Assembly: GCA_020846435.1 (NCBI GenBank)
Contig: JADLDY010000031.1
Span: 21,557 to 85,556, forward strand
Direction of reading: 5' to 3'
Length of the DNA stretch: 64,000 nt
Source: Deltaproteobacteria bacterium
GTDB lineage: Bacteria > Desulfobacterota > GWC2-55-46
Under the pieces are notes generated by a model. That model worked only from the letters and a program-made list of their open reading frames with translations. It was not told the origin of the DNA and ran no database searches. The position numbers and the translations under genes are program-made. This document shows positions 1-64,000 of this stretch, in pieces; positions within the stretch are counted from its first letter, which is position 1, and the number at the start of each line of letters is the position of its first letter.

Positions 1-626
1 ATCGAAGGCGAGGTCTTGTCAGCGTACTCGACCTCTGCTTCGGCCAGCGCGGTCGCGCACGACGAGCACCAGTGCACGGGCTTCTTGCCCTTGTAGATGA
101 GCTTGTTGGAGGCGAATTTGCCGAGCTCGCGCAGGATTGAGGCCTGATAGCCGTAGTTCATCGTGAGGTAGGGGTTGGCCCAGTCGCCGAAGACGCCGAG
201 GCGCTTGAAGTCCTCGCGCTGTATGTCGACGAACTTCGCGGCGTACTCCCTGCACCTTTTTCTTATCTCGCCCTTCGGGAGCTCGCTCTTTTGCTTGCCG
301 AGCTCTTTTTCGACCTGAAGCTCGATGGGCAGGCCGTGGCAGTCCCATCCAGGCACATAGTCTATGGAGAAGCCTGACATGAAGCGGCTCTTTACTATGA
401 TGTCCTTCAGGATCTTGTTGAGGGCATGGCCTATGTGTATGTTGCCGTTGGCGTACGGCGGGCCGTCGTGCAAAGTGTACTTGGGCCTTCCTGCGCCGGT
501 CTCTTTTATTTTCGAGTAAAGGCCCGTATCCTCCCAGTGCTTCAAGGTCTCGGGCTCTTTTTTGGTGAGCTCGGCCTTCATCTGGAAGTCTGTTTTGGGC
601 AGGTTGAGAGTGTCCTTGTAGTCCAT
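1..626 (-). CDS. ileS: Isoleucyl-tRNA synthetase, N-terminal part (gene continues beyond window start)
   Basis: Minus-strand translation from ATG at 626..624 gives [14 protein letters not shown]...[12 protein letters not shown] (class I HIGH motif, IleS-type N-terminus). The frame is not in the ORF track because it runs off the window edge, and the 19..756(-) ORF is an out-of-frame artefact. Confidence 0.8.
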
Positions 627-795
627 TTGAAGCAGGCTCCTTAAGTAGGCGTTGCCGGAAATTCGGAAATGATAAAAATAGCATAAAGAGGCAGGAAATT
701 AAACAGATTTGTGGCCCTGGCCACTCTGGCGCCGTCGTCCGCCAGCCATTTTTCAAATACCCTCAGGCGTCTTTTTGTTATAGAATAAAACCGTT

Positions 796-2793
796 ATGCC
801 AGGCATGTTCAGGATAAAGAGCGAGTTCGAGCCAAAGGGCGACCAGCCAGCCGCGATAGCGGCCCTTGCGAAAGGCTTGCGGAGCGGCGAGAAGCACCAG
901 GTGCTCCTCGGCGTCACAGGCTCGGGCAAGACCTTTACCATGGCCAAGGTCATTGAGGAGGTCGGCAGGCCCGCCCTCGTCATCGCCCCGAACAAGACGC
1001 TGGCGGCCCAGCTCTTTGCCGAGTTCCGCGACCTGTTCCCTGACAACGCGGTCGAGTACTTTGTCTCCTACTACGACTACTACCAGCCAGAAGCCTATGT
1101 GCCGACGACCGACACCTTCATCGAGAAGGACGCGGCGATAAACGAGGAGATAGACAAGCTGCGCCACTCGGCGACGCATTCGCTTCTTACGAGGAAGGAC
1201 GTCATCATCGTCGCTTCCGTCTCGTGCATATACGGCATAGGCTCGCCAGAGGACTACGGCTCCATGCACGTCTACGTTGAAAGGGGCATGGAGACCGACA
1301 GGAACGTCATCCTGAAGAAGCTCGTGGAGATGCAGTACGCGCGCAACGACTATGACTTCCACAGGGGCACTTTCAGGGTCAGGGGCGACATCGTTGATGT
1401 ATTCCCGGTCTACGAGGCAGAGGTCGCCTTGCGCTTCGAGTTCTTCGGGGACGTCATAGAGTCGATAACAGAGATAGACCCCTTGAGGGGAAAGCCCATA
1501 CGCAAGGTCGAGAAGGCGCTCATCCACCCGGCGAGCCATTATGTCACAACCAGGGAGACGCTAAAGAGGGCGGTTGAGACGATAAGGGACGAGCTTCGAG
1601 GCCGCCTCCAGGAGTTCAAGGAGCAAAGGAAGCTCCTCGAGGCGCAGAGGATAGAGCAGAGGACGCTCTTCGACCTGGAGATGCTCCAGGAGATGGGTTA
1701 CTGCCCAGGCATAGAGAACTACTCGCGCCATATAACCGGCAGGCTCCCGGGCGAGCCGCCGTACACGCTCATAGACTACTTCCCTGATGACTACATCCTC
1801 TTTCTCGACGAGAGCCATATAACTGTGCCGCAGGTCGGGGCCATGTACCACGGCGACATGTCGAGGAAAAAGAGCCTCGTCGAGTACGGCTTCAGGCTCC
1901 CTTCGGCAGTGGACAACAGGCCATTGAAGTTCGATGAGTTCGAGAAGAGGGCCGGCCAGACGATCTATGTCTCCGCTACCCCCGGGGATTACGAGCGCAA
2001 ACTGGCCGGAGCGAATGTGGCCGAACAGATAATAAGGCCCACAGGCCTCATGGACCCTGAGATAGAGGTGAGGCCCGCCGGCGCGCAGGTCGATGATCTC
2101 CTTGGCGAGATACGAAAGAGGGTTAATAAAGGCGAGAGGGTGCTGGTCACGACCCTGACGAAGAGGATGGCCGAGGACCTTACGCAGTATTACGCCGAGC
2201 TCGGGATAAGGGTCAAGTACCTGCACTCTGACGTTGAGACGCTCGAGCGGGTCGAGATAATAAAGGAACTGCGCCTGGGCTCGTTCGACGTGCTCGTTGG
2301 CATAAACCTTTTAAGGGAAGGTCTCGACATACCCGAGGTCTCTCTTGTCGCCATACTCGACGCCGACAAGGAAGGTTTTTTGCGCTCCGCGCGCTCTCTC
2401 ATACAGACCTGCGGCAGGGCCGCGAGGAACGTGAACGGAAGGGTCATCCTCTACGCCGATTCAGTGACCCGTTCAATGAAAGCCGCGATGGATGAAACCG
2501 AAAGAAGGCGTAAGATACAGGCGAAGTACAACAGGGACAACAACATCACGCCCGAGACCATAAAGAGCAGGATAAAGGATGTGTTGAGCTCCATCTACGA
2601 GGGGGACTACTACACTGTGCCTGTGGCCGCCGAGAAGCAGGCGAGTTATGTCCCGCCGCATGAGCTGCCGGCGCTCATAAAGTCGCTGAAAAAAGAAATG
2701 GAGAAGGCTTCGAAGAAGATGGATTTTGAAAAGGCGGCCGGATTGCGCGACAGGATCAGGGAGCTTGAGGAGCAGGAGATAAAGATAGGTTAG
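796..2793 (+). CDS. uvrB: Excinuclease ABC subunit B
   Basis: 665 aa; [12 protein letters not shown] Walker A; conserved UvrB helicase motifs and C-terminal UvrB/UvrC interaction coiled coil ([13 protein letters not shown]). Confidence 0.95.
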
Positions 2794-2799
2794 CAGGTT

Positions 2800-3012
2800 G
2801 CCTCAAGCGTCCCATCTGCTTTTTCGTCTTCAAAGCTCATCCGGCGTAGAGCTTGAGTGGCTCTCTTCCCGTTTTCCGACTCTTCGTATCCGGGGCTTGC
2901 CTGAAACCTGTCAGACAATCTTTTTTTCGCCCGGTCGTCGGTACAGGAACGGGTGGACCAGCTTCTCCCACGCGCGGCAGAAACGGATGGCAGATCTTTT
3001 GCTCATACCCAT
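2800..3012. repeat. Dispersed intergenic repeat family B, long variant (copy R6)
   Basis: Shares the 5' arm gcctcaagcgtcccatctgc-ttt-tcgtcttcaaagctc and a 3' arm gcagatc-ttttgctc with other family-B copies (16.3k, 25.2k, 38.5k, 60.6k, 61.5k). Overlaps only short low-complexity ORFs. Confidence 0.45.
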
Positions 3013-3135
3013 TGACCTCAGCCTGCAAAACAGGTGCAGGCTGTTGAAATAATGCTGCAATAACTTCAACTGGTGTGCCTTTCTTCGTTGCGCGCCGCTT
3101 CCCCTTTATTGCCTGCCCCGTACCGTGCCAGCGCT

Positions 3136-3813
3136 CTACGCCTCTTTTTTCTTTACTTCCGATATGAGCGAGATGAACTCGTCGAGCCTTTTTTTCGTAT
3201 CAGTCTTGAGAGGGCCGAAGAGCAGCCCGAAGGCGACCCTGTCCGTGTCCTTGCTTATGTTCCTTATGGCCCCGGTGAGCTCGTAGCTCTCAAGCGCGCC
3301 CGGGAACTGGACGCGCAGGCTGGCTTCCCGGTTTATGTCCATCGACTGGTAGAATTTCTCGGCGTCCTCGAGGCTCGCCGCCTTCACTATGCACCTGCAG
3401 CCGTCCGCGCTTATGTCGATGACGACCGTCTCGGCTTCTATCCCCTCGACCGAGGTGACGGCCGGGAGTATGCACTCGTACCTGGGGGTGCTCCTTACGC
3501 GGAACTCTTCGATTTTCCTGGGATAGGATAGAAAGAGGAGCCTGTCCGGAGAATGTAGGAGGTTCAAAACGCTTGTCTTGAAGCCGTAGACAGAGCCCCT
3601 GTACAGGTAGCGGATTATGAGAGCGCTGTCCTTGAGCGTCTCTGGCCTTATCCCCGACATGTCGTGCTGCATGCCGATTATAAGGTACTGGCCGTACTTC
3701 ATCCCTATGAGCTCGCTCTTGGTGCGCAGGGTGAAATCCTGGAATTCGACCAGAAGTTCGGTGCCGATGTTCACAGGCAGCTCTAAGGAGGCTCCAAGCG
3801 GGTTCATGCTCAT
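3136..3813 (-). CDS. PilZ-domain c-di-GMP binding protein (YcgR-like N-terminal domain plus PilZ)
   Basis: RSTPR (RxxxR) followed by DISADG (D-x-S-x-x-G) PilZ signature. ATG start chosen at MSMNPL; the ORF-track start at 3822 is a TTG. Confidence 0.7.
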   Translation of the reverse strand: MSMNPLGASLELPVNIGTELLVEFQDFTLRTKSELIGMKYGQYLIIGMQHDMSGIRPETLKDSALIIRYLYRGSVYGFKTSVLNLLHSPDRLLFLSYPRKIEEFRVRSTPRYECILPAVTSVEGIEAETVVIDISADGCRCIVKAASLEDAEKFYQSMDINREASLRVQFPGALESYELTGAIRNISKDTDRVAFGLLFGPLKTDTKKRLDEFISLISEVKKKEA

Positions 3814-3986
3814 TCGATGCAAATACCTTTCCGGGTGGATTATATCACTTTACTTTTTTTTGCAAAGCCATTTATCTGAAGTCGTCCGGCCGCGGCCTTC
3901 GCGCTTTTCTTTTAAAGTCCGCTTGCGGCAGAGGTTATAAAAGGTTACAATTGCCGCTTATCCCATTAAGGAGAACGCCTTACAAG

Positions 3987-6404
3987 ATGCCTGACTTTCT
4001 TTCAGAATTGAACAAGAGACAGCTCGTATTCGACGGCGCGATGGGCACCATGCTCCAGCGCCTCGGCTTGAAGCCGGGCGGCTGCCCGGACGAGCTCTGT
4101 ATCAAAGACCCTGAACTGGTAAAAAAAGTGCACAGGGCGTACGTCGAGGCCGGCTCGGACATAGTCACTACCAATACATTCGGAGCCAACAGGCCAAAAC
4201 TTAAGGAATATTCGCTCGAAGGCGCTCTTCGCGACATAAATGTCGCGGCCGCGAGGTGCGCGCGAGAGGCGGCAGGCGAGAAAAGGTTCGTGGCCGGAGG
4301 GCTCGGGCCGACAGGCAGGTTCGTCGAGCCGGTCGGGGACATGCCCTTTGAAGAGACCTTGGCGGTATTCGCTGAGCAGGCCCAGGCCTTGAAAGAAGGC
4401 GGGGCAGACCTCATCATCATCGAGACGATGATGGACATAAAGGAGATGAAGGCCGCCATAATGGGCGCGAAGACGGCCCGTTTGCCGGTAGTCGCGACTA
4501 TGACCTTTGACGAGACGATGAGGACTGTGCTCGGCACTCCTCCCGAGGCTTTCGCTATCATGGCCGCGGCCCTTGGCGCGGACTGCATAGGCGCCAACTG
4601 CTCTCTGGGCATAGAGGGCATATACAAGGCGGTGCTGGCCATGTCCAAAGTGGTCTCCATTCCGCTTATCGCGCAGCCCAACGCGGGCCTTCCCATGCTC
4701 AAGGGCACTGAGACCGTATTCCCGGCCTCCCCTGAGGAGATGGCGGCTTTCGTGCCGAAGCTCGTCGAAGCCGGAGTGCGGGTATTGGGCGGCTGCTGCG
4801 GCACGACCCCTGAGCACATAAGGAAGATGGGGGATGTATTCCGCGGTATCCAACCTGCCGGGAAGAGGCCTGTCGGCTTCACCGCGCTCGCCTCGAGGAC
4901 TTCGTTTACCCTTTTTGGCGAGAGGCTCCCCGCCATAGTAATAGGCGAGAGGATAAACCCGACCGGCAGGAAGGCTTTTGCCGCGGAGATAAAAGAGGGC
5001 AAGACAACGGGCATAAGGAATGAAGCGAGGCTCCAGGAGACGGCAGGCGCGCACGCGCTCGATATAAATGTCGGCGTCCCCGGCATAGACGAAGTAGCCT
5101 CCATGAGGAGGGCTGTCTTTGCCGTCAATGAGAATTCCGTTCTTCCGGCCGTGATAGATTCGTCCAACCCTGAGGCCGTTCTCGCGGGCCTGCGCGCGGT
5201 GGACGGCAGGCCTCTCGTCAACTCCATAAGCGGGGAGGAAAAAAAGCTTGAGACGATCCTTCCGCTCGCGAAGGAATACGGCGCGGCTGTCCTCGGCCTT
5301 GCCCTCGACGACGACGGCATACCTGATACCGCGGAGGGCAGGTTCAAGGTGGTGGAGAGGATGCTGGGCAGGGTCATAAAGGCCGGCATGAGGAAAGAAG
5401 ACCTCGTCGTCGACTGTCTTGCCATGACGGTCTCGGCCGCGCCCTTGAGCGCGATGGAGACCTTGAAGGCCATAAGGATGGTAAAGGAGAGGCTCGGCTT
5501 ATCTACCGTCCTCGGCGTCTCCAACATCTCCTTCGGGCTTCCGGCAAGAGAGATAATAAACTCGAACTTTCTTACCATGGCCATAGAGGCCGGCCTCGAC
5601 GCCGCGATCATCAACCCGAACAACAAGGCCATGATGGACGCTTATCACGCTTCCCTCGTCCTTCTTAACAGGGACCTGCGGGCTGAGAGGTACATAAAGA
5701 GGCACCAGGCTCTGACAGAAGCGGCGCCTGCCGTCGCTCCGAAGGACGCTTCAGGTTCATGCGCTCCGGCTGGCATCGGCGAGAGGCTCAAAAGCGCAAT
5801 AATCAATGGCGACGAAGAGAATATAACCGCCCTCGTGGAAGAAGCGTTGAAAGAGGGCTGGGAGCCCTTGAAGATAAGCAACGAGGCTCTCGTGCCGGGC
5901 CTCGAAGAGGTAGGAAAGCTCTTCGCCTCTAACAGGTACTATCTGCCGCAGGTCATGCTCTCTGCCGAGACCATGAAAAAGGCCTTCGCCAGGCTCAAAG
6001 CGGAGATGAAGGGCAAAAAGGGCAAGACACTCGGCAAGGTGCTTCTCGCCACTGTCGAAGGCGACATACACGACATCGGCAAGAACATAGTGGCGACCCT
6101 CCTCGAGAACCACGGCTTCGAGGTCATAGACCTTGGCAAGAATGTCTCCGCCGACAGGATAGTCGAGGAGGCTGAAAAGAACAGGGTCGACATCGTCGGC
6201 CTCTCGGCCCTCATGACGACGACGGTCCTCGAGATGGACAAGGTCATACAGAGGCTCAAGGACAAGGGCATAAAGGCCCTCACCATAGTCGGCGGCGCGG
6301 TAGTGACTCAGGAATTCTCGGATAAGATAGGCGCCGACCAGTACGGCGGGGACGCTCTTTCTGCCATAGAGAAGATGAAGAAGATGGTCAGGGAGAACGC
6401 CTGA
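3987..6404 (+). CDS. metH: Cobalamin-dependent methionine synthase, short form lacking the C-terminal AdoMet reactivation domain
   Basis: Hcy S-methyltransferase domain (GGCCGTTPEHI), pterin-binding domain, B12-binding domain with DIHDIGKNIV (DxHxxG). Ends right after the B12 domain at about 806 aa. ATG at 3987 is preceded by AAGGAG. Confidence 0.85.
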   Translation: MPDFLSELNKRQLVFDGAMGTMLQRLGLKPGGCPDELCIKDPELVKKVHRAYVEAGSDIVTTNTFGANRPKLKEYSLEGALRDINVAAARCAREAAGEKRFVAGGLGPTGRFVEPVGDMPFEETLAVFAEQAQALKEGGADLIIIETMMDIKEMKAAIMGAKTARLPVVATMTFDETMRTVLGTPPEAFAIMAAALGADCIGANCSLGIEGIYKAVLAMSKVVSIPLIAQPNAGLPMLKGTETVFPASPEEMAAFVPKLVEAGVRVLGGCCGTTPEHIRKMGDVFRGIQPAGKRPVGFTALASRTSFTLFGERLPAIVIGERINPTGRKAFAAEIKEGKTTGIRNEARLQETAGAHALDINVGVPGIDEVASMRRAVFAVNENSVLPAVIDSSNPEAVLAGLRAVDGRPLVNSISGEEKKLETILPLAKEYGAAVLGLALDDDGIPDTAEGRFKVVERMLGRVIKAGMRKEDLVVDCLAMTVSAAPLSAMETLKAIRMVKERLGLSTVLGVSNISFGLPAREIINSNFLTMAIEAGLDAAIINPNNKAMMDAYHASLVLLNRDLRAERYIKRHQALTEAAPAVAPKDASGSCAPAGIGERLKSAIINGDEENITALVEEALKEGWEPLKISNEALVPGLEEVGKLFASNRYYLPQVMLSAETMKKAFARLKAEMKGKKGKTLGKVLLATVEGDIHDIGKNIVATLLENHGFEVIDLGKNVSADRIVEEAEKNRVDIVGLSALMTTTVLEMDKVIQRLKDKGIKALTIVGGAVVTQEFSDKIGADQYGGDALSAIEKMKKMVRENA

Positions 6405-6465
6405 GCGCGCCTCAAGGAAGAGGCCGCTTCGTCTCGTAATTCGCTCGTTATTTCATACATGTATT

Positions 6466-6505
6466 GAAAAGATACGGGTTCAGCCCATGGGCCCGTATCT
6501 TTTTA
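6466..6505 (+). terminator. Rho-independent terminator after metH
   Basis: gatacggg..cccgtatc hairpin followed by tttttatttgg. Confidence 0.5.
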
Positions 6506-6520
6506 TTTGGAAGGATGGTA

Positions 6521-7813
6521 ATGCAGACATCAATAATTGAAATAACCTCTCTCGTCTACGGCGGCAAGGGGCTCGGAAGGATAGACGGCAAGGTCGTCTT
6601 CGTCCCTTACGCGGCCCCGGGCGATATAGCCGAGGTTGAGATAACCGCGGACAAGGGCGGCTTTTCAGAAGCCGTCCTCAAAAAGCTCGTGAAGCCTTCT
6701 CCTTTGCGCGTCGAGCCTGCCTGCGGCTTTTACGGCAGGTGCGGCGGTTGCTCGCTCCAGCACATGAGCTATGAGGGTCAGCTCGAATGGAAGCTCAAGA
6801 TACTCGAGGAGACATTGAGGCGCATCGGCAAACTTGAAGGCGCGCCGTTTGAAAGCCCGATAGCTTCCCCAAGCCCGTTCAATTACCGCTCGAGGGCCCG
6901 CTTCCATGTGGACGGGGTAAGGGCCGGGTTCTTTGAGGGCGGAACGCACCGGGTCGTTGACATGGACTCGTGTCCGCTCCTCGATCCTCTTGTAAACGAG
7001 ACCTTCGCTGACTTCAAGAGGTCAGTCCTGAGCGTCAAGGGCAGGCCTGTCATATATTCTTTCGAGGTCGGGCTCAGCGAGGTCGACCAGAAGACCGTCA
7101 TCTCCATACTCGCGGCCCCTTCAGGCGGCTTTGACTGGGGGGCTTTCCTGAAGCCGGTAAGTCACCTCAAGGGCTTCGAGGTGTGGGTCATGAAGGACAG
7201 GACGCGCAAGGGAAAGTTCGTCAGGGCTGAAAAGGATACCCGCCTCGTCTACGAGGCTGGCGGGGTAAGGTTCTCCGCCCAGATAAGCGTCTTTTCGCAG
7301 GTCAACCTCGGCCAGAACAGGTTTCTGGTCGAAAAGGTCGCCTCTTTTGCCGGGCTTTCCGGCAAGGAGCGCGTCCTCGACCTCTATTGCGGGGTAGGGA
7401 ACCTGAGCCTGCCGATGGCAAAGAGGGCGGCCAGTGTGGTCGGGGTCGAGTCAAGCGGCCAGGCGGTTGAAGAGGCCAGGGCAAACGCCCAGAGAAACGC
7501 CATAAAAAACGCCGAGTTTTACGAGGGGGACGCGGCGGCTTGGCTTAAACAAGACCTTAAAAAACTTGAAAAAGATGGTATGGATGTGTTAATATTAGAC
7601 CCTCCGAGGGGCGGAGAGCCTGACATAGCGCAAGCCCTTTCCAACGCGAGGCCAGACAGAGTAGTCTATGTCTCATGCAGCCCGCCCACTCTCGCGAGGG
7701 ACATCCAGAAGCTCGCCGGGCTTGGCTACAGGGTCTCCAGCGCCGTCCTTGTCGACATGTTTCCCCAGACATATCATATAGAGAGCATATTGGGACTTGA
7801 GTTACGGTCGTAA
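6521..7813 (+). CDS. rlmD: 23S rRNA (uracil-5)-methyltransferase RumA/RlmD family (TRAM domain, Fe-S cluster, SAM MTase)
   Basis: N-terminal TRAM-like beta barrel, CGFYGRCGGC Fe-S cysteines, SAM-MTase motifs (LDLYCGVGN, ILDPPRGG). Start uncertain between ATG 6516 and 6521. Confidence 0.8.
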   Translation: MQTSIIEITSLVYGGKGLGRIDGKVVFVPYAAPGDIAEVEITADKGGFSEAVLKKLVKPSPLRVEPACGFYGRCGGCSLQHMSYEGQLEWKLKILEETLRRIGKLEGAPFESPIASPSPFNYRSRARFHVDGVRAGFFEGGTHRVVDMDSCPLLDPLVNETFADFKRSVLSVKGRPVIYSFEVGLSEVDQKTVISILAAPSGGFDWGAFLKPVSHLKGFEVWVMKDRTRKGKFVRAEKDTRLVYEAGGVRFSAQISVFSQVNLGQNRFLVEKVASFAGLSGKERVLDLYCGVGNLSLPMAKRAASVVGVESSGQAVEEARANAQRNAIKNAEFYEGDAAAWLKQDLKKLEKDGMDVLILDPPRGGEPDIAQALSNARPDRVVYVSCSPPTLARDIQKLAGLGYRVSSAVLVDMFPQTYHIESILGLELRS

Positions 7814-7845
7814 ATTTCATTTGGCAATATGATTCAGGAGAGAAA

Positions 7846-8337
7846 ATGCTCGAGCTTCCAATCGTAAAACAGCTAAAGGAAGAGCTTCAGAAGGTCGAAA
7901 AGGAACTAAGGGTCGATGTTCCCAAGGAACTGCAGAAGGCCGCGGCCCACGGAGACCTCAGGGAGAACGCAGAGTACGAGGCGGCCAAGCACAGGCAGAG
8001 CTTTCTGCAGGCCAGAGGCGCGCACCTTTCGGCCAGGATAAATACGCTTACCTCGTTGAAGCTCGATGACATCCCGAAGACTTCGGTCGGTTTCGGCTCG
8101 AGGGTGCACCTCGAAGACCTCTCGACCGGAGATGAGTCAATATTCGAGCTGGTAACTCCCGAGGAGGTAGACCCGAGGAACGGCAAGATCTCGGTGAGCT
8201 CGCCCATCGGCAGGGCCCTCCTCAACAAGAATGTGGGGGACGAGGTAGTGATAGAGCTCCCGGCCGGCAAGAAGGAGTACGAGATCAAGGAGCTCTTTAC
8301 GCTCCATGAGCTTTTTTTCAGAAAACCTGACAGGTAG
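7846..8337 (+). CDS. greA: Transcription elongation factor GreA
   Basis: GDLRENAEYEAAK signature; 163 aa; AGGAG RBS. Confidence 0.9.
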   Translation: MLELPIVKQLKEELQKVEKELRVDVPKELQKAAAHGDLRENAEYEAAKHRQSFLQARGAHLSARINTLTSLKLDDIPKTSVGFGSRVHLEDLSTGDESIFELVTPEEVDPRNGKISVSSPIGRALLNKNVGDEVVIELPAGKKEYEIKELFTLHELFFRKPDR

Positions 8338-8345
8338 GAGGTTTG

Positions 8346-8903
8346 ATGGCGGTCATAATAGTCCTCGCGGCGATAGGCGTCATAATCATCTGGGCCATAC
8401 TGGTCTACAACGGCCTCGTAGGGCTCAAGAACCAGGTGGAGAACTCCTGGCGCCAGATAGATGTCCAGCTTAAAAGGCGTTACGACCTCATACCGAACCT
8501 CGTTAACGCGGTCAAAGGCGCGATGGACTTCGAGAGGGACACTCTTACGAAGGTCATTGAAGCCAGGTCAAAGGCTCTCGCGGCGCAGGGCCCTCACGAC
8601 AAGGCAGCCGCTGAAAGCGTGCTTTCCGGCGCGCTTGGCGGCCTGTTCGCCCTTTTCGAGAACTACCCTGATTTGAAGAGCAACCAGAACGTGCTCGAGC
8701 TCCAGGAAGAGCTCTCCTCTACCGAAAACCGCATAGGCTTCGCCCGCCAGTTTTATAACGACATCGTCGAGCAGTTCAACACAAGACAGTCAGTATTCCC
8801 GTCGATGATAATCGCCTCCCTCTTCGGTTTCAAGAAGGCCGAGTACTTCCAGGCCGAGGAAGCGGCCCACGCCGTGCCCAAAGTCGAACTTGGCATGAAG
8901 TAA
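8346..8903 (+). CDS. lemA: LemA family membrane protein
   Basis: N-terminal TM followed by conserved LemA core (NQVENSWRQIDVQLKRRYDLIPNLV). Confidence 0.9.
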   Translation: MAVIIVLAAIGVIIIWAILVYNGLVGLKNQVENSWRQIDVQLKRRYDLIPNLVNAVKGAMDFERDTLTKVIEARSKALAAQGPHDKAAAESVLSGALGGLFALFENYPDLKSNQNVLELQEELSSTENRIGFARQFYNDIVEQFNTRQSVFPSMIIASLFGFKKAEYFQAEEAAHAVPKVELGMK

Positions 8904-8907
8904 TAGT

Positions 8908-9030
8908 AAAAATTGCTCTTTTTCCCAATCTCTTTGTCAGGGCGGATGTAAAAATGCTCACATATTAGCGTATATGCTCCGCTTTTTACCTCCACCCTTC
9001 CTCGACCTTGGAAAAAATATCTAATTTTTA
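8908..9030 (+). repeat. Intergenic repeat family A, copy 1
   Basis: aaaattgctctttttcc...tgtcagggcg...aaaaatgctcacatat...atatgctccgcttttta...cctcgacc..ggaaaaaatatctaatttttagag. Nearly identical to the copies at 10634 and 49685. Confidence 0.6.
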
Positions 9031-9050
9031 GAGGCACGCAAAAAAACAAG

Positions 9051-10034
9051 ATGACAGACATCTACTCCCAGCAGAAGAGGAACAGGAGAATCACTTATTC
9101 CCTTATGCTGGGATTTTTTATTTTCGTCGTGGCCATCGGCCTCTCCGTCGATGTCTACACCTACGGCGATCTCAGCGCCATAGGGGCCGGAGGCTCTTTC
9201 AGGTTGCCTGTGGCGACGATCGCCGCCTTTGCCTTCGCCTCGATAAACGGCTTCACCTCTTATTTTTACGGCAGCTCTATCGTAATCAGGAGCCTTGGTG
9301 CTGAGGAGTTGAAATTCGAGGATCAGTCGCACAAGAGGTTTCGCAACACAGTCACCGAGATGGCCCTCGCCTCGGGCCTGCCCATGCCAAAGACCTATGT
9401 CATAGCTGACCCGGCCCCAAACGCCTTCGCTACCGGCAGGGACCCGGCCCATTCCGTCGTCGTCGTCACGCAGGGGCTACTCGATTCCATGACGAGGGAG
9501 GAGCTTCAGGCAGTCGTCGCCCACGAGATGGGACACATAAAGACATACGACATCCTCACCATGACGGTCGTGACGGTCCTTGTCGGCACGGTCTCCATAT
9601 TATCTGACTGGGCAATGCGCACCTGGAGATACGGCGGCATCAGGCCAAGGCGCAACATAAAGGACAAGGGCGGCATACACCCGCTGATACTGCTTTTCAT
9701 AGGCGTTTTTGTCCTTCTCTCCCCGATCTTCTCCAGGATAATAGCGATGTCCGTCTCCCGCAACAGGGAGTACGCGGCCGACGCTTCAGCCGCGCAGTTC
9801 ACGAGAAACCCGCTTGCTCTGGCGAGCGCGCTCAAAAAGATAGACGCCTTTACCTCGCCCTTGAAGAGCGCGAGGAGGGCGACCGCCCACCTCTTCATCT
9901 CAGACCCTTTGCACAGGAAGCTTGATGACAAGGAAGGCTTTGTGGCCGATGTCTTCTCAACCCACCCTCCCATCAAGGAGAGGATAAGGCGGCTCGAGGC
10001 GATGGGCTACGCGAAGGCCGGAGGGGCAGGGTAA
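9051..10034 (+). CDS. M48 family Zn metalloprotease (HtpX-like)
   Basis: HEMGH zinc-binding motif, several TM segments; common genomic partner of LemA. Confidence 0.8.
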   Translation: MTDIYSQQKRNRRITYSLMLGFFIFVVAIGLSVDVYTYGDLSAIGAGGSFRLPVATIAAFAFASINGFTSYFYGSSIVIRSLGAEELKFEDQSHKRFRNTVTEMALASGLPMPKTYVIADPAPNAFATGRDPAHSVVVVTQGLLDSMTREELQAVVAHEMGHIKTYDILTMTVVTVLVGTVSILSDWAMRTWRYGGIRPRRNIKDKGGIHPLILLFIGVFVLLSPIFSRIIAMSVSRNREYAADASAAQFTRNPLALASALKKIDAFTSPLKSARRATAHLFISDPLHRKLDDKEGFVADVFSTHPPIKERIRRLEAMGYAKAGGAG

Positions 10035-10036
10035 CC

Positions 10037-10630
10037 ATGACCGAAACCAGAAAACTCATATGCCCGGAATGCAACGGCCCACTTCACGAAGTATTCGCCG
10101 AGGCCAACTACGGCAGGGTATTGCTACTTGACCAGTGTAAGGTGTGCGGGGGCGTATGGTTCGACAGGTGGGAGCTGTACTTCGTGACCGACAGGTCGAT
10201 AAAGGACCTCGAAGCTCTTGACGCGGCCTCTTTTGCCGCCCGGAACCCTGTTGACGGCGGCAAGGGCCTTTGCCCGAGGTGTGAAAAGGAGCTCGCTGTC
10301 TTCATCGACCCTAATTTGCCAAAGGACGCGCTCATCGAGCGCTGTAAGGGCTGCAACGGGTTGTGGCTCAACAGGGGCGAGCTTAAAAGGTTCGCGGCCC
10401 ACAGAAAGACCTTCCGGGCGAGCCGTCCTGAATACAGCAATGCCGCCTCCGAGATTGGCGCGCTCAAAAACCTGCAGAAGGAATTGAAGCTCGGCAACCT
10501 GGCCGTGCCGACCACGCTGGAACTCGCGTCGAACCTGCAGAATGAACCTCCTGTAAACAGCAAGGAGGTCGCAAAAGACCTGGCCTTTCTTGCGCTCCAA
10601 TCCCTCGTGAGACTCGTCTTTAAATTCTGA
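10037..10630 (+). CDS. Tandem zinc-ribbon protein (two TFIIB-type zf repeats, PF13453-like)
   Basis: Two repeats of CPxC..x..C.xCGG(V/L)W(F/L)(D/N)R.EL. Confidence 0.6.
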   Translation: MTETRKLICPECNGPLHEVFAEANYGRVLLLDQCKVCGGVWFDRWELYFVTDRSIKDLEALDAASFAARNPVDGGKGLCPRCEKELAVFIDPNLPKDALIERCKGCNGLWLNRGELKRFAAHRKTFRASRPEYSNAASEIGALKNLQKELKLGNLAVPTTLELASNLQNEPPVNSKEVAKDLAFLALQSLVRLVFKF

Positions 10631-10633
10631 ACG

Positions 10634-10860
10634 AAAATTGCTCTTTTTCCTGACCTCTGTGTCAGGGCGTAAATAAAAATGCTCACATATTGTCATATAT
10701 GCTGCGCTTTTTATTTCCGCCCTTCCTTGATCTCAGAAAAAATAGCTAATTTTCAGGGCAGATTGAAGCTTTGTGCGTTGTAAAAATACTGTTAACGGAA
10801 CTTTTAAGCAACCCGCTGTAAAAATTACTATTTTCAGAGGCAGTTTGAAGCCTTTTGTGT
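10634..10860 (+). repeat. Intergenic repeat family A, copy 2, with about 65-bp tandem duplication of its 3' tail
   Basis: Core 10634-10760 matches copies 1 and 3. The tail ttttcag(g/a)gcag(a/t)ttgaagc..ttgtg.gtt.taaaaat.ctgt occurs twice in tandem. Confidence 0.55.
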
Positions 10861-10875
10861 TATAAAAATCCTGTC

Positions 10876-11235
10876 ATGACGGTCGCATTGTTCATAGCGT
10901 TGGGGCTTGCCGCGGGGCTCCTTTCCGGCCTCGTCGGTGTGGGCGGCGGCATAATCGTCGTGCCGGCTCTCGTCCTGTTTTTCGGCTTTACCCAGCACCA
11001 GGCCCAGGGCACGACCCTGGCCATGATGGTCCCTCCCATCGGCATACTCGCGGCCTGGGCGTACTACACTCAGGGCCATGTCGACATCAAGGCGGCAGGC
11101 CTTCTTTGCGCAGGGTTTGTTATCGGCGGGTATCTCGGCGGCAGGGCGGCGGTGTCGCTTTCGACCCCGGTCCTCACAAAGGCCTTCGGCGCCTTCCTCC
11201 TCCTCGTATCGCTCAAGATGCTTTTTTCCAAATAG
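10876..11235 (+). CDS. Half-size TauE/SafE (TSUP, DUF81) family membrane protein
   Basis: GLLSGLVGVGGGIIVVP motif typical of TSUP family; about 119 aa, 4 predicted TM. Confidence 0.6.
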   Translation: MTVALFIALGLAAGLLSGLVGVGGGIIVVPALVLFFGFTQHQAQGTTLAMMVPPIGILAAWAYYTQGHVDIKAAGLLCAGFVIGGYLGGRAAVSLSTPVLTKAFGAFLLLVSLKMLFSK

Positions 11236-11310
11236 GTTGCGTTCGGCCCCCCACACAATATATAATCTGTCCGGTTTCAGCAAACCCCCCTTACGAAAGG
11301 AGTTTGAAAG

Positions 11311-12066
11311 ATGAGATTCGGAAAATCTGTTTTAGCAGCGACTTTTGCCATAGGACTCTCCCTTGCCGCGTTCAACGCCAGCGCGAGCTCAGGCGCCCAT
11401 TGGGGCTATGAGGGCGAGCACGGCCCGGAGCACTGGGGCCACATGCAGGGCGAGTACAAGGCTTGTGCCGAGGGCAAGACCCAGTCGCCCATAGACTTGA
11501 CTGGCGCGGCTGTAGAGGACCTCGCGGACATTACCTTCGACTACAAGGCCTCCAAACTTAATGTCGTCAATAACGGCCACACCGTGCAGGTCAATTATGA
11601 CAGCGGCAGCTCGATATCGGTGAACGGCTCGCAGTACAATCTGGTGCAGTTCCATTTCCACACGCCCAGTGAGCACACGGTCAATGGCAAGTCCTTCGGC
11701 AACGAGATGCACCTCGTCCATAAGAACGACAAGGGCGAGCTGGCCGTCGTAGGTGTGCTCATAGACAAGGGCGCGGAGAACGCGGCTTACAAGGCCATCT
11801 GGTCGAACCTGCCGAAGAAGGCCAATGAGAAGAAATCGGTAGCCGTGGACATAAACGCTTCTGAACTCCTTCCCGTGGATAGGGAGTACTTCACCTACAT
11901 GGGCTCTCTTACGACCCCTCCGTGCAGCGAGAATGTCAGGTGGATAGTCCTCCAGAGCCCCATCCAGATGTCTGAAGGGCAGATAGCCGAGATACAAAAG
12001 ATTATGCACAAGAACAACAGGCCGGTCCAGAAGCTCCACGACAGGACCTTGAAGATGTCGAAGTAA
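11311..12066 (+). CDS. Alpha-class carbonic anhydrase, secreted (signal peptide)
   Basis: Signal peptide. QFHFHTPSEH zinc-ligand histidines and SLTTPPCSE are alpha-CA signatures. AAGGAG RBS. Confidence 0.9.
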   Translation: MRFGKSVLAATFAIGLSLAAFNASASSGAHWGYEGEHGPEHWGHMQGEYKACAEGKTQSPIDLTGAAVEDLADITFDYKASKLNVVNNGHTVQVNYDSGSSISVNGSQYNLVQFHFHTPSEHTVNGKSFGNEMHLVHKNDKGELAVVGVLIDKGAENAAYKAIWSNLPKKANEKKSVAVDINASELLPVDREYFTYMGSLTTPPCSENVRWIVLQSPIQMSEGQIAEIQKIMHKNNRPVQKLHDRTLKMSK

Positions 12067-12072
12067 GATTTT

Positions 12073-12110
12073 TATTTAAAAGCCCCTGCCGGAAGTTCCG
12101 GCAGGGGCTT
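12073..12110 (+). terminator. Rho-independent terminator after carbonic anhydrase
   Basis: gcccctgccggaagttccggcaggggc hairpin plus T8. Confidence 0.65.
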
Positions 12111-12178
12111 TTTTTTGTTTTTCTCAGTTGGCCCGTTCAGGTTAAAATAAGGGTAACTGAACCAGAGGGGTTTTCTAT

Positions 12179-12604
12179 ATGGACAGATCATTTCTTTTCG
12201 CAATTCTGGCGGCAGTCATCTGGGGCTTCGCGCCAGCCCTTGAAAAGTTCGGGCTCAAGGGGGCTGGCATGGACCCTTTTCTTGGCGTATTCATAAGAAC
12301 GATACCCATAGCCGTCTTCGCCATGCTCGGCGTCTTTTTTATGGGCAGGCTCGGCGAAGTGGCCTCGATAGACTTGAAGAGCGTACTCTTCGTCGCCGCG
12401 GGCGGCCTTGTAGCCGGACTCTTCGGCCAGTTGGCGTTCTATTCGGCGCTCAAATCAGGGGAGGCGTCCGTGGTGGTGCCTGTGGCGGCCACCTACCCGC
12501 TTGTCGCGCTCATCGTCTCGGTCCTTTTTCTGGGAGAGTCGTTCACGATGCAAAAGCTCGCTGGAATAGCGCTTGTCGTCGGAGGGGTCGCGCTCCTCAA
12601 GTAG
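12179..12604 (+). CDS. Small EamA/DMT-superfamily membrane transporter
   Basis: 141 aa, 4 TM, EamA-like pattern; 3' end overlaps the convergent M50 gene by 8 bp. Confidence 0.6.
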   Translation: MDRSFLFAILAAVIWGFAPALEKFGLKGAGMDPFLGVFIRTIPIAVFAMLGVFFMGRLGEVASIDLKSVLFVAAGGLVAGLFGQLAFYSALKSGEASVVVPVAATYPLVALIVSVLFLGESFTMQKLAGIALVVGGVALLK

Positions 12605-13736
12605 AAGGCTTCTTGAGGCCTCCCTTGAACTCGAGCAGGTGCAGTATGTCGCGCCTCGAGATTATGCCGACAAGCTCGCCCGAAGCTACGACAGGGAACT
12701 TGCCGAGGTTGTCTGCCTGGCCGGACATCATCTTTGCCAGAGCGTCCATTGCGTTGTCCTCCGGCGACATCGTGTCTTCAAGGTCGAGCTTGTGGGCCGC
12801 TTCGCCGACCGGCGTAGTTGGCCAGTCGTCCTTTTTTACTCCCCTGACATTGGTGAGGGTGAGGAGGCCAGTGAGCCGTCCGTCAGTCATCACGGGGAAA
12901 GCGGCATGATGGAATTTGAAGAAAAACTCTTCGACCGCGTCGGCTAAGCTCATCGAGCTCTTGATCGTTATGACAGGTTTTGACATGAGGTCTTTTACTT
13001 TAAGCCCTTCAAGAGCCTTTTTTATGACCACCTGCTGGTAGCCGCCTTCAGCGGCCTGCTGGACGAATACGCCGATGAAGACGAACCAGAGCCCTCCGAC
13101 GAAGTTCCCCATGAAGATCTGTATGAGCCCCATCGCTATGAGGAAAACGGCGAAGCCCTTGCCTATGGTGCTGGCTATCTTCGTCGCCCTGTCGATGTCG
13201 CCGGTCTTCATCCACCAGATGGCCCTGAATACCCTGCCGCCGTCGAGCGGAAAGCCGGGTATCATGTTGAAGGCAAGGAGCATGAAGTTTATGAAGGCGA
13301 GGTAGCTGAGGACAGATTTCAGCAGCGGGTAGGTTTCAGGGTCGATGGCGCGCGAGGCGCCGTAGAAAAGAGCCGCGAGGACGAGGCTCGCGATTGGCCC
13401 CGCTATGGCAATTTTGAGTTCAGTCGCTCCGTCCTCAGGCTCTTTTGTGAGGCGGGCCACACCGCCGAATATGAACAGTGTTATCTCGTGTATGTCCATG
13501 CCGAGCCTGTTCGCCGTATACGAGTGGGAGAGTTCGTGCGCGAGGACGCAGGCGAAGAGCAAAAGCGCGGAGATGATGCCCATGGCGAGGTAGGTTCCTG
13601 TGCCAAACCCGGGGTTTTTCATAGGGAAGTAGCCGTAGGCTAAAGACCAGGAAAAGAGCACCAGGACTATGAACCATGTATAATCAAGGGATATCTGTAT
13701 GCCGAGCAACTTGAAGAGTTTTATTCCTTTTGCCAT
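12597..13736 (-). CDS. Site-2 protease (M50 family) with tandem CBS domains
   Basis: HELSH (HExxH) and FPLDGG motifs in the TM core; C-terminal CBS pair. Confidence 0.85.
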   Translation of the reverse strand: MAKGIKLFKLLGIQISLDYTWFIVLVLFSWSLAYGYFPMKNPGFGTGTYLAMGIISALLLFACVLAHELSHSYTANRLGMDIHEITLFIFGGVARLTKEPEDGATELKIAIAGPIASLVLAALFYGASRAIDPETYPLLKSVLSYLAFINFMLLAFNMIPGFPLDGGRVFRAIWWMKTGDIDRATKIASTIGKGFAVFLIAMGLIQIFMGNFVGGLWFVFIGVFVQQAAEGGYQQVVIKKALEGLKVKDLMSKPVITIKSSMSLADAVEEFFFKFHHAAFPVMTDGRLTGLLTLTNVRGVKKDDWPTTPVGEAAHKLDLEDTMSPEDNAMDALAKMMSGQADNLGKFPVVASGELVGIISRRDILHLLEFKGGLKKPST

Positions 13737-13880
13737 CGCGTCCCGCCGCGTTGATTATTAGAGGTAAATCAAAGTGTTATAAGCCCTATGGTTCAAGTCT
13801 ATCAGATGGGGGATGGCGGCGCAAGGCGGCTTCCCTGCTTGTTTTTGGCCCGTCGAGGAGATAAAATCTCATTCGGCTGT

Positions 13881-14822
13881 ATGATCCGAAAAGGAGGCCT
13901 TGTGAAAAAACCGCTTGTCCTTGTTTTTTTTGTCCAGTTCATTGTCATGATATTCGCTTCCACGGCTCTTGCCGCCCCTGAGCTCAAAATGATAGCGCCG
14001 GGCGTCTTTGCCCTGGTCGGCGGGGAAGGCAGGGCCAACTCGGGCTTTGTCGTGACCGATGACGGGGTGGTCGTCATCGACACCCAGGGGCCTCCCGAGC
14101 TGGCCATGCTCCTCCGTGAGAAGATAAAAGAGACTACGGACAAGCCGGTCACTCACGTCCTAAACACCCATTACCACGGGGACCATACCTTCGGGAACCA
14201 GTACTTTGCCGAAGCCGTCATAATAGCCCATGAGAACACGAGGAGGGCGCTCATCGACAAGGATGAGGCCCACAGGACCATGTTCAAAAAGTTCTTCGGG
14301 GAGGATAGCCTGAAGGGTTTTTCTCTTACGCTCCCGGCCGTGACTTTCAATGACAGGATGACTTTGAGGGTCGGCGGCAGGACGATAGAGCTTGTCCATC
14401 CCTGGCCCATAGCTCACACAGACGGCGACATATTCGTCTGGCTCCCGGCCGAGAGAGTAGTCTTTGCCGGAGACCTTCTGTACAACGGAAGGCTCCCGCT
14501 CCTCAATGACGGGGGTACTGCCGGCGCTTTGAAGGCGCTGGAACTGATCACCCTGACTGAAGCGTCCGTGCTCGTCCCGGGCCACGGCCCCGTGTCGGTC
14601 ATGGGGGATGTCGCCGGGTACAGAGGCTTTATCGAGGCTTTGAGGACTGAGGCCGGAGCCCTCATCGACAGGGGCGCGCTCCGCGAAGAGGTCGTCTCGC
14701 AGGTGAAGGCGAGCGGGTATTCAGAGTGGTTAATGTACAAAGAGTGGCTCCCGGCAAACGCTGGGAAGGTCTTTGACGAGCTCATGGCTGAAAGGAAGAA
14801 TAGAATTGAACAGGATCGTTGA
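13881..14822 (+). CDS. MBL-fold metallo-hydrolase with N-terminal signal peptide
   Basis: HYHGDH (HxHxDH) motif; hydrophobic signal sequence. Alternative GTG start at 13902. Confidence 0.75.
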   Translation: MIRKGGLVKKPLVLVFFVQFIVMIFASTALAAPELKMIAPGVFALVGGEGRANSGFVVTDDGVVVIDTQGPPELAMLLREKIKETTDKPVTHVLNTHYHGDHTFGNQYFAEAVIIAHENTRRALIDKDEAHRTMFKKFFGEDSLKGFSLTLPAVTFNDRMTLRVGGRTIELVHPWPIAHTDGDIFVWLPAERVVFAGDLLYNGRLPLLNDGGTAGALKALELITLTEASVLVPGHGPVSVMGDVAGYRGFIEALRTEAGALIDRGALREEVVSQVKASGYSEWLMYKEWLPANAGKVFDELMAERKNRIEQDR

Positions 14823-15537
14823 GGTAAGCGGGCTTACCAAGGTCTTTGACAACCACAAGACGGCCGTTGACGCCATATCCTTCGAGATGTTCGAAGGGGA
14901 GATACTCGGGCTCATCGGCCCTAACGGCGCTGGCAAGACTACGACTCTGCAGATGCTCCTCGGGCTGACCACGCCGACCAGCGGGAAGGTGAGGATATTC
15001 GGCCTCGACATAGACACTGACAGGGAAGAGATATTGAGTCAGGTCAATTTTTCGTCCTCCTACATCTCACTTCCGTACTCCCTTACCGTAGAAGAGAACC
15101 TCACGGTCTTCTCGAGGCTATACAGCGTAAAGAACTATAAGGACAGGATAGCCGAACTGCTCCGTATCTTCGAGATAGAGGATATACGCCGCACGCCCAC
15201 AAGGAGGCTCTCCTCCGGTCAGATAACGAGGGTGTGCCTGTGCAAGGCGCTCCTCAACAGCCCGAGGGTCTTATTTCTCGACGAGCCGACCGCGAGCCTC
15301 GACCCTGACATCGCGGACAAGACAAGGCGGCTTTTGAAACAGATAAGGGGCGAGCACGGGCTTTCGATATTGTACACGTCGCACAACATGAAGGAGATGG
15401 AGGAGATGTGCGACAGGGTCATATTCATGGACAGGGGGCGCATAATCGCGATGGGCGCGCCTGAGAGCGTCATGCGCGAGTGGAAGGGAAAGGACCTCGA
15501 AGAGGTCTTCTTGAAGATCGCGAGGCCCGGCGAGTGA
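14806..15537 (+). CDS. ABC transporter ATP-binding protein
   Basis: GPNGAGKTT Walker A, LSSGQ signature, Walker B LFLDEPT. TTG start with AGGAAG RBS, overlapping the MBL gene stop. Confidence 0.85.
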   Translation: MNRIVEVSGLTKVFDNHKTAVDAISFEMFEGEILGLIGPNGAGKTTTLQMLLGLTTPTSGKVRIFGLDIDTDREEILSQVNFSSSYISLPYSLTVEENLTVFSRLYSVKNYKDRIAELLRIFEIEDIRRTPTRRLSSGQITRVCLCKALLNSPRVLFLDEPTASLDPDIADKTRRLLKQIRGEHGLSILYTSHNMKEMEEMCDRVIFMDRGRIIAMGAPESVMREWKGKDLEEVFLKIARPGE

Positions 15538-16328
15538 AGAGCCTTCAGAGGATACTGGCGTACACGGTTCGCCACCTGTACCTTTACAGAAGGAGCATGC
15601 CGCGCCTCATGGAGGTCTTCTACTGGCCTGTATTAGACCTCCTGCTATGGGGCTTCGTGACTGTCTACCTCTCAAGGCAGTCGGGCGCTGTCCCGCATTT
15701 CGTCACGTTCTTCCTCGGCGCGCTCATCCTCTGGGACATACTTTTCAGGAGCCAGCAGGGCATATCGGTCTCTTTTCTGGAAGACGTCTGGTCAAGGAAC
15801 CTCCTTAACATATTCGTGAGCCCCATGAGCGCTACCGAGTACATACTCTCGCTTCTGTTCCTCAGCGTGATAAAGCTCCTTCTCACCTCGGCCGTAATGG
15901 TGACCCTCGCGTGGCTCCTTTACAGCTTCAACATCTTCACGCTCGGCTTATCCCTCGTGCCGCTGATAATAAACCTCGTCGTCATGGGATGGGCGGTCGG
16001 CATAATAACGACCGCTCTCATACTGAGGTTCGGACAGGAGGCGGAGGTGCTGGCATGGGGCGTGGCGCTCTTTTTTCAGCCGGTCTCGGCAGTGTTCTAC
16101 CCCGTAGCCGTATTGCCCTGGTATTTGAAGGTTGTGGCTGATTATGTGCCTGCGTCCCACGTCTTCGAGGGCATGCGCATGGTCGTTGCAGGCGAGGGTT
16201 TGCCAATGGATGAGCTCGCGTGGGCGGCCGGTCTCAACGTTGTCTACATGCTCCTGTCGATACTGTTCTTCTACTGGAACTTCAAGGTTGTCAAGAGGAA
16301 GGGTTTGCTGGTCAAGGTCGGCGAGTAG
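15533..16328 (+). CDS. ABC-2 type transporter permease
   Basis: 6-TM ABC-2 permease pattern; GTG start overlapping the ATPase stop (GTGA). Confidence 0.75.
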
Positions 16329-16432
16329 CCAGGACTGCCTCAAGCTCTCTATTTGCGTCGAGGCAAAAGCGGCGCACAGGCAAAGTACGCCTCACTCCTT
16401 GACGCCTGGAAGCTGAGACTTTTTGAGCAGTC
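16329..16432. repeat. Intergenic repeat family B (copy R1)
   Basis: ...gcctcaagctc...aaaagcggcgcacaggcaaagtacgcctcactccttgacgcctgga.gctgagactttttgagc. Lies between convergent genes. Confidence 0.5.
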
Positions 16433-16470
16433 TTGAATGTTTGGATTTGTCAGCGGTCCTGTAATCCGCT

Positions 16471-17001
16471 TCAGAGCGCGCCTTTGAGTGCGCGGCTGTA
16501 GATCTCAAGGTCCCTGTCAGAGAAGAGCACGAACCTGACGAGGTCGAGGCCGTCATTTTCCCTTATGAAGCCGATGACCGTTGAGACCGCTATTCTGGAG
16601 GCCTCTTCAACAGGGTAGCCGTAGGCCCCTGTGCTGATGGAAGGGAAGGCGAGAGATTTCAGATTTTTTTCCAGGGCGAGAGCGAGGCTCGAAAGGTACG
16701 CGCTGCGTAGCATGGAAGACTCGCCATGCTTGCCGTCTTTGTAGACCGGGCCGACGGTGTGTATTACATGCTTTGCCCTGAGAGCGCCGCCTGTCGTGAT
16801 GACTGCGTGCCCTGTTGGGCAGTTTCCTATCTTTCTGCACTCCGACATTATCGCGGGGCCGCCGGATGAGTGTATTGCCCCGTCCACGCCGCTGCCGCCA
16901 GAGAGGGTCGTGTTCGCGGCGTTCACAATCGCGTCAGTCTCTTCGAGTGTGATATCCCCCCTGACAAGGGAGACCGTGGTGGCGTTGACCTTCGTTTCCA
17001 T
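16471..17001 (-). CDS. Macro domain protein (O-acetyl-ADP-ribose deacetylase / ADP-ribose binding, YmdB-like)
   Basis: VNAANTTLSGGSGVDGAIH and ITTGGAL macro motifs. Confidence 0.85.
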   Translation of the reverse strand: METKVNATTVSLVRGDITLEETDAIVNAANTTLSGGSGVDGAIHSSGGPAIMSECRKIGNCPTGHAVITTGGALRAKHVIHTVGPVYKDGKHGESSMLRSAYLSSLALALEKNLKSLAFPSISTGAYGYPVEEASRIAVSTVIGFIRENDGLDLVRFVLFSDRDLEIYSRALKGAL

Positions 17002-17040
17002 TGCGAGCCTCCGTGCTTGGAGCGCTTCGTTTCCGGCTTA

Positions 17041-17610
17041 TCAGGCAGGCCTTCTCGCGATTATCCTGTAATGCGACTGGCTGAGCGGAGAGAGCTGGAC
17101 AACGTCAAATCCCGCGTCCTCTACAAAGCTTCTTGCTTCCTTGTCGGATATTCTCTCTTCGAGAGGCGGGCCTTTTTCTTCGGCCTTCTTGGCCCAGTCG
17201 AGGAGAAGCAGGGTCGCCCCGGGCTTCATCACCCGTTTTATCTCCTGAAGGAGGCGGCCCTTGTCAGGTGTTTCGTGCAGTACGAAGGCCAGGAGTGTGA
17301 AATCAGCCTCATAGTCTGCGATAGGTATCTCGTACTCCTCGGACTTCATGAGTATGACATTGTCCGGAGGGTTTCTCTTGTCGCGAAGGTCCAGGAGCAT
17401 CTCTTCTTGCGTGTCGACCGCGAAGGCAAGGCCCATGGGGCCGATTATCCTGGCCGCTGGTATGGTGAAAAACCCCGGGCCAGAGCCTATGTCCGCGAAG
17501 ACCTGCCCCTGCTTGAGCCCGGCTTCTCTCAATAACTTTTCAGGGGAGAGTTCGCTGTGTCTCTCCTCGCTCATGAGGCGCTCTAAATGTCCCGGGTTGA
17601 ATTTGTGCAT
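17041..17610 (-). CDS. Class I SAM-dependent methyltransferase
   Basis: VFADIGSGPGFFT motif I; small UbiE/ArsM-like fold. Start abuts the stop of the upstream membrane protein gene. Confidence 0.75.
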   Translation of the reverse strand: MHKFNPGHLERLMSEERHSELSPEKLLREAGLKQGQVFADIGSGPGFFTIPAARIIGPMGLAFAVDTQEEMLLDLRDKRNPPDNVILMKSEEYEIPIADYEADFTLLAFVLHETPDKGRLLQEIKRVMKPGATLLLLDWAKKAEEKGPPLEERISDKEARSFVEDAGFDVVQLSPLSQSHYRIIARRPA

Positions 17611-18087
17611 TCAGATGCCTCCCGCCCTGATGAAGATCGCGAAGAGCGCTATGAAAAGGGCTATGATGAGGTTTGTCCTGCCGAAGATCCTGGCCATCTT
17701 GGCGTGCTTCGGCGAGTTCCTCGCTTTCGGGCCTATCCAGAAGTCGTGGACAAGGGCGCTTATGACGATTAAGGTCACGAGCGCTATCTTGCCTATGACC
17801 GCCTTGCCGAAGCCGGTAGAGTAGAAGGCCGGGTCAAAGAGGCTGGAAAAGCCCACGCCGTAGAGGGAGTAGAGCAGGAACGGGCCTGTTACAAGCAGGG
17901 TTATTATGGCTATCCATCCCCAGAACCTGTACTGTTTGCCCACGATCTGGAATATCTGGCTCTTGGCCTTGGGGTCGGGTATCGTCTTCAGGAACGGGGC
18001 GATGACGAGGACTAAAAAGAGCATGCCCCCTATCCAGAATATGGCTGAGATTATGTGGAGTAAAAGAGCTGCCTTGAGGACCATCCG
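17611..18087 (-). CDS. Small polytopic membrane protein, CopD-like (HxxxxxxWxGG)
   Basis: HIISAIFWIGG motif, 4-5 TM. ATG at 18087 preceded by AAGGAGG; the ORF-track start at 18165 is less likely. Confidence 0.45.
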   Translation of the reverse strand, partial: RMVLKAALLLHIISAIFWIGGMLFLVLVIAPFLKTIPDPKAKSQIFQIVGKQYRFWGWIAIITLLVTGPFLLYSLYGVGFSSLFDPAFYSTGFGKAVIGKIALVTLIVISALVHDFWIGPKARNSPKHAKMARIFGRTNLIIALFIALFAIFIRAGGI

Positions 18088-18193
18088 GAAAGCCTCCTTA
18101 TGGAATGAGTACGGGTATGATAATAACCCAATACGAGAGGTCTTTCCATGACCAAAATCAACCATTGCACAGGGCGTATCTTTCCGGACTGTC

Positions 18194-18502
18194 TTACTTT
18201 TTAACCTCTTTGCCGAGCCTCTTCTCGACGCTCTTCAGTTTTTCGGTTATCCTGTTCTGGGGTTTGCCCGGCCTTATGTCCAGATGTATGCTCGTCAGTA
18301 CCCTCGGGGCGGTGTTTAATACCTCGTCCTGGCATTTCCTGATGACGGCCATTACCTTGTCCCAGTCGCCTTCGATGACTGTGGACATGGCGTTCGCCCT
18401 GTACGGCAGCCCGCTCTCCTCGACTATCTTCAGAACTACCGCTATGTGCTCTCCCATGCTCTCGCCAGAGCCTATCGGCACTACGCTGAATTCGGCAAGC
18501 AT
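18194..18502 (-). CDS. MTH1187/YkoF family protein (DUF77)
   Basis: 102 aa; AEFSVVPIGSGESMGEHIA N-terminus typical of the family. Confidence 0.7.
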   Translation of the reverse strand: MLAEFSVVPIGSGESMGEHIAVVLKIVEESGLPYRANAMSTVIEGDWDKVMAVIRKCQDEVLNTAPRVLTSIHLDIRPGKPQNRITEKLKSVEKRLGKEVKK

Positions 18503-18550
18503 CTCTCTCTCCTTTTTGTCATCTCAGCAGTTGTTTTTCAGACTCTGAGC

Positions 18551-19561
18551 CTAAAGCTCGACGCCGTCTATCTTCGCGCCGCATGAAGGGCAATCAGAGT
18601 CGACGATCGAATTTTTTTTAACGACGAAGCCGCGCCTTTCAATAAGCATTGAATGGCAGTTCCAGCAGTAGGTCGATTCTCCCTTGATGCCTGGGATGTT
18701 GCCGGTGTATACATAGCGGAGCCCCTCTTCGAGCCCTATTTGCCTGGCCATCTCGAGCGTAGAGGCCGGGGTCGGGTCGACATCCATCATCTTGTAGGAC
18801 GGGTGGAAGGCGCTCAGGTGCCAGGGCATGCTCTTGTCTGTCTTGTATATCCACTTCGCGAGAGCCCGGAGCTCGTCAATGCTGTCGTTCATGCCCGGTA
18901 TGACAAGGGTCGTCAACTCGACCCATATGCCCATTTGCCGCATCGTCTCGACGCTCTCTAAAACCGGCGCGAGGGTGGCTCCGCAGACCTTCTTGTAAAA
19001 GGATTCGCTGAAGGCCTTTATGTCGACGTTCGCGGCATCGAGGAGCCCGTCGAGGGCGCTGAGGCACTCTCGAGTCATGTAGCCGTTGGTCACGAATATG
19101 TTCTTGAGCCCCCTTTCCTTCGCTATCGCCATTGTGTCACAGGCATACTCGAAGAATATCGTCGGCTCGGTATAAGTGTAGGATATTGAGGAGCAGCCGG
19201 TCTCATACGCCTCGGCGGCAATCTCTTCCGGGGTGACCTCGCTTCCGTCGACCTCCCCTCTCTCCCTCGGCATCTGGGATATCTCCGAGTTCTGGCAGTG
19301 GAGGCACCTGAAATTGCAGCCAGCCGTCGCGATGGAGTAGGAGCGGGACGCGGGCTGGAAATGAAAGAGCGGCTTTTTTTCTATGGGGTCGATGTTCTCG
19401 GCCACGAGGCGGCCCCACGTGTGCGTGAAGAGGGTGCCGTCAATGTTCTCGCGCACCCCGCATATGCCCCTTCTGCCTTCCCTGATGTGGCAGCGGAAAG
19501 AGCACAGGGCGCACTTGACGCTGTTTTTTTCCTCTTTGCTGTAGAGCCTTGCTTCCATCAT
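18551..19561 (-). CDS. Radical SAM enzyme, PFL-activating-enzyme-like (AmmeMemoRadiSam-type) with C-terminal zinc ribbon
   Basis: CNFRCLHC (Cx3Cx2C) cluster motif, N-terminal CALCSFRC...GICGVREN, C-terminal CWNCH...CPSCG. Confidence 0.8.
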   Translation of the reverse strand: MMEARLYSKEEKNSVKCALCSFRCHIREGRRGICGVRENIDGTLFTHTWGRLVAENIDPIEKKPLFHFQPASRSYSIATAGCNFRCLHCQNSEISQMPRERGEVDGSEVTPEEIAAEAYETGCSSISYTYTEPTIFFEYACDTMAIAKERGLKNIFVTNGYMTRECLSALDGLLDAANVDIKAFSESFYKKVCGATLAPVLESVETMRQMGIWVELTTLVIPGMNDSIDELRALAKWIYKTDKSMPWHLSAFHPSYKMMDVDPTPASTLEMARQIGLEEGLRYVYTGNIPGIKGESTYCWNCHSMLIERRGFVVKKNSIVDSDCPSCGAKIDGVEL

Positions 19562-19651
19562 CTTGCCGGAGAGTCCTTTCAGAATATGAGTATGGATTAA
19601 GGGCCGCCTCTTCATGCGGCCCGTCTTGAGCGTTGGTCTTTACCGCGGCTG

Positions 19652-20185
19652 TCAGTCCCTTGTCCAGACGACCCTGGCGAGCTTGGTGTCGCCGCTCCAT
19701 TTGTACGCGATATCTCCGCTGAACGTCTTATGAAGGAACTGTCCGATCCTCTGCGCCAGCTTGTCGGTAGTCGTCTGCACCTCTATGCGCCCTTCAAAGC
19801 GCCTTATCTCGATGATCTGCTCAAGGGGGTTCATGCGGAACTGCCTGTCCTCCTTGTTGTCGATGAGGCTCAGTATCTCGTCGGCGTGTTCCTTGACAAA
19901 GCGCCCCTCGATAGTCAGGTACCCTTCGGCGTATTTGTCTTTTATCTTCTGGCAAGCCGGGCATAAGACCAGCCCGCTGTTGCGCGCCCCTGAGAGACTG
20001 CCGGGCAGGTCCGCCCTTTCATACCAGTGTTTTTCATGGTACACGGCGCCGCATTTTTTGCATAAGGCCATGTCATCCGGCGCTTCCTTGTTCATGTAAG
20101 GGTCATCTCCCGCCGTGTCGAGGCCCTTGCGCCGCACCATGTGTGTGGCGTTCTCCAACGGTCCTTTTCCGCTTTTTTTTGACAT
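19652..20185 (-). CDS. Conserved hypothetical Zn-ribbon protein
   Basis: CKKCGAVYHEKHW ... CPACQK four-Cys ribbon; ATG at 20185 with GGAGG 6 nt upstream. No family assignment possible by eye. Confidence 0.45.
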   Translation of the reverse strand: MSKKSGKGPLENATHMVRRKGLDTAGDDPYMNKEAPDDMALCKKCGAVYHEKHWYERADLPGSLSGARNSGLVLCPACQKIKDKYAEGYLTIEGRFVKEHADEILSLIDNKEDRQFRMNPLEQIIEIRRFEGRIEVQTTTDKLAQRIGQFLHKTFSGDIAYKWSGDTKLARVVWTRD

Positions 20186-20211
20186 GATGTGCCTCCATGG
20201 TTGTACTACCA

Positions 20212-21261
20212 TTATACCAATATTCTCGTAAGTTCGTCCCTTTCGAAGTGTTTTAATTTTTTTGTCTTGCCGTCAACAATTATCCTGACAGAGCGGCCCT
20301 TGCCCTCGACCCGGCCTATGACCGCGGATTTTATTGACGCCGCCCTGAGCCCTTCAATCACCTTTCCTGCCCGTGAAAGAGGCGCTGAGATGAGGAGCGC
20401 GCCGGAAGATATCGCGCCCAACGGGTCTATGCCGAAATAATCGCACAGCGCTCTCGATTCAGGCAGGACCTCTATGAGATCCTTTTCAACGGTGATCGAG
20501 CAGCCGCAGGCAATCGAGAGCTCGTGAAGGGCCGCTGACAGGCCCCCTTCCGTCGGGTCGTGCATGGCGTTAATCGGGCCGCTTTTCATGGCCTCTGCCG
20601 CGTCCTTCACAACGCTTATGCCAGGGTCTTTGAAGTACCTGGCGCACCGGTTGATGAATGTCTGTGAAAACGCTTTTGAGAGCTCTTCCGGGAGTTCCCT
20701 GGCGATGACGGAGGTCGCCTCAATCGCTATCCCCTTTGTAAGAATCAGCGCGTCTCCTTTTTTCGCCCCGGCAGAGGTGATGATCTTCCTGCCCTTGAAT
20801 GTGCCAAGCATGTGGCCGGTCACGATCGGCCTCGAGACCCCGGGGGTGACCTCTGTGTGCCCTCCGCACAGCACGGCCCCGACCTCACTGCAGGCTGAGT
20901 TCAGCTGCCTGAATATATTAGCTGCAGTCCGGGCCGTGGCTTTGCCCTCAGGCAGCAGGACAGAGGCTAAAAACCACCTCGGAGCGCCTCCCATGACGGC
21001 GATGTCGTTGGCGTTGACGTAGACAGCGTACTCGCCGGAGTTATCCGAGACAAAAGTTACGGGGTCTGACTTGGCCGCGATGAGCGTGCCGTTGATCTCG
21101 AGGACGGCCGCGTCCATGCCGATGGAGGGGCCGACTACGAGGCCTCGGGCGCTCCCTGCGTATTTTTTCAGGAGGCGTCCGAGCAGCTTTACCGGAAGCT
21201 TGCCGGTTTTCAGCGGCTCTCCATCGCCGTCTTTCCCTGTGGCGCCGCTACGGACCGTCAT
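20212..21261 (-). CDS. AIR synthase-related protein (PurM superfamily; HypE/ThiL-like, lacks HypE C-terminal PRIC)
   Basis: NANDIAVMGGAPRWF and HELSIACGCSI align with the HypE motifs ANDVAVSGAIPRY and HEFAAACGCGI. There is no C-terminal Cys motif. Confidence 0.7.
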   Translation of the reverse strand: MTVRSGATGKDGDGEPLKTGKLPVKLLGRLLKKYAGSARGLVVGPSIGMDAAVLEINGTLIAAKSDPVTFVSDNSGEYAVYVNANDIAVMGGAPRWFLASVLLPEGKATARTAANIFRQLNSACSEVGAVLCGGHTEVTPGVSRPIVTGHMLGTFKGRKIITSAGAKKGDALILTKGIAIEATSVIARELPEELSKAFSQTFINRCARYFKDPGISVVKDAAEAMKSGPINAMHDPTEGGLSAALHELSIACGCSITVEKDLIEVLPESRALCDYFGIDPLGAISSGALLISAPLSRAGKVIEGLRAASIKSAVIGRVEGKGRSVRIIVDGKTKKLKHFERDELTRILV

Positions 21262-21271
21262 CCATTGCCTC

Positions 21272-22366
21272 TCAGAGTTTTTTGAACCTGTTTTTTATTT
21301 TGTCGTAGGCCGCCGGCGCGCATCCCGCAATGGCGGACGCAGGGAGTCCCTGCGCCTGGAACGGGCCGTGACGCCTCAGGTAGTCGGTCACGGTGTTGGC
21401 GGTCCTTCTGGCTTCGTCGAATCCCGGGTCGTCGAACATGTCGTGAGGGCCGATTAGGTGCCTGTCTGTTATCTGGAATCCGGCGGAGATGACGCGCGGC
21501 GGGCCGTCAAGGCGCGTGGGGTTGGCTTCGTAGAATGGCACCGGCATCAGCGGGCCGGCGTGGGACGAGGCATCAGGGCCGGAGACGAGGTGCGGGAACG
21601 AGAACGCCTCCATCACCTCTCCGACGGCCGGGAAGCCCGCCTGGCACCGCACGATGAGGGCAGGCTCGTTTTTGCAGGCCGCCTCCAACGTGTTAAATTC
21701 TTTCTTGCAGTTTGATATGACGGCCGCCTTGTCTCCGCCGGTTTTTGAAACAGAGGTTATGACGTACCTGGAGGCAAAACAGGCGAGGGAGATGATGAGG
21801 TGCGCTTCCGCCGGGGTCTTGAGCTCGATCTCCCTGTTCTCAAAAGTGTCCATGATAGTGAAGGTGAAGCCGTTGAACATGGCTTCGTCCCCGATGAGCC
21901 CTGCCGTGTTGAACGGGTCTGCGAATATCCTGTATAAGGGGAGGTTCCACGCGCCTCCTCCGGTCTTGTTAGCGAGGAAGACTACTATCGGCTCGCTCGC
22001 TCGTTCGATAAACTCTATCTCTGCCGCTCCGGGACCGAGCCCCCGGATGTTGCCGTCGAACCTGCTGGTGAGGGCTTCGGAAGAGCCATAGAGCTTCAAC
22101 TCCCTGGCTATGCCCCTGCACGAGACAAAGGTGTTCCACGCGAGCTTGTGGACTTCGCTGTCGTCGACGCCGCCCCCGTGGGTTATGAGCAGCTCGAGGT
22201 CGTCGCCGCACCTCAGGACATGGTAGTCATCGATATGCCCCTTGTCCTTGGCCGTCCCGAGCCTTTCTCTCGCGTTGTCAACCACCCCTGGGTGGCTGCT
22301 TACGTCGCCCACAAGCCCGCCCACGTCAGCTGTAAAGACGCTCAAAGTGGTGGTTTTTTCAGCCAT
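21272..22366 (-). CDS. fbp: Fructose-1,6-bisphosphate aldolase/phosphatase (class V FBPase, bifunctional)
   Basis: TTLSVFTADVGG, GDDLELLITH, NIRGLGPG, NLPLYRIFADPFNT, FDGPPR, DPGFDEARR match the archaeal-type FBP aldolase/phosphatase. Confidence 0.9.
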   Translation of the reverse strand: MAEKTTTLSVFTADVGGLVGDVSSHPGVVDNARERLGTAKDKGHIDDYHVLRCGDDLELLITHGGGVDDSEVHKLAWNTFVSCRGIARELKLYGSSEALTSRFDGNIRGLGPGAAEIEFIERASEPIVVFLANKTGGGAWNLPLYRIFADPFNTAGLIGDEAMFNGFTFTIMDTFENREIELKTPAEAHLIISLACFASRYVITSVSKTGGDKAAVISNCKKEFNTLEAACKNEPALIVRCQAGFPAVGEVMEAFSFPHLVSGPDASSHAGPLMPVPFYEANPTRLDGPPRVISAGFQITDRHLIGPHDMFDDPGFDEARRTANTVTDYLRRHGPFQAQGLPASAIAGCAPAAYDKIKNRFKKL

Positions 22367-22620
22367 TGACAGGCTCCTTGTATCTTGCGCTGACTTCTTT
22401 GGGCAGGCCTTCTGGAAGCCTGTTTGCGGCAAACGGAGGTTTTGGTGCAAGCAGGTAAGGCAGGCTTCAATGGAATTAAAACGCGAATTGGAACACGGCC
22501 CGGCAAGTGAGTATCCTGGCGTAACGTTCTTTTCTTAAGGGGCTCTCAAGCACACATGCCCTTGCATGACGCGGCCCTCAAGACGGCCGCGTCCCGGCTG
22601 CGGATGAGTCTGCCGGCTGA

Positions 22621-22920
22621 TCAGGACTCGCCGGAGAGCCTTTCCTTGCCCCTGCTGTAAGCCTCTTTGCCGGCTTCAAACGCGCTGTGCAGGTCTTCTC
22701 TTTTTTCGCTTACAAAGGCTTTTACCTTGCCGGTGCTCTCGGAGACTTTGCCCCTGGCGTCCTGGTAGGTATCCTTTGCCCAGTCCCCGGCGTCATCGAT
22801 GCCGTCTTTCAGTTTTTTCCTCGTCTCAGTGCCTGAGGCGGGGGCGAGAATGAGGGCCAGCCCGGCGCCTATGGCCCCGCCGAGAAGAAACGCGAACGCA
22901 ACGCCTTTAGTGTTACTCAT
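22621..22920 (-). CDS. YtxH domain protein
   Basis: N-terminal TM (AFAFLLGGAIGAGLALILAP) plus charged coiled tail; YtxH-like general stress protein pattern. Confidence 0.55.
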   Translation of the reverse strand: MSNTKGVAFAFLLGGAIGAGLALILAPASGTETRKKLKDGIDDAGDWAKDTYQDARGKVSESTGKVKAFVSEKREDLHSAFEAGKEAYSRGKERLSGES

Positions 22921-23296
22921 CTTTCCCTCCTTCTTCCTTTTTGTTCTTGTGAAAGAACCTTCTGAGGCCTTCCTCAGCCCCGAAAAGGAAGCTGATGAAG
23001 CTTATGACAGGCCCTTTCACGTTATCGACGACTATGTCGCCGAGCCCTGTGACCTTTAATCCCAGGTCCTTTACCCTTGTGACAAGCTCCTCTATGTCAG
23101 AGACCTGGTCTTGCGCCTTCTTCGCGATGAAATTGACGGTCTCGACCGTTTTTTTCGTCTCGACAGTAAGCTCTTCTACTGCCTTGAATGTCCTTTTAAG
23201 CTGGAGGAGCGCCGGTATCAGCGCGATAACGAAGATAAAAACTCCAAGTCCCATCAGAAGAATAGCCAGGTCGTACATGTCCGCTGTTATAGTCAT
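22913..23296 (-). CDS. DUF948-like membrane-anchored coiled-coil protein
   Basis: Single N-terminal TM plus coiled coil; ATG at 23296 with GGAGG RBS. Often paired with YtxH. Confidence 0.5.
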   Translation of the reverse strand: MTITADMYDLAILLMGLGVFIFVIALIPALLQLKRTFKAVEELTVETKKTVETVNFIAKKAQDQVSDIEELVTRVKDLGLKVTGLGDIVVDNVKGPVISFISFLFGAEEGLRRFFHKNKKEEGGKDE

Positions 23297-23484
23297 CTCC
23301 CCTCCCTGTTCGTAGTATATCCTGTAACACCGGGCTGTCAAGGCGCCCCGCGTGCCGGATTTTGGCCTGAATCATTGAAAAACCGGCGTTTAATCTTCGC
23401 CTAATGCGCCGTTGTATAAGATGACTTACAGAAATCAGTCTTGTGCGGATTATAACATTTTTTCGGATTAATGACCCAGGCTCT

Positions 23485-23512
23485 TGACAAAAATCAGCAT
23501 TTCTTTTACTAT
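23485..23512 (+). promoter_or_regulatory. Sigma70-like promoter (TTGACA-16-TACTAT) for the 23556 gene
   Basis: Perfect -35 TTGACA at 23485, spacer 16 nt, -10 TACTAT at 23507. Confidence 0.5.
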
Positions 23513-23555
23513 GAACTTAGCAGCAAAAATTGCATCAAATCCTTAAGAGAGAGCC

Positions 23556-23960
23556 ATGAGAATGGAAAAGCTGAGGAAAATTGCGGTTTTGGCAATGGTT
23601 TTCACTTTCCTTACCGTTTCAACGGCTTGCGCTCAGGATGCGATGAACCGCACCTTGAGGGACTCGCTCTACGGCGGCCTCATCGGCGCCCTTCTTGGAA
23701 CAGCCGTAATGCTCCTGACCGACAACCCTGATGATCATCTGTCCTACATCCCGACAGGCGCGGCCGTCGGCGTGCTCTTCGGAGCGGCTTACGGGGTCGC
23801 AACAAGCGGCATGCTTTCGACAGCCGCCGCCGAGATAGACACAAGGGAAGGCTCGGTAAGCCTCGCCATGCCGACCATCTCGACCGAGCAGCTCTACGAT
23901 GAGAAGACCAACGAGGTAGAAGAGATCGAAAGGATAGAGCTCGTCAGGCTGACCTTCTGA
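23556..23960 (+). CDS. Hypothetical secreted/lipoprotein with glycine-zipper segment
   Basis: Signal peptide with TVSTAC (possible lipobox), GxxxG-rich hydrophobic region. No recognisable family. Confidence 0.45.
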   Translation: MRMEKLRKIAVLAMVFTFLTVSTACAQDAMNRTLRDSLYGGLIGALLGTAVMLLTDNPDDHLSYIPTGAAVGVLFGAAYGVATSGMLSTAAAEIDTREGSVSLAMPTISTEQLYDEKTNEVEEIERIELVRLTF

Positions 23961-23983
23961 TACCAGATAAAAGATTTTTTATG

Positions 23984-24016
23984 CCCCGCGCGCTTTTTGG
24001 CCGCGGGGTTTTTTAT
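23984..24016 (+). terminator. Rho-independent terminator
   Basis: ccccgcgcgctttttggccgcgggg hairpin plus T6. Confidence 0.6.
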
Positions 24017-24123
24017 TTTCAGTTGTCCGGTTTGAGGTTTTTCCGGAATGCAGTAAGCCGCTGGGCCTTTCGGCCCAGCGGCTTACTGTGAACCGGCTTT
24101 CTTGCCGAGCGTTTGCTTGCTGT

Positions 24124-25155
24124 TCAGATTGAAAGAGGCGGGGTGAAAAGGGCGGCGGTCTCGTCGAGCCCGAACATGATGTTCATGTTCTGCACGGCCT
24201 GGCCTGAGGCCCCTTTGACGAGGTTGTCTATTGCCGAGACTATCGTCACCCGGCTGCCTTCGATGAAAAGGCCGATGTCGCAGAAGTTCGAGCCCCTGAC
24301 CTGGCTTATGTCAGGGAACGACCCTTCGGGCAGGAGGCGCACGAACCTCTCGTTCGAGTAGGCCTCGGTATAGATGTCCCTGAGTTCCGCTTGCGTCAGT
24401 CCGTCCTTGAGCTCGGCGTAGGCCGTAGTCAATATGCCCCTTGAAACAGGTATGAGGTGAGGGGTGAACCTTACCTTGAGCCCGTCTCCCGCCGCCGCCG
24501 TGAGCTCCTGCTCTATCTCAGGCGTGTGCCTGTGGCTGCCGATCTTGTAGGCTTTGAAGCCTGAGGTGACCTCCACGAAAGAGGTGGCGATCGACGCTCC
24601 TCTGCCTGCGCCTGATACTCCGCTTTTGGAGTCTATTATGACAGAGCCTGCCTTTATAAGCCCTTTCCCGGCGAGCGGGGTGAGGGCAAGTATGGCGCTC
24701 GTCGGGTAGCAGCCGGGGTTAGCGATAAGGCGGCCGCCTTTTATATGTTTGCGGTAAAGCTCCGGGAGGCCGTAGACGGCTTCGCTCAGGAGGTGGGCCG
24801 CCTTGTGCTCGCCGTACCAGGTCTTGTAGGTCTCCTTGTCGCGGAGCCTGAAGTCGGCGCTCAGGTCTATGACCTTGCTCTTCTTGAGAAGTTCGGGCAC
24901 TACGTCCTGGGACGCCCCGTGAGGCAGCGCGCTGAAGGCTACGTCAGCCTTTGCCGCCGAGCCCAGGTCTTCGGGGTCGCTGAATATGAGCTCATCGTAA
25001 AAGCCGCGGAGGGCGGGGAACACCTCGGAGACCGGCGTGCCCTTGTACTGGCGGCTCGTCGCTTCGACGACTTCTGCCTGCGGGTGTATGGCGAGTATGC
25101 GGAGCAGTTCGAGGCCGGTGTAGCCGCTCGCGCCGAAAATTGCAGCTTTAATCAT
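24124..25155 (-). CDS. argC: N-acetyl-gamma-glutamyl-phosphate reductase
   Basis: IFGASGYTG NAD-binding N-terminus, catalytic Cys region (ANPGCYPTS). Confidence 0.9.
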   Translation of the reverse strand: MIKAAIFGASGYTGLELLRILAIHPQAEVVEATSRQYKGTPVSEVFPALRGFYDELIFSDPEDLGSAAKADVAFSALPHGASQDVVPELLKKSKVIDLSADFRLRDKETYKTWYGEHKAAHLLSEAVYGLPELYRKHIKGGRLIANPGCYPTSAILALTPLAGKGLIKAGSVIIDSKSGVSGAGRGASIATSFVEVTSGFKAYKIGSHRHTPEIEQELTAAAGDGLKVRFTPHLIPVSRGILTTAYAELKDGLTQAELRDIYTEAYSNERFVRLLPEGSFPDISQVRGSNFCDIGLFIEGSRVTIVSAIDNLVKGASGQAVQNMNIMFGLDETAALFTPPLSI

Positions 25156-25195
25156 TGGCGACTCCTTTGTTTAGATTCAGATTCGCTTGAGTCGA

Positions 25196-25322
25196 TCAGT
25201 CTGTTCAAAAAGCTCCATATGCAAGGCGTCGAGGAGCAAGGCGCGAGGCGTACTTTGCATGTACGTCGCAGAGGCGAGCTTTGATGCCAACGACGCAGAT
25301 GGACTTTTTGAGCGGACTGAAT
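25196..25322. repeat. Intergenic repeat family B (copy R5, inverted orientation)
   Basis: Reverse complement reads gctcaaaaagtccatctgcgtcgttggcatcaaagctc...gcaaagtacgcctcgcgccttgctcctcgacgccttgcatatggagctttttgaac. Confidence 0.5.
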
Positions 25323-25379
25323 AAAAAAAGGGGAAGGCCAATCGGCCTTCCCCTTGAGAGATTCAATGATAAAAAGGGA

Positions 25380-25769
25380 TTACCTCTTGGAGAACTGGAA
25401 CCTCTTCCTGGCGCCCTTCTGTCCGTACTTCTTTCTTTCCTTCATTCTCGGGTCCCTGGTCATGAGACCGGCCTTCTTGAGAACGCCCCTGAAAGACTCG
25501 TCGATGAGGACGAGGCACCTGGCGATCCCGTGCCTTACCGCTCCGGCCTGGCCGCTCTCGCCGCCGCCGTTAACGTTGGCCGTAACGCTGTACTTGCCGG
25601 TCGTGCTGGTAAGCTCGAGGGGCTGCTTTACTATGCTTCTCAGGGTGTCGCGGCTGAAGAAATCGGCCACGCCCTTCTTGTTTACGGTTATCTCTCCGGT
25701 GCCGGGCGTAAGCCTTACCCTCGCTACCGATGTCTTGCGTCTTCCTACCGCGCTGAATACCTCTGCCAT
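25380..25769 (-). CDS. rpsI: 30S ribosomal protein S9
   Basis: C-terminal ...[16 protein letters not shown]. Confidence 0.95.
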
Positions 25770-25789
25770 TTACCTACTCTCCGGTCTTA

Positions 25790-26227
25790 TTATTTGTTTA
25801 CGGCCATGCTCACAGGCGACTGCGCCTGGTGCGGGTGGTTCTCGCCGGCGTATACCTTGAGCTTCTTGAACATGTCCCTGCCGAGAGGTCCCTTGGGGAG
25901 CATGCCCCATACGGCCTTCTTTATGACTTCCTCGGGCTTCTTGGTAAGGAGCTTGCCGATGGGTACGGACTTGAGCCCGCCCGGATACATGCTGTGGTGG
26001 TAGTAGATCTTGTCGGTCAGCTTGTTGGTGCCCGTGAGCGCGATCTTCTCGGCGTTGACGACTACTACGAAGTCGCCCATGTCGATGCTCGGGGTGAACG
26101 TGGGCTTGTGCTTGCCGCGCAGGACCGTAGCTAAGCGGACCGCAAGACGGCCCAGGGTCTGACCCTTGGCGTCCACGAGGAACCACTGTTTTGCATTTGC
26201 GTCTACTTTCGGAAGAAAAGTCTTCAT
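25790..26227 (-). CDS. rplM: 50S ribosomal protein L13
   Basis: MKTF...[18 protein letters not shown]-terminus. Confidence 0.95.
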
Positions 26228-26371
26228 CTTAAATCCCCAGACTAAAGATTTGAATTTTAAAATTTAGAATATTTCACGACTCTTGTCAAGGAATAAATTC
26301 CTGACAAGACAGGTCCTTCCATAAAGGAGGGTCTTACTTTATACCCCATCCAGGGGCAGAGGTCAAGGTAA

Positions 26372-28438
<2,067 letters not shown>

Positions 28439-28546
28439 GCCCCTCTTTCCGGTCACCCTTTTAATGGTATCAGCTCTTCTCCTGACTTGTCAGCGGCCGT
28501 TCTCAACGCGATCTCTAAAAAACAAATAAAAACAAAAAGTTGGCTG

Positions 28547-28572
28547 CGGCCCCCTCTGGGGCCGTTTTTTTT
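28547..28572 (+). terminator. Rho-independent terminator after ligA
   Basis: ggccccctctggggcc hairpin plus T9. Confidence 0.6.
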
Positions 28573-28739
28573 TGCCTTGGCCCGGCTCAACCCTTTTCCT
28601 CCCAATCGTTCAACCTTTATCCCTACTGATAAATCAACCTGTTCCACTTTCAAGATTAGCCCTTGTTACCTATGTAGCGGCTCTGTCACGGGGCGATATA
28701 TCGTAAGTGCAAGGCGTCAATTTCCTTTCGAGGTAGAAA

Positions 28740-30026
28740 ATGGAAAAGGCTCAGAGTCAACTGGACAGGTTCATCGTGACCGGGGAAGGCGGGGCGCTTG
28801 TGCCCTTCGCGCTCGCCGGCGCGGCTTCCGTTATTTTACTTGTCGTAGAGATGTATACGGGCGCGGCTCTCGTGAAGGCGCTCCTTCTGGCGGCCCTTGT
28901 CCTCGCGGCCGGCCTTGTCCCGGTCCATGTCTTCAGGCGCCGTTCAATCAGGCTCTCTGAAGTGGACAACGAGGAGATAATAAGGGAGCTTGCCGAAAGG
29001 ACGCGCCATTACACCTCCCGCAGGGAGAGGCTCGAGAGGTTTTTGAGCGCGCAGCATGAGGTGAACAGGCTGATAGACGGACACCTCAAGGACGTCATCG
29101 GCCAGACAGGGGAAGCCGCCTCGCGGATAATAGGCAAATCCCAGGACATTGACTCTTCGATGAACATGATGCGCTCGACCATAAACGCGCTCCAGAGACA
29201 GACCGAGGAGCTCGCCGAGTCGTCGAGCAGGACGATCGAGGACAACGAGAAGAGCATCAACGGCCTCAGGGACTACATAGACAAGAGAAGGGCCGACGTT
29301 GACAACGACTACAAGACAGTCCTCGCCCTTGCCGAGGACGCCAGATCCATGACAAGCCTCGTCGAGCTTTTAAAGGAGATAAGCGACCAGACGAACCTCC
29401 TTGCCCTGAACGCGGCGATAGAGGCCGCGCGGGCCGGAGAGCACGGCAGGGGATTCGCGATAGTGGCCGACGAGGTAAGAAAGCTATCGAAGCATTCAGA
29501 GCAGGCCGCAGGCAAGATAGGACAGGCAATGATACGGATGGCGGACGAGATAGAGGGCAAGTTCGCGTTGAAGCTCAACCAGGACAGGAACAGCCAGGAG
29601 TCGGGCCTCCTTGAGAGCCTCGAAGGCCAGCTCGAAAGCCTGGGGACGAGCTACCGCAGCCTCGACGGCCTCAACAGGCAGGTGCTCGACGAGGTAGGCT
29701 CTTCCAGCGAGAGGGTGGCCTCTGAAGTGCTCGAGCTCCTCGCCGGGGTGCAGTTTCAGGACATAGTCCGCCAGCAGGTCGAGCTCGTCATGAAGGCAGT
29801 GGACGAATGCGACGGGTTTGCGGCTTCTTTGCAGTCGTGCCTGAAGGACGAAAACCTCTGTACCGGGGAGTGCAGGATAACGGAGTTCGACCCCGAGGAC
29901 ATAAGGAAGCACTATGTAATGGAAAAGCAGAGGGAGACGCACGCGTCGGTAGTCGTGCCCTTTCCAGGCAGGCATGCCGCTCAGGAGACGAGGCAGGCCG
30001 CGAACAGCGAGATAACTTTCTTTTAA
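28740..30026 (+). CDS. Methyl-accepting chemotaxis protein, short form (membrane hairpin, no periplasmic domain)
   Basis: Two adjacent TM segments, then MA signalling domain with [39 protein letters not shown]-terminus ends EITFF. Confidence 0.8.
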
Positions 30027-30054
30027 AGGATTCATTCAACCGGAGGACGGACAA

Positions 30055-30424
30055 GATGGCAAAGACGGTAATGGTAATAGACGATTCGGCGTCGATAAGG
30101 CAGGTCATGAGCCTTACCCTGAGCAAGGCCGGTTATGACGTTACCGAGGCGTGCGACGGCTCGGACGCTCTCGGAAAGCTCACCGGCCAGAAAGTAAACC
30201 TCATCGTCTGCGACGTGAACATGCCGAACATGGACGGCATAACCTTCCTGAAGTCCCTGAAGGACAAGCCTGGCTACAAGTTCACGCCGGTCATAATGCT
30301 CACGACCGAATCCCAGGAGTCCAAGAAGCAGGAAGGAAAGGCCGCTGGCGCGAAGGCGTGGGTCGTCAAGCCCTTCAAGCCCGAGCAGATGCTCGACGCG
30401 GTCTCAAAACTCATTGCGCCTTGA
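30055..30424 (+). CDS. cheY: CheY-like single-domain response regulator
   Basis: VIDDS...D...MPNMDG...K receiver residues; GGAGG RBS before ATG 30055. Confidence 0.85.
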
Positions 30425-30435
30425 ACGGAGATGAC

Positions 30436-30747
30436 ATGGAAATAAGGGTACAGGATAACAATGGTCTCTCGACTGTCGCGATAGAAGGCGAGATGAACAT
30501 CTATCACGCCATGGAATTGAAGTCTGTTGTCATGAAGGCTCTCGACGAGGCCGAGGCAGTAGAGCTCGACCTCTCCGGCGTGAGCGAGTTCGACTCGTCC
30601 GGGCTCCAGATAGTCCTGCTTGCTTGCAGGGAGGCGGAAAAAAACAACAGGAAGCTGAGCGTGAAAGCGTCGAGCGCGCCGGTTGATTCGGTCATTGAAC
30701 TTTTCTGTCTTGGCGGGCTCCTCGGCAGGCGCGAAAGGAAGGCTTAG
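30436..30747 (+). CDS. STAS domain protein (anti-sigma factor antagonist, SpoIIAA-like)
   Basis: LDLSGVSEFDSSGLQIVL matches the SpoIIAA/RsbV phospho-serine region (DLS.V.F.DSSG). Confidence 0.75.
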   Translation: MEIRVQDNNGLSTVAIEGEMNIYHAMELKSVVMKALDEAEAVELDLSGVSEFDSSGLQIVLLACREAEKNNRKLSVKASSAPVDSVIELFCLGGLLGRRERKA

Positions 30748-32913
30748 ATGGACCTTGAACTAGGACAGGCAAGGCAGACTTTCATAACGGAGAGCAGGGA
30801 GCTGCTTCAGGAGATGGAGAGCGCCCTTCTTACGCTCGAGGCGGACCCTGAGGACCAGGCCGCGATAAACTCGCTTTTCCGCTCGGCGCATACCATAAAG
30901 GGCTCTTCCGGCGTCCTCGGCATTGAGGCCGTCGAGAAGTTTACGCACTTCGTCGAGAACCTCCTGTCACAGATGAGGGATGGGGAGATAAAGGCGAGGA
31001 AGGAGAACATCGACCTCCTTCTTGAATGCAGGGACCACATATCGACCCTTACGGCCCTCGCGGCAAGCGGCATAGAGGAGCTTTCACCCGAGGTGGAGGC
31101 GAATGGAGCGGCCCTGACAAGCCGCCTCGGAGAGTTGCTCGGCGCGCAGGAAGCGAAGCCTGAGGCAAAAGGGGCCGCGAAGGAAGAAGAGAGGCTTGAC
31201 GGGCCGTCTTCCGCGGCCGACGCATGGCACATATCCATAAGGTTCGGCCAGGACGTACTGCGCTCCGGCATGGACCCTGTCTCGTTTCTGACCTATCTCG
31301 CGAAGCTCGGCGAGGTCGTAAGCTGCACGACCCTCTTCGATTCCATGCCCCCGGTTGAGGATATGGACCCTGAGAGCTGCTATCTGGGTTTTGAGATAGA
31401 CCTCAAGAGCGCCTCTGACAAGGCCGCCATAGAGGGCGTCTTCGAGTTTGTCAGGGAGGACGCGGCAATCCGCATACTGCCGCCTTTCAGCCGGGTGGCC
31501 TCATACGTCGAGCTCATAAGCGAGCTTCCGGAGGACACTCTTCTTCTCGGAGAGATACTCGTCAAGGGAGGAGCGCTCACAAGCAGGGAGCTCGAAGACG
31601 CGCTCGCGAAACAGCGCGCTACGGCCCCGGGAGAGGAGAAGCCCCGCATAGGCGACCTCCTCATAGAGGGCGGGTCTGTCCACGCCGAGACGGTCGCCGC
31701 GGCGGCGGAGAAACAGAAGAAAAACCAGTCGGCAGGCGCGAAAGAGGCCTCGACCGTGAGGATAGACGCGGCAAAGCTGGACGCGCTCGTCGACCTCGTG
31801 GGAGAGCTCGTGATATCCGGGGCGAACATAGAGCAGCATTCGGCGCGCATCGCTGACGCTGGCCTGAGCGAGTCTGCCTCCGTCATGCTCCGGCTCGTAG
31901 AGGAGATACGCGAGTCGACCATGAAGATAAGGATGGTCCCCATAGGCGAGACCTTTACGAGGTTCAGGAGAGTGGTGAGGGACATAAGCCGCGAGCTCGG
32001 TAAGGACGTCGACCTCGTCATATCTGGCGGGGATACGGAACTCGACAAGACGGTCATAGAAAAAATCGGCGACCCGCTCATGCACCTCGTGAGGAACTCG
32101 GCTGACCATGGCATAGAGGGGCCTGAGGAAAGAAAGGCCGCGGGAAAGAACGCTAAAGGCACCGTGCGCCTAAACGCTTTCCATGACGCTGGCTCCATAA
32201 TAATAGAGGTCGCAGACGACGGCAAGGGGCTCGACAGGGAGAGGATCGCGGCCAAGGCTTTGTCAGCCGGGCTCATCCAGCACGGGGCGCAGCTCACTGA
32301 CCAGGAGGTCTTCAGGCTCATATTCGAGCCGGGCTTCTCGACCGCCGAGGCAATCACCAAGTTCTCCGGCAGGGGAGTGGGCATGGACGTAGTCAAGCGC
32401 AACATCGAGGCGCTGCGCGGGACGATATACATAGAGAGCGCTCAGGGCACGGGTACGACGATAAGGATAAGGCTTCCCCTTACGATGGCGATAATCGACG
32501 GCTTCATGGTCGGGGTCGGAGGTTCTCCGTACATCATCCCGCTCGACATGGTGATGGAGTGCGTCGAGCTCTCCGAGGCAGAAAGGAGCGCGGCCGACAG
32601 GAGGAGCTACATAAACCTGCGCGGCGAGGTCCTCCCGTATGTGCGCCTCAAAAACTTCTTCAACGAGGGCGGCCTTACGGCCGGCCACGAGAACATAGTC
32701 ATAGTCCAGTATGGCGGGCACAAAATAGGCCTCGTGGTCGACGAGCTCTTCGGAGAGGTGCAGACGGTAATAAAGTCCTTGGGCAGGGTTTACAGGGACA
32801 TAAAGGGCATCTCCGGGGCTACCATCCTGGGCAACGGCCAGGTGGCGCTCATCCTCGACGTCCCGAGGCTCATGCAGTCTGTAGAGACAAGCTTCATGGC
32901 CAGGAGTGCCTGA
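30748..32913 (+). CDS. cheA: Chemotaxis histidine kinase CheA
   Basis: Hpt P1 (HTIKGSSG), P2, dimerisation, HATPase_c (G1/G2 boxes) and C-terminal CheW-like P5 domain. ATG overlaps the upstream stop. Confidence 0.9.
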   Translation: MDLELGQARQTFITESRELLQEMESALLTLEADPEDQAAINSLFRSAHTIKGSSGVLGIEAVEKFTHFVENLLSQMRDGEIKARKENIDLLLECRDHISTLTALAASGIEELSPEVEANGAALTSRLGELLGAQEAKPEAKGAAKEEERLDGPSSAADAWHISIRFGQDVLRSGMDPVSFLTYLAKLGEVVSCTTLFDSMPPVEDMDPESCYLGFEIDLKSASDKAAIEGVFEFVREDAAIRILPPFSRVASYVELISELPEDTLLLGEILVKGGALTSRELEDALAKQRATAPGEEKPRIGDLLIEGGSVHAETVAAAAEKQKKNQSAGAKEASTVRIDAAKLDALVDLVGELVISGANIEQHSARIADAGLSESASVMLRLVEEIRESTMKIRMVPIGETFTRFRRVVRDISRELGKDVDLVISGGDTELDKTVIEKIGDPLMHLVRNSADHGIEGPEERKAAGKNAKGTVRLNAFHDAGSIIIEVADDGKGLDRERIAAKALSAGLIQHGAQLTDQEVFRLIFEPGFSTAEAITKFSGRGVGMDVVKRNIEALRGTIYIESAQGTGTTIRIRLPLTMAIIDGFMVGVGGSPYIIPLDMVMECVELSEAERSAADRRSYINLRGEVLPYVRLKNFFNEGGLTAGHENIVIVQYGGHKIGLVVDELFGEVQTVIKSLGRVYRDIKGISGATILGNGQVALILDVPRLMQSVETSFMARSA

Positions 32914-33011
32914 GGCTCATCCAGTCCCCGCGCCCGGCATGAGGCCAGGGCGGTACGGGTTAAAGATAAAAAAATAAACATGGGAATACAAAAAAAGGAG
33001 GATTTTCTGAA

Positions 33012-34697
33012 ATGGATTTCTTAAGGAATCTCAAAACCCGGTCCAAGCTGTTTTTGAGTTTCACCGTGCTCATCGTTTTCGTGCTCGGGCTCGGAGTGCT
33101 CAGCATCAACAGGATAGGCGAGATGCGCTCCATGATTCAGACGCTCTACGCAGACAGGTTCGTCCCGGCGGTCGACCTTGGCAAGATAAACAACCATCTT
33201 GCCTTCATCAGGATAGGCGCCCTCCAGATAATGAACGAGACTGACAAGGTCAGGAAGCAGGAAATATGGAACAAGGCGGCCGAGTCTGCAGAGGAGACGG
33301 ACAAGCTCATAACCAAGTACGGCGCCACCGAGATGGTTGAAGAAGAGCAGAAGGTCTTCGACGCGCTCAAATCCTCCTGGGCGAGCTACAACGCTTCGCG
33401 CCTTGCGACCTACAAATTGGCGCTTGACGGCGAGAACGTGAAGGCCAAGGAGAACGCGATAACCGACGCAGGCCCCAAGTTCAAGGTCCTTGACGGGAAC
33501 GTGGTAAGGCTCATCGAGATACAGGACGAAGTGGGGCAGGCCCTCAACAAGGAAGCTGACAACGATTACGCCTTCACAAGGAACGTCGTCATAGCCGCAA
33601 CCGTGGTCTCTGTTGGCATAGGCGCCGCGCTCGCGCTCATCCTTACCACACTGATCGCCAGGCCTCTGGTCGAGGTGACGGGAGTCGCCAACAGGCTCGC
33701 CGATGGAGACCTCAGCGTGGACATCGACGCGAAGGGCAAGGACGAGATAGGCGAGCTCACCACCGCGTTCAAAAACATGGTCGGCAAGCTGCGCGAAGTC
33801 GTCTCTGACGTAAGGGCGGTCTCCGACAACGTCGCCTCAGGCGCGCAGGAATTGAGCTCAGGAGCCCAGCAGATCTCCCAGGGCGCGACCGAGCAGGCGG
33901 CCTCTATTGAGGAGACCTCCTCGTCGATGGAGCAGATGACCGCCAACATCAGGCAGAACTCGGACAACGCGCAGCAGACGGAAAAGATTGCGCATAAGTC
34001 CGCGACCGACGCCAAAGAGAGCGGCCAGGCCGTGACCGAGACGGTAGTCGCGATGAAGGAGATAGCTTCGAAGATATCCATAATAGAAGAGATAGCGAGG
34101 CAGACGAACCTCCTCGCCCTGAACGCCGCGATAGAGGCCGCGAGGGCCGGAGAGCACGGCAAGGGCTTCGCGGTTGTCGCTTCCGAAGTAAGAAAGCTCG
34201 CGGAAAGAAGCCAGACGGCTGCCGGAGAGATAAGCCACCTGTCAGCCTCCAGCGTGCAGATAGCCGAGAAGGCCGGAGAGATGCTCGCCAGGCTCGTCCC
34301 GGACATCCAGAAGACCTCAGAGCTCGTGCAGGAGATAACCGCGGCGAGCGCAGAGCAGAACTCAGGCGCCGACCAGATAAACAGGGCGCTCCAGCAGCTC
34401 GACCAGGTCATCCAGCAGAACGCCTCAGGCGCCGAAGAGCTCGCGTCTACCTCGGAAGAGCTCTCCGGGCAGTCTGAACAGCTCCAGAGGTCCATCGCCT
34501 TCTTCAGGGCCACGGGCGCTTCAGCTCCCGCCGCCAATGTAGTGCAAATAAACAGGGCGAAGCCCGCGCACAAGGCAAAACCGTCGCATCAGGCCCATCA
34601 GGCACGCAAGAGCGCGCCGCAGGCCGCGAACGGCGGGGTCGTCCTGAACCTCGGGACAGGCAGGGATGAAGAAGACGGCGAGTTCGTCAAATACTGA
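33012..34697 (+). CDS. Methyl-accepting chemotaxis protein with periplasmic four-helix-bundle sensor, HAMP
   Basis: TM1, about 150-aa helical periplasmic domain, TM2, HAMP, MA domain ([39 protein letters not shown]). Confidence 0.85.
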   Translation: MDFLRNLKTRSKLFLSFTVLIVFVLGLGVLSINRIGEMRSMIQTLYADRFVPAVDLGKINNHLAFIRIGALQIMNETDKVRKQEIWNKAAESAEETDKLITKYGATEMVEEEQKVFDALKSSWASYNASRLATYKLALDGENVKAKENAITDAGPKFKVLDGNVVRLIEIQDEVGQALNKEADNDYAFTRNVVIAATVVSVGIGAALALILTTLIARPLVEVTGVANRLADGDLSVDIDAKGKDEIGELTTAFKNMVGKLREVVSDVRAVSDNVASGAQELSSGAQQISQGATEQAASIEETSSSMEQMTANIRQNSDNAQQTEKIAHKSATDAKESGQAVTETVVAMKEIASKISIIEEIARQTNLLALNAAIEAARAGEHGKGFAVVASEVRKLAERSQTAAGEISHLSASSVQIAEKAGEMLARLVPDIQKTSELVQEITAASAEQNSGADQINRALQQLDQVIQQNASGAEELASTSEELSGQSEQLQRSIAFFRATGASAPAANVVQINRAKPAHKAKPSHQAHQARKSAPQAANGGVVLNLGTGRDEEDGEFVKY

Positions 34698-34712
34698 GCG
34701 GAGGGAAAAAGC

Positions 34713-35195
34713 GTGGACAACATAACTGAAACGGCGCAGTACCTTACGTTCAGGCTCGAGGAGGAGGTATTCGCCCTTGACATATCGCAGGTGAGGGAGG
34801 TCCTCGACTTAACGTCCATCACCAAGGTGCCGAGGACCCCGGAGTTCATGCGGGGGGTCATAAACCTTCGCGGCTCTGTCGTGCCGGTAGTCGACATGAG
34901 GCTCAAGTTCTCCATGACGAGGACCGAGCAGACCCTCAACACCTGCATAATAATAGTCGAGATAAGCGTCGAGGGCGAGAGGCTCGTGCTCGGCGCGCTG
35001 GCGGACTCGGTCCAGGAGGTCATCGAGCTCGGCCCCGGTCAGATAGAGCCAGCGCCAAGGATTGGCGCGAGGTTTGACACCGAGTTCATAAAGGGCATGG
35101 GCAAGAGGGACGATGAGTTCATAATCATCCTCGACATAGACAGGATATTCTCGGCCGGCGAGCTCGCCGCGACGGCACTAGCAGAGGCGTGCTGA
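34713..35195 (+). CDS. cheW: Chemotaxis coupling protein CheW
   Basis: CheW-like domain (YLTFRLEEEVFALDISQVREV...); GTG start with GGAGGG RBS. Confidence 0.85.
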   Translation: MDNITETAQYLTFRLEEEVFALDISQVREVLDLTSITKVPRTPEFMRGVINLRGSVVPVVDMRLKFSMTRTEQTLNTCIIIVEISVEGERLVLGALADSVQEVIELGPGQIEPAPRIGARFDTEFIKGMGKRDDEFIIILDIDRIFSAGELAATALAEAC

Positions 35196-35196
35196 C

Positions 35197-36051
35197 ATGG
35201 AAGCTCTAAGCACGCCGGTTAGCCTCAAGAGGCTTTCCGAGGACGAGTTCAAAAAACTCAGCTCCCTTGTCAACGGAGAGCTCGGCATAAAGATGCCTCC
35301 GGCAAAGAGGACATTGCTGGAATCGCGCCTGCAAAAGCGTCTCCGCGCTCTCGGGCTCGCCTCCTACGCCGAGTACTGCGACCTGCTCTTCAACAGGGGC
35401 GGCATGAAGACCGAGCTCGTCCACATGCTCGACCTCGTGACGACCAACAAGACCGATTTCTTCAGGGAGGCGCACCACTTCGAGTACCTCGTCTCGACGG
35501 CTGTTCCCGCCCTTCTTGGAGGCCGGTCGCAGAGGGTGAGCCTCTGGAGCGCGGGCTGCTCCTCAGGAGAAGAGCCGTACACACTGGCCATGGTCCTCAG
35601 CGAGTACGCTCGGCTTAACCAGGGGGCAGGTTTTGACTTCACGATAGCCGCGACCGACATATCTACGAGGGTGCTGGAGGCCGCGTGCAGGGGCGTCTAC
35701 AATGAAGAGAGGGTCGCCCCGGTGCCTATGGAGCTGAGGAGGAGGTACTTCCTCAAGAGCAAGGACGCTTCAAGGTCGCTTGTCCGGGTCACGCCGGAAC
35801 TCAGGAGCAAGATAGCCTTCTCGCGCGTCAACCTCATGGACGAAGAGTACGCCATCGACGCGCCGGTCGACATAATATTCTGCAGGAACGTCATCATCTA
35901 CTTTGACAAGCCCACGCAGGAGCGGCTCTTCAGCAGGTTCTGCGAGTACATGAGCCCGGGCGGTTTCCTCTTCATCGGGCATTCGGAGACGCTCAGCGGC
36001 TTTGACCTGCCGCTCAAAAAAGTGGGCGCGTCAGTCTACATGAGACAGTGA
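35197..36051 (+). CDS. cheR: Chemotaxis protein methyltransferase CheR
   Basis: LWSAGCSSGEEPYTLAM and N-terminal all-alpha CheR domain. Confidence 0.9.
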   Translation: MEALSTPVSLKRLSEDEFKKLSSLVNGELGIKMPPAKRTLLESRLQKRLRALGLASYAEYCDLLFNRGGMKTELVHMLDLVTTNKTDFFREAHHFEYLVSTAVPALLGGRSQRVSLWSAGCSSGEEPYTLAMVLSEYARLNQGAGFDFTIAATDISTRVLEAACRGVYNEERVAPVPMELRRRYFLKSKDASRSLVRVTPELRSKIAFSRVNLMDEEYAIDAPVDIIFCRNVIIYFDKPTQERLFSRFCEYMSPGGFLFIGHSETLSGFDLPLKKVGASVYMRQ

Positions 36052-36064
36052 AAAGGAGAAGAGC

Positions 36065-36961
36065 ATGAAGGCACTCCAGGACCATGAGCTTGTGGACGAG
36101 CTCAGAGAAAGGCTCGCCGCCAAGGACAGGGCGTATCAGGACCTGGCCGCGGTGACGGCCAAGCTCGAGGAGCTCAACCGCAGGCTGGTCGAGTCCGAAA
36201 AGTTGAAGTCAAGCTTCCTCTCGAACATAAGGAACGAGATAAACAACCCCCTGACTTCGGTCATGGCCCTCTCAGAGCTCCTTTCAGGCGGGGAGAGCGC
36301 ACCTGACGAGCAGACGGTGAAGTCTATTGCCGGGCTCATACACAGGGACGCCTTCAGTTTGAACTTTCAGCTGAGGAACGTCTTTGCCGCGGCCGAGCTG
36401 GAGGCTGGGGAGGCCGAGCCCTCGTTCATGAACACGGATGTCGAGTCAGTGCTCAGCGACTCCATAGCGTCGCTTTCAGGGCGCGCCGCCGAAAAAAAGG
36501 TAAGGGTCACATTCGAGATCCCGGCGGAGCTCAAGGCGAGCCCGTTCAGGACTGACGCGGAAAAACTGCACAGGGTCTTTTTGAACCTCCTTGCCAACGC
36601 CATAGAATTCAGCCCTGAGGGAGCAGAGGTGCGCGCTTCAGCAGCGCTCGAGGAAGGGACGCTTCTCCTGAGAGTGAGGGACTGCGGCCCAGGCATAGAT
36701 AAAAAAGATCATGCCGCGGTCTTCGAGCGCTTCCGCCAGCTCGAGAACGGCGCCACTAAACATCACGCGGGCCACGGCCTGGGCCTGAGCATCGTGAAGG
36801 CGTCGGTCGAGCTCCTCGGAGGCTCGATCGCGCTCGAGAGCGCGCCTGGCAGGGGCTCCGTCTTCATCGTCAGATTGCCTGAGGCGCCGGAGTGCCAGTC
36901 AGGGGATTTTCTGAGCGGCGGGGCCGAGTTCTTCGATACTGCTGAAGGCGAGAGGTTCTGA
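36065..36961 (+). CDS. Histidine-kinase-like protein with degenerate H-box (His replaced by Asn) and intact HATPase_c domain
   Basis: HisKA-like helix reads SFLSNIRNEINNPLTSV where canonical kinases have (A/S)HE(I/L)(N/R)(N/T)PL. Codons agg-aac-gag at about 36230 were checked. The N box (LLANAIEFSPEG), G1 (VRDCGPGID) and G2 (GHGLGLSIVK) are intact. Confidence 0.7.
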   Translation: MKALQDHELVDELRERLAAKDRAYQDLAAVTAKLEELNRRLVESEKLKSSFLSNIRNEINNPLTSVMALSELLSGGESAPDEQTVKSIAGLIHRDAFSLNFQLRNVFAAAELEAGEAEPSFMNTDVESVLSDSIASLSGRAAEKKVRVTFEIPAELKASPFRTDAEKLHRVFLNLLANAIEFSPEGAEVRASAALEEGTLLLRVRDCGPGIDKKDHAAVFERFRQLENGATKHHAGHGLGLSIVKASVELLGGSIALESAPGRGSVFIVRLPEAPECQSGDFLSGGAEFFDTAEGERF

Positions 36962-36963
36962 GA

Positions 36964-37440
36964 GTGCGCACAGCGGCGCTGAACAGCGAGGCCAGGTACC
37001 TGTACCCCGGCATGCTCTTTGCCGAGCCAGGCGACTTCGGCGTGACGACCGTGCTCGGCTCATGCGTCTCCGTCTGCCTCTGGGATGCGGCCGCCAGAGT
37101 AGGCGGCATCAACCATTACCTCCTGCCTCTGTGGAACGGGGACGGCCTCAGGACGCCCAAGTACGGCAATATCGCCATCCCGATGCTCGTCGAGAAGCTT
37201 TTGCAGTCAGGCTGCACCAGGGCGGGGCTCAAGGCCAAGATCTTCGGCGGCGGCAGCGTACTTGAGAACACAAGCGGCCTCCTGAACGTCGGCGAGAGGA
37301 ACATAAAATACGCTGAGAGCGCGCTCGATGAGGCGCGAATCCCGATAATAGGAAGAGACGTGGGCGGCAATTCCGGAAGGAAGCTCCTGTTCGTAACCGG
37401 CACGGGAGACGTCTTCGTCAGAAAGCTGAATAAACAGTGA
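36964..37440 (+). CDS. cheD: Chemoreceptor glutamine deamidase CheD
   Basis: [12 protein letters not shown] catalytic Cys region; GTG start. Confidence 0.85.
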
Positions 37441-38498
37441 ACGCCAGAAAAAAGGTCCTCATAGTGGACGACTCGGCCGTTGTGCGCCGTGTCCTGACGA
37501 ACATCATCTCATCTGACGACGGGCTCGAGGTCATGGCGACCGCCTCTGACCCTTTCGTCGCGGCCGAGAAGATAGCTGCCGAGGTGCCGGATGTCATGAC
37601 GCTCGACATTGAGATGCCGAGGATGGACGGGCTTACCTTCCTCCAGAAGATAATGGAGCAGCACCCGATACCCGTCGTCATAATATCGAGCCTCGCTGGC
37701 AGCGGCACAGAGACGGCGATGAAGGCACTCGAGAGCGGGGCTGTCGAGATAATAGAGAAGCCGCAGTTAGGGACAAAGGAGTATCTGGAAGAGGCGTCGG
37801 TCTTCATCTGCGACGCTGTAAAGGCGGCTTCCCAGGTAAAGCCAAATCATGTGCGCCCCCCTTTGCCGGTGACTGCCAAGCTCACCGCCGACGCCGTTCT
37901 CCAGAAGAGCGGGGCTAAGGCCATGCTCAAGACGACCGAGAAGGTCATAGTCGTCGGGGCCTCTACCGGAGGGACAGAGGCGATAGCTGAGTTCCTCACA
38001 AACATGCCGCCTGATTCTCCCGGGATCGTCATCGTCCAGCACATGCCTGAGAGGTTTACAGCCGCCTTCGCGAAGAGGCTTGATTCGATATGCGCGATAT
38101 CGGTCAAGGAGGCCGAGGATAACGACACTGTCATAAGGGGGAGGGCGCTCATCGCCCCTGGCAACAGGCACATGCTCCTTAAAAGAAGCGGGGCGAGATA
38201 TTACGTCGAGATAAAAGACGGCCCGCTTGTCGCGCGCCACAGGCCTTCGGTAGACGTGCTCTTCCGTTCGGCGGCTTCCTACGCAGGCAAGAACGCCGTA
38301 GGAGTCATTTTGACCGGCATGGGGGACGACGGAGCGCTTGGCATGAAGGAGATGAAGGACGCCGGGGCAATAAACATCGCGCAGGACGAACATTCGTGCG
38401 TTGTGTACGGCATGCCTAAAGAGGCTATAAAGGCGGGCGGGGTGGATTTTGTGCTGCCGCTGAAGGCTATCTCCTCAAAAGTCCTCGCCGAGTGTTAG
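37437..38498 (+). CDS. cheB: Chemotaxis response regulator protein-glutamate methylesterase CheB
   Basis: N-terminal REC ([11 protein letters not shown]...D) plus CheB methylesterase ([18 protein letters not shown]). Confidence 0.9.
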
Positions 38499-38507
38499 CG
38501 GGCCTCT

Positions 38508-38722
38508 TTAAAAATCCCATCTGCTTTGTCGTCTTCGTCGCGGCAAAAGCGGCGTACAAAAAAGTACGCCTCACTCCTTGCTCCTCGTCTCCTCGCATCT
38601 GGAACTTTTAAAGAGGCCCGCCTGATGCTGATTTTATTGACGCCTGTCGTGTCAGAAAACCAATCTGCTTATGCAGTCAGCGTCGCGGTAAAAGCGGCGT
38701 ACAAAAGAGCACGCATCAGCTG
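38508..38722. repeat. Intergenic repeat family B (copy R2: one full unit plus a partial second unit)
   Basis: cccatctgctttgtcgtcttcgtcgcggcaaaagcggcgtacaaaaaagtacgcctcactccttgctcctcgtctcctcgcatctggaactttt..., then a second cgcggtaaaagcggcgtacaaaagagcacgc. Confidence 0.5.
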
Positions 38723-39198
38723 AAAAAAGTGTTCCTGTCGTAGATGAGCGGGACCCCGTTCTCCCTTCTGACGCCGCCGTCCAATACTTCGCCGATGAAT
38801 ATCGTGTGGTCACCTGCTTCATGCGAGGAGACTACCCTGCAGTCGAGCCACGCGAGGCAGTCCTTGAGTATCGGAGAGCCGGTAACGCTCGTCTCATAGT
38901 CCACGCCCTCGAACTTGTCCGTCTTCCTGCCGGTCTTGAGGCCGAAGCGTTTGCCTGCCTCAATGTCCTCGGGGCCGAGGACATTGACGGCAAATACGCC
39001 GGAGCCCATTATCATGTCGTGCGAAAAGCGCGTCTTGCCGATGGAGATGGTGATGAGCGGCGGGACGAACGAAGCCCTCGCGACCCAGGCCGCGGTAAGC
39101 GCGTTCACCCGGCCCTCAAATGCCGTGCTTATGACGTAGACGCCGTGAGACAGAAAATTCTTGGCTTTCGAGATGTTCTCTTTCGCGCCGGTCATCAT
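38716..39198 (-). CDS. Flavin reductase-like (FMN-binding split-barrel) domain protein
   Basis: PF01613-like pattern (GVYVISTA...NALTAAWV...ITISI...DHTIFIGEV). Start uncertain (39225 vs 39198/39195 with GGAGG). Confidence 0.65.
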   Translation of the reverse strand: MMTGAKENISKAKNFLSHGVYVISTAFEGRVNALTAAWVARASFVPPLITISIGKTRFSHDMIMGSGVFAVNVLGPEDIEAGKRFGLKTGRKTDKFEGVDYETSVTGSPILKDCLAWLDCRVVSSHEAGDHTIFIGEVLDGGVRRENGVPLIYDRNTFFS

Positions 39199-39299
39199 GC
39201 CTCCTCGCGCCTGGAAGCGCGTCATGCGCCAACCAGATTCACGTTGTGATCAAATTATACCGATTTCATGGAAGGTATCAAGTACGGGGGAGAAGGGCG

Positions 39300-39797
39300 T
39301 TACTTCGAGTGGCGGTCAGCGACCTTGCTCGCGCCGAAGGAGGCTGGCTTTGTCCTTGCGGCGTACCCGGAGCCGGTCACCATGCCGACGAGCTCCTTTA
39401 TTATCTCTCTTGTCTCGCCCTTGTCTCCGACGTCGAGGTGTATCTCGACGTCGAGCTTGCTGAGGGAGCTCCTGTCGAGGCGGTCCTTCAGCAGGGAGGC
39501 GAGCTCGATGCTCATGGTGGCCTCAAAGAAGATGCGCTGCCTGAGGCTGTCCATCTTGCGCCTCGGGTTCTTCCGGTAGAAGTACCTGCCGCCGTGCCCG
39601 ACCCTGTGGATTATGACCGCGCTCACGAAGAGCGTTTCGCTGTTGAGGAATGAGTCAGTGCCCACGATGAGGTTGTAGACATCAGCCGGGGCCTGGTTGA
39701 TGTAGTCGACTATTACGCTGAACATGGCGTCAAAGGAAATCGTGCCGCTGGTAGGGCTTATGAACTCGGGGAAGTTATGGGAGGGGTGCTTGTCCAC
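39300..39797 (-). CDS. DUF458/YkuK-family protein (RNase H-like fold)
   Basis: FISPT.G..S...M......Y......IVGTDS...SAVIIHRVGHGGRYFYRK...SLRQR...EA.MS.E.A..L...H.D.G..G.....IKELVG.V.GSG..A..KP.S.GASKVAD pattern, matching B. subtilis YkuK as recalled from memory. Confidence 0.5.
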   Translation of the reverse strand: MDKHPSHNFPEFISPTSGTISFDAMFSVIVDYINQAPADVYNLIVGTDSFLNSETLFVSAVIIHRVGHGGRYFYRKNPRRKMDSLRQRIFFEATMSIELASLLKDRLDRSSLSKLDVEIHLDVGDKGETREIIKELVGMVTGSGYAARTKPASFGASKVADRHSK

Positions 39798-39868
39798 GTG
39801 ATAATTTTAAGACAATGTCCCTTGCAAAACAAGGATTTTGAAGCCGGGCGGTCTTGCCGCCCGGCTTC

Positions 39869-40312
39869 TCAGAATTTGAACATCAGGCCGACGAAGTTCC
39901 AGCCGTCGTTGTTCCTCGCGCGTCCGTTGGAAAAATGAGAGAACTGCACTCTGGCGTGTTTCCAGAGGTTGACGCCGAGGCTGATGGAGTAGTTGAGGTG
40001 GGTTCCGTTTATATTGTGTATCTCGGTAATGTATACGCCGCCGAGGTTCAGGTCCAGTGTCTCTGAGGGGAGAAGGTCGTAGTCTATCCCGAATGACATG
40101 TTCTCGCCGTCTGAGCCGTCCCAGTACATGGCCTGGCCGCCGAGCCTCGTGGCGTCATGGTCGTACCTTGCGATGGCCGCTTTAGTGCCTGGCGCGTGTA
40201 TGACGTCCTGGGCGTAGCCTAACGAAAACCCGGCTGAAGCCGGCGAGCTCAGACAGGCGAGGAAGGCTGAGATAAAAAAGATGAGCGACAGGGTCTTGAG
40301 TTTCATATTCAT
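39869..40312 (-). CDS. Small outer-membrane beta-barrel protein (PagL/OmpX-size), signal peptide
   Basis: Signal peptide (ACLSSPASA), alternating beta-strand pattern, C-terminal aromatic FKF. Confidence 0.5.
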   Translation of the reverse strand: MNMKLKTLSLIFFISAFLACLSSPASAGFSLGYAQDVIHAPGTKAAIARYDHDATRLGGQAMYWDGSDGENMSFGIDYDLLPSETLDLNLGGVYITEIHNINGTHLNYSISLGVNLWKHARVQFSHFSNGRARNNDGWNFVGLMFKF

Positions 40313-40505
40313 CCACTCCGTGTCCGGCTGAGTTGACTGCTGGCAGGGCTTTTACGTTTGTTTCAAATCATTATAGCGGAAAAAACAAATATGTGAAGGT
40401 CCGGAATATTTTTATGACGCGTCTCGCCTTGACAACTTTGACTGTTGGTGTTATTCAAAGGGGGACTGTCATAAAAACCGCAAAGCCCATTGACAAGGAT
40501 CTGAG

Positions 40506-40754
40506 ATGAGATTTTTTCTGGTCATAGCGATCATCCTCGTGGCGCTCGCCGCCAGCTTCGCGCTCCAGAACGCCCAGCCGGTGAGCGTGAAGTTCATCAA
40601 GTGGTCGTTCGAGGCCTCTTTGGTCATAGTCCTGATACTGACATTCGCAGCCGGGGCTCTCGCGGCTTTTCTCATCTCGGTGCCGTGGCGGATACGGGTT
40701 TTAAGGGAACTCAGCGGCCTCAAGAAGACGAACAAAGACAAGTCGCCGCAGTAA
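40506..40754 (+). CDS. lapA: LapA-family (DUF1049) inner-membrane protein
   Basis: 82 aa, two TM, conserved V.FI.W motif. Confidence 0.6.
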   Translation: MRFFLVIAIILVALAASFALQNAQPVSVKFIKWSFEASLVIVLILTFAAGALAAFLISVPWRIRVLRELSGLKKTNKDKSPQ

Positions 40755-40802
40755 GGTTGCCGTTGCCATTTAACTGTACAGGCAAAGGATGGAACAAATA
40801 AG

Positions 40803-40837
40803 AAAAAGGGTCAGACAAAAGTCTGACCCTTTTTTCA
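40803..40837. terminator. Bidirectional rho-independent terminator (lapA on +, ssrA on -)
   Basis: aaaaaggGTCAGACaaaaGTCTGACCctttttt: perfect hairpin flanked by A-run and T-run. Confidence 0.65.
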
Positions 40838-40842
40838 TAAGT

Positions 40843-41198
40843 TGGTGGAGGCGGTGGGAATCGAACCCACGTCCGGAAACGCTTACCCGTTTCTTCTACA
40901 TGCTTAGCCCGCAGATTTAGTCTCGCTCCCCTGCTCTCTGCAGGCAAGTTTCAGGAAAGCCAGTCCGGTTGTGTCTCGCCCCCAGGTCCTTCGGACAGAG
41001 CCCCGGGGGCCATCCTGCTTATTGTCGTCCTGCAAACCCCGCAGGAAAAGGTCTGCCGGACGCTGGCGGTTTCTTAGGCAGCCAGAGCGTATTCGTAGTC
41101 GTTGCCGACTGTGTTTGCCTACCTTTTTTTACGAGAAGATAGTTAACTCGGCATGCTTCACCCGGACTCAGACCGTCCCGTCGAAGCCAGTCGCCCCC
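40843..41198 (-). ncRNA. ssrA: tmRNA (transfer-messenger RNA)
   Basis: Minus strand starts GGGGGCGACUGGCUUCGACGGG and ends ...GGACGUGGGUUCGAUUCCCACCGCCUCCACCA (T-arm plus CCA). Internal ORF ends ...GNDYEYALAA-stop. Confidence 0.85.
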
Positions 41199-41283
41199 GA
41201 TTGTCAAAGAACTTCTTACCACAATCATTATAGCACAGGAGCCCTTGCCTGAAAAGCCCCTTTTGTCAGGCTCCCTCAGCCGT

Positions 41284-41745
41284 CTACTCCCTCTTGCGCT
41301 GCTTTACCGTCTTTTCTATCTCACGTTTGACTTCGCGCGCCTTTATCGAGTCCCGCTTGTCGTAAGAGGTCTTGCCTTTTGCGAGCCCAATCTCGACCTT
41401 GGCCTTGCCGCCCTTGAAGTATATCTTCGTGGGGATGAGGGTGTAGCCCTTTTCCCTGGTCTTGCCGATGAGCTTTAAGATCTCCTTTTTATGGAGGAGG
41501 AGCTTTCTGGTTCTTTCAGGCTCATGCTGCCTGAAGCTGTCGGCCTGTGTGTACGGGCTGATGTGCGTGTTGAGGAGGTATATCTCCCCGTCCTTGATGC
41601 GCGCGTAGCTGTCCTTGAGGTTCGCCTTGCCGGCGCGCAGGGATTTCACCTCGGTGCCGGTGAGCATTATACCGGCCTCGAAGGTCTCCTCGATGAAGTA
41701 GTCGTGAAAGGCCTTCCTGTTCTGCGTTACTATCTCTATCGCCAA
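41284..41745 (-). CDS. smpB: SsrA-binding protein
   Basis: 153 aa; [11 protein letters not shown]...GTEVKSLR...LLLHKKEI signature; adjacent to ssrA. Confidence 0.9.
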
Positions 41746-42180
41746 TTATTCCACCCTGAGGACTCTGGGTCTTAAAGACCCTTTGCGCTCCGACAGGGAG
41801 CCGTAGACTTTGAGGCCCAGGAACGCCAGCGCGAGGAAGACCACACCCGTTACCCCTGTTACAAGGTCGGCGTTGTAGCCGGGGAGAATTCCGGCCAATA
41901 CAGTCTGTCCGAGCACGACCCCGCCTATGAAAAAGGCTATCGGAAGGAGGTACAAAAGAACGCCGGCCTTAAGGACAGACCCTGCGCTTACCGAGAACGT
42001 CACATGGTCTCCGGCCTTCACGCCGATCGGGTCTTCTGCTTCTATCAGCACTTCATTGTCAGCCGCACGCGGGCTGTGGCAGGACTTTTTCGAGGCGCAG
42101 TTGTCGCACGACGTGGTCCTCTCGGCCCTTATTACCGCGATGCGACCCTTTTTTTCTATTACTAAGCCGTGCTCTTCCAT
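41746..42180 (-). CDS. RseC/MucC family protein (positive regulator of sigma-E, SoxR-reducing system component)
   Basis: N-terminal Cys cluster (SCDNCASKKSC), OB-like domain, two C-terminal TM. Confidence 0.6.
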   Translation of the reverse strand: MEEHGLVIEKKGRIAVIRAERTTSCDNCASKKSCHSPRAADNEVLIEAEDPIGVKAGDHVTFSVSAGSVLKAGVLLYLLPIAFFIGGVVLGQTVLAGILPGYNADLVTGVTGVVFLALAFLGLKVYGSLSERKGSLRPRVLRVE

Positions 42181-42282
42181 AGCTTAAATCGTAACATGAA
42201 AAAGGCCGGTTTATCAAGGAAGGACGGGCGAAAAAAGGCCCTGCCCAGGAACGGGGCAGGGCTTTTTGATGCGTTGGAAGCC

Positions 42283-44433
42283 TCAGGCGGCTTTTTTGCT
42301 CTTTTTGAGGTGAAGAACCTTTGTCTGGACAAGGCGGGCTTCTTCTGTCTGCCTGCCCGTAATCCTGAAGACCTCGACGGTCGCCTTGAGGTTTGTGGCG
42401 AGTTCGGCCATCTCCTGGCTCGCCTTCGCTATCTGCTGGGCGCTGGCTGATGTCTCGTTTATAACGTCAGCGACGGCAGATATGTCGCCGCTTATCTGCT
42501 CGGTGGCGGCGGACTGCTGTTCTGTCGCGGTAGTCACCTGGTGGACCATCGAGGTGACGACGTCGACCTTGTTGACTATCTCGCTCAAAGCATCCCCTGC
42601 TTCCTGTGCGAGCCTGACGCCCTTTTCAACTGCGTATACCTCTTCCTGCATCGAGGAGATGGCCTTGCCGGTCTCGTCCTGCATGGCCTTTATCATCTCG
42701 CCGATCTCCTTTGTCGCCATCATGGTCTTTTCTGCGAGTTTTCTTACCTCGTCGGCTACCACGGCGAATCCTCTGCCCTGCTCTCCGGCCCTTGCCGCCT
42801 CTATCGCCGCGTTCAAGGCAAGCAGGTTGGTCTGGTCGGCGATGTCGTCTATGACGTTCACTATGTTGCCAATCTGGTTTGAGCGTTCGCCGAGGGCCGA
42901 GATTATCGCGCTCGATTCCTTCGCGGTTCCGGCTATCCCGTGCATCGAGGTTATGGTCTCGGAGACTATGCGCCCGCCCTTTACGGCAACAGAGCTTGCT
43001 TCCCTGGCGGCGTCGGCCGCGCTCGAGACGTTCCTGGCGACCTCGATGATCGTCGCGCTCATCTCCTGGGTCGCGGTCGAGACCTGTGCGGCCCTCGAGC
43101 TCTGCGACTGCGAGCCTCCAGCTATCTGCACAGCGGAGGCCGAGAGCTCCTCAGAGGACGACGCGAGGTGCTCGATCGACGAGTGAAGGTCTTTCACTAT
43201 GCCGTGGAATTTGCCTATCATGCTGTTGAAGGACGATGCCATCTGGCCGTTCTCGTCCTTGGAGGCCACATCGATCGAGAGTGTGAGGTCGTTGGTTTTT
43301 TCTATGTTGGACATGGCCTCGTTCATGCGCGTGAGAGGCTGTACGACCTTGCTGCTTACCACGATCATGCTGAATATGCCGAGGCCGATGATCGCGAGCG
43401 TGAAGACGAAGGCGATGACCATGTTGCGTTTGGAAGCCGCGAGGTCAGCCATCACGGGCGCGTCGACCATGGCTCCGACCGCCGCCGAGACCGCAAGGAT
43501 CGAGTCTATGGCCTCTGAGCTCTTCTCTATCCACTCCTTGCCTGTGATCGGGTACTGTCCTGTCGAGGCGGCTTCCATCACGGATTTGCGCACCGCTTCA
43601 AAGCTGCCCAGGTATATCGACTCCATCTTCGAGAGGGCTTCGAGCACCTCCCTGTTGATGCCGTTCATGTTCTTGACGCGAAGGACGGGCTTTAAGTTTA
43701 TATCGACTACCGCCTTGAATGTGTTGAGCTTCTGCATGCCTTCCGCGTCGACTGGCGTGCCGGACGAGACGAACTTGGCGAGCGCGGCCCGCTCCCTTCC
43801 GGCGTACTCGCTCACGAGCCACAGGGCCTGCTTGAGCTCGAGGTTCATGCGCAGCGCCTGCTGGTTCGTATCCTTGCTGGCGCTGGAGGAGAAGGCCGCG
43901 AGCCTTGTTTCGGAAGCGGCGTCGATAAGCGTTGTCGTGAACTTTATCCATTCCTGCGGAGAGTAGCTCTTCTGGGCTTTTTCAACTTCGTTGTCGACGG
44001 TGCGCCTGAGCGTCGTGAGCTCTCCCTGGAGCCGTTCAAGCTCCCTTACGGAGGAGTTGAAAAGCTTGTTCTCATTGTCAGTCTCCTGAAATTCTTTTGA
44101 GAGCTCGAAGGACTTCTTGAGGGATTCGTCAAGTCTGGAGCGTACGTCCTGGATCTTCTGGAGCAGCGTCCCTTCGGCAGGCTTGTCTGAGGAAAGGGCG
44201 GTCGCTGTAAATCCTCTTTCCTTGGCCGCGAACCCGGCGGCGGCTAACAGGTTGTCTGCCAACTCGTTGGCTATGTCGACCCTGCCGGTCTCCTTGTAGC
44301 TGCGCCATGTGTCGAGCGCGATCGATGCTGACAGCCCAGCCAGAACCAGCACGAGCGTGCCGATAACCGCCAGCATGAAATTCCTGATGCTGATTCGCTG
44401 CAAAAAACGCATAGAACCTCCTGAGTAGTGCAT
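42283..44433 (-). CDS. Methyl-accepting chemotaxis protein with large (about 300 aa) periplasmic sensor domain
   Basis: TM1, periplasmic domain, TM2, HAMP, MA domain ([39 protein letters not shown]). Confidence 0.85.
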
Positions 44434-44607
44434 AACTTTTATTGCGGGGATAAATTGATTATCGGCCTTAAAGGGCCGGACTTTAGCCCTTTGTCCAAAA
44501 AACGGCTTGAGTTCATCTTGAGTGCCGCTTGATGCCCTGGCATGTCAAACAGGCTTGAATTGAGCCGCCGCCGTGATAAACTCTCTTCAAAACACGGCAG
44601 GGTGAAG

Positions 44608-45942
44608 ATGGAAGGGAAACGAAAAGGGGCGAGACAGACGGCTTTCAATGTCTTGAACAGGGTCGAAGGCGGCGACGCGTTCGCCGACATCCTGCTGATG
44701 AAAGAGACAGAGGGGCTCTCAGCTCTCGACGCGGGGCTTTCAACCGAGATCGTCTACGGCGTTCTCAGGTGGAAGATGAGGCTCGACAACGCGATAGACC
44801 TCTTCGCCTCCATCAGGACGAAAAAGCTCGAGCACAGGGTTCTGAACGCTTTGAGGATAGGGACCTACCAGCTGCTTTTTCTAGACAGGGTCCCTTCTTC
44901 AGCGGCGATAAACGAATCAGTTAAGCTTCTGAGGAAGGACGGGGCCAGGAAATCGGGCTTTGTAAACGCTCTCTTGCGCAAGATAGACTCTGAGAGGCCG
45001 TCCGTCCGTCTTCCAGAGGACGCGGCCCCTGAAAAGCGGATCTCCGTCGAGTTCTCTCACCCTGAATGGCTCGTCAGGAGGTGGGCCTTGAGGTACGGGC
45101 TCGCTGAGGCTGAGGCGCTCTGCAAAGCCAACCAGGAGCCGCCCCCAAGGGTCGTCCGGGTAAACACCCTCGTGACTGCGAGGACCGAACTCATGGAATC
45201 TCTCGCGGCCGCGGGCTTCAAGGCCGCCGCGTCGGTATATTCACCTTTTGCCGTAGAGGTCATTGGCGGCGGGCCGCTTGACGCTCTTGACAGGAGGTAT
45301 TACATACAGGACGAAGCCTCCCAGCTCGTATCAACGCTTCTTTCGCCTGAGCCGGGCTCGAAGGTGCTCGACGCGTGCTCCGCGCCGGGCGGCAAGACCA
45401 CTCACCTTGCCCAGCTCATGGAAAACAGGGGCTCCATCCTGGCCCTCGACAAGAGCATCTCAAGGCTCAAGTCGGTTGAGAGCACGGCCTTGAGGCTCGG
45501 GGTGGGTATAATCAGGACTGAGGCCGTAGACGCGTCTTCCCCTCTTGCCTTTGCGAAAGAAGGTTCCTTTGATTACATCCTCGTTGACGCGCCCTGTACG
45601 GGCCTCGGGGTCGTGCGCAGGTCGCCGGACATAAAATACAGGAGAAGGGAAGATGATATCGCCTCTGCCGCCCTCATCCAGAGCGCGCTCCTTATGAACC
45701 TTTCCTGTTACCTGAAAAAAGGCGGAGTCCTCGTCTATTCGACATGCACCTTCGAGCCTGAGGAGACTGAGGAGGTCGTAGGCGGCTTTCTCGAAAGAAA
45801 CCCGGGTTTTTGCCTCGAGGACGCGGCAAAAGCGCTGCCAGACGGGTGCGCCCCGCTCGTCGATGAAAAGGGTTTTTTCAGGCCCCTCCCGCATAAACAT
45901 GGAATGGACGGATTTTTCGGCGCGAGGCTGAGAAAGCTTTGA
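44608..45942 (+). CDS. rsmB: 16S rRNA (cytosine967-C5)-methyltransferase RsmB (NusB-like N-domain plus Fmu MTase)
   Basis: NusB-like N-terminus, FDYILVDAPCTGLGV and conserved catalytic Cys (TC motif: VLVYSTCTF). Confidence 0.8.
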   Translation: MEGKRKGARQTAFNVLNRVEGGDAFADILLMKETEGLSALDAGLSTEIVYGVLRWKMRLDNAIDLFASIRTKKLEHRVLNALRIGTYQLLFLDRVPSSAAINESVKLLRKDGARKSGFVNALLRKIDSERPSVRLPEDAAPEKRISVEFSHPEWLVRRWALRYGLAEAEALCKANQEPPPRVVRVNTLVTARTELMESLAAAGFKAAASVYSPFAVEVIGGGPLDALDRRYYIQDEASQLVSTLLSPEPGSKVLDACSAPGGKTTHLAQLMENRGSILALDKSISRLKSVESTALRLGVGIIRTEAVDASSPLAFAKEGSFDYILVDAPCTGLGVVRRSPDIKYRRREDDIASAALIQSALLMNLSCYLKKGGVLVYSTCTFEPEETEEVVGGFLERNPGFCLEDAAKALPDGCAPLVDEKGFFRPLPHKHGMDGFFGARLRKL

Positions 45943-45993
45943 GAGAGGGCGGATTTTCCTGGGATTCAGCGGGCTGTCAACGGAGCGTCAAAG

Positions 45994-46536
45994 TCAGTCC
46001 GGGATTATCCTGAACGAGGAGAAGAAGTTGTCGAAGTCGGCTGCGTGCTGCTTGAAATAGATGCGCATCGGCGCCGAGTAGCTTACGCCATAGTACAGCT
46101 CTTCGGTCATGAAGCCGTAGTAGGTGAAGCCGTAATCAAGCCCGTCGTTGTTCTCGTAAGTCCCGTCCATTTTGAATCCCTGGTAGCCGAGTATCTGCCC
46201 CGTTGACAGGTCTTTCACCTTGAGCCCGGTCATGCGTTTGTCGAGGGCGTTGTTCTCGAGGAAGTATTCGGCCATCTCGATGCCCTTCATGCCGGCGTGC
46301 AGCGGCTTTCGCGATAATATGAGCGGCTTGCCGAGCGGCTGCGTCTGGATGAAGATGTACTGGAGCTCAGGGCCGTTCTTCGTGAGGAACAGGTCTGAGT
46401 TTGACCTGTTCATGAACCAGCCGTCCGGAAGGACGACCGAGTAATGCCTGCTCCTGTCCTCGTACAGCCCGCTCGACGGCGTCCAGGCGGCGCACCCGGG
46501 CGCTATGAGCGCGAGGAAGAGAAGCGGCGCTGTCAA
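45994..46536 (-). CDS. Hypothetical lipoprotein/secreted protein
   Basis: Hydrophobic N-terminus with APGC; no recognisable domain; start codon uncertain (TTG in ORF track). Confidence 0.4.
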   Translation of the reverse strand: MTAPLLFLALIAPGCAAWTPSSGLYEDRSRHYSVVLPDGWFMNRSNSDLFLTKNGPELQYIFIQTQPLGKPLILSRKPLHAGMKGIEMAEYFLENNALDKRMTGLKVKDLSTGQILGYQGFKMDGTYENNDGLDYGFTYYGFMTEELYYGVSYSAPMRIYFKQHAADFDNFFSSFRIIPD

Positions 46537-46559
46537 AAGCCTGCCGGAGAAAAGGCGTC

Positions 46560-47258
46560 TTAACGAGGAAAGCGCGATAGGAGCCCCCTTATGAGCCTTC
46601 TGGTGTTTTCCCTGTCCATGAAGTTCTCTCTCAAGCTCACTGATTCATCCCTGAAGCTCGCCCATATTATATTTCCGCTGTGGTCTGACATGGAGACGCA
46701 GGCCCTTGACCTGTTCTGCCTGGGGAGCGCCGAGGGGCCGTAGAGCGTGCCTACCGCGAAGGTGGCCAGTTTTTTTGACAGAGGCGCTTTTTCCCTCTTA
46801 TGCACTTCGAAGCCGTCCATGAAGATGAACGCCTCTACGCCGTATAGATCCGCGAGAGTCTCGAGGCTGCCCAACGACGGCGGCGCGGTCTTTTCAACCG
46901 GGTTCCAGAACTCCTGCAGATGCTTGTGCACAGCCTTGCTCAGGGCCCGCACCTCCTGGAGCTCCTTCCTTGACTTCAGTGTCGGCTCTATGAGCTTCAC
47001 CCTGAGGCGGGTGCCCTTGAAAAACGCGGCTATCTCGTCAGCCGAGCTCCTGGCGGCCGCATCCGAGACCTCGTTCATGACGGCTACTCCGTCTTCCGTG
47101 AGTTCAAATATTTTTATGTCAGGCTGGACGATGCCGATGGTCCTTATCGACCCTATCTGCTCGGCCGCGTCGTGCACGGAATAGTGCGCTGGAGCGCACC
47201 CTCCGGCGAGCAGCAGGACAACGGCTATGAGGAATGTCTTGAAGGCTCTCGATGGCAT
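46560..47258 (-). CDS. Hypothetical lipoprotein
   Basis: Signal peptide FLIAVVLLLAGGCAP (lipobox-like LAGGC); no recognisable domain. Confidence 0.4.
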   Translation of the reverse strand: MPSRAFKTFLIAVVLLLAGGCAPAHYSVHDAAEQIGSIRTIGIVQPDIKIFELTEDGVAVMNEVSDAAARSSADEIAAFFKGTRLRVKLIEPTLKSRKELQEVRALSKAVHKHLQEFWNPVEKTAPPSLGSLETLADLYGVEAFIFMDGFEVHKREKAPLSKKLATFAVGTLYGPSALPRQNRSRACVSMSDHSGNIIWASFRDESVSLRENFMDRENTRRLIRGLLSRFPR

Positions 47259-47262
47259 ATTT

Positions 47263-47874
47263 TTAAAATATCCCGGAGGAAGGGATCTCGCCCTCCCTTA
47301 TAAGTACGAGCTTTTCGCCGGTAGCGTCCACGATGGTCGAGCCTTTTTTGCTTTCGAGAGAGCCGCCGTCGATGAGCGCACCAATGGAGCCGTTGAAGTA
47401 TTCTATCACCTCTTCGGCAGAGACCGCGGGCTTTTCCCCTGACGGGTTGGCGCTCGTCGAAGTTATCGGGAAGCCGAGAGTATTGGAAAACCTTCTCGCG
47501 TTGGGACAGCCGGGCAGCCTTACGCCTATCGTCCCGGTGCCTGCCGTGACAGAATCTGGCAGCGAGTCAGCCGCCTTGAGCACGATCGTAAGAGGGCCGG
47601 GCCAGAAACGTTTCATGAGCTGTACAGCTTGAGGCGGCAGTTCCTTCGCGACGAAGCGGATCATCGAGATGCCGCCTATTATGAGCGGCATCGGGCTCGA
47701 TGAAGGCCTTCCCTTGAGCCTGTAGAGCGCTTGTACCGCGTCAGCGTTGAACGGGTTTACGCACAGGCCGTAGAATGTCTCGGTCGGGTAAGCGATTATG
47801 CCGCCAGCCATGAATATCTCAATGGCGGGCAGATAGTCGGCGTCAGCGTCGATTATGAGCGGTCCGTCATTCAA
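47263..47874 (-). CDS. tsaC: L-threonylcarbamoyladenylate synthase (YrdC/Sua5 family)
   Basis: YrdC fold motifs (AYPTETFYGL, PGPLTIVL, STSANPSG). Confidence 0.85.
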   Translation of the reverse strand: MNDGPLIIDADADYLPAIEIFMAGGIIAYPTETFYGLCVNPFNADAVQALYRLKGRPSSSPMPLIIGGISMIRFVAKELPPQAVQLMKRFWPGPLTIVLKAADSLPDSVTAGTGTIGVRLPGCPNARRFSNTLGFPITSTSANPSGEKPAVSAEEVIEYFNGSIGALIDGGSLESKKGSTIVDATGEKLVLIREGEIPSSGIF

Positions 47875-47875
47875 T

Positions 47876-48376
47876 TCAGGCCTTCAGTTTCTCCGCTTTG
47901 GCCTCGACCTGAGAGGCCATCTCTTTGCGGTGGGTCTTCAAAGCCTCGCGGAGCTTTGGGTCGGACACGGCCAGTATCTGGGCCGCGAAAATCCCGGCGT
48001 TCTTTGCCCCGGCCTTGCCTATGGCCATTGACGCGACAGGTACTCCTCCGGGCATCTGCACGGTTGAAAGGAGAGAGTCCAGTCCGTTCAACGGGCTTGA
48101 GTCGATGGGTACGCCTATGATTGGCAGGGTCGTCTCAGCGGCTATGAAACCCGCGAGGTGGGCGGCGCTCCCTGCTCCGGCTATTATCACCCTTATGCCG
48201 CGGCCTTCCGCGCTCTGCGCGTACTCGGAGGTCCTCTTGGGGGTCCTGTGCGCCGAGGAGACGGTCATCTCGTAGGGTATTCCGAAGTCTTTCAATATTT
48301 TCGCGGCTTCTTCCATCACGGGGAGGTCAGAGTCGCTCCCCATCAATATGCCAACAAGCGGTTTCTCAGACATCAT
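47876..48376 (-). CDS. purE: N5-carboxyaminoimidazole ribonucleotide mutase
   Basis: [18 protein letters not shown](A)G motifs. Confidence 0.9.
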
Positions 48377-48403
48377 TTCCTCCGGCTATTAATTCATCAT
48401 GCC

Positions 48404-49672
48404 CTATTTCAGGGCTTTCTTCCCTATGTCTGTCCTGTACTGCGCGCCTTCCCAGGAGATCTTATCGACAGCCCTGTAGGCGTTCTCAATGGCTTTTCTT
48501 ATGTCTGCCCCGAGGGCCGTTACTCCGAGGACCCTGCCGCCTGAGGTCACGACCTTGCCGTCGCGGCTCTTTGTGCCAGCGTGGAAGACAACGGTGTCAG
48601 GCAGGAGGGCGGCTTCATTCAGGCCTTTTATCTCGCTTCCCTTGAGATAATCTCCGGGGTAGCCTTTTGCCGCCATGACGACGCAGACTGCCGCTTCTTT
48701 TTTCCATTCAAGAGTAACTTCATGGAGGTTGCCTCTGGCAGAGGCCAGGAGCGCTTCCAGAAGGTCGGAAGCGAGCCTCATTAGTATGGGCTGTGTCTCC
48801 GGGTCACCGAACCTGCAGTTGAACTCCAATACTTTAGGCCCGGCGTCTGTCATCATGAGCCCGGCGTAGAGTATTCCTTTGTAGGGCCTGCCCTCTTTTT
48901 CCATGCCGCGGACGGCCGGGTACATGACCGTTTCCATGACCTCTTTTTGCAGCTCTCCGGTCAGGACCGGGGCAGGCGAATATGCGCCCATGCCGCCAGT
49001 GTTCGGCCCTTTGTCATTGTCGAATATTGCCTTGTGGTCCTGCGCTGGCGCGAGCGGCAGCACGGTCTTGCCGTCGGTGATGGCGAGGAAAGAAGCCTCT
49101 TCGCCGATGAGGAACTCTTCTATTATTATTTTTTTTCCGGCGGAGCCGAAGGCCTTCTCGGTCATGATGAGATCGACAGCCTCGAGAGCTTCCTGCCTCG
49201 TCTGGCAGATGACGACTCCCTTGCCGGCCGCCAGGCCGTCAGCCTTGACTACCATCGGCGGCTTGTGCGTCTCGATATAAGCCTTTGCCTCGGAGGCGTC
49301 CTCGAACTTCTTGTAAAAAGCCGTCGGGATGTTGTGGCGGTACATCAGCTCCTTGCTGAAGGCCTTGCTGCCCTCGAGCTCGGCCCCGGCCTTTGACGGG
49401 CCGAAGACAAGGAGGCCCGCGGCGGCGAAAACGTCGACTATGCCGAGGGTCAAAGGCAGCTCGGGGCCGACGACCGTGAAGTCTATTTTTTCGGCCAGAG
49501 CAAAGGCTTTCAACTCTTCTATCTCTTCGGCCGCGATGTTGATATTCTCGCCGTGCATGGCGGTGCCTGGATTGCCAGGCGCGATGAAGAGCTTCGTTAT
49601 CTTTTTACTCTGGGAAAGCTTCCATGCGAGGGCGTGCTCCCTGCCTCCGCCGCCGACTATCAGTACCTTCAT
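48404..49672 (-). CDS. purD: Phosphoribosylamine--glycine ligase
   Basis: MKVLIVGGGGREHALAWKL N-terminus, ATP-grasp. Confidence 0.9.
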   Translation of the reverse strand: MKVLIVGGGGREHALAWKLSQSKKITKLFIAPGNPGTAMHGENINIAAEEIEELKAFALAEKIDFTVVGPELPLTLGIVDVFAAAGLLVFGPSKAGAELEGSKAFSKELMYRHNIPTAFYKKFEDASEAKAYIETHKPPMVVKADGLAAGKGVVICQTRQEALEAVDLIMTEKAFGSAGKKIIIEEFLIGEEASFLAITDGKTVLPLAPAQDHKAIFDNDKGPNTGGMGAYSPAPVLTGELQKEVMETVMYPAVRGMEKEGRPYKGILYAGLMMTDAGPKVLEFNCRFGDPETQPILMRLASDLLEALLASARGNLHEVTLEWKKEAAVCVVMAAKGYPGDYLKGSEIKGLNEAALLPDTVVFHAGTKSRDGKVVTSGGRVLGVTALGADIRKAIENAYRAVDKISWEGAQYRTDIGKKALK

Positions 49673-49684
49673 TACGGCTCCTTG

Positions 49685-49812
49685 AAAAATTGCTCTTTTT
49701 CCCGATCTCTTCGTTAGGGCGGAAGTTAAAAATGCTCACATATAAATATATATGCTCCGCTTTTTACTTCCACCCTGCCTCGACCTCGGAAAAAATATCT
49801 AATTTTTAGAGC
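49685..49812 (+). repeat. Intergenic repeat family A, copy 3
   Basis: aaaattgctctttttcccgatctcttcgttagggcggaagttaaaaatgctcacatataaatatatatgctccgctttttacttccaccctgcctcgacctcggaaaaaatatctaatttttagag. Sits between purH and purD, antisense to them. Confidence 0.6.
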
Positions 49813-49821
49813 TACAACAGA

Positions 49822-51405
49822 TCAGTGCCTGAAATGCCTCACGCCGGTAAATACCATGGCTATGCCGTGCTCGTTGGCGGCCTTTATGACCTCTTCGTCC
49901 CTTATCGACCCGCCCGGCTGTATTATGGCCGTGACGCCGTGGCTGGCGGCCGCGTCGACGTTGTCCCTGAACGGGAAGAAGGCGTCAGAGGCCATGACAG
50001 AGCCCTTCACCGAAAGCCCGGCGTCAGAGGCTTTCTGCGCCGCTATCCTCGTCGAATCGATCCTCGACATCTGGCCTGCGCCGACTCCGACAGTACGGGT
50101 GTCGGCCGCGAATATTATGGCGTTGCTCTTTACATGCTTGCATACGCTCCAGGCGAAAAGAAGGTCCGCGAGCTCTTTTTCGTTAGGGCCCCTTTCGGTC
50201 ACGGTCTTGAGGTCGGCCGCGCTCTCCAGATCGAGCGTCTGGACAAGGAGGCCTCCCGAGACCCTCTTTATGTCGAGGTCTGTGGGCCCGAAGTAGAGAG
50301 CTTCAGGCTTCATGCTTCCTATCTCGAGGAGCCTGAGGTTCTTTTTCGCCGAGAGCACTTCGAGCGCCCCCTTGTCAAAGCCCGGCGCTATGACGGCTTC
50401 GAGGAATATCTTGCCGAGCTCTTCGGCCATCTCTTTCGTCACGGGCCTGTTGAGCCCGACGATGCCGCCGAAGGCCGAGGTCTTGTCGCACTCGTAAGCG
50501 AGCTTGTAGGCTTCGAGCAGGCCTTTCTTGGAAATCGCGGTGCCGCACGGGTTGTTGTGCTTCACTATGACTGCCGCCGGTTCGTTGAACTCTGCGACGA
50601 GGCCCAAAGCGGCGTTGAGGTCGAGTATGTTGTTGTAGGAGAGCTCCTTGCCCTGCAGGCACTTCGCGTCGGCGAGCCCGGCGGGTCCCTTTACGCGCTT
50701 TTTGTAGAAGGCCGCCTTCTGGTGCGGGTTCTCGCCGTAGCGCAGGTCCATTATCTTTTCGTACTGCTCGGTGTAGGTGTCGGAGAAAGTCTTTTTCTGC
50801 TCGAGCTCCGGGGAGTCCGGCACCGTGCCGAGGTAGTTGGATATCGCGGCATCGTACCTGGCCGTCGTTTGGAAGACCTTCCTGGCGAGCTTGAAGCGTG
50901 TCTCCCTGCCGAGGCAGTTCTTCTTGTCTGCCATCTCTTTTATTATTCCGGCGTAGTCGGCCGGGTCGACGACGACGGCTACATCGTTCCAGTTCTTCGC
51001 GGCCGCCCTCAGCATGGTTGGGCCGCCTATGTCGATGTTCTCTATCGCGTCCTCGAGGGGGCAACCCTTGGCAATCGTCTCTTCAAAGGCGTAGAGGTTG
51101 ACGACGACCATGTCGATGGGCAGTATGCCGTTGGTCTCCATCTCTTTTGCGTGGGTCGCGTTGTCCCTCATGCCGAGTATGCCGCCGTGTATCTTCGGGT
51201 GGAGGGTTTTAAGCCTGCCGTCGAGCATCTCCGGGAAGCCGGTGTAGGAAGATATCGGTATCACGTTGACGCCCGTCTTTTTTATGAGGTCGGCGGTCCC
51301 GCCGGTTGATATTATCTCCACGCCTGCCGCCGAGAGCTCTTTGGCGAATTCGGCTACGCCGGTCTTGTCAGTCACGCTGATTATTGCCCTTCTTATCCTT
51401 CTCAT
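49822..51405 (-). CDS. purH: Bifunctional AICAR transformylase / IMP cyclohydrolase
   Basis: MGS-like N-domain (RRAIISVTDKTGV) plus AICARFT domain. Confidence 0.9.
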   Translation of the reverse strand: MRRIRRAIISVTDKTGVAEFAKELSAAGVEIISTGGTADLIKKTGVNVIPISSYTGFPEMLDGRLKTLHPKIHGGILGMRDNATHAKEMETNGILPIDMVVVNLYAFEETIAKGCPLEDAIENIDIGGPTMLRAAAKNWNDVAVVVDPADYAGIIKEMADKKNCLGRETRFKLARKVFQTTARYDAAISNYLGTVPDSPELEQKKTFSDTYTEQYEKIMDLRYGENPHQKAAFYKKRVKGPAGLADAKCLQGKELSYNNILDLNAALGLVAEFNEPAAVIVKHNNPCGTAISKKGLLEAYKLAYECDKTSAFGGIVGLNRPVTKEMAEELGKIFLEAVIAPGFDKGALEVLSAKKNLRLLEIGSMKPEALYFGPTDLDIKRVSGGLLVQTLDLESAADLKTVTERGPNEKELADLLFAWSVCKHVKSNAIIFAADTRTVGVGAGQMSRIDSTRIAAQKASDAGLSVKGSVMASDAFFPFRDNVDAAASHGVTAIIQPGGSIRDEEVIKAANEHGIAMVFTGVRHFRH

Positions 51406-51497
51406 TTGAAACCTTTCCTCCTTACGGATTGAGGCTGCTGAAAAAGTCCCGTCTGGAACTTTTTGAGCCGCCTTCGCTGATTTATGAAGTAGCCTGA

Positions 51498-52751
51498 TTA
51501 AAAGTTCATGTTTCTTAAAAAATCCCGTTCAAAATGCGCGCTGCCTGAAAGCGGGACATAACGGGCCTCCGCAGCAATTGTCCCGGCCTCTTTTTTTCCG
51601 TTGTCGTAGAGGGCCATTACAGCGCCTTCGAGGGCCGCGTCTCCGACTGTGCGTATGTCGGTCCAGGCGTCGTCAAGGAGGCCTATCGTCCTCAGGCCGT
51701 CCTCTTTCAAATGGCTGCCAAAGGCCCCGGCAATGTAGACCGTCTCGACCTCTTCAGGCCTGATCCCGGCCTTCATGAGCAGCATCGATATTCCGGCCCT
51801 TGTCGCCGACTTGGCTGTCTGGAGCGCGCGTATGTCAGACTGCGCGAGGGATATCTCCTTTTTCGGCCCCCTGTAAAGCGTGAAGGAGTTGCCCGCAGGG
51901 CTCTCCTTTATCCTCGAAGAGAGGTTGCTCGCGACCTCGTCCTTGTCCCTTATCCTGCCGGTCCGGTCGATGACCCCGGCCTTGAGAAGCATTGATACGG
52001 CTTCTATCAGCCCGGAGCCGCAGATGCCTTTCGGGGCAACGCCGCCTATTACGTCGAGGCTCACACTGTCGTCTTCTATGGTTACGCCCTGGATGGCCCC
52101 CAAGGCTGCCGTCATGCCGTATTCGACCTCTCCGCCCTCGAAGGCCGGGCCTGCCGCGGCAGATGTCGCGTAAAGCACACCGCCCGAGGACAGGAGTATC
52201 TCGCTGTTTGTGCCGATGTCTATCGCGAGGACCGGCCGTCCCTTGCCCGGCATGCCGAGCGAGAGGGCCGCGGCCACCGCGTCCCCTCCGACAAAGCCCC
52301 CGATGAGCGGGAAGAGATACATCCCGCAGCCAGCAAGGAGCCCCGCGTCAGAGGCCGCTATTGTCACGGCCTCCCTGAACGCTGGCTTGTACGGCACTTT
52401 TGAGAGCGGTTCTGGCGAGATGCCAAGGAACAGGTGCTCCATGACGCTGTTCCCGGCCGCCGCAAGCGCCGTGACCTCGCCTATCCTGCCGCCCGCCACT
52501 GAGGCGAGAAGGCCTGAGAGAGCCTCTCTTATGGCGGCCGTAAGTTCGCCAAGGGCCCCATCGGGGCCAACTGCCGCTTCCATGCGGGCGATTACGTCGC
52601 GCCCCCATCTTGACTGCGGGTTAGGCAGGCTTTCGGTCGAGAGGACGGCTCTGTTCTCGAGGTCCACGAGGGCGCACACGAGCGTCGTCGTCCCGATGTC
52701 GAACGCTGCGCCAAGGCCAGAGCCCTTCTTTTTTTCAAGGGTTTCCCGCAA
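51498..52751 (-). CDS. ASKHA-fold ATPase domain protein (two phosphate motifs FDIGTTT / IDIGTNSE); possibly RACo C-terminal-like (DUF4445)
   Basis: Two actin-like ATPase halves with D-I-G-T motifs; no N-terminal ferredoxin domain. Family assignment is from memory of motif patterns only. Confidence 0.5.
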   Translation of the reverse strand: MRETLEKKKGSGLGAAFDIGTTTLVCALVDLENRAVLSTESLPNPQSRWGRDVIARMEAAVGPDGALGELTAAIREALSGLLASVAGGRIGEVTALAAAGNSVMEHLFLGISPEPLSKVPYKPAFREAVTIAASDAGLLAGCGMYLFPLIGGFVGGDAVAAALSLGMPGKGRPVLAIDIGTNSEILLSSGGVLYATSAAAGPAFEGGEVEYGMTAALGAIQGVTIEDDSVSLDVIGGVAPKGICGSGLIEAVSMLLKAGVIDRTGRIRDKDEVASNLSSRIKESPAGNSFTLYRGPKKEISLAQSDIRALQTAKSATRAGISMLLMKAGIRPEEVETVYIAGAFGSHLKEDGLRTIGLLDDAWTDIRTVGDAALEGAVMALYDNGKKEAGTIAAEARYVPLSGSAHFERDFLRNMNF

Positions 52752-52858
52752 GGGTTCCTAAGAGGCTTTCCGGCCGCGAAAAACAGGCCCTCAGGCCCTG
52801 GGGCCTGAGGAGTATATTTTTATCTTTTTTTGAGGTTTAAATCAAGGTTTTCCGAGCG

Positions 52859-54397
52859 TCAGAAGGAAAGAGGCGGCGCGCTGGAGATGAGGTACTTCAA
52901 GTCCTCGTCCTGGAACTGGAGCCCGAGGCCTATGTAGGCCGAGCGCAGGCCGACCTTGCTTATGAAGTCGTCGTAGCCGGCGGTGAGGAAGAAGAACTTG
53001 CCGAGGTTCCATGAGGCGCCCGCCTTGAGGTGCGGGTTGCCCTCTGCCCCGAAGTCAAAGGCCTCGAGCGTCCACTTGAGCCTGTCACTGAACATGTAGT
53101 AGTCGGCTCCGGCGCCTCCGGTCGACTCGATGATGCCGCCCCTTACTACGAGGTTTTTAAGCCTCTTGGCTATCTGCGCGGAGAACTTTATCTGCTCGGT
53201 CGTCTTGACCTCCTCGGTGTTCGAGACGACCCCGTCGGTCGTTACTGTCCGTCTCTCGACCGACCTCTTGCCCCTCGGGTCGTCTACTATCTCGAGGAGG
53301 TAGTACTTGTCGGATTTGGGCTGTATGCGCAGCGTCAGGTAGCTTTTGGTATCCCTGGCGTCGAAGAGGTACTCGCCGCGGTAGCCGATGAAGGTGTGGA
53401 AGTTCTCGGTGCGCTCTATGTAGCTGTTTATGCCGGCGACGGTCTTGTTTATGTTCTCGTGCAGGCTCTTGTCGTTCACGAGCTTGCCGATAGTGCCTTC
53501 CCCGTCGTCGATCTTTTTCGCTATGCTGCTGACCGAGTTCATGGTGTTGGTGACCCCGGGCCCGACTTCACTGGTCACCTTGTTGACGGTCTCCATGGCC
53601 TGCTGGAGGCTCAAGGACGCGGTCCTGAGGTTGTCGATGCCTTCCTTGAGGTTGCCCCTGTTCTCGTCGATCATGCCGTTGAGGTTGCCGGTCGTCTTGA
53701 CGAGAGATTCGTTGAGGTTCTGTATTGCCGTGCGGAGGCCGCCGGTTATGGCCGGGCCTTCCTCGTTGAGGAGCGTGGTGAACGAGTCGAGGTTTCGCAT
53801 GACGCTCTCGAACTGCTCGTCGTTCTTGGCGACTATCCTGTTCAGGCGGCTGGTGAGCTCTTCGATGTTGCGGACGATGTTGCCGACTGTCTGCTCTCCG
53901 TCGTCGCCGCCAAGGACGGTGCTGAGCGATTCGGTGATCTCCTTGACGTCGTCGGCGACCCCGGTCAGGGTGCGAATGAGCCTGTCGATGTCGGCATAGC
54001 TCCTCGTGCGCGTGATCGTTTCGCCTTCGTTAAGAGGAGGAGCGCCGGGCTGCCCAGGGACGAGCTCGAGGTACTTCTCGCCAAGGAGTCCCTTGGTCGT
54101 GAGCACGGCCGTGAAGTCCTTGCCTATCTTGATGCCGGGCTGTATGAGCAGCTCGAGGTGAGCCTTCGAGTCCTTGAGCGTGATGGTCTTGATCCTGCCG
54201 ACTTCGACTCCGGCGACCCGCACCGAGGCGTTGGGGTCGAGGCCCGCGGCCGAGTCGAACTCGACGAACAGGGGATAGCCCTTCTCCTTGCCGATGTTTA
54301 TGCCGCCGAGCCTCATCGACATGTAGACAAGGAGCGCTATCCCGAGGAGGACGAAGAGTCCGACCTTGGCTTCTGAACTCAGTTTTGGTAAAGCCAT
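52859..54397 (-). CDS. mlaD: MlaD/MCE-domain protein with long C-terminal extension
   Basis: N-terminal TM plus MCE domain (VRVAGVEVGRI), about 350 aa extension with coiled-coil then beta-rich tail. Confidence 0.75.
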   Translation of the reverse strand: MALPKLSSEAKVGLFVLLGIALLVYMSMRLGGINIGKEKGYPLFVEFDSAAGLDPNASVRVAGVEVGRIKTITLKDSKAHLELLIQPGIKIGKDFTAVLTTKGLLGEKYLELVPGQPGAPPLNEGETITRTRSYADIDRLIRTLTGVADDVKEITESLSTVLGGDDGEQTVGNIVRNIEELTSRLNRIVAKNDEQFESVMRNLDSFTTLLNEEGPAITGGLRTAIQNLNESLVKTTGNLNGMIDENRGNLKEGIDNLRTASLSLQQAMETVNKVTSEVGPGVTNTMNSVSSIAKKIDDGEGTIGKLVNDKSLHENINKTVAGINSYIERTENFHTFIGYRGEYLFDARDTKSYLTLRIQPKSDKYYLLEIVDDPRGKRSVERRTVTTDGVVSNTEEVKTTEQIKFSAQIAKRLKNLVVRGGIIESTGGAGADYYMFSDRLKWTLEAFDFGAEGNPHLKAGASWNLGKFFFLTAGYDDFISKVGLRSAYIGLGLQFQDEDLKYLISSAPPLSF

Positions 54398-54476
54398 AAT
54401 GGTATGTCCCTGCCGGAAAGTGTAGTCGAAGAACTCCGGCTTTCACATGACAAATATCGTAAATCCCTGGCGGCCG

Positions 54477-55238
54477 TCAATATACCTTTATCGGCCCTTC
54501 GGCCCGCCCCTCCAGAAACTGCCTTACTACGGGGTTCTGGTTCTTTTTCATCTCGTCGATAGTGCCCTGTTCTATTATCCTGCCTTCATGGAGCATGGCT
54601 ATCTTGTCGGCTATCTTGTAGGTAAAGGGTATGTCATGGGTGATGAGTATGTAAGTCGTCTTAAGGCTCCGTTGAGTGTCCAGGACGAGGTCCGCGATTG
54701 AGTCCGACATGATTGGGTCGAGCCCGGTCGTCGGTTCGTCGAAGAGGACTATCTCCGGGTCCATTACAATGGCCCTGGCGAGCCCCACCCTTTTTTTCAT
54801 TCCGCCGGAGAGCTCGGAAGGCATCATGTCCTCTACGCCTACGAGCCCGACCCTCTTGAGCTTCTCGCTCACGACCTTCATTATGTCCGCGTCGGCGAGG
54901 TCAGTGTGTTCTTTGAGCGGGAAGCCGACGTTGCCCCCGACGGTCATCGAGTCGAACAGGGCCGCGCCCTGGAAGAGCATGCCGAAGCGCTTCCTGACCT
55001 CGTTGAAGTCGCGCTCGCTCATGGAGCTTATCTCCTGGCCGTCGAGTAATATGCGCCCCTCGTCAGGCCGCAGGAGCCCTATTATGTGCTTGAGGAGTAC
55101 GCTCTTGCCCTCGCCGCTGCGCCCCAGGATGACGGTTATCTTCCCTTTTTCGATCTCGAGGTTGACCCCGTCGAGCACCTGCTTGCGGCCGAAGGCCTTC
55201 TTCAGACCTGAAATTTTTATCATACCCATGGCGGACAA
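54477..55238 (-). CDS. mlaF: ABC transporter ATP-binding protein MlaF
   Basis: GRSGEGKS Walker A, LSGGMKKR signature, adjacent to mlaE/mlaD. Confidence 0.85.
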   Translation of the reverse strand: MSAMGMIKISGLKKAFGRKQVLDGVNLEIEKGKITVILGRSGEGKSVLLKHIIGLLRPDEGRILLDGQEISSMSERDFNEVRKRFGMLFQGAALFDSMTVGGNVGFPLKEHTDLADADIMKVVSEKLKRVGLVGVEDMMPSELSGGMKKRVGLARAIVMDPEIVLFDEPTTGLDPIMSDSIADLVLDTQRSLKTTYILITHDIPFTYKIADKIAMLHEGRIIEQGTIDEMKKNQNPVVRQFLEGRAEGPIKVY

Positions 55239-55245
55239 TCAACCT

Positions 55246-56019
55246 TCATACCATGAAAGAGCTCATGAGGTAGTCTGAGACTAGTATCATGACGCTCGCC
55301 ATGACGACCGAGCTGGTCGCGGCCTTGCCGACCCCTTCGGCTCCTCCAGATGCGTAAAACCCGTTGAAGCACGCGACAAGCGCGGTTATGAGCCCGAAGA
55401 CGGTAGCCTTGTATAATCCGGCGAATATGTCGTCTATCTGCACGAAGTCTATTGTCCTGCCTATGTACACGCCGGAGTTTATGCCGAGGAGTTTTACGCC
55501 AACGAGGTAGCCGCCGACGACCCCGACAAAGTCGGTGATGATCGCCAGCAGCGGGAACATGAGGACCCCGGCTATGACCCTCGGGACGACCAGGTACTTC
55601 ACCGGGTTCACCGCCATGGTGACCATGGCGTCTATCTGCTCGGTGACGCGCATGGTGCCGAGCTCGGTCGCCATGGCGCTTCCGGCCCTGCCGGTTACCA
55701 TGAGGCCCGCGAGCACCGGGCCGAGCTCCCTGGCCATGCTGAGCGCTACCGTCGGGCCGACGAGGCTTTCCGCGCCGAACCTTTTCAATGCGTTGAAGCT
55801 CTGGAGCGCGAGGACCATGCCCGTGAACGCGCCGGTGAGGATGACGACAAAGAGGCTCTGGACGCCGACGAACTCCATCTGCTTGAATATGTTACGGAAC
55901 TTCACAGGCGGGGTGAAGGCGAGGACCACCGTCTGGAAGAGCATCAGGGATATGAGCCCGGCCGTGTCGACGAACTCGCCGGCCGAGCGTCCAAGTTTTT
56001 CGAGGTAGCCTTTTAGCAT
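55246..56019 (-). CDS. mlaE: ABC transporter permease MlaE
   Basis: MlaE/YrbE permease pattern, 5-6 TM. Confidence 0.85.
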   Translation of the reverse strand: MLKGYLEKLGRSAGEFVDTAGLISLMLFQTVVLAFTPPVKFRNIFKQMEFVGVQSLFVVILTGAFTGMVLALQSFNALKRFGAESLVGPTVALSMARELGPVLAGLMVTGRAGSAMATELGTMRVTEQIDAMVTMAVNPVKYLVVPRVIAGVLMFPLLAIITDFVGVVGGYLVGVKLLGINSGVYIGRTIDFVQIDDIFAGLYKATVFGLITALVACFNGFYASGGAEGVGKAATSSVVMASVMILVSDYLMSSFMV

Positions 56020-57167
56020 CTTGTATAGATCCTCGGGACCCGTCCGGATATGCGGCAGAATATCTCGTAGCTTATGGTGCCTGCCTTTTCAGCGATCTCT
56101 TCGGCCGTGATGGTCTCATTGCCCTGTGTTCCGATGAGGACTGCCTCGTCGCCCTGTCTTACTCCAGGTATGCCGGTCACGTCGAGCATCAGGAGGTCCA
56201 TGCATACCGTGCCCGCATACGGCGCGCGCATGCCTCCAACGAGTGCTTCCCCTGTGTTGCCGAGACTCCTTGGCACGCCGTCGGCGTAGCCTATTGGGAG
56301 GGTTGCTATGACGCTCGGCTTCTTTGCAGTAAATCTTCTCGAGTAGCTTACCGTGAACCCGGCCGGGACTTCCTTGAGGTGTAGTATCCTTGTCTTGAGC
56401 GTCATGACCGGCTTGAGCAACACCTTCGCCCTGAGGCGCGCGTCCGGGTATGACCCGTAGAGCATTATGCCCGGGCGCGCCATGTCGAGCCTTGAGGGCG
56501 CGAAGTCAACGAGAGCCGCGCTGTTCGCCGTCTCCAGGGAGCCCGGGTCTGCGCCGGCGTTTTTTATCGCCTCGGCTGTCCTGTGGAAGGCCGAGAGCTG
56601 TTCCCGTGAGAACTTTTTATCAGCAGACTCGGATTCAGCGAAGTGTGTGATGAGAGATTCGACCCTCAAGTTCCCGAGCCCCTTCAATTCGTTGAAGAAC
56701 AATGTAGCGTCCGCTGGCTGTATGCCGAGCCTGCCCATGCCGGTGTCGACCTTGACATGGATGTTGAGCGTCATGCCGCGGCCTTTGGCCGCCCTGTCAA
56801 GGGCCTTTGCTGCCGTCATGTCAAAGACGACCGGGGTAAGGCCGAGCTCGACTATGTCAGGGGCCTGATCTGCGAATATGCCGCCGAGGACGGCTATCGG
56901 CCCGGTTATCCCCGCGCCCCTGAGCTCGGCGCCCTCTTCAGGGATGGCCACGCCGAAAAAGGGGCACCCCAGGGCTTCCAGTCTTTTCGCTACCTCGACA
57001 GCGCCGTGCCCGTAGGCATTGGCCTTGACTACCGCCATCAGGGCTGTTTCAGGCGCTACCCCGCGGAGCTCAAGGTAGTTATGCTCAAGCGCCCTTAAAT
57101 CGATGTGGGCTTCGGTCGGCCTTTTGTGCAAAACGCGCTGCTCCGGTCGTAAGAAAAAAGCGGTCAA
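56013..57167 (-). CDS. alr: Alanine racemase
   Basis: PLP lysine motif VVKANAYGHG; C-terminal catalytic region. The TTG start at 57131 (MHKRPTEAHIDL) may be the true start. Confidence 0.85.
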   Translation of the reverse strand: MTAFFLRPEQRVLHKRPTEAHIDLRALEHNYLELRGVAPETALMAVVKANAYGHGAVEVAKRLEALGCPFFGVAIPEEGAELRGAGITGPIAVLGGIFADQAPDIVELGLTPVVFDMTAAKALDRAAKGRGMTLNIHVKVDTGMGRLGIQPADATLFFNELKGLGNLRVESLITHFAESESADKKFSREQLSAFHRTAEAIKNAGADPGSLETANSAALVDFAPSRLDMARPGIMLYGSYPDARLRAKVLLKPVMTLKTRILHLKEVPAGFTVSYSRRFTAKKPSVIATLPIGYADGVPRSLGNTGEALVGGMRAPYAGTVCMDLLMLDVTGIPGVRQGDEAVLIGTQGNETITAEEIAEKAGTISYEIFCRISGRVPRIYTRC

Positions 57168-57476
57168 ATCAACTATTTTATAGCATTAATGGTGGGCTGT
57201 GTGAAGCGAAAAACAGAATTGTGAGCAACTGCTCACCTCCGGCGCGCGTCCCTGTCTGAAGACTATACCACAAACGCGTTTTTTTGGACATCCGTGGCGG
57301 GTTACGGTTTTGCTTTAGAATGCTGAAAAAGCCTTCCCTGGACTTTTTCAGCCACGGCTTGCCCGAAGTGAATTCGTGCAAGCCTTGCAAATTGCTCGCC
57401 TTTTGAGTCTCGCAATTTGGCAATACATCCTGTATTGCTTGGAAGGTTGCGTTTTCGCAACCTTCTAATTCCCCCT

Positions 57477-57504
57477 TTAACAAGGGGGAATGATAATGTA
57501 TAAT
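57477..57504 (+). promoter_or_regulatory. Candidate sigma70-like promoter (TTAACA-16-TATAAT) upstream of the sugar-modification operon
   Basis: -35 TTAACA at 57477, -10 TATAAT at 57499; a ccccctttaacaaggggg hairpin overlaps the -35. Confidence 0.35.
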
Positions 57505-57635
57505 GCTCAAGGTCGGTTCCGGCCCTGACCCGTTGTTTTTTTTGGATAAAGTAGCAAGGCTGTTCTCCCGATAATATGTGTTGTGTCAAAAGCCCCACGG
57601 CAGGAAAATCGGGGCTGACGGAGGCGCGCGAACCG

Positions 57636-58646
57636 ATGTTGAAAATCGCCATAATCGGATACGGCTACTGGGGTCCGAACCTTTTGAGGAACTTCTCTCT
57701 CGTCGACGGCTGCGAGGTTGCGGCCGTCGTTGACAGGAGAGAGGAGAGGCTCAGGGCCGTAAAGCGCCTCTACCCAGCGGTCGACGTCTACACCTCGGCC
57801 GAGGAGGTCATGAAAGACCCGTCGATAGACGCTCTCGTCGTGGCTACCCCTGTGTTCTCCCATTACCCGCTGGCGTCAGAGGCCCTCTCAAAAGGCAAGC
57901 ACGTGCTCATAGAGAAGCCCATGACCACTTCGAGCGCGGACGCAACAGAGCTCATCGAGCTGGCGCAGAAAAAAGGGCGCGTCCTCATGGTCGACCACAC
58001 ATTCCTTTATACCGGCGCGGTAAAGAAGATAAAGGATATCGTCGACATGGGCGTCATCGGACGCCTCCAGTACTTCGACTCGGTCAGGATAAACCTGGGC
58101 CTTTTCAACCCCGAGGTCAATGTCGTCTGGGACCTCGCCCCGCACGACATCTCCATACTGCTGCACATAAACAACGAGATGCCCGAGAGCGTAATAGCGA
58201 CCGGCATATCCCACACGCACAACTCGATAGAGAACATCGCCTACATAACGCTCAACTACCAGTCGAACCTCATAGCCCATTTCCACTGCTCGTGGTCCTC
58301 TCCCGTGAAGATAAGGAAGATCCTCATCGGCGGGACGAACAAGATGATAATGTTCGACGACGTAGAGCCCACGGAAAAGCTCCGCGTGTACGACACGAGC
58401 TACAAGGTGAGCCCGGTATCGGATGAGGACAAGTACAACATCCTCGTCGACTACCGCCTCGGCGATATATTCCTGCCGAGGGTCAGCCAGGAGGAGGCCC
58501 TCTCAGGGGTGGCCAAAGACTTCATATCGGCCATATCAAAGGGCACGGAGCCGGTGTCCAACTGGAAGAACGGGCTCGGCGTGGTAAAGGTTCTGGAAGC
58601 GGCGCAGAAGTCAATAAAGTCGAGGGGCAGGGAAGTCAAAATTTGA
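57636..58646 (+). CDS. Gfo/Idh/MocA family NAD-dependent sugar oxidoreductase (WbpB-like)
   Basis: [11 protein letters not shown] Rossmann motif; ATG 57636 with GGAGG RBS; 4-bp overlap with the downstream aminotransferase. Confidence 0.8.
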
Positions 58647-59737
58647 AGATACCGTTTTTCGACCTTAAGAGGCAGCACGCAAGGCTTAAAAAAGAGATAA
58701 CAGAGGCGATCACCGTTGTCATGGACGACACCGCCTTCTCGGGCGGGCCGTACGCCGATGAGTTCGAGAAGAGCTTCGCCAAGTACTGCTCCACGCGCCA
58801 CGCCGTTGGAGTCGGCAGCGGCACCGACGCGCTGCACCTTGTAATGCGGGCCCTTGACATCGGCCCCGGAGACGAAGTCATACTGCCCGCCAATACCTTC
58901 ATAGCGACAGCCTGGGGCATATCCTACGTTGGCGCGAAGCCGGTTTTCGTCGACTGCGACCCTGACACATGGAACATTGACCCATCTAAAATCGAAGCGA
59001 AGATAACCGAGAGGACAAAGGCGATAATCGGGGTGCACCTCTACGGCCAGCCCTTTGACATCGACGCTGTACAGGCCATAGCGCAAAAACACCTTTTAAA
59101 GCTTGTCGAGGACTGCGCGCAGGCCCAGGGCGCTCTGTACAACGGCAGGAAGGTCGGCGGCTTTGGAGTGGCCGGATGTTTCAGCTTCTATCCGGGCAAG
59201 AACCTCGGGGCATACGGCGAAGCCGGGGGCGTCGTCACGAACGACCCGTCTATCGACGCCCGCTTGAGGGCGCTCAGGAACCACGGCTCGACAGCGAAGT
59301 ACTACCACGACGAGCTCGGATTTAACATGAGGCTCGACGGCATTCAGGCCGCGGTCTTATCGGTCAAGCTCAGGTATCTCGACGAGTGGAACGCGAGGCG
59401 CCGCGCTATCGCCCGCATGTACCTCGAAGGCATAAGAAATAAGAAGATAAGGACGCAGAAACCAGAGCCCGGAGCTGAGTCTGTCTATCACCTCTTCGTC
59501 GTGGCCACAAAGGACAGGGACGGGCTTAAAAAGCACCTTGAGGCCAACGATGTCTGGCCGGGCATACACTACCCGGTTCCTTGCCATCTGCAGAAGGCCT
59601 ACAGCCACCTCGGATACAAGAAAGGGGACTTCCCTCAGTCGGAAGCCCTGGCCGATGGATGCCTCTCTCTCCCCATGTTCCCTGAGCTTACCGACGAAGA
59701 GGCGTTAAGGGTAATAGAAGTGATAAACCGTTATTGA
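58643..59737 (+). CDS. DegT/DnrJ/EryC1/StrS family PLP-dependent sugar aminotransferase (WbpE-like)
   Basis: Conserved DegT pattern including the PLP lysine region ([16 protein letters not shown]). Confidence 0.85.
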
Positions 59738-59744
59738 GGCCAGC

Positions 59745-60470
59745 ATGAGCGAACAGGAAAAAAATATGCTCGAGGAGAACTCGAGCCTTTATCTCGCGCC
59801 AGACCCTGGCAGGGTGGTCGACCAGAAGGTCTCGAAATATATGGTCGAAAAGATGTTCGGACGCCTCAAGGGCCCAAAGATCCTCGAGATGGGCTTTGGC
59901 GACAACTACTGGACAGCCCATATCATTGAGAAGTTCGGGCAGGCCTACATTGTCGACGCTTCCGAGAGCCTCCTCGAGAAGGCAAAAGAGATATACGGCA
60001 GCAAGGTCACGACCTTCGTCTCGCTCTTTGAGACCTTCGAGGCAAAAGAGAAGTTCGACACGGTTCTGGCGACCTTTGTCCTCGACCATGTCGCAGACCA
60101 CATGGCCGTCCTGAAGCAGGCCCGCACCTGGCTTGCCGAAGACGGAGTCCTCATAATCATGGTGCCGCACGCTCTCTCCCTGCACAGGCGGCTCGCCGTG
60201 TGCATGGGCATGCAGAAGGAAGAGACCGACCTCGGCGAGACAGACCTGCAGCTTGTCCACAGGAGAGTCTTCACGATAGAGCGTCTTGAAAAAGACCTCT
60301 CAAGCCTCGGCTACAGGGTCGTCAGAAAGGGCGGCATGCTCTCAAAGGCGCTCCCCCAGGGCATGATGACGGAGTACAGCGACGAGATACTCAAGGGGCT
60401 CGTCGAGCTAGGCTCGGTACTGCCGATGGAGTACGCGGCGGTGCTTGTCTATGAATGCGCAAAAGCCTGA
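59745..60470 (+). CDS. Class I SAM-dependent methyltransferase
   Basis: ILEMGFGDNY motif I, 241 aa. Confidence 0.7.
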   Translation: MSEQEKNMLEENSSLYLAPDPGRVVDQKVSKYMVEKMFGRLKGPKILEMGFGDNYWTAHIIEKFGQAYIVDASESLLEKAKEIYGSKVTTFVSLFETFEAKEKFDTVLATFVLDHVADHMAVLKQARTWLAEDGVLIIMVPHALSLHRRLAVCMGMQKEETDLGETDLQLVHRRVFTIERLEKDLSSLGYRVVRKGGMLSKALPQGMMTEYSDEILKGLVELGSVLPMEYAAVLVYECAKA

Positions 60471-60591
60471 CAGGCGGCTGAAAACCCATAGCGAGCGAAT
60501 CCCCGCAGCTAAAGCTGCGGGGTAAGCGAGCGAATAGAAAATCGAAACTTCCTTAGGTTTCGAAGCTCTCCTCGCTTGCCGAGGGAAGCTT

Positions 60592-60712
60592 CAAAAAGGC
60601 CCATCTGCATCGTTGTCAGCGTCACTCGTAACTGCGGCGTACAAGAAGAGTACGCCTCGTTTCTCGCTCCTTGACGCCTTGCATCTGGACCTTTTTGAGC
60701 CGCCTGTAAAAA
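60592..60712. repeat. Intergenic repeat family B (copy R3)
   Basis: aaaaaggcccatctgcatcgttgtcagcgtc...gcggcgtacaagaagagtacgcctcg...ctccttgacgccttgcatctggacctttttgagc. Confidence 0.5.
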
Positions 60713-60742
60713 AAACTAACCTGTCAGTCCAGGGACGGATTA

Positions 60743-61429
60743 ATGATAAAAGATTCGATACAGGTGGTGGCCCTCGCTTACAATGAGGAGGACACGATAG
60801 GTGAGGTCCTCAAGAGGACCCATGAAGTGCTCAGCAGGAACTGCGAGAGGTTCGAGGTCGTCGCCTTTGACGACGGCTCGACCGACCGCACCTCCGACAT
60901 TTGCGACGAGTTCGCCTCTAACCACCCGCACACGAAGGTCATCCGCAACAAAGAGAATAAGGGGATAGGATATCTCCTGCGTGAGACCTATTTGCGCGCC
61001 AGCTGCGAGTGGACCGTAATAGTCTGCTCTGACATGCAGTTCGACCCTTATGACCTCGAGAAGTTCTTTCCGTATCTCAAGGACAACGACATCATCATCT
61101 CCGCGAGGGCGAAGCGCCAGGACAGGGCCATAAGGAAGTACATCTCGTCAATCGACAAGCTCCTTTTGAAGCTCCTTTTTTCGGCTTCCTTTCAGGACCT
61201 CCACTGGATAAAGTTCGTGCGCAAAAACTTCCTCGATAAGGGGTCGATAACGGCCTCTTCCCCGTTCGTCGAGACCGAGATACTAATAAGGGCGAAAAAA
61301 AAAGGGGCGAGGATAAAAGAGTTTACAGTCCCGCATTATCCGAGGATGCACGGTGTGGCAAAGGGCGCGCGCCTCTCGAACATCATAAAGTCGGTGAGGG
61401 ACCTGGTCGTTCTTTTTTTCAAGATATGA
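60743..61429 (+). CDS. Family 2 glycosyltransferase (DPM1-like, short)
   Basis: GT-A N-terminus with DDGSTD (DxD-type) motif. Confidence 0.75.
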   Translation: MIKDSIQVVALAYNEEDTIGEVLKRTHEVLSRNCERFEVVAFDDGSTDRTSDICDEFASNHPHTKVIRNKENKGIGYLLRETYLRASCEWTVIVCSDMQFDPYDLEKFFPYLKDNDIIISARAKRQDRAIRKYISSIDKLLLKLLFSASFQDLHWIKFVRKNFLDKGSITASSPFVETEILIRAKKKGARIKEFTVPHYPRMHGVAKGARLSNIIKSVRDLVVLFFKI

Positions 61430-61440
61430 TCCACTGAGAT

Positions 61441-61568
61441 TAGACAGGTTGCCCAAAAGGTTCCAGATGCGAGGAGTCGAGGGGCGAGGAATGAGGCGTA
61501 CTTTGCTTGTACGCCGCTTTTGACGAGCTTTGAAGACGACAATGCAGATGGGGCTTTTGAGCGGCCTG
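61441..61568. repeat. Intergenic repeat family B (copy R4, inverted orientation)
   Basis: Reverse complement reads gctcaaaagccccatctgcattgtcgtcttcaaagctcgtcaaaagcggcgtacaagcaaagtacgcctcattcctcgcccctcgactcctcgcatctggaacctttt. Confidence 0.5.
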
Positions 61569-62585
61569 TTAGAGATCTTTGACCCAGTAGGCGCGCACAG
61601 CGCCATGTCCGCCGAAGCTCTCCTTGAAGCGGAAGAGCCCCCAGTTCACGACCGTGCCGCCGTGTTCTGTCGAGATGCCGAAGTTGACGAATTTGAGCTT
61701 CCTTGAGACGCCGAATTCCAGAAGGCGCAGTACGGCGAGGTTCAAGCCTCTTTTTTCCTGATGAGCGTAAAGGCTTCCGAAGTAAAAGACATGAGCCGCG
61801 TTCCTGTTCACAACGAATGTCACTATCCCTGCTATGATCTCCCCGCTGTCAAAGACCCCGACAAGCTGAACGTCATCCGGAAATCTCTTCTTCAAATCCA
61901 GAAGCTCTTCCTTAGTGTGAGTCGGCTTTGCCCCGTGTTTCAGGAGGTTCTCCGCGAGCACATCCCAGAAGGCGCTGAAGTGGGCTTCTTCCTGCGTTAT
62001 ACGCGCGTCTACGCAAGAAGAAAGGGCCTTTCTCGTCGAGCGTCTGCACGCCTCATTGAAGGTCTTTATGATGTCTTCTTCCGTTGGGGAAGGCCCGAAC
62101 TTCTCCAACGGCACGCATGTGGCAAGCTCTACTGCCCGCACCTCAAAGCCGTTCAGGCGGAAGGCGAAGTCGAGCTCGTCGGTCGGGTAGATGTTGTATA
62201 TCTTCGGGGCTATCCTGAATTCTATCCTCGAGCAGCCCTGGGCCCTGGCGTAATCGATAAGGTCGGCTGCCATCTGGTTCGCTTCGAGCACTCCCGGAGG
62301 GGTGTCTACGACGATACAGCCGAAAGACGACCCAGGGTGGGATTTCAATACCTTTACGCCGTGGTCATCGATGATGGCCGCCGGGAAGACGGCCTTCAGG
62401 GTGTTCTTCGAGAAGAACATCAGCGACGAGTCGATAAAGCGGGCGGCGGGGTGGTAGCCCAGAAACTTTTTCCTGTGGAAGATGGTGCCGTTTATCGAGC
62501 GTTCGACGAACTCGTCCCATATGAGAGAGTCTGACTCTTCAAAGGGCTTGACGGTCATCTTCGCCGTAAGGTTTCGTGGTTCCAT
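61569..62585 (-). CDS. GNAT-fold acyltransferase, FemAB/BioF2-like (Acetyltransf_6-type)
   Basis: About 338 aa two-lobed GNAT-like architecture; assignment by overall pattern only. Confidence 0.45.
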   Translation of the reverse strand: MEPRNLTAKMTVKPFEESDSLIWDEFVERSINGTIFHRKKFLGYHPAARFIDSSLMFFSKNTLKAVFPAAIIDDHGVKVLKSHPGSSFGCIVVDTPPGVLEANQMAADLIDYARAQGCSRIEFRIAPKIYNIYPTDELDFAFRLNGFEVRAVELATCVPLEKFGPSPTEEDIIKTFNEACRRSTRKALSSCVDARITQEEAHFSAFWDVLAENLLKHGAKPTHTKEELLDLKKRFPDDVQLVGVFDSGEIIAGIVTFVVNRNAAHVFYFGSLYAHQEKRGLNLAVLRLLEFGVSRKLKFVNFGISTEHGGTVVNWGLFRFKESFGGHGAVRAYWVKDL

Positions 62586-62770
62586 GTCTGGTGTCCCGGC
62601 TGTTTTTGTGGCCGGAGGCTTGATCTCTCCGGGAAAACGCAGGATATGTTACTTCTTCCGGCCTGTTTGGTCAACAGGAGAAAACCGGTCTGGAAACGGG
62701 TGTTTACAGGCCGGAAAAACCTGTGCTAAACTCATCCCTGAAAAAACTCCGCTCATTACGCCGGGACAGG

Positions 62771-64000
62771 ATGCGTGACAGGAAAGAACTTATCTTGAGG
62801 ATTGTTTTCCCGCTTATCCTCGTCGCGGCGGCGCTCTTTTTTATCTCGCCTGTATTCCACGATATCAACAATGTCGGGGTCTCTGACTGGGACAGCCACT
62901 TTTTCTTCCACGCCGTCCCCTTGAGGACCATTGCCGAGTTCGGCCAGTTCCCGCTGTGGAACCCGTACTACTGCGGCGGCAACGCCATGCTCGCGAGCCC
63001 GGAGTCGAACTTTCTTGCCCCTTCCTTCATCTTCGTTCTCCTTTTTGGAGAGGTCGTCGGCGTAAAACTCATAATAGCCTTCTACGCCGTCATGGGCTTT
63101 ATCGGCATGTACCTCCTTTCGCGCGTCCTGGGGATGAAGCGGGCTTCTTCGCTTGTCCCGGCGGTGATTTTCATGACGAGCAGCTGGTTTGCCTTGAGGA
63201 TAAGCGAGGGGCACTCCTCTTTCCTGCCGTTTGGCCTCATGCCGTTCGTCGCGGCGATGTACATAAAGGCTCTGGATGAGAAGAACTGGCTGAAGTGGGC
63301 GGCGGCCGCGTCATTTTTCTACGCGTGGATGATTCTTGGCGGCGGGGTATACCCGTTCACCGTGACGAGCATGTTCCTTGGCGCTTATTGCCTGCTTTCG
63401 ATTATAAGGACGAGGTCGATAAAGCCCGTCATCGCGCTCATCTCCATAGTCGTCATGGCTTTTCTTTTGAGCGCGGTCAAGGCCATACCCCAGTACGAGT
63501 TCATGAGCTCCTTCCCGAGGAAGACAGAGGCTGTCGAGTACCATTCAATAGAGCTTCTCGGCAAGTCGCTCTTCAGCCGCAACCAGCGCGTGGTGACGCA
63601 GACAGAAGATTTCTACCTCAAGGCAGGCGAGACTAAAGAGGAGTACAATAAGACCTTCTGGTCAGGGGCCAGACCCTGGGGCTGGCACGAGTATGGCGCG
63701 TTCACGGGCTTTGCGGCGTTTGTCCTGTTTGTGGCTTCCATTGTTTCCATAAGAAGAGCGTGGCCGTGGATATTGATCTCTGTCGGCGCGCTCCTGATGT
63801 CGCTCGGCGAGTTCTCGCCAATCGATATCTGGTCAATCCTCCACAGACTGCCTGTCGTCAGCTCTCTTCACGGCTCGTCGAGGGTCATGCCTCTTTTCGT
63901 ATTCGCTTTCGCCATAGCCGCGGGGTTCGCTCTTTCAAGGTTTGAAGAGGCCGTGGGAAAAAAGAGTAAGCTGGCCGGAAGCCTCCTTGCGGTGGCCGTC
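62771..64000 (+). CDS. Polytopic integral membrane protein, partial (runs off window end); possible polysaccharide-associated glycosyltransferase/assembly protein
   Basis: Open frame from ATG 62771 to window end (410 codons, no stop; not in ORF track). At least 10 hydrophobic segments. Confidence 0.6.
   Translation, partial: MRDRKELILRIVFPLILVAAALFFISPVFHDINNVGVSDWDSHFFFHAVPLRTIAEFGQFPLWNPYYCGGNAMLASPESNFLAPSFIFVLLFGEVVGVKLIIAFYAVMGFIGMYLLSRVLGMKRASSLVPAVIFMTSSWFALRISEGHSSFLPFGLMPFVAAMYIKALDEKNWLKWAAAASFFYAWMILGGGVYPFTVTSMFLGAYCLLSIIRTRSIKPVIALISIVVMAFLLSAVKAIPQYEFMSSFPRKTEAVEYHSIELLGKSLFSRNQRVVTQTEDFYLKAGETKEEYNKTFWSGARPWGWHEYGAFTGFAAFVLFVASIVSIRRAWPWILISVGALLMSLGEFSPIDIWSILHRLPVVSSLHGSSRVMPLFVFAFAIAAGFALSRFEEAVGKKSKLAGSLLAVAV

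Follow-up and report, generated by a model that had tools for sequence, protein, structure and literature searches.

ERIC elements (IRU), known from Enterobacteriaceae and Vibrio, are non-coding imperfect palindromes of ~127-150 bp that form one long hairpin, carry a short target duplication, and lie in either orientation in transcribed intergenic regions, within or beside operons. The Correia (NEMIS, Neisseria), RUP, and Nezha elements are IS630-related MITEs of 100-160 bp with terminal repeats of ~20-26 nt and 2-bp duplications, found in hundreds of copies close to genes, co-transcribed, and hairpin-forming. REPINs lack long terminal inverted repeats as well as a target duplication, and require a RAYT gene; HUH/Y1 transposition leaves no target duplication behind. 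Mobile repeats in bacteria are generally expected to decay or to be purged. Long-lived REPIN populations have been described (bioRxiv 10.1101/2021.07.10.451892, PMC8049555), and the persistence of the family reported here resembles them. IS630/Tc1-mariner transposons in general, as well as elements of the Correia, RUP, and Nezha type, duplicate TA, and the IS5/ISL2/Harbinger (PHIS) group leaves duplications of 0-4 bp (PMC10045372).

We analysed a repeat family from a 64,000-nt stretch of deltaproteobacterial DNA (the window). At a probability of roughly 0.85, we read the window repeats as old, end-degraded copies of a 144-bp non-autonomous cut-and-paste DNA transposon (MITE): the element is non-coding and shorter than ~300 bp, has terminal inverted repeats and a duplication of fixed length, and is dispersed in copies with presence/absence polymorphism. 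It resembles ERIC in size, single long hairpin, lack of coding capacity, operon setting, use of either orientation, and short duplication, a likeness of architecture; the host clade differs, as does the duplicated sequence. Its hairpin repeats also resemble REP/REPIN-RAYT systems in their long persistence at orthologous sites, where they seem to be maintained and not to be decaying. The element is of an ordinary kind, and the unusual part is how well its old copies stay conserved.

Structure of the element

A consensus was built from 121 full-length copies, with terminal inverted repeats AGGSTRCCTCTAAAAATT and AATTTTTAGAGGCASCCT. The intact element begins with AGG(C/G)T(A/G)CCTCTAAAAATTGCTC and ends in AATTTTTAGAGGCA(G/C)CCT. 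Both terminal repeats are present, with at most two substitutions per end, in 68 copies, 33 of which have the modal length of 144 bp. In 40 of 67 copies the element stands between 2-bp direct repeats (shuffle mean 10.2, maximum 19 in 2000 shuffles); the same 67 copies gave no signal for a target duplication of 3-5 bp, and models of a 3-bp TNA or a 4-bp TTAA duplication were rejected because matches occur only in the 2-bp register. Targets are biased, with T at -3 in 50/67 and A at +3 in 52/67.

TA, which ERIC duplicates, makes up only 12 of the 40 matching duplications, the others including TG (8), AA (6), and TT, GA, and TC (3 each), so that the IS630/Tc1-mariner group, the usual source of bacterial hairpin MITEs, is an imperfect fit. 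Unlike Correia, RUP, and Nezha, the element often duplicates TG, AA, TC, GT, and others, and equivalents of their promoters or IHF sites, or a partner IS, were not found; the strict TA duplication of IS630/Tc1-mariner-derived MITEs is absent, the exact empty site being GT. MITEs of the PHIS group could accommodate a relaxed 2-bp duplication at T-rich or A-rich targets, an assignment that is a lead only, since no transposase was found. Elements of the IS200/IS605 type have subterminal hairpins with neither terminal inverted repeats nor duplication, whereas this element has both.

The preliminary description had noticed an inverted match between the ends; it is real, and belongs to an imperfect palindrome spanning the whole unit. 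In the predicted fold the element can pair over its full length into one hairpin. Folded as DNA, the 144-nt consensus reaches -29 kcal/mol (z -7.5); RNA folds of the window copies have z-scores of -2.9 to -7.6, and their predicted fold is stronger on the minus strand (-46 to -50 kcal/mol). The covariation check proposed earlier did yield compensatory pairs (U-A 64 / C-G 36 and A-U 100 / G-C 12), but these track a few subfamilies; the internal loops are strongly conserved in sequence too. The element has no coding capacity. A 25-codon ORF from the invariant ATGCTCAC was rejected on account of an in-frame TAG in copy 1 and of loop indels that shift the frame in other copies, and a visual search of the consensus for motifs of the sigma-70, extended -10, sigma-54, and IHF types turned up weak, non-conserved matches only.

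Copies in the window

Three + strand copies with ~125 bp in common had been reported in the window, with motifs that proved unchanged across all three. The units are real, but are only the cores of the longer 144-bp element: the outer terminal repeats of the window copies have been lost or degraded, and the bounds in Table 1 are therefore the better ones. A repeat search of the window returned one family of three 123-nt members (8909-9031, 10634-10756, and 49687-49809), with ungapped identities of 84% and 76% to the reference copy, and AAAATGCTCACATAT occurs three times versus 0.71 expected by chance. The family profile HMM detected three copies and one relic in the window, and no others. Further window repeats, D2/I1/I2 (29371-29485 and partners), appear to be paralogous coding sequence and were rejected as MITEs.

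Table 1. Coordinates of the features discussed, in window positions
Feature	Position	Strand	Details
Copy 1	8907-9040	+	HMM positions 10-147, E 1e-42
Copy 2	10634-10764	+	HMM E 6e-44
Imperfect tandem duplication	10738-10874	+	units 10738-10792 and 10820-10874
Relic, second element 3' end (GTAAAAATTACTATTTTCAGAGGCAGTTT), the 'tail'	10814-10848	+	weak HMM match, model positions 113-148
Copy 3	49674-49819	+	HMM E 3.5e-42
Empty target site, single GT	57149-57150	.	orthologous site filled in NC_groundwater_375
Element blocks AAAAATTGCTC / AAAAATGCTC			candidate sites for a putative binding protein

The genes named as neighbours were confirmed: LemA, M48, Zn-ribbon, and TauE for copies 1 and 2, and purH (AICARFT/IMPCHase) and purD (GARS) on either side of the antisense copy 3. 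Copy 1 is preceded by the stop codon of lemA (8903) and followed by the start codon of the M48 protease gene (9051); its outer 5' terminal repeat is short by ~10 nt and its 3' terminal repeat, AGAGGCACgc, is kept. Copy 2 starts 4 nt past the stop of the Zn-ribbon gene (10630), with its outer 5' repeat gone and its 3' repeat degraded (TTTTCAGGGCAGATT). Copy 3 has degraded terminal repeats at both ends and occupies the whole spacer between purH and purD, both on the minus strand and both antisense to it; the ribosome-binding site of purD, AAGGAG (the reverse complement of 49679-49684), lies inside its former 5' terminal repeat.

The duplicated tail described for copy 2 also exists, as two units of 55 nt that are 76% identical at a spacing of 82; Tandem Repeats Finder missed this duplication and a separate repeat search detected it. 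Each unit consists of an element 3' end plus ancestral Zn-ribbon-tauE spacer, which is visible in loci L119-L123 and L118 and carries a TGTGnTATAA extended -10-like motif. Where the window has the relic, GWA2_54_12 carries a mini-element that has lost internal sequence but retains its two terminal repeats. A terminator-like stem in the tail (10836-10855) was the sole nearby match in promoter and terminator scans.

Distribution and mobility

A lack of further copies and of conservation in relatives, which the preliminary description held would speak against a family, was not what we found; both are abundant. The census gave 133 copies in the window and 115 fetched loci, from ~18 species-level MAGs of related uncultivated groundwater "Deltaproteobacteria", with at least 54 copies in GWA2_54_12. 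These loci were collected via exact matches to two 10-11-nt blocks, which inflates the apparent conservation of the family in those blocks. Nearly all copies (128 of 132) are intergenic, in short spacers, often operon-internal and in either orientation; the gene calls behind these and all other context statistics come from an in-house codon-score heuristic. The genes beside them are housekeeping genes such as PFK, FabH/FabD, and PAPS reductase, and some, including PFK, FabD, a Tim44-like protein, and similar genes, have copies on both sides. One copy (L067) is interrupted by another, nested element, and deletion derivatives and a tandem array are present among the loci.

Orthologous sites occur in both empty and filled states. 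At a site that is empty in the window, the sister genome NC_groundwater_375 (L115:1540-1681) has GT, the 144-bp element, and GT; the alignment of the flanks runs precisely to the element ends AGG...CCT, and the pair confirms the 2-bp duplication. The lemA-M48 spacer is only 9-30 nt in L118-L124, an empty site for copy 1, and the Zn-ribbon-tauE spacer, the site of copy 2, is element-free at 27-40 nt in L119-L123. The relatives in which these spacers are empty have 64-82% M48 identity; L118 (88%) is empty only at lemA-M48 and has a decayed copy at Zn-ribbon-tauE. Among the origins suggested earlier, the MITE is the one supported, by terminal inverted repeats with a 2-bp target-site duplication, by more than 130 dispersed copies in ~18 genomes, by empty versus filled orthologous sites, and by the nested insertion.

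Searches of ~0.8 Mb of clade loci turned up neither an autonomous partner that shares the terminal repeats nor a gene for a transposase or RAYT, and within genomes no ORF had a paralog above 60% identity; candidate parent elements, which matched in the terminal repeats only, proved to be deletion derivatives or else copies that nested insertions had split. Plasmid sequences searched by blastn with the consensus yielded nothing beyond short, AT-rich matches of the kind expected by chance, and a full-text literature search for the element's sequence motifs returned nothing relevant.

Conservation of old copies

All three window copies have orthologs in GWA2_54_12, at L106:7682, L049:1402, and L060:2134, respectively. 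Together, the three pairs are identical at 338 of 365 positions (92.6%), compared with 878 of 1648 four-fold degenerate sites (53.3%; Fisher p = 4e-52); other intergenic spacers are 16-83% identical, or 51% pooled. Leaving out the two 10-11-nt capture blocks still gives ~91%. Orthologs have private features in common, namely a truncated end and a 1-nt insertion: the ortholog of copy 3, 95% identical, shares its degraded ends and its private insertion. That of copy 1 has the full 5' repeat AGGGTGCCTCT intact. In L118, the ortholog of copy 2 is decayed and internally deleted, so constraint is not universal. Retained copies change far more slowly than neutral sites, and the gap between ortholog and four-fold identity indicates that they are constrained, with selection and gene conversion as the two possible causes. 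Were the MITE purely selfish and decaying, strong conservation of old copies would not be expected.

Alternative explanations

Several features of the family recall REP/REPIN-like elements, palindromic repeats that a single-copy RAYT (HUH tyrosine) transposase copies and that are vertically inherited over long times: its repeats are intergenic, form hairpins, and occur in either orientation and also in tandem clusters, they are highly conserved and persistent at orthologous sites, and they are as alike between genomes as within them (86.6% versus 88.7% within). We consider this very unlikely, however, because the element has long terminal inverted repeats and a 2-bp target duplication of variable sequence, because 144 bp with 20-nt terminal repeats is unlike the 25-35-nt REP units, and because no RAYT-like gene adjoins clustered copies, where REP/REPIN-RAYT systems have a RAYT gene flanked by repeats. 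Strong sequence conservation that includes the internal loops, a predicted fold that is stable, and more so for the minus strand of the window copies, and some compensatory pairs would also suit a multicopy family of sRNA or structured-RNA genes, each copy its own transcription unit with a product acting in trans. Against this highly improbable option, Rfam 15 at the gathering score matched only tmRNA in the window and nothing in copy 1 even at E<=10, and scans found no promoter-like or terminator-like site inside the window copies; terminal repeats, target duplications, and empty sites are marks of a transposon, and the covariation, which tracks a few subfamilies, would in any case result from paired terminal repeats. 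The idea of a mobile promoter or 5'-UTR cassette, by which the downstream gene would be driven or regulated, draws on copies 1 and 2 lying upstream of + strand start codons and on the purD ribosome-binding site in the end of copy 3. Yet the copies are randomly oriented with respect to co-directional flanking genes (51 sense, 43 antisense), they sit just past stop codons as often as before starts (median distances of 15 nt to the stop and 37 nt to the start codon), they contain no sigma-70-like site, and the conserved extended -10-like motif at the tauE site is the ancestral spacer's and not the element's; we consider this idea highly improbable too.

A different question is why old copies of a MITE should remain so alike. 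Gene conversion among >100 dispersed copies, with no host function, could have kept them so: copies 1 and 2 are closer to a non-orthologous GWA2_54_12 copy (94-95%) than to their orthologs (89-93%), and all copies lie near the consensus (mean identity 91%). On the other hand, orthologs have in common private variants that ought to have been lost under conversion (in copy 3 the extra T and the loop sequence, as well as identical truncated ends), and subfamilies coexist within genomes and are common to several of them, rather than being homogenised per genome. The invariant blocks, moreover, are only 15-20 nt, which is short for RecA-dependent conversion. We regard conversion without host function as an unlikely explanation, if one to be taken seriously.

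Proposed mechanism and host role

As a MITE, the element would have been moved in trans by a DDE-type transposase, which may have made 2-bp staggered cuts at T|TN|A-like targets. Once inserted, it would be co-transcribed with its neighbours and would form a stable hairpin whichever strand is read; through these two properties it may now act for the host like REP or ERIC elements. Copies might serve as operon-internal RNA hairpins that affect mRNA decay, processing, or read-through, the likeliest of the putative host functions, or alternatively as protein-binding sites. A bolder reading, possible but less likely than not, is that in this uncultivated groundwater lineage a MITE family of the DDE type has turned into a population of cis-elements that is passed on vertically and maintained by selection, a counterpart of REPINs with a transposon origin. 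The host would then retain individual copies, which are operon-internal hairpins of fixed sequence, because they serve it at the RNA level or bind protein. Maintenance by the host, if it occurs, would explain 93% ortholog identity where neutral sites are saturated. The family would then be a second genome-wide domesticated repeat population, beside REP/REPIN elements, and would offer a test of the effect of an operon-internal hairpin. That copies predating a species split remain ~93% identical is the point of scientific interest.

For annotation, MITE copy is a better label for such stretches than sRNA gene or promoter. Such hairpins are packed into operons of this lineage, among them lemA-M48, purH-purD, and fabH-fabD, and the copies break assemblies and can mislead gene-start calls.

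Results

The three near-identical window copies and shared motifs of the preliminary description were recovered by a repeat search of the window as one family, family A, whose motifs are invariant in a three-way alignment (Table). Its core 15-mer occurs 3 times in the window versus 0.71 expected by chance. Alignment of full-length copies with their flanks gives the consensus AGG(C/G)T(A/G)CCTCTAAAAATTGCTC ... AATTTTTAGAGGCA(G/C)CCT, beyond whose ends conservation stops abruptly. The repeat first described as about 125 bp is thus real, but it covers just the core of the element, which is longer. Both terminal repeats are kept in 68 copies, allowing up to 2 substitutions in each; the modal length of these copies is 144 bp. 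The two flanking bases are identical on both sides in 40 of 67 independent copies (mean 10.2 and maximum 19 in 2000 shuffles), and the same 67-copy test gave no signal for a duplication of 3, 4 or 5 bp. The duplicated dinucleotides are TA (12), TG (8), AA (6), TT, GA and TC (3 each), and also GT, AT and CA; the base just before the duplication is preferentially T and the one just after it A, giving a target of roughly T|TN|A.

Folded as DNA, the 144-nt consensus is paired over its whole length (-29 kcal/mol, z -7.5). As RNA, each window copy forms one long imperfect hairpin (z -2.9 to -7.6), more stable on the minus strand. The element is 34% G+C versus 57% for the window and holds no conserved ORF. 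Compensatory pairs (U-A 64 / C-G 36; A-U 100 / G-C 12) are compatible with constraint on the hairpin, but they track the division into subfamilies and would also arise from terminal repeats that match each other.

Family A and other features of the window
Feature	Position	Strand	Remarks
Family A, copy 1	8909-9031	+	123 nt
Family A, copy 2	10634-10756	+	123 nt
Family A, copy 3	49687-49809	+	123 nt
Weakly matching relic of second element 3' of copy 2	10814-10848		profile match
Duplicated tail of copy 2	10738-10792, 10820-10874		76% identical, imperfect
TauE-family ORF	10855-11235		~120-126 aa, about half the Pfam model
Genes around copies 1 and 2			GreA, LemA, M48, Zn-ribbon, short TauE, carbonic anhydrase
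Genes around copy 3			purD, purH
Empty site	57149-57150		single GT
Second repeat family	25197-25309, 60594-60707, 61444-61517, 38561-38609, 16351-16433; also 2789-2841, 38494-38536, 61522-61561	both orientations	
Repeats of 115-137 nt	29371-29485, 34084-34219, 42716-42852 (inverted)		76-83% identical
tmRNA gene	40843-41198	-	Rfam 184.9 bits, tag peptide GNDYEYALAA

We scanned one genome per species for the pattern GCTCTTTTTCC-N18-36-AAATGCTCAC, which matched at least 115 stretches, and re-screened these with a profile made from the three copies of the window. Eleven matches from unrelated taxa, to which the profile has no match, were rejected as chance, as was an Alistipes contig with a weak profile match (E 8e-6). 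The others, among the matches listed, fall in one groundwater lineage of about 18 species-level MAGs, deposited as 'Deltaproteobacteria bacterium' (GWA2_54_12, GWB2_55_19, NC_groundwater_*), 'uncultured Thermodesulfobacteriota', BACT1 and DP16D_bin.2. Further copies are abundant: the profile search found 133 non-overlapping copies in the window and the matches listed (121 full-length), with at least 54 in GWA2_54_12. The window is distinct from all censused genomes and syntenic with GWA2_54_12 at ~81-85% nucleotide identity.

In this lineage, intergenic spacers have acquired the 144-bp non-coding element by insertion, with its terminal repeats and with 2-bp duplications, and its presence is polymorphic between genomes. 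Where the window has a single GT, the sister genome NC_groundwater_375 carries GT, a 144-bp element and GT, with flanks alignable to the base. Among orthologous loci fetched from metagenomes with the M48 protein as query, the lemA-M48 gap is just 9-30 nt in relatives at 64-88% M48 identity and the Zn-ribbon-tauE spacer just 27-40 nt at 64-82%; only the window and GWA2_54_12 carry the element, with one further relative (L118) carrying it at the copy 2 site. Internally deleted and tandem copies also occur. One locus (L080:1949-2360) has three copies head to tail at a spacing of ~140 nt. The junctions between them are identical, TGCTACTCTAAATGAGAATTGCTC; here a truncated copy has been amplified locally in tandem. 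In another (L067:1735-1878), a different hairpin element with ends GGAAGCTCTGATTAATTC ... GAATTAATCAGAGGTTCC lies inside a family A copy, with TTAG on both sides, indicating that at least one further MITE family with a 4-bp duplication is active in the clade.

Each of the three window copies has an ortholog at the corresponding site of GWA2_54_12, and the genes around them are as first reported. In copy 1 the outermost 10 nt of the 5' repeat are gone; the ortholog still has them. In neither genome does copy 2 have the 5' repeat; the remnant of a second element 3' of it is, in GWA2_54_12, a mini-element with both repeats. The duplicated tail noted earlier for copy 2 is present, its unit comprising the element 3' end and ancestral spacer. 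That spacer holds an extended -10-like motif, TGTG(G/T)TATAA, upstream of tauE in all relatives; it is kept downstream of the Zn-ribbon gene in loci L119-L123 and duplicated in the window. The TauE-family ORF is short in GWA2_54_12 too. Copy 3 makes up the whole spacer between purH and purD; its two ends show the same degradation in both genomes, and the purD Shine-Dalgarno AAGGAG lies within a former terminal repeat.

Discussion

Family A is a new MITE family, a reading already offered preliminarily and now carried by the terminal repeats, the 2-bp duplication, the empty and filled sites and the copy number. A mobile promoter or UTR element had also been proposed. With genes called by a purpose-made codon-score method, 128 of 132 copies are intergenic, and the 94 between co-directional genes divide into 51 sense and 43 antisense, at median gaps of 15 nt to the stop codon and 37 nt to the start codon. 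These counts fit spacer insertion in random orientation and speak strongly against a directional cassette; promoter and terminator scans found no such sites inside the copies. The genes bracketed are housekeeping ones (phosphofructokinase, FabH/FabD, PAPS reductase, TonB). The suggestion of a small RNA gene family likewise found no support, with no matching Rfam family and no promoter- or terminator-like site in the copies.

As to origin, the terminal repeats and target duplication contradict a REP/REPIN-RAYT source, no RAYT gene being seen near copies, and are at odds with IS200/IS605. An IS630/Tc1-mariner origin predicts TA duplications (PMC10045372), but 28 of the 40 matching duplications are not TA. 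A possible source is the IS5/ISL2/Harbinger group, which makes 0-4-bp duplications (PMC10045372). A DDE transposase would mobilise the element in trans; no partner transposase was found in ~0.8 Mb of clade DNA, nor anything relevant to the element in the plasmid collection or to its sequence motifs in the literature.

The sole feature of family A worth following up is how well it is conserved where orthologous sites are old. For the three window elements and their GWA2_54_12 orthologs, identity is 92.6% (338/365; ~91% without 21 positions fixed by the search pattern), against 53.3% (878/1648) between the same two genomes at four-fold degenerate sites of 11 flanking orthologous genes (Fisher p = 4e-52). 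For eight further pairs of orthologous spacers, identity along the spacer is 16-83% (pooled 51%). From these comparisons we conclude that retained copies are under constraint, which is not universal; copy 2 has a decayed ortholog in L118. Partial gene conversion among copies could be the cause, since non-orthologous copies are sometimes as close as orthologs; identity within a genome (88.7%) barely exceeds that between genomes (86.6%). Yet orthologs have private features in common (the truncation of their ends, a 1-nt insertion and the copy 3 loop sequence), which argues against independent insertion and against complete homogenisation by conversion. Purifying selection is the likelier cause, and partial conversion a less likely one. 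When co-transcribed, the element would form a hairpin RNA, and it may serve the host as REP or ERIC hairpins do (mRNA stability, processing or attenuation), or as a protein-binding site.

Other repeats occur in these genomes. The second repeat family of the window is richer in G+C. As DNA, its copy at 25190-25315 pairs into a long hairpin (-26 kcal/mol, z -2.8), and the family is probably a further one of MITE- or REP-like type in the same genome. The repeats of 115-137 nt do not fold (z -0.8); by-eye translation gives a motif of 26 protein letters, which indicates that they are probably paralogous chemoreceptor-type coding sequence and not mobile. Two GWA2_54_12 spacers (L106:5071-5402, L060:683-854) span 170-330 nt versus 27-59 nt in the window (6405-6463, 48377-48403); one contains a G+C-rich palindrome, CCCCGTAACAGGGCGGAGCG...GCCCTGTTAC, and both resemble additional polymorphic insertions from other families of repeats.

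Follow-up and report, generated by a model that had tools for sequence, protein, structure and literature searches.

In GTAG-tagged REP elements, one stem end bears an unpaired, TAG-containing motif, and this motif often doubles as the stop codon of the neighbouring ORF (PMC3733652). The dispersed repeat analysed here, family B, resembles REPs, BIMEs and REPINs in that it is made up of extragenic palindromes that are present in high copy number and mainly 3' of genes, lacks target-site duplications, shows compensatory stem changes between subfamilies and bears an unpaired stop-like triplet at one stem end. GTAG-tagged REPs, BIMEs and REPINs are mobilised by RAYT Y1 transposases, and REPINs fold into hairpins of about 100 nt. 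Family B, in contrast, forms a single hairpin of ~125 nt with a conserved apical module (REPs are 20–40 nt, or paired self-palindromic REPs), its tag is YTAR or TGA instead of GTAG, and its core is conserved over many phyla, while most REPs are confined to a genus or an order. RAYTs mobilise REPs, but no copy-flanked RAYT was found for family B, and about 1.3 Mb of fetched sequence showed no RAYT homologue beside a copy. Unlike REP and ERIC, the repeat has no match in E. coli genomes; Rfam 15 and plasmids likewise gave no match, and no element was confirmed in viral contigs.

ERIC/IRU and Correia-type MITEs are imperfect intergenic palindromes of about 105–160 bp (PMC3184786). Family B is like them in size, imperfect palindromic structure and intergenic location. 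Elements of the ERIC and Correia type are co-transcribed, occur in either chromosomal orientation and can alter mRNA fate; ERIC is conserved across genera, and Correia elements duplicate a TA target. Family B shows no consistent duplication and, unlike both, abuts stop codons exactly and in one orientation. Among IS200/IS605 elements, IS608 inserts 3' of TTAC and ISDra2 3' of TTGAT. Like these elements and PATEs, family B lacks a duplication, and it would share with them the insertion 3' of a short specific sequence (the flank of the GAYGG subfamily reads TTGA-YGG, the hyphen marking the boundary), strand-specific action and hairpin dependence, but they have two short subterminal hairpins and, in autonomous copies, tnpA, whereas family B has one long hairpin with no associated tnpA found. 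Vibrio VCRs are attC sites of ~125 bp, and family B is similar to them as an imperfect hairpin of ~125 nt at an ORF 3' end, in fixed orientation and with irregularities on one strand; it differs in having no core sites, arrays or integrase and in adjoining housekeeping genes. Finally, the order of A-run, stem and T-run directly 3' of stop codons, often between convergent genes, recalls bidirectional intrinsic terminators. The 'loop' of family B, however, contains a conserved core of ~75 nt, its copies are mutually homologous, some come after an existing terminator, and a simple terminator scan makes no calls at them.

The window, a stretch of 64,000 nucleotides from a deltaproteobacterial contig, contains six copies of full length, two of which are degenerate, together with a half copy and one or two mini-hairpins (Table 1). 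Family B is a genuine dispersed family: the copies listed in the preliminary description were recovered alike by repeat search, by MAFFT alignment and by R1, a covariance model built from 20 window-like copies, and full copies lie on both strands, as had been claimed. R1 E-values reach about 1e-39 for the window's own copies, which is expected since the model was built from them. Hairpin z-scores of −5.8 to −6.9 on the G-rich strand are far above chance. Some boundaries had to be redrawn. The first copy, originally placed at 2800–3012, exists but ends at about 2914, and bases 2985–3010 resemble a fragment of another copy; the 1.5 units described at 38508–38722 are a full copy followed by a half copy. 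The suspected partial copy near 51437 is real as a pair of outer arms, whereas the one near 57320 is doubtful. Convergent (copies 2794, 16329, 38499 and 61441) and tandem (25193 and 60590) gene settings both occur, but the divergent setting that had also been reported applies to no window copy.

Table 1. Family B copies and related features in the window (positions in the window; strand, that of the C-rich sequence, in which the preliminary consensus was written; R1, covariance model; z, folding z-score).
Feature	Position	Strand	Evidence	Setting
Degenerate full-length copy	2794–2914	+ (C-rich strand)	R1 match 2792–2914, 28.4 bits; centre decayed; 5' arm matches 38494–38536 and 61522–61561 (repeat search)	Immediately 3' of uvrB stop TAG (2791–2793); uvrB assigned from reading frame and C-terminal sequence
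Copy with shortened 5' arm	16329–16438	+	R1 43.5 bits; direct and inverted repeat matches	Immediately 3' of ABC-2 permease gene stop TAG (16326–16328; Pfam); convergent Macro-domain gene ends at 16471 (Pfam)
Full copy	25193–25321	−	R1 129.5 bits; fold −60.8 kcal/mol, z −6.9 on G-rich strand	Between rpsI terminator (25320–25350) and argC (Pfam S9 and semialdehyde dehydrogenase); C-rich strand co-directional with both genes
Full copy	38499–38622	+	R1 match 38497–38624, 114.8 bits; fold z −6.2	Immediately 3' of CheB stop TAG (38496–38498)
Half copy: 5' arm and degenerate apical hairpin	38650–38718	+	Repeat 86% identity; MAFFT alignment; weak R1 match 38693–38717	Extends into stop codon (38716) of convergent flavin reductase gene
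Mini-hairpin, outer arms only, GCTGAAAAAGTCC-CGTCT-GGAACTTTTTGAGC	51429–51478		R1 29.8 bits; fold z −3.8; ~75-nt core absent	
Doubtful relative, A-run/T-run hairpin only	57314–57361		R1 8.6 bits, E about 2; 71% repeat identity; fold z −2.2	
Detached outermost 5' arm CAGGCGGCTGAAAA of 60590 copy	60471–60484	+	Complementary to 3' arm TTTTTGAGCCGCCTG at 60693–60707	Immediately 3' of methyltransferase stop TGA (60468–60470)
Insert of ~105 nt splitting 5' arm of 60590 copy	60485–60589		Small hairpins and two copies of AGCGAGCGAAT	Identical in strain L127
Main body of full copy	60590–60710	+	R1 match 60580–60710, 124.1 bits; fold z −5.8	Between tandem methyltransferase and GT2 genes (Pfam)
Full copy	61441–61568	−	R1 match 61441–61570, 125.6 bits; fold z −6.1	Immediately 3' of FemAB/GNAT-like gene stop TAA (61569–61571, minus strand); convergent GT2 gene ends at 61429; TCTAA on both flanks

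Each full copy is one long imperfect hairpin of ~125 bases. The apical stem of 7 bp is nearly invariant (GGCGTAC/GTACGCC), in agreement with the consensus and the internal GCGGCGTAC/GTACGCC palindrome noted earlier, and one strand has internal loops that are rich in purines and conserved (GAGGA/GACGA, CAAGG/CAACG and CA-GA-TG). The outer A-run/T-run arms vary by subfamily with complementarity kept, and the C-rich strand carries at its 5' end a stop-like triplet that stays unpaired (either YTAR or, within TTGAYGG, TGA). Conservation is highest at the centre and not at the ends. The supposed repeated CATCTG motif is not a separate direct repeat; it belongs to a palindrome in which CCA-GA-TGC faces GCA-GA-TGG of the other strand and the central GA/GA is mismatched. 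Across 88 copies, paired cells make up 91.7%, and compensatory changes occur at 33 of the 42 pairs. The covariation score is 0.428; shuffles give 0.163, none of the 500 attaining the observed value, and slid partners give at most 0.071. The two strands are not equivalent. Mismatches on the G-rich strand are purine:purine far more often than pyrimidine:pyrimidine (932 and 123), and this strand folds better than the C-rich strand in 116 of 133 cases, by a mean of 7 kcal/mol.

A sequence scan for the apical hairpin GAGGCGTAC-loop-GTACGCCGC matched at least 118 loci. Among the loci listed, carriers are MAGs or genomes labelled Deltaproteobacteria/Thermodesulfobacteriota, Nitrospirota, Methylomirabilota, Acidobacteriota, Gemmatimonadota and others, a range whose labels come partly from MAGs, so that binning errors could inflate its breadth. 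We collected 106 non-redundant full copies across 803 kb, and one further copy in 200 kb of unrelated rpsI loci; the estimated density is roughly one copy per 10 kb. Identity across phyla (0.63–0.83) is as high as that among the window copies (0.66–0.75).

Placement relative to genes is strongly asymmetric. In 53 of 106 copies, an ORF of 80 or more codons ends no further than 12 nt from the 5' end of the C-rich strand, the offset being 0 to +3 in 33 of these, while the opposite end has an ORF end within 12 nt in only 16 of 106 and no peak. Under greedy gene calling, the co-directional upstream gene stops no more than 10 nt before the element in 39 of 64 cases (median 2.5 nt), compared with 3 of 51 for convergent genes at its other end. 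Five of the six window copies abut the stop codon of a co-directional gene, the junctions being TAG-CAGG (uvrB), TAG-CCAGG, TAG-CGGG, TGA-CAGG and TAA-CAGG, with Pfam-supported genes adjoining; the flanking genes in the window are unrelated and of housekeeping type (uvrB, rpsI/argC, cheB, ABC-2, LPS-type). Proteins with element-abutting stops align through the last residue of their homologues, some of which were not scored as element-adjacent, and the abutting stop is therefore at its native position. Stop usage tracks subfamily, with TAG/TAA for CAGG and TGA/TAA for GAYGG. The stop-like tag is intrinsic to the element: in copies with no adjacent long ORF it is present in 8 of 14 of the CAGG group and 14 of 15 of the GAYGG group. 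In 85 of 133 cases (p=0.0017), the C-rich strand also lies on the strand that is richer in G locally, a bias confounded by the co-orientation of element and gene.

Comparison of strains points to turnover at the rpsI-argC spacer, where strains about 97% identical have copies that are scrambled and differ in orientation. The 38499 copy is present in strains L125 and L126, and its L125 version has a clustered 6-nt patch of changes that looks like gene conversion. We found no clean pair of empty and filled sites, and four sites are unchanged between strains 98.6–98.9% identical. Copies within one genome are old, being 66–75% identical, a point against present-day mobility. A matching duplication on the second flank was missing at 17 of the 18 copies examined, and the called ORFs of the fetched loci revealed neither a recurrent neighbour protein family nor a copy-linked transposase. 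The sole Y1_Tnp gene found, in L112, has unrelated TIRs of its own.

Several explanations can be set against these observations. The element could primarily be a cis-acting RNA, a 3'-UTR hairpin obliged to begin at the stop codon and kept by selection, with mobility secondary or extinct, a reading we consider possible though rather unlikely. It could then terminate transcription intrinsically in both directions, stabilise mRNA 3' ends or slow ribosomes during termination, the last a role that Liang, Rudd and Deutscher reportedly described in 2015 for E. coli REPs near stop codons. The exact, orientation-specific abutment of stop codons, the strong compensatory changes and the A-run and then T-run around the inner hairpin in both orientations are consistent with such a role, as are core conservation across phyla equal to that within one genome, conserved purine-rich loops with possible tandem G.A pairs, of a kind typical for RNA motifs, and mini-hairpins that carry the same outer arms and resemble plain bidirectional terminators, the hairpin at 51429–51478 being in essence one of these. 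Against it, the stop-like tag also occurs in copies with no adjoining gene, two window copies come after an existing terminator-like hairpin and one lies inside a probable operon, the terminator scan is silent, there is no Rfam family, and of the two strands it is the co-transcribed, C-rich one that folds less well. A further point in favour, the excess of wobble-type positions supporting the C-rich strand (286, against 183), is dominated by a few conserved columns and so does not represent independent events. The better folding of the G-rich strand (z near −6), the conservation of its purine-rich loops and an apical G.U variant (GTACGTCGC, 20 of 88 copies) that pairs on this strand only would instead suit independently transcribed small RNA genes. 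This is very improbable: two window copies showed no promoter-like sites, no conserved upstream motif is seen except partial arm duplications, the G-rich strand is antisense to the adjoining gene end in most copies, and roughly one copy per 10 kb would be atypical.

A classical MITE, that is, an internally deleted DDE-transposon moved by cut-and-paste, with an IS5-type enzyme of YTAR target as one candidate mover, would account for an inverted repeat over the whole ~125 bp, for a non-coding, multi-copy element in both chromosomal orientations, for the YTAR flank on one side and for TCTAA on both sides of the 61441 copy. We regard it as improbable, given the missing second-flank duplications, variable ends around a conserved centre (the reverse of what transposase-binding TIRs predict), the orientation-specific placement relative to genes and the lack of a transposase gene with the element's ends among the called ORFs of the fetched loci. 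The earlier proposal of a MITE/REP-like or structured-RNA/terminator-like family, as opposed to a gene-specific regulator, holds in its broad form, with unrelated flanking genes and many phyla, but not for a classical MITE, for which consistent duplication and a parent IS are lacking. Least probable of all, and hardly credible, are attC-like sites, on which a tyrosine recombinase would act as folded single strands and which would mark gene 3' ends as in integron cassettes. Size, imperfect hairpin, distinct irregularities on one strand and a start that meets or overlaps the stop codon of an ORF in the same orientation fit attC, but RYYYAAC/GTTRRRY core sites are absent, single copies lie between core housekeeping genes in both orientations with no co-oriented array beside an integrase, and the sequence, beyond structure alone, is conserved across phyla.

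We favour, at about even confidence, an oversized, tagged REP/REPIN-like non-autonomous palindromic element sited 3' of stop-like triplets. Known HUH systems have short subterminal hairpins, and the 125-nt hairpin here counts against a mobile element, as does conservation of the centre rather than the ends; the covariation and complementarity would also be expected from selection on an RNA hairpin. The weaker folding of the co-transcribed C-rich strand, for its part, sits awkwardly with a simple 3'-UTR hairpin role. If the REP-like reading is correct, copies would integrate orientation-specifically just 3' of a TAG-, TAA- or TGA-like target on one DNA strand, and a single-strand HUH/Y1-type mechanism may move them; integration 3' of a target on one strand is the mode of IS200/IS605-type HUH/Y1 transposases and of REP-associated RAYTs. 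Insertions at stop codons would survive because the gene is left intact. The inserted element would be co-transcribed with the upstream gene, probably giving a hairpin in the 3' UTR that has a U-run whichever way round it lies, and might stop transcription or shield the 3' end of the mRNA. Family B is the local representative of a large family of repeats, ~125 bp in size and palindromic over their whole length, for which we found no earlier description, and its most informative features, both absent from the preliminary description, are the orientation-specific placement of one end at the upstream stop codon and a core conserved across phyla.

Self-comparison of the window returned the family-B copies as direct and inverted repeats of 33–113 nt with 77–92% identity, and the copies could be aligned end to end. 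We also searched the window, with filters off, using R1, a covariance model built from 20 window-like copies. All three approaches concur that the dispersed repeat family proposed in the preliminary description is real, with about one copy per 10 kb; the copies are scattered between housekeeping genes across 59 kb, some in one orientation and some in the other (see table). Some limits of individual copies had to be redrawn. The first copy ends at about 2914 and not at 3012; a stretch at 2985–3010 (GATGGCAGATCTTTTGCTCA) resembles the 3' arm of an oppositely oriented copy and may be the remnant of a second copy beside the decayed one at 2794–2914. What had been described as half a unit at 38650–38718 is a partial copy, composed of a 5' arm and a degenerate apex. 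The copy at 60592 is present, with its outermost 5' arm lying apart at 60471–60484 across an insert of about 105 nt (60485–60589). This insert, which may itself be a further small element nested in the copy, consists of short hairpins such as CCCCGCAGCTAAAGCTGCGGGG together with a duplicated AGCGAGCGAAT; a similar palindrome of about 105 nt lies inside a family-B copy of the genome ORM2a (L081 5492–5598). In what follows the C-rich strand is the one on which the earlier consensus was written, and the G-rich strand is its complement, with the consensus GCTCAAAAAG-NTCC-AGATGCAAGGCG...GAGGAAT-GAGGCGTAC-loop-GTACGCCGC-AGTGACGA...CAACGCAGCAGATGG-NCTTTTTGAGC.

Features located in the window. A slash marks the junction between stop codon and element; bit scores of family-B copies refer to R1.
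Feature	Position	Strand	Score or basis	Junction
Family B, full copy	25193–25321		115–130 bits (range of the four full copies)	
Family B, full copy	61441–61570		115–130 bits (same range)	
Family B, full copy	60580–60710		115–130 bits (same range)	
Family B, full copy	38497–38624		115–130 bits (same range)	
Family B, shortened-arm copy	16329–16438		43.5 bits	
Family B, decayed copy	2792–2914		28.4 bits	
Family B, mini-hairpin	51429–51478		29.8 bits	
Family B, doubtful match	57314–57361		8.6 bits	
Stop codon, uvrB	2791–2793		named from sequence alone	TAG/CAGG
Stop codon, ABC-2 permease	16326–16328		Pfam	TAG/CCAGG
Stop codon, CheB	38496–38498		Pfam	TAG/CGGG
Stop codon, methyltransferase	60468–60470		Pfam	TGA/CAGG
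Stop codon, FemAB/GNAT-like	61569–61571	minus	Pfam	TAA/CAGG
D1 hairpin repeat	8909–9031			
D1 hairpin repeat	10634–10756			
D1 hairpin repeat	49687–49809			
Chemotaxis signalling domain	29371–29485		Pfam MCPsignal	
Chemotaxis signalling domain	34084–34219		Pfam MCPsignal	
Chemotaxis signalling domain	42716–42852		Pfam MCPsignal	
Ordinary terminator (R1 match)	12075–12113			
tmRNA gene	40843–41198	minus	Rfam, 184.9 bits; ARAGORN tag peptide GNDYEYALAA	

Other repeats in the window were separated from family B. An R1 match to an ordinary terminator was set aside as not a copy, and three repeats of 115–137 nt with 76–83% identity were dismissed as an element, being paralogous coding sequence in three genes for methyl-accepting chemotaxis proteins, where they encode the conserved signalling domain. 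The window also contains another family of hairpin repeats, D1, which is AT-rich; its units of about 125 nt match R1 weakly and fold with z-scores of −2.5 to −6.4. The D1 copies start 3–12 nt after the stops of a LemA gene (8903), a Zn-ribbon gene (10630) and purH (49822, minus strand), occur in both orientations relative to the upstream gene, and have counterparts 88–94% identical in two MAG loci (L049 and L059).

Family B extends well beyond the window. We scanned one genome per species with the apical pattern GAGGCGTACT-N3-8-TGTRCGYCGC and matched at least 118 loci, against a chance expectation that we estimate, for uniform base composition, at about 26. Nearly all of the matches listed share the architecture, with outer arms that are complementary and differ by subfamily, the main arm types being CAGGCTGCTCAAAAAG..., GACGGCTTCGTAAAAAG... 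and ...CATAAATGTGGATTTTTTTCGCTGGG.... The carrier records are mostly MAGs; among the matches listed, their labels include Deltaproteobacteria/Thermodesulfobacteriota, Nitrospirota, Methylomirabilota, Acidobacteriota, Gemmatimonadota, Zixibacteria, Omnitrophota, Bdellovibrionota and two Firmicutes. Trichlorobacter thiogenes, which is in culture, and ORM2a, a complete genome, are also among the carriers. In 803 kb, R1 gave 138 matches, some of them reverse-strand echoes; 106 non-redundant full-length copies remain from these. As a specificity control, 200 kb of unrelated rpsI loci, taken from a metagenome scan with ribosomal protein S9, yielded one strong extra copy and one weak match. Copies labelled as different phyla are 63–83% identical, and those within the window 66–75%. 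The eight pattern matches in viral contigs were none of them confirmed by R1, and searches of 5,426 E. coli genomes and of the PLSDB plasmids gave no match. REP, ERIC and Correia intergenic palindromes are known chiefly from culturable Proteobacteria. Against Rfam 15, at gathering thresholds, the window yields the tmRNA only, a search of 60500–61700 at E up to 10 gave nothing relevant, and 18 loci of other subfamilies returned only tRNAs and a ZTP riboswitch. Searches of the literature on MITEs and on Geobacter multicopy sequences turned up no description of the family; the repeat Chunjie (178–235 bp, with 9-bp direct repeats) was considered and is a different element. In a Thermodesulfovibrio MAG, a tRNA gene (4500–4586) lies between two tandem family-B-type copies (L036 4326–4746).

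The most informative result is the position of the copies. At five of the six window copies the 5' end of the C-rich strand adjoins the stop codon of a co-directional gene, and the sixth lies behind the rpsI terminator in the same orientation. Of the 106 copies, 53 have the end of an open reading frame of 80 codons or more no farther than 12 nt from the C-strand 5' end, and 33 of these ends fall within a 4-nt span; at the opposite end the figure is 16 of 106, lacking any peak. Using greedy gene calls, the upstream gene is co-directional in 64 of 101 copies and 39 of these 64 genes end within 10 nt of the element (median 2.5 nt), while convergent genes end within 10 nt of the opposite end in only 3 of 51 cases; an earlier and cruder orientation tally that ignored distance had shown no bias. 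Proteins with element-abutting stops align to the last residue of their homologues, some of which were not scored as element-adjacent. The genes are therefore complete, each ending at its native stop.

The stop-like triplet also occurs away from genes. Among copies that do not lie beside a long open reading frame it is retained in 8 of 14 of the CAGG subfamily and 14 of 15 of the GAYGG subfamily, being in the latter the TGA of TTGAYGG. It is part of the element itself or of the target. Stop usage differs by subfamily, with TAG/TAA for CAGG and TGA/TAA for GAYGG. On the G-rich strand the 3' flank of CAGG copies reads Y-T/C-A-R, with A at +3 in 15 of 18 and R at +4 in 17 of 18. A conserved unpaired tag, YTAR in CAGG copies and TTGA in GAYGG copies, is present at one end only; GTAG itself is found at 16325–16328, at the ABC-2 permease stop. 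The 5' flank of the 18 CAGG-type copies is unconserved and does not repeat the 3' flank, from which it follows that there is no target-site duplication, the one exception being copy 61441 with TCTAA on both sides.

Each full copy is predicted to fold as a single hairpin, long and imperfect, that is capped by one stem-loop. For the full window copies the G-rich strand as RNA reaches −53.7 to −60.8 kcal/mol (z −5.8 to −6.9) and the C-rich strand −39.2 to −47.9 kcal/mol (z −3.2 to −6.7). RNAalifold applied to a MAFFT alignment of all subfamilies recovered the apex only, so covariation was assessed on a model-guided alignment of 88 G-strand copies (A6) with its RNAalifold structure. Standard pairs occupy 91.7% of cells and 33 of 42 pairs show changes on both sides; the covariation score of 0.428 was reached in none of 500 column shuffles (0.163) and fell to 0.071 or less when partners were slid by 1–3 columns. 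Of the seven pairs that make up the core of the apical stem (GGCGTAC/GTACGCC), six never vary in the 88 copies, and one apical-stem pair has G-C in 67 copies but G.U in 20. The CATCTG motif, previously described as repeated, does not represent a direct repeat of its own and is instead a palindrome, CCA-GA-TGC/GCA-GA-TGG, with a central GA/GA mismatch. The idea that it marks the target duplication left by some inner element was rejected for this reason, and because in other subfamilies the position reads CATAGG/CATATG or CCGCAGG/CATCCGG. The arm mismatches are strongly skewed (932 purine:purine versus 123 pyrimidine:pyrimidine on the G-rich strand) and lie in the conserved loops GAGGA/GACGA, CAAGG/CAACG and CA-GA-TG, which could form tandem G.A pairs. 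The G-rich strand is the better-folding one in 116 of 133 copies because its purine:purine mismatches sit in these possible tandem-G.A loops. Wobble-type positions on this strand (183 G:T versus 286 A:C) point the opposite way but were discarded as an indicator of the selected strand, since a few conserved columns dominate the count. Strong complementarity is expected of an RNA hairpin, a single-strand DNA hairpin and transposase-binding inverted repeats, and makes no choice among them.

We compared these properties with known element classes. Like REPs, family B is high-copy, extragenic and found mainly downstream of genes; a REP, however, is an imperfect palindrome of 20–40 nt and a REPIN two inverted REPs, whereas family B is a single hairpin of about 125 nt, and an informal look noticed no REP-sized palindrome within either arm. 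The terminal inverted repeats typical of MITEs are present (outer arms such as CAGGCTGCTCAAAAAG/CTTTTTCAGCAGCCTG), but a target-site duplication of fixed length is not, and no parent IS with the same termini was found among 892 ORFs of the loci, plasmids and E. coli genomes. Integron attC sites differ in their core (RYYYAAC...GTTRRRY, against family-B termini of YTAR-CAGG...CCTG-AA/TA) and in forming co-oriented arrays next to intI/attI, where family-B copies are dispersed in both orientations among housekeeping genes. An intrinsic terminator is a short G+C-rich stem-loop with a U-run directly behind it; in family B the inner hairpin has a T-run after it on either strand, and the copies go uncalled in a consensus terminator scan, their 'loop' being about 75 nt long. 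The classical MITE, attC and sRNA-gene readings were each set aside on at least one tested feature. In its grammar family B resembles elements of the IS200/IS605 type, which insert 3' of a short target (TTAC for IS608, TTGAT for ISDra2). It also resembles GTAG-tagged REPs, in which an unpaired TAG-type tag is followed by a stem without duplication (2013, PMC3733652); the REP tag is GTAG or CGTC, that of family B YTAR or TTGA.

A partner enzyme was sought. Neither the window nor some 1.3 Mb of compared loci revealed a RAYT (Y1 transposase) flanked by copies, and the gene at 60743–61429, which lies between two inverted copies and was considered as RAYT-like, encodes a family-2 glycosyltransferase (Pfam). 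Clustering of the 892 ORFs around copies gave no recurrent partner or transposase, only generic families (histidine kinases, ABC ATPases, sigma-54 activators). A tblastn search of the compared loci with E. coli RayT found only a distant gene in a Desulfobacterales MAG (L112 3811–4900), encoding an IS200-like Y1_Tnp protein with a C-terminal HTH and bounded by its own 24-nt inverted repeats (GGGACGTATATCAGGTTATAAGTT). This gene matches the 'TIRtron' as defined in PMC3733652; it was rejected as a family-B partner because its inverted repeats are unrelated, though a family-B-type copy lies about 3.5 kb away. In 85 of 133 copies the C-rich strand coincides with the DNA strand that is locally richer in G (p=0.0017), a bias that is confounded by gene co-orientation and weakly informative in the window alone; it would fit exposure on the lagging-strand template.

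Strain variants retrieved by exact-protein look-up (a 97–99%-identical strain, ENA ERZ25039527, and a 100%-identical Logan contig) give a view of turnover. The other strain also has copies 16329, 38499, 60590 and 61441, two of them identical and one with a clustered 6-nt patch of changes that looks like conversion from another copy. The rpsI–argC spacer differs. In the window and in locus L120 it contains one copy, whose C-rich strand runs in the direction of rpsI. In L119 a scrambled copy comes first and an oppositely oriented one after it, and BACT1 (L082, about 80% identical) has a mini-element and a copy oriented like this second one of L119. These differences indicate turnover and local rearrangement of family-B copies between strains, and some copies contain nested insertions. 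No clean empty site was seen among the strain variants compared, and the S9 metagenome relatives, at most 66% identical, were of no use for that comparison. Among L119–L124 and ERZ25039527 contig_25337, several short metagenome contigs end 100–230 nt after rpsI, and the 337-kb contig seems to begin where the window has its mini-hairpin (51429–51478); metagenome assemblies seem to break at family-B repeats. A strain about 97% identical has an extra HDOD/HD-domain gene (L119 4733–5824) where the window, at 24020–24120, has only some 100 nt with a terminator-like hairpin, a presence/absence difference unrelated to family B.

Family B is thus a cross-phylum family outside Rfam of hairpin repeats of about 125 nt, with a conserved apex and covarying arms. 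It carries a stop-like tag at one end, abuts native stop codons exactly and in one orientation, and shows no duplication. We suggest that it is, or once was, propagated through single-strand integration of the HUH/Y1 kind directed by the tag, for which stop codons would be sites where insertion is harmless. An inserted element would then be transcribed with its upstream gene, giving the mRNA a 3'-UTR hairpin that has a U-run whichever way round it lies; this hairpin may end transcription or make the transcript more stable. Counting against such integration, neither a linked enzyme nor an empty site was found, the copies are old, and it is the centre that is conserved rather than the ends. The main rival is that the hairpin is primarily a selected RNA element, obliged to begin at a stop codon; against this, the tag is present away from genes too, some copies lie behind existing terminators, and the co-transcribed strand is the one that folds less well.

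A bolder proposal, which we regard as improbable, is that family B, rather than junk or an ordinary MITE, is a cross-phylum functional module obliged to start at the stop codon, either a translation-coupled 3'-end RNA or a new class of single-hairpin single-strand DNA transposon, whose invariant apex and GA-rich loops would bind a putative conserved protein. As an RNA, its base would be opened by the terminating ribosome, coupling translation termination to transcription termination, mRNA decay or ribosome rescue; as a transposon, it would use stop codons as safe-harbour targets.

The preliminary reading of a MITE/REP-like element or structured RNA/terminator holds insofar as this is a palindromic repeat of the REP/REPIN/MITE-like kind among housekeeping genes, and is not supported for a classical MITE, there being no duplication. 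Family B is set apart from known repeats of this kind by its size, its cross-phylum core and its stop-codon placement. Annotation could mistake the repeats for small ORFs; as markers, they could help to distinguish lineages or strains. If family B is mobile, tag-directed, duplication-free (HUH-like) mobilisation would extend to a new and much larger substrate, and stop codons would be shown as safe insertion sites; if it is a functional RNA, it would be a widespread 3'-end element missing from Rfam. Its interest would be considerably higher if the placement reflects a translation-coupled RNA function or a new single-hairpin transposition.

Follow-up and report, generated by a model that had tools for sequence, protein, structure and literature searches.

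A histidine-less HisKA/HATPase protein conserved directly upstream of cheD, a probable chemotaxis accessory protein

CheD is, to our knowledge, among the least understood chemotaxis proteins. CheC is its only established partner, and CheX has also been reported; Moon et al. are said to have found in 2016 that CheX pairs with CheD in Borrelia. CheC mimics the receptor substrate of CheD, and the two genes lie in the order cheC-cheD in B. subtilis and T. maritima. Passages of PMC3513319 describe binding of CheD to CheC, an interaction that is strengthened by phosphorylated CheY (CheY~P). In sensor kinases of the HisKA type, phosphatase activity needs an Asn or Thr at position +4 from the phospho-acceptor histidine, while the histidine itself is not strictly required (PMC3510030). 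The H139N variant of NtrB works solely as a phosphatase (10.1101/122606), and in CrdS the +1 Glu is needed for kinase but not for phosphatase activity (PMC3510030).

The window analyzed here is a 64,000-nucleotide stretch of DNA from a Deltaproteobacteria bacterium (contig JADLDY010000031.1). It carries a ten-gene chemosensory operon in the order MCP, cheY, STAS, cheA, MCP, cheW, cheR, HKN, cheD, cheB, where HKN denotes a gene for a His-less HisKA/HATPase protein (36065..36961; this and all other features lie on the + strand). HKN has an ATG start and encodes 298 amino acids. A GGAG ribosome-binding site, read directly at 36055..36058, lies 6 nt before the ATG, and the position of the cheR stop codon (36049-36051) means that HKN begins 13 nt past cheR. 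The product matches NCBI MCC6502768.1 exactly. That record is annotated as a 'HAMP domain-containing histidine kinase', but no HAMP domain was found in the sequence. The label 'HAMP domain-containing sensor histidine kinase' is wrong for hundreds of database entries from the same family.

The degenerate H-box of HKN, F51-L-S-N-I-R-N-E-I-N-N-P-L63 (36215..36253), was located from the sequence and the homologue alignment. Its codons agg-aac-gag-ata-aac-aac-ccc-ctg (36230-36253) encode R56-N57-E58-I59-N60-N61-P62-L63, with AAC at 36233..36235 specifying Asn57 and AAC at 36245..36247 specifying Asn61, the +4 residue. In alignments to solved structures, N57 coincides exactly with the phospho-acceptor His of GacS and HK853 (H260) and with the Tyr of DivL, so the codons and the structures together confirm the His-to-Asn change in RNEINNPL that an earlier sequence-only reading had proposed. 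That reading also took (A/S)HEINNPL as the canonical form. HEINNPL does exist, with two rare His-bearing family members among the examples, but the nearest true kinases carry S-H-E-L-R-T-P-L. The 129 H-boxes taken from the nearest longer kinases all have His, and a comparison of the family signature, [RK]-N-E-I-N-N-P, with their S-H-E-L-R-T-P reveals changes coupled to the loss of His: Ser to Arg/Lys at -1, Arg to Asn at +3, and Thr to Asn at +4. No substitute acceptor His is conserved in the DHp domain, where H93 is just 53% conserved; H234 and H237 sit in the ATP lid/G2 region.

Conservation of this Asn in orthologues, which the sequence-only reading had put forward as a check, proved to be nearly complete: it is found in 121/121 best homologues, at 79/79 genome loci (those with an HKN gene complete enough for the H-box to be read), and in 188 of the 189 unfused N-type relatives, the remaining one having Ser. 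The Asn-bearing relatives span at least five phyla and reach down to about 40% identity, and both E58 (+1) and N61 (+4) are invariant in the 189 unfused members. Because the orthologues carry Asn rather than His, the substitution is a family trait and neither a sequencing error nor a strain variant, the explanations that the earlier reading had named as fatal to its claim. By these alignments, Asn at this site is far beyond chance and is a fixed trait of the HKN family. HKN is almost certainly not a His autokinase.

The protein opens with a coiled-coil helix (aa 1-47; 36065..36205) that runs uninterrupted into DHp helix 1. Within this helix, D6, R16, N38, S44, and E45 are family-specific, invariant or near-invariant polar residues, which makes it a candidate partner-binding surface. 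The DHp/HisKA domain that follows (aa 48-114; 36206..36406), delimited by Pfam and by model helices 6-74 and 82-113, matches Pfam HisKA at 29.0 bits, barely over the 26.9 cut-off. HATPase_c is matched at aa 164-274 with an E value of 6e-28, whereas HATPase_c_2 reaches 18.8 bits, under its cut-off of 27.4. At E values up to 0.1, the Pfam search returned, beyond HisKA and three HATPase-type families, just a sub-threshold chance match to DUF5858; neither CheC nor CheX was among the matches, and no PAS or other N-terminal domain was detected. NCBIfam has no HKN-specific model, its matches being generic kinase families far under their cut-offs. The AlphaFold2 model (mean pLDDT 79) has a single continuous helix at aa 6-74 and a second helix at aa 82-113; the alpha/beta ATPase domain covers aa 122-272, and residues 280-298 form a disordered tail. 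Pfam and the model agree with the earlier statement that HKN has no sensor domain, only the N-terminal helix.

The catalytic, ATP-binding HATPase_c domain (aa 122-272; 36428..36880) is supported by Pfam, alignment, and model, and contains an N box (36584-36607), G1 box (36680-36694), F box (36722-36733), and G2 box (36770-36784). Their motif residues are invariant in 113 family members (N174 and N178; D206-x-G-x-G210; F220-x-R-F223; G236-x-G-L-G240), so the ATPase domain is intact, as had been read for N, G1, and G2, and the F box can be added to these. The family has 36 invariant positions. Sequence comparison shows strong purifying selection on the dimerisation hairpin, on the +1 Glu and +4 Asn, and on the ATP pocket as a whole. 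A C-terminal tail motif (aa 286-298, GAEFFDTAEGERF; 36920..36958) is also conserved, although it is disordered in the model. Its family consensus is [DE]-G-N-x-F-[ILF]-F-[DE], a few acidic residues, and E-x-F at the C-terminus, with G286, F289, E296, and F298 each conserved at 90% or more. WalK, in passages of PMC9087282, offers a precedent for a regulator-binding, aromatic-acidic disordered tail. A separate idea, that the tail is a CheR/CheB-tethering pentapeptide comparable to EFVKY of an operon MCP, was not adopted because its F-x-F or F-F with a terminal E-x-F breaks the x-aromatic-x-x-aromatic rule.

The first gene of the operon encodes an MCP without a periplasmic domain (28740..30026), with a hydrophobic N-terminus recognized by eye and a C-terminal EITFF. 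It is followed by cheY (30056..30424), a single receiver domain of 122 amino acids and a candidate target or input of HKN; by a 103-amino-acid STAS-domain protein with a DSSG motif (30436..30747); and by cheA (30748..32913), with Hpt, dimerisation, HATPase_c, and CheW domains. A second MCP, of 4HB-HAMP-signalling architecture (33012..34697), ends in the pentapeptide EFVKY and carries seven consensus sites for methylation/deamidation, of which three contain Gln; that an operon MCP offers Gln-containing consensus sites to CheD is counted in favour of the phosphatase reading set out below. cheW (34713..35195) and cheR (35197..36051) precede HKN. The receptor glutamine deamidase gene cheD (36964..37440) has a GTG start 2 nt past the HKN stop, and its product has the catalytic Cys (LGSC) and His (NH). 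The start of cheB (37437..38498; receiver plus methylesterase), a second candidate HKN target, overlaps the cheD stop by 4 nt. No CheC, CheX, or CheZ is encoded in the operon or in the scanned flanks of roughly 4.6 kb upstream and 10 kb downstream.

The position next to cheD is shared by the whole family. cheD lies directly downstream of HKN in 79/79 species genomes: it was read as a full ORF in 76, where the median gap is 2 nt, and 3 copies cut by contig ends were confirmed by tblastn. To judge from this arrangement, translation of HKN and cheD is evidently coupled in all the genomes surveyed. The link holds even where other che genes are missing nearby: lone HKN-cheD pairs lie between dnaN and gyrB or after rpoBC, in many genomes far from any cheA or kinase gene, some pairs sit beside HDOD and GGDEF genes, and many have no receiver gene close by. 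HKN-linked CheD proteins retain the catalytic Cys and His. When the 139 nearest unassigned ORFs, all within about 1.7 kb, were sorted by Pfam family, the 25 commonest families did not include CheC, CheX, or CheZ. In Geobacter genomes cheD outnumbers cheC, with 3 genes to 1 (PMC2577667). T. lovleyi has cheC genes (Table 2 of PMC8396549) alongside an HKN-cheD pair, indicating that HKN does not simply stand in for CheC across a whole genome. HKN is very likely a functional partner of CheD, as predicted from this linkage. The Asn found throughout the relatives, together with the constant place directly upstream of cheD, favours an accessory-protein reading over a broken-kinase reading, and HKN is probably an undescribed chemotaxis accessory protein. 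A full-text literature search that included the motif strings found no description of the HKN family, although such absence is not proof.

In a sister subfamily, HKN is fused to a phosphorylatable receiver domain, whose receiver Asp is invariant (55/55), and cheD is downstream in 4/4 places checked. The His position is relaxed in these 55 fusions, with Asn in 45, Ser in 5, His in 2, and Asp, Gly, and Arg in one each. Position +4 has Asn in 27, Asp in 25, Ser in 2, and Glu in 1. The relaxed His position and the frequent +4 Asp imply that neither Asn is universally required. The two His-bearing fusion members have an H-box of the HEINNPL form, and one of them still precedes cheD, so the cheD link is not tied to the loss of His.

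The account favoured here, as a tentative choice, makes HKN a kinase-dead member of the HisKA proteins that would respond to a phosphorylated receiver, probably by dephosphorylating it, and would do together with CheD the job that CheC has in Bacillus and Thermotoga. The sequence-only reading had listed possible functions without ranking them, and its pseudokinase/phosphatase option is the one now preferred; it had missed the operon, cheD, the coupled H-box changes, the tail motif, and the receiver fusions. A phosphorylated receiver, either the operon CheY, the CheB receiver, or a fused receiver, would dock on the DHp helices as a response regulator does on its kinase. The E-x-x-N motif of HKN could then hydrolyse the acyl-phosphate, with bound nucleotide serving as cofactor, in the manner of the laboratory mutant NtrB H139N. 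Receiver~P binding would alter the hold of HKN on CheD, the CheY~P level would thereby feed back to receptor deamidation and CheA activation, and the aromatic-acidic tail may tether one of the partners. The HKN model fits DivL and RR468-bound HK853 best, with an rmsd of 2.7 Å compared with 6.0 Å for free HK853, but this complex-like state of the monomer model may be a prediction artefact. HKN was also considered as a CheC-like mimic of the CheD substrate and rejected, as the pattern [ASTG]-x-x-[EQ]-[EQ]-x-x-[ASTG] is absent from it and its N-terminal half is unlike MCPs.

Several observations weigh against phosphatase activity and bear on other explanations. The +1 Glu, kinase-specific in CrdS, is invariant in HKN; the fully invariant ATP site is easier to explain by use of ATP than by a cofactor role; the receiver fusions tolerate other residues at the His position and have Asp at +4 in 25/55 cases; and cheC genes coexist with the HKN pair in T. 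lovleyi. It is possible, though on balance doubtful, that HKN is instead a non-catalytic pseudokinase of the DivL type, whose DHp domain binds receiver~P and passes 'reverse signalling' to CheD or the receptor array with no hydrolysis and no use of ATP. DivL, with Tyr in its H-box, is the best structural and second-best sequence match in the PDB and, in passages of 10.1101/812529, itself works by such reverse signalling. The tolerance of S, D, G, and R at the His position of fusions, with frequent Asp at +4, fits binding over catalysis, and CheC of B. subtilis is, in passages of PMC3513319, mainly held to control CheD-receptor binding in a CheY~P-dependent manner. In the 189 unfused members, however, Glu58, Asn61, and, but for one Ser, Asn57 are invariant, as are all ATP-site residues of the family, which exceeds the needs of a docking surface. 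Complete conservation of the +1 Glu and of all four ATP-binding boxes (N, G1, F, G2) would suit an ATP-dependent protein kinase whose acceptor is not His, similar to RsbW/SpoIIAB or mitochondrial PDK/BCKDK, with STAS, CheD, or the receptor as substrate. Its other attractions are a weak similarity to HATPase_c_2, which stays below the cut-off, and an operon STAS protein in which the phosphorylatable D-[ST]-x-G position holds Ser/Thr, as it does in closely related clusters. STAS, however, accompanies HKN at only 17/80 loci whereas cheD is universal, which reduces the STAS Ser kinase idea to a minor one; no conserved Ser/Thr acceptor was identified in CheD, and RsbW-type kinases have no DHp hairpin. 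Such a kinase is distinctly unlikely.

An intact catalytic domain without its own acceptor could also act in trans, phosphorylating His on the CheA Hpt domain or, after heterodimerisation, on the DHp domain of another kinase. Rhodobacter CheA4 phosphorylates CheA3 in this way, and the rare His-bearing family members would be in keeping with it. In many genomes, however, the HKN-cheD pair stands alone, far from cheA or kinase genes, and no specific link to any Hpt protein was seen, leaving the trans reading very improbable. Artefact or decay, whether a sequencing error, a strain-specific mutation, or an incipient pseudogene, could draw on there being just the single substitution, but the homologue survey refutes it: Asn is common to those five or more phyla, the frame is intact, the invariant positions are retained, and operon structure is conserved. 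The chance of it is negligible, and dephosphorylation of a receiver remains the preferred account.

A broader reading, less probable than not by a clear distance, is that HKN-CheD forms an unrecognised, self-contained two-protein module in at least five or six phyla, in which an ATP-binding protein derived from a histidine kinase replaces CheC. Its strictly conserved nucleotide pocket would do one of two things: make CheD availability and receptor deamidation depend on the ATP/ADP state of the cell, or serve to phosphorylate CheD or a receptor on a non-His residue. As the pair occurs alone by dnaN-gyrB or rpoBC, or beside HDOD/GGDEF genes, the module may act outside classical chemotaxis. If HKN works with CheD as proposed, it would be a third, unrelated CheD partner built on a histidine-kinase scaffold, and a circuit of CheD plus a reader of CheY~P would have been invented more than once. 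HKN would also supply the missing CheY~P phosphatase or adaptation element of many Geobacter, Desulfuromonadales, Nitrospirota, and Bacteroidota clusters that have none, provide a natural, ancient, and widespread counterpart of phosphatase-only NtrB H139N, and allow a direct test of why the DHp domain and ATP pocket persist after loss of His. The family is present in cultured strains, namely Trichlorobacter thiogenes, with protein WP_078791041.1, T. lovleyi, and Holophaga foetida, whose copy is a fusion in a lone pair; their availability opens the question to experiment.

Among known systems, RsbW and SpoIIAB resemble HKN as GHKL ATPases without a phospho-His, and a STAS gene is present in the window operon, but HKN has a full DHp hairpin, scores with HATPase_c rather than HATPase_c_2, and has STAS at a minority of loci. 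DivL of Caulobacter is likewise a HisKA/HATPase protein with its acceptor His replaced (Foldseek E 3e-20, 31-32% identity); its mode of action is to bind a single-domain regulator in the phosphorylated state. Unlike HKN, with its Asn, DivL has Tyr, a membrane anchor and PAS domains, and a cell-cycle role, and it is not known to be linked to CheD or chemoreceptors; the resemblance is one between kinases in general rather than orthologues, the identity matching the range to ordinary kinases. Like CheC and CheX, HKN is encoded directly upstream of cheD, in an operon without a known CheY~P phosphatase, and shares a helix-borne E-x-x-N pair with the CheC/CheX active site (PMC3510030). It is unrelated to them in sequence and fold, being predicted to form a nucleotide-binding dimer of DHp and GHKL ATPase domains. 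HKN also differs from CheC in having no MCP-like Glx-Glx substrate-mimic motif, and some genomes have cheC plus an HKN-cheD pair.

Further parallels lie within the HisKA proteins. HKN has the DHp hairpin and the HATPase_c domain with N, G1, F, and G2 boxes of a canonical sensor kinase, but with the phospho-acceptor His replaced, autophosphorylation is not expected. It has the +1 acidic and +4 Thr/Asn residues expected of a HisKA transmitter phosphatase (E/D-x-x-T/N), and shares fold and H-box type with NtrB (NRII) and the bifunctional EnvZ, CrdS, and HK853. The H-box of NtrB is H-E-I-K-N-P-L; set against it, the N-E-I-N-N-P-L of HKN amounts to a natural H-to-N version. In contrast to NtrB, HKN has no sensor or PII-type input, carries Arg/Lys at -1, and ends in a conserved tail. 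It is coupled to CheD rather than to a transcription-factor regulator and, compared with NtrB H139N, represents a natural, ancient family for which phosphatase activity is predicted.

HKN, a His-less HisKA/HATPase protein of 298 amino acids, is encoded at 36065-36961 (+) from an ATG start preceded by GGAG at six bases and by the cheR stop at 13 bases. Codons 36230-36253 (agg-aac-gag-ata-aac-aac-ccc-ctg) specify R56-N57-E58-I59-N60-N61-P62-L63, the same codons and residues of the H-box (RNEINNPL) that the sequence-only reading had given. Pfam places a HisKA domain at residues 48-114 with a score barely over the gathering cut-off (29.0 vs 26.9 bits), which agrees with a damaged H-box, and a strong HATPase_c domain at residues 164-274 (E 6e-28), with no further domain; NCBIfam returns just generic kinase families, far under their cut-offs. 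When HKN is aligned to solved structures by phmmer, Asn57 coincides exactly with the acceptor His in GacS (7z8n) and in HK853 (H260), and with the Tyr that the Caulobacter pseudokinase DivL has there. An AlphaFold2 model built from 113 sequences (mean pLDDT 79, pTM 0.70) predicts a single unbroken helix (residues 6-74), a second helix (82-113) of the dimerisation helical hairpin that carries the H-box (DHp), an alpha/beta ATPase domain (122-272) with an ATP lid of low confidence, and a disordered tail (280-298). The Pfam domains and modeled helices thus leave only a coiled coil continuing into the DHp and no sensor domain, and what the sequence-only reading had observed holds on every point. 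The protein is identical to NCBI MCC6502768.1, annotated as a "HAMP domain-containing histidine kinase", and most relatives bear this or the "sensor histidine kinase" form of the name, with one called "TmoS". Since no HAMP domain is detectable in HKN, the family is systematically misnamed in databases.

The loss of the acceptor His is a fixed family trait. Among 5.8 billion proteins searched, many matches are about 300 amino acids long and 46-99% identical to HKN, and an alignment of the best 120 with the query has Asn57 in 121 of 121 sequences, inside an invariant F-L-S-N-I-[RK]-N-E-I-N-N-P-L block. Across 1.84 billion cluster representatives, scanned exhaustively with HMMER, the matches split cleanly: short proteins (<450 aa) carry Asn throughout, one Ser excepted, whereas long multidomain kinases at 30-35% identity have His in every one. 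Comparison of the pooled N-type signature [RK]-N-E-I-N-N-P (n=189; Asn 188, Ser 1) with the nearest His-type signature S-H-E-L-R-T-P (n=129) indicates that His loss comes with three coupled changes, numbered from Asn57: Ser to Arg/Lys at -1, Arg to Asn at +3, and Thr to Asn at +4. The DHp contains no substitute conserved His. N174, N178, D206-x-G-x-G210, F220-x-R-F223, G236-x-G-L-G240 and G264 are invariant, which takes in the N, G1, F and G2 boxes.

With one genome scanned per species, 243 relatives emerge, and the best 80 come from uncultured Deltaproteobacteria/Thermodesulfobacteriota, Desulfuromonadales, Geobacter and Trichlorobacter, Nitrospirota (e.g. Ca. Magnetominusculus, Thermodesulfovibrio), Bacteroidota (Cyclobacteriaceae), KSB1, Victivallales, and one Rokubacteria bin. 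Asn occupies the H-box in 79/79 loci with a gene complete enough for reading. The sequence-only reading had named a sequencing error, or orthologues all bearing His, as grounds for rejection; conservation of Asn across homologues rules out an artefact, whose probability is practically nil.

HKN is gene 8 of ten co-directional, closely packed genes, a chemosensory operon that the sequence-only reading missed. All on the forward strand, the others encode an MCP that lacks a periplasmic domain (28740-30026), CheY (30056-30424), a STAS protein with a DSSG motif (30436-30747), CheA (30748-32913), a 4HB-HAMP MCP (33012-34697), CheW (34713-35195), CheR (35197-36051), CheD (36964-37440) and CheB (37437-38498). 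Housekeeping genes flank the operon, with ligA upstream and flavin reductase, RNase H-like protein and smpB genes downstream. A scan of the operon with ~4.6 kb on its upstream side and 10 kb on its downstream side turned up no CheC, CheX or CheZ. The cheY-STAS-cheA order is reminiscent of Vibrio cholerae cluster I. The STAS protein is anti-sigma-antagonist-like, its D-[ST]-x-G Ser/Thr is retained in closely related clusters, and the operon has no RsbW-type kinase or PP2C phosphatase. MCPs of the 80 related clusters share a pentapeptide-like end, [DE]-F-[VE]-[KRQ]-[YF] (EFVKY in the window); the operon's first MCP has a different conserved end, [DN]-[IV]-T-F-F (window EITFF), and no methylation consensus site. 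A further MCP gene (42283-44433 (-), 715 aa, HAMP and signalling domain) lies 4 kb downstream on the opposite strand, amid the housekeeping genes smpB, rseC-like and rsmB.

The genomic partner of HKN is cheD. When the 80 loci were annotated by phmmer with the window's Che proteins as queries, a same-strand cheD ORF directly followed HKN in 76, the two genes being 2 nt apart at the median. Three further loci look like exceptions only because their contigs stop within cheD, and tblastn recovers a partial cheD in each, for a total of 79/79. The upstream gene is variable (cheR in 23 loci, cheB in 22, unrelated in 30), and the pair is solitary in many genomes. Linked CheDs retain the catalytic Cys and His, and the 4HB-HAMP MCP offers seven consensus sites for methylation/deamidation, three with Gln, so CheD has substrates here.

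Several neighborhoods are distinctive. Ca. Magnetominusculus and related Nitrospirota have the pair inserted in the replication-origin block, flanked by dnaA-dnaN and gyrB-gyrA (L020 and L027, about 5.5-14.3 kb; also L025, L028, L034, L046, L047 and L058), with no other che genes within 8 kb. In Geobacter and Trichlorobacter (L085, 1732-5298; L029 and L031, about 8.0-11.6 kb) it precedes a conserved ORF of 112 aa that belongs to no known family, then an HDOD/HD protein gene and a gene for a GGDEF protein or response regulator, an arrangement that may point to a connection with c-di-GMP signalling. Two loci have a second cheD paralogue directly after the first (L048, 5625-6134; L071, 9381-9878) with the catalytic Cys replaced (ASSV, GSAV instead of GSCV); this CheD may be non-catalytic.

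A subfamily found mostly in Acidobacteria (Holophaga), with proteins 410-431 aa long, places a receiver domain ahead of the same core and tail. Among 55 fusions the receiver Asp and the -1 Arg are invariant, while the His position is relaxed (N45, S5, H2, D1, G1, R1) and +4 varies (N27, D25, S2, E1). The fusion suggests a phosphorylatable receiver as the natural interlocutor of the HKN DHp. cheD directly follows in 4/4 places with a gene table, one being a His-retaining member; the relaxed His position and the two His-bearing members indicate that the CheD link is independent of Asn as such. The latter, P0312 (L087, 8001-9787) and P0316, read R-H-E-I-N-N-P; both might be genuine kinases, and they may reflect the family's ancestral state. 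P0312 still has cheD next downstream, and its contig holds a second cheD in ordinary cheR-cheD-cheB order without HKN. In cultured Holophaga foetida, fusion and cheD lie directly behind rpoB-rpoC (L083, 10001-11714; GCA_000242615.3, KI912268.1), where no che genes lie closer than 10 kb.

Past a variable linker, the tail carries [DE]-G-N-x-F-[ILF]-F-[DE], a few acidic residues and a C-terminal E-x-F; conservation reaches 90% or more at G286, F289, E296 and F298, and the motif recurs in the fusions. It looks like a tethering peptide, for which PMC9087282 offers a precedent in the acidic, aromatic, disordered tail of WalK that binds its cognate regulator. It is not a CheR/CheB pentapeptide like the MCP's EFVKY, because the aromatic spacing differs.

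HKN thus lacks its acceptor His while its DHp, +1 Glu, +4 Asn and ATP pocket are under strong selection, and its gene is obligately coupled to cheD, with a phosphorylatable receiver fused in one branch. Because the NtrB H-box reads H-E-I-K-N-P-L, the N-E-I-N-N-P-L of HKN is in effect a natural version of the NtrB H139N mutant. That mutant has phosphatase function only (10.1101/122606), and phosphatase activity of HisKA kinases needs +4 Thr/Asn, His just enhancing it (PMC3510030). CheC-CheD binding is strengthened by CheY~P, and CheC is believed to govern CheD access to receptors (PMC3513319). Geobacter genomes have three cheD genes versus one cheC, and their "Type 2" clusters combine cheD with unexplained non-che genes (PMC2577667). 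Our preferred reading, plausible though short of probable, is that HKN would be a kinase-dead HisKA dimer that responds to receiver~P, probably acts as a phosphatase, and plays CheC's part opposite CheD. The AlphaFold2 model fits regulator-bound HK853 better than free HK853 (rmsd 2.7 vs 6.0 A), a difference given little weight.

Several points count against this reading: in CrdS the +1 Glu, invariant in HKN proteins, was kinase-specific, conservation of the ATP pocket is complete, about half of the fusions have Asp at +4, a CheD substrate-mimic motif was sought in HKN and not found, and T. lovleyi carries cheC too. A pseudokinase that only binds, like DivL, whose Tyr aligns with Asn57, is rather unlikely. 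The conserved ATP pocket would also suit a kinase that phosphorylates Ser/Thr of STAS, CheD or an MCP, but STAS, unlike cheD, accompanies HKN in just 17/80 loci; this is improbable. Least expected among functional alternatives, the ATPase domain acting in trans is very doubtful.

A full-text literature search, motif strings included, found no description of the family, though an earlier one may exist. HKN proteins are widespread, sharply defined and misannotated, with an unexpected and invariant genomic partner, and the mechanism we infer is testable in cultured strains. HKN is not a histidine kinase, because the defining His is absent, and it does not fit the RsbW-type kinases. It is not a DivL orthologue, having no PAS domains and identity just at the level of ordinary kinases, and it has no fold in common with CheC/CheX. 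By analogy, NtrB H139N would be closest to HKN in chemistry and CheC closest in circuit.
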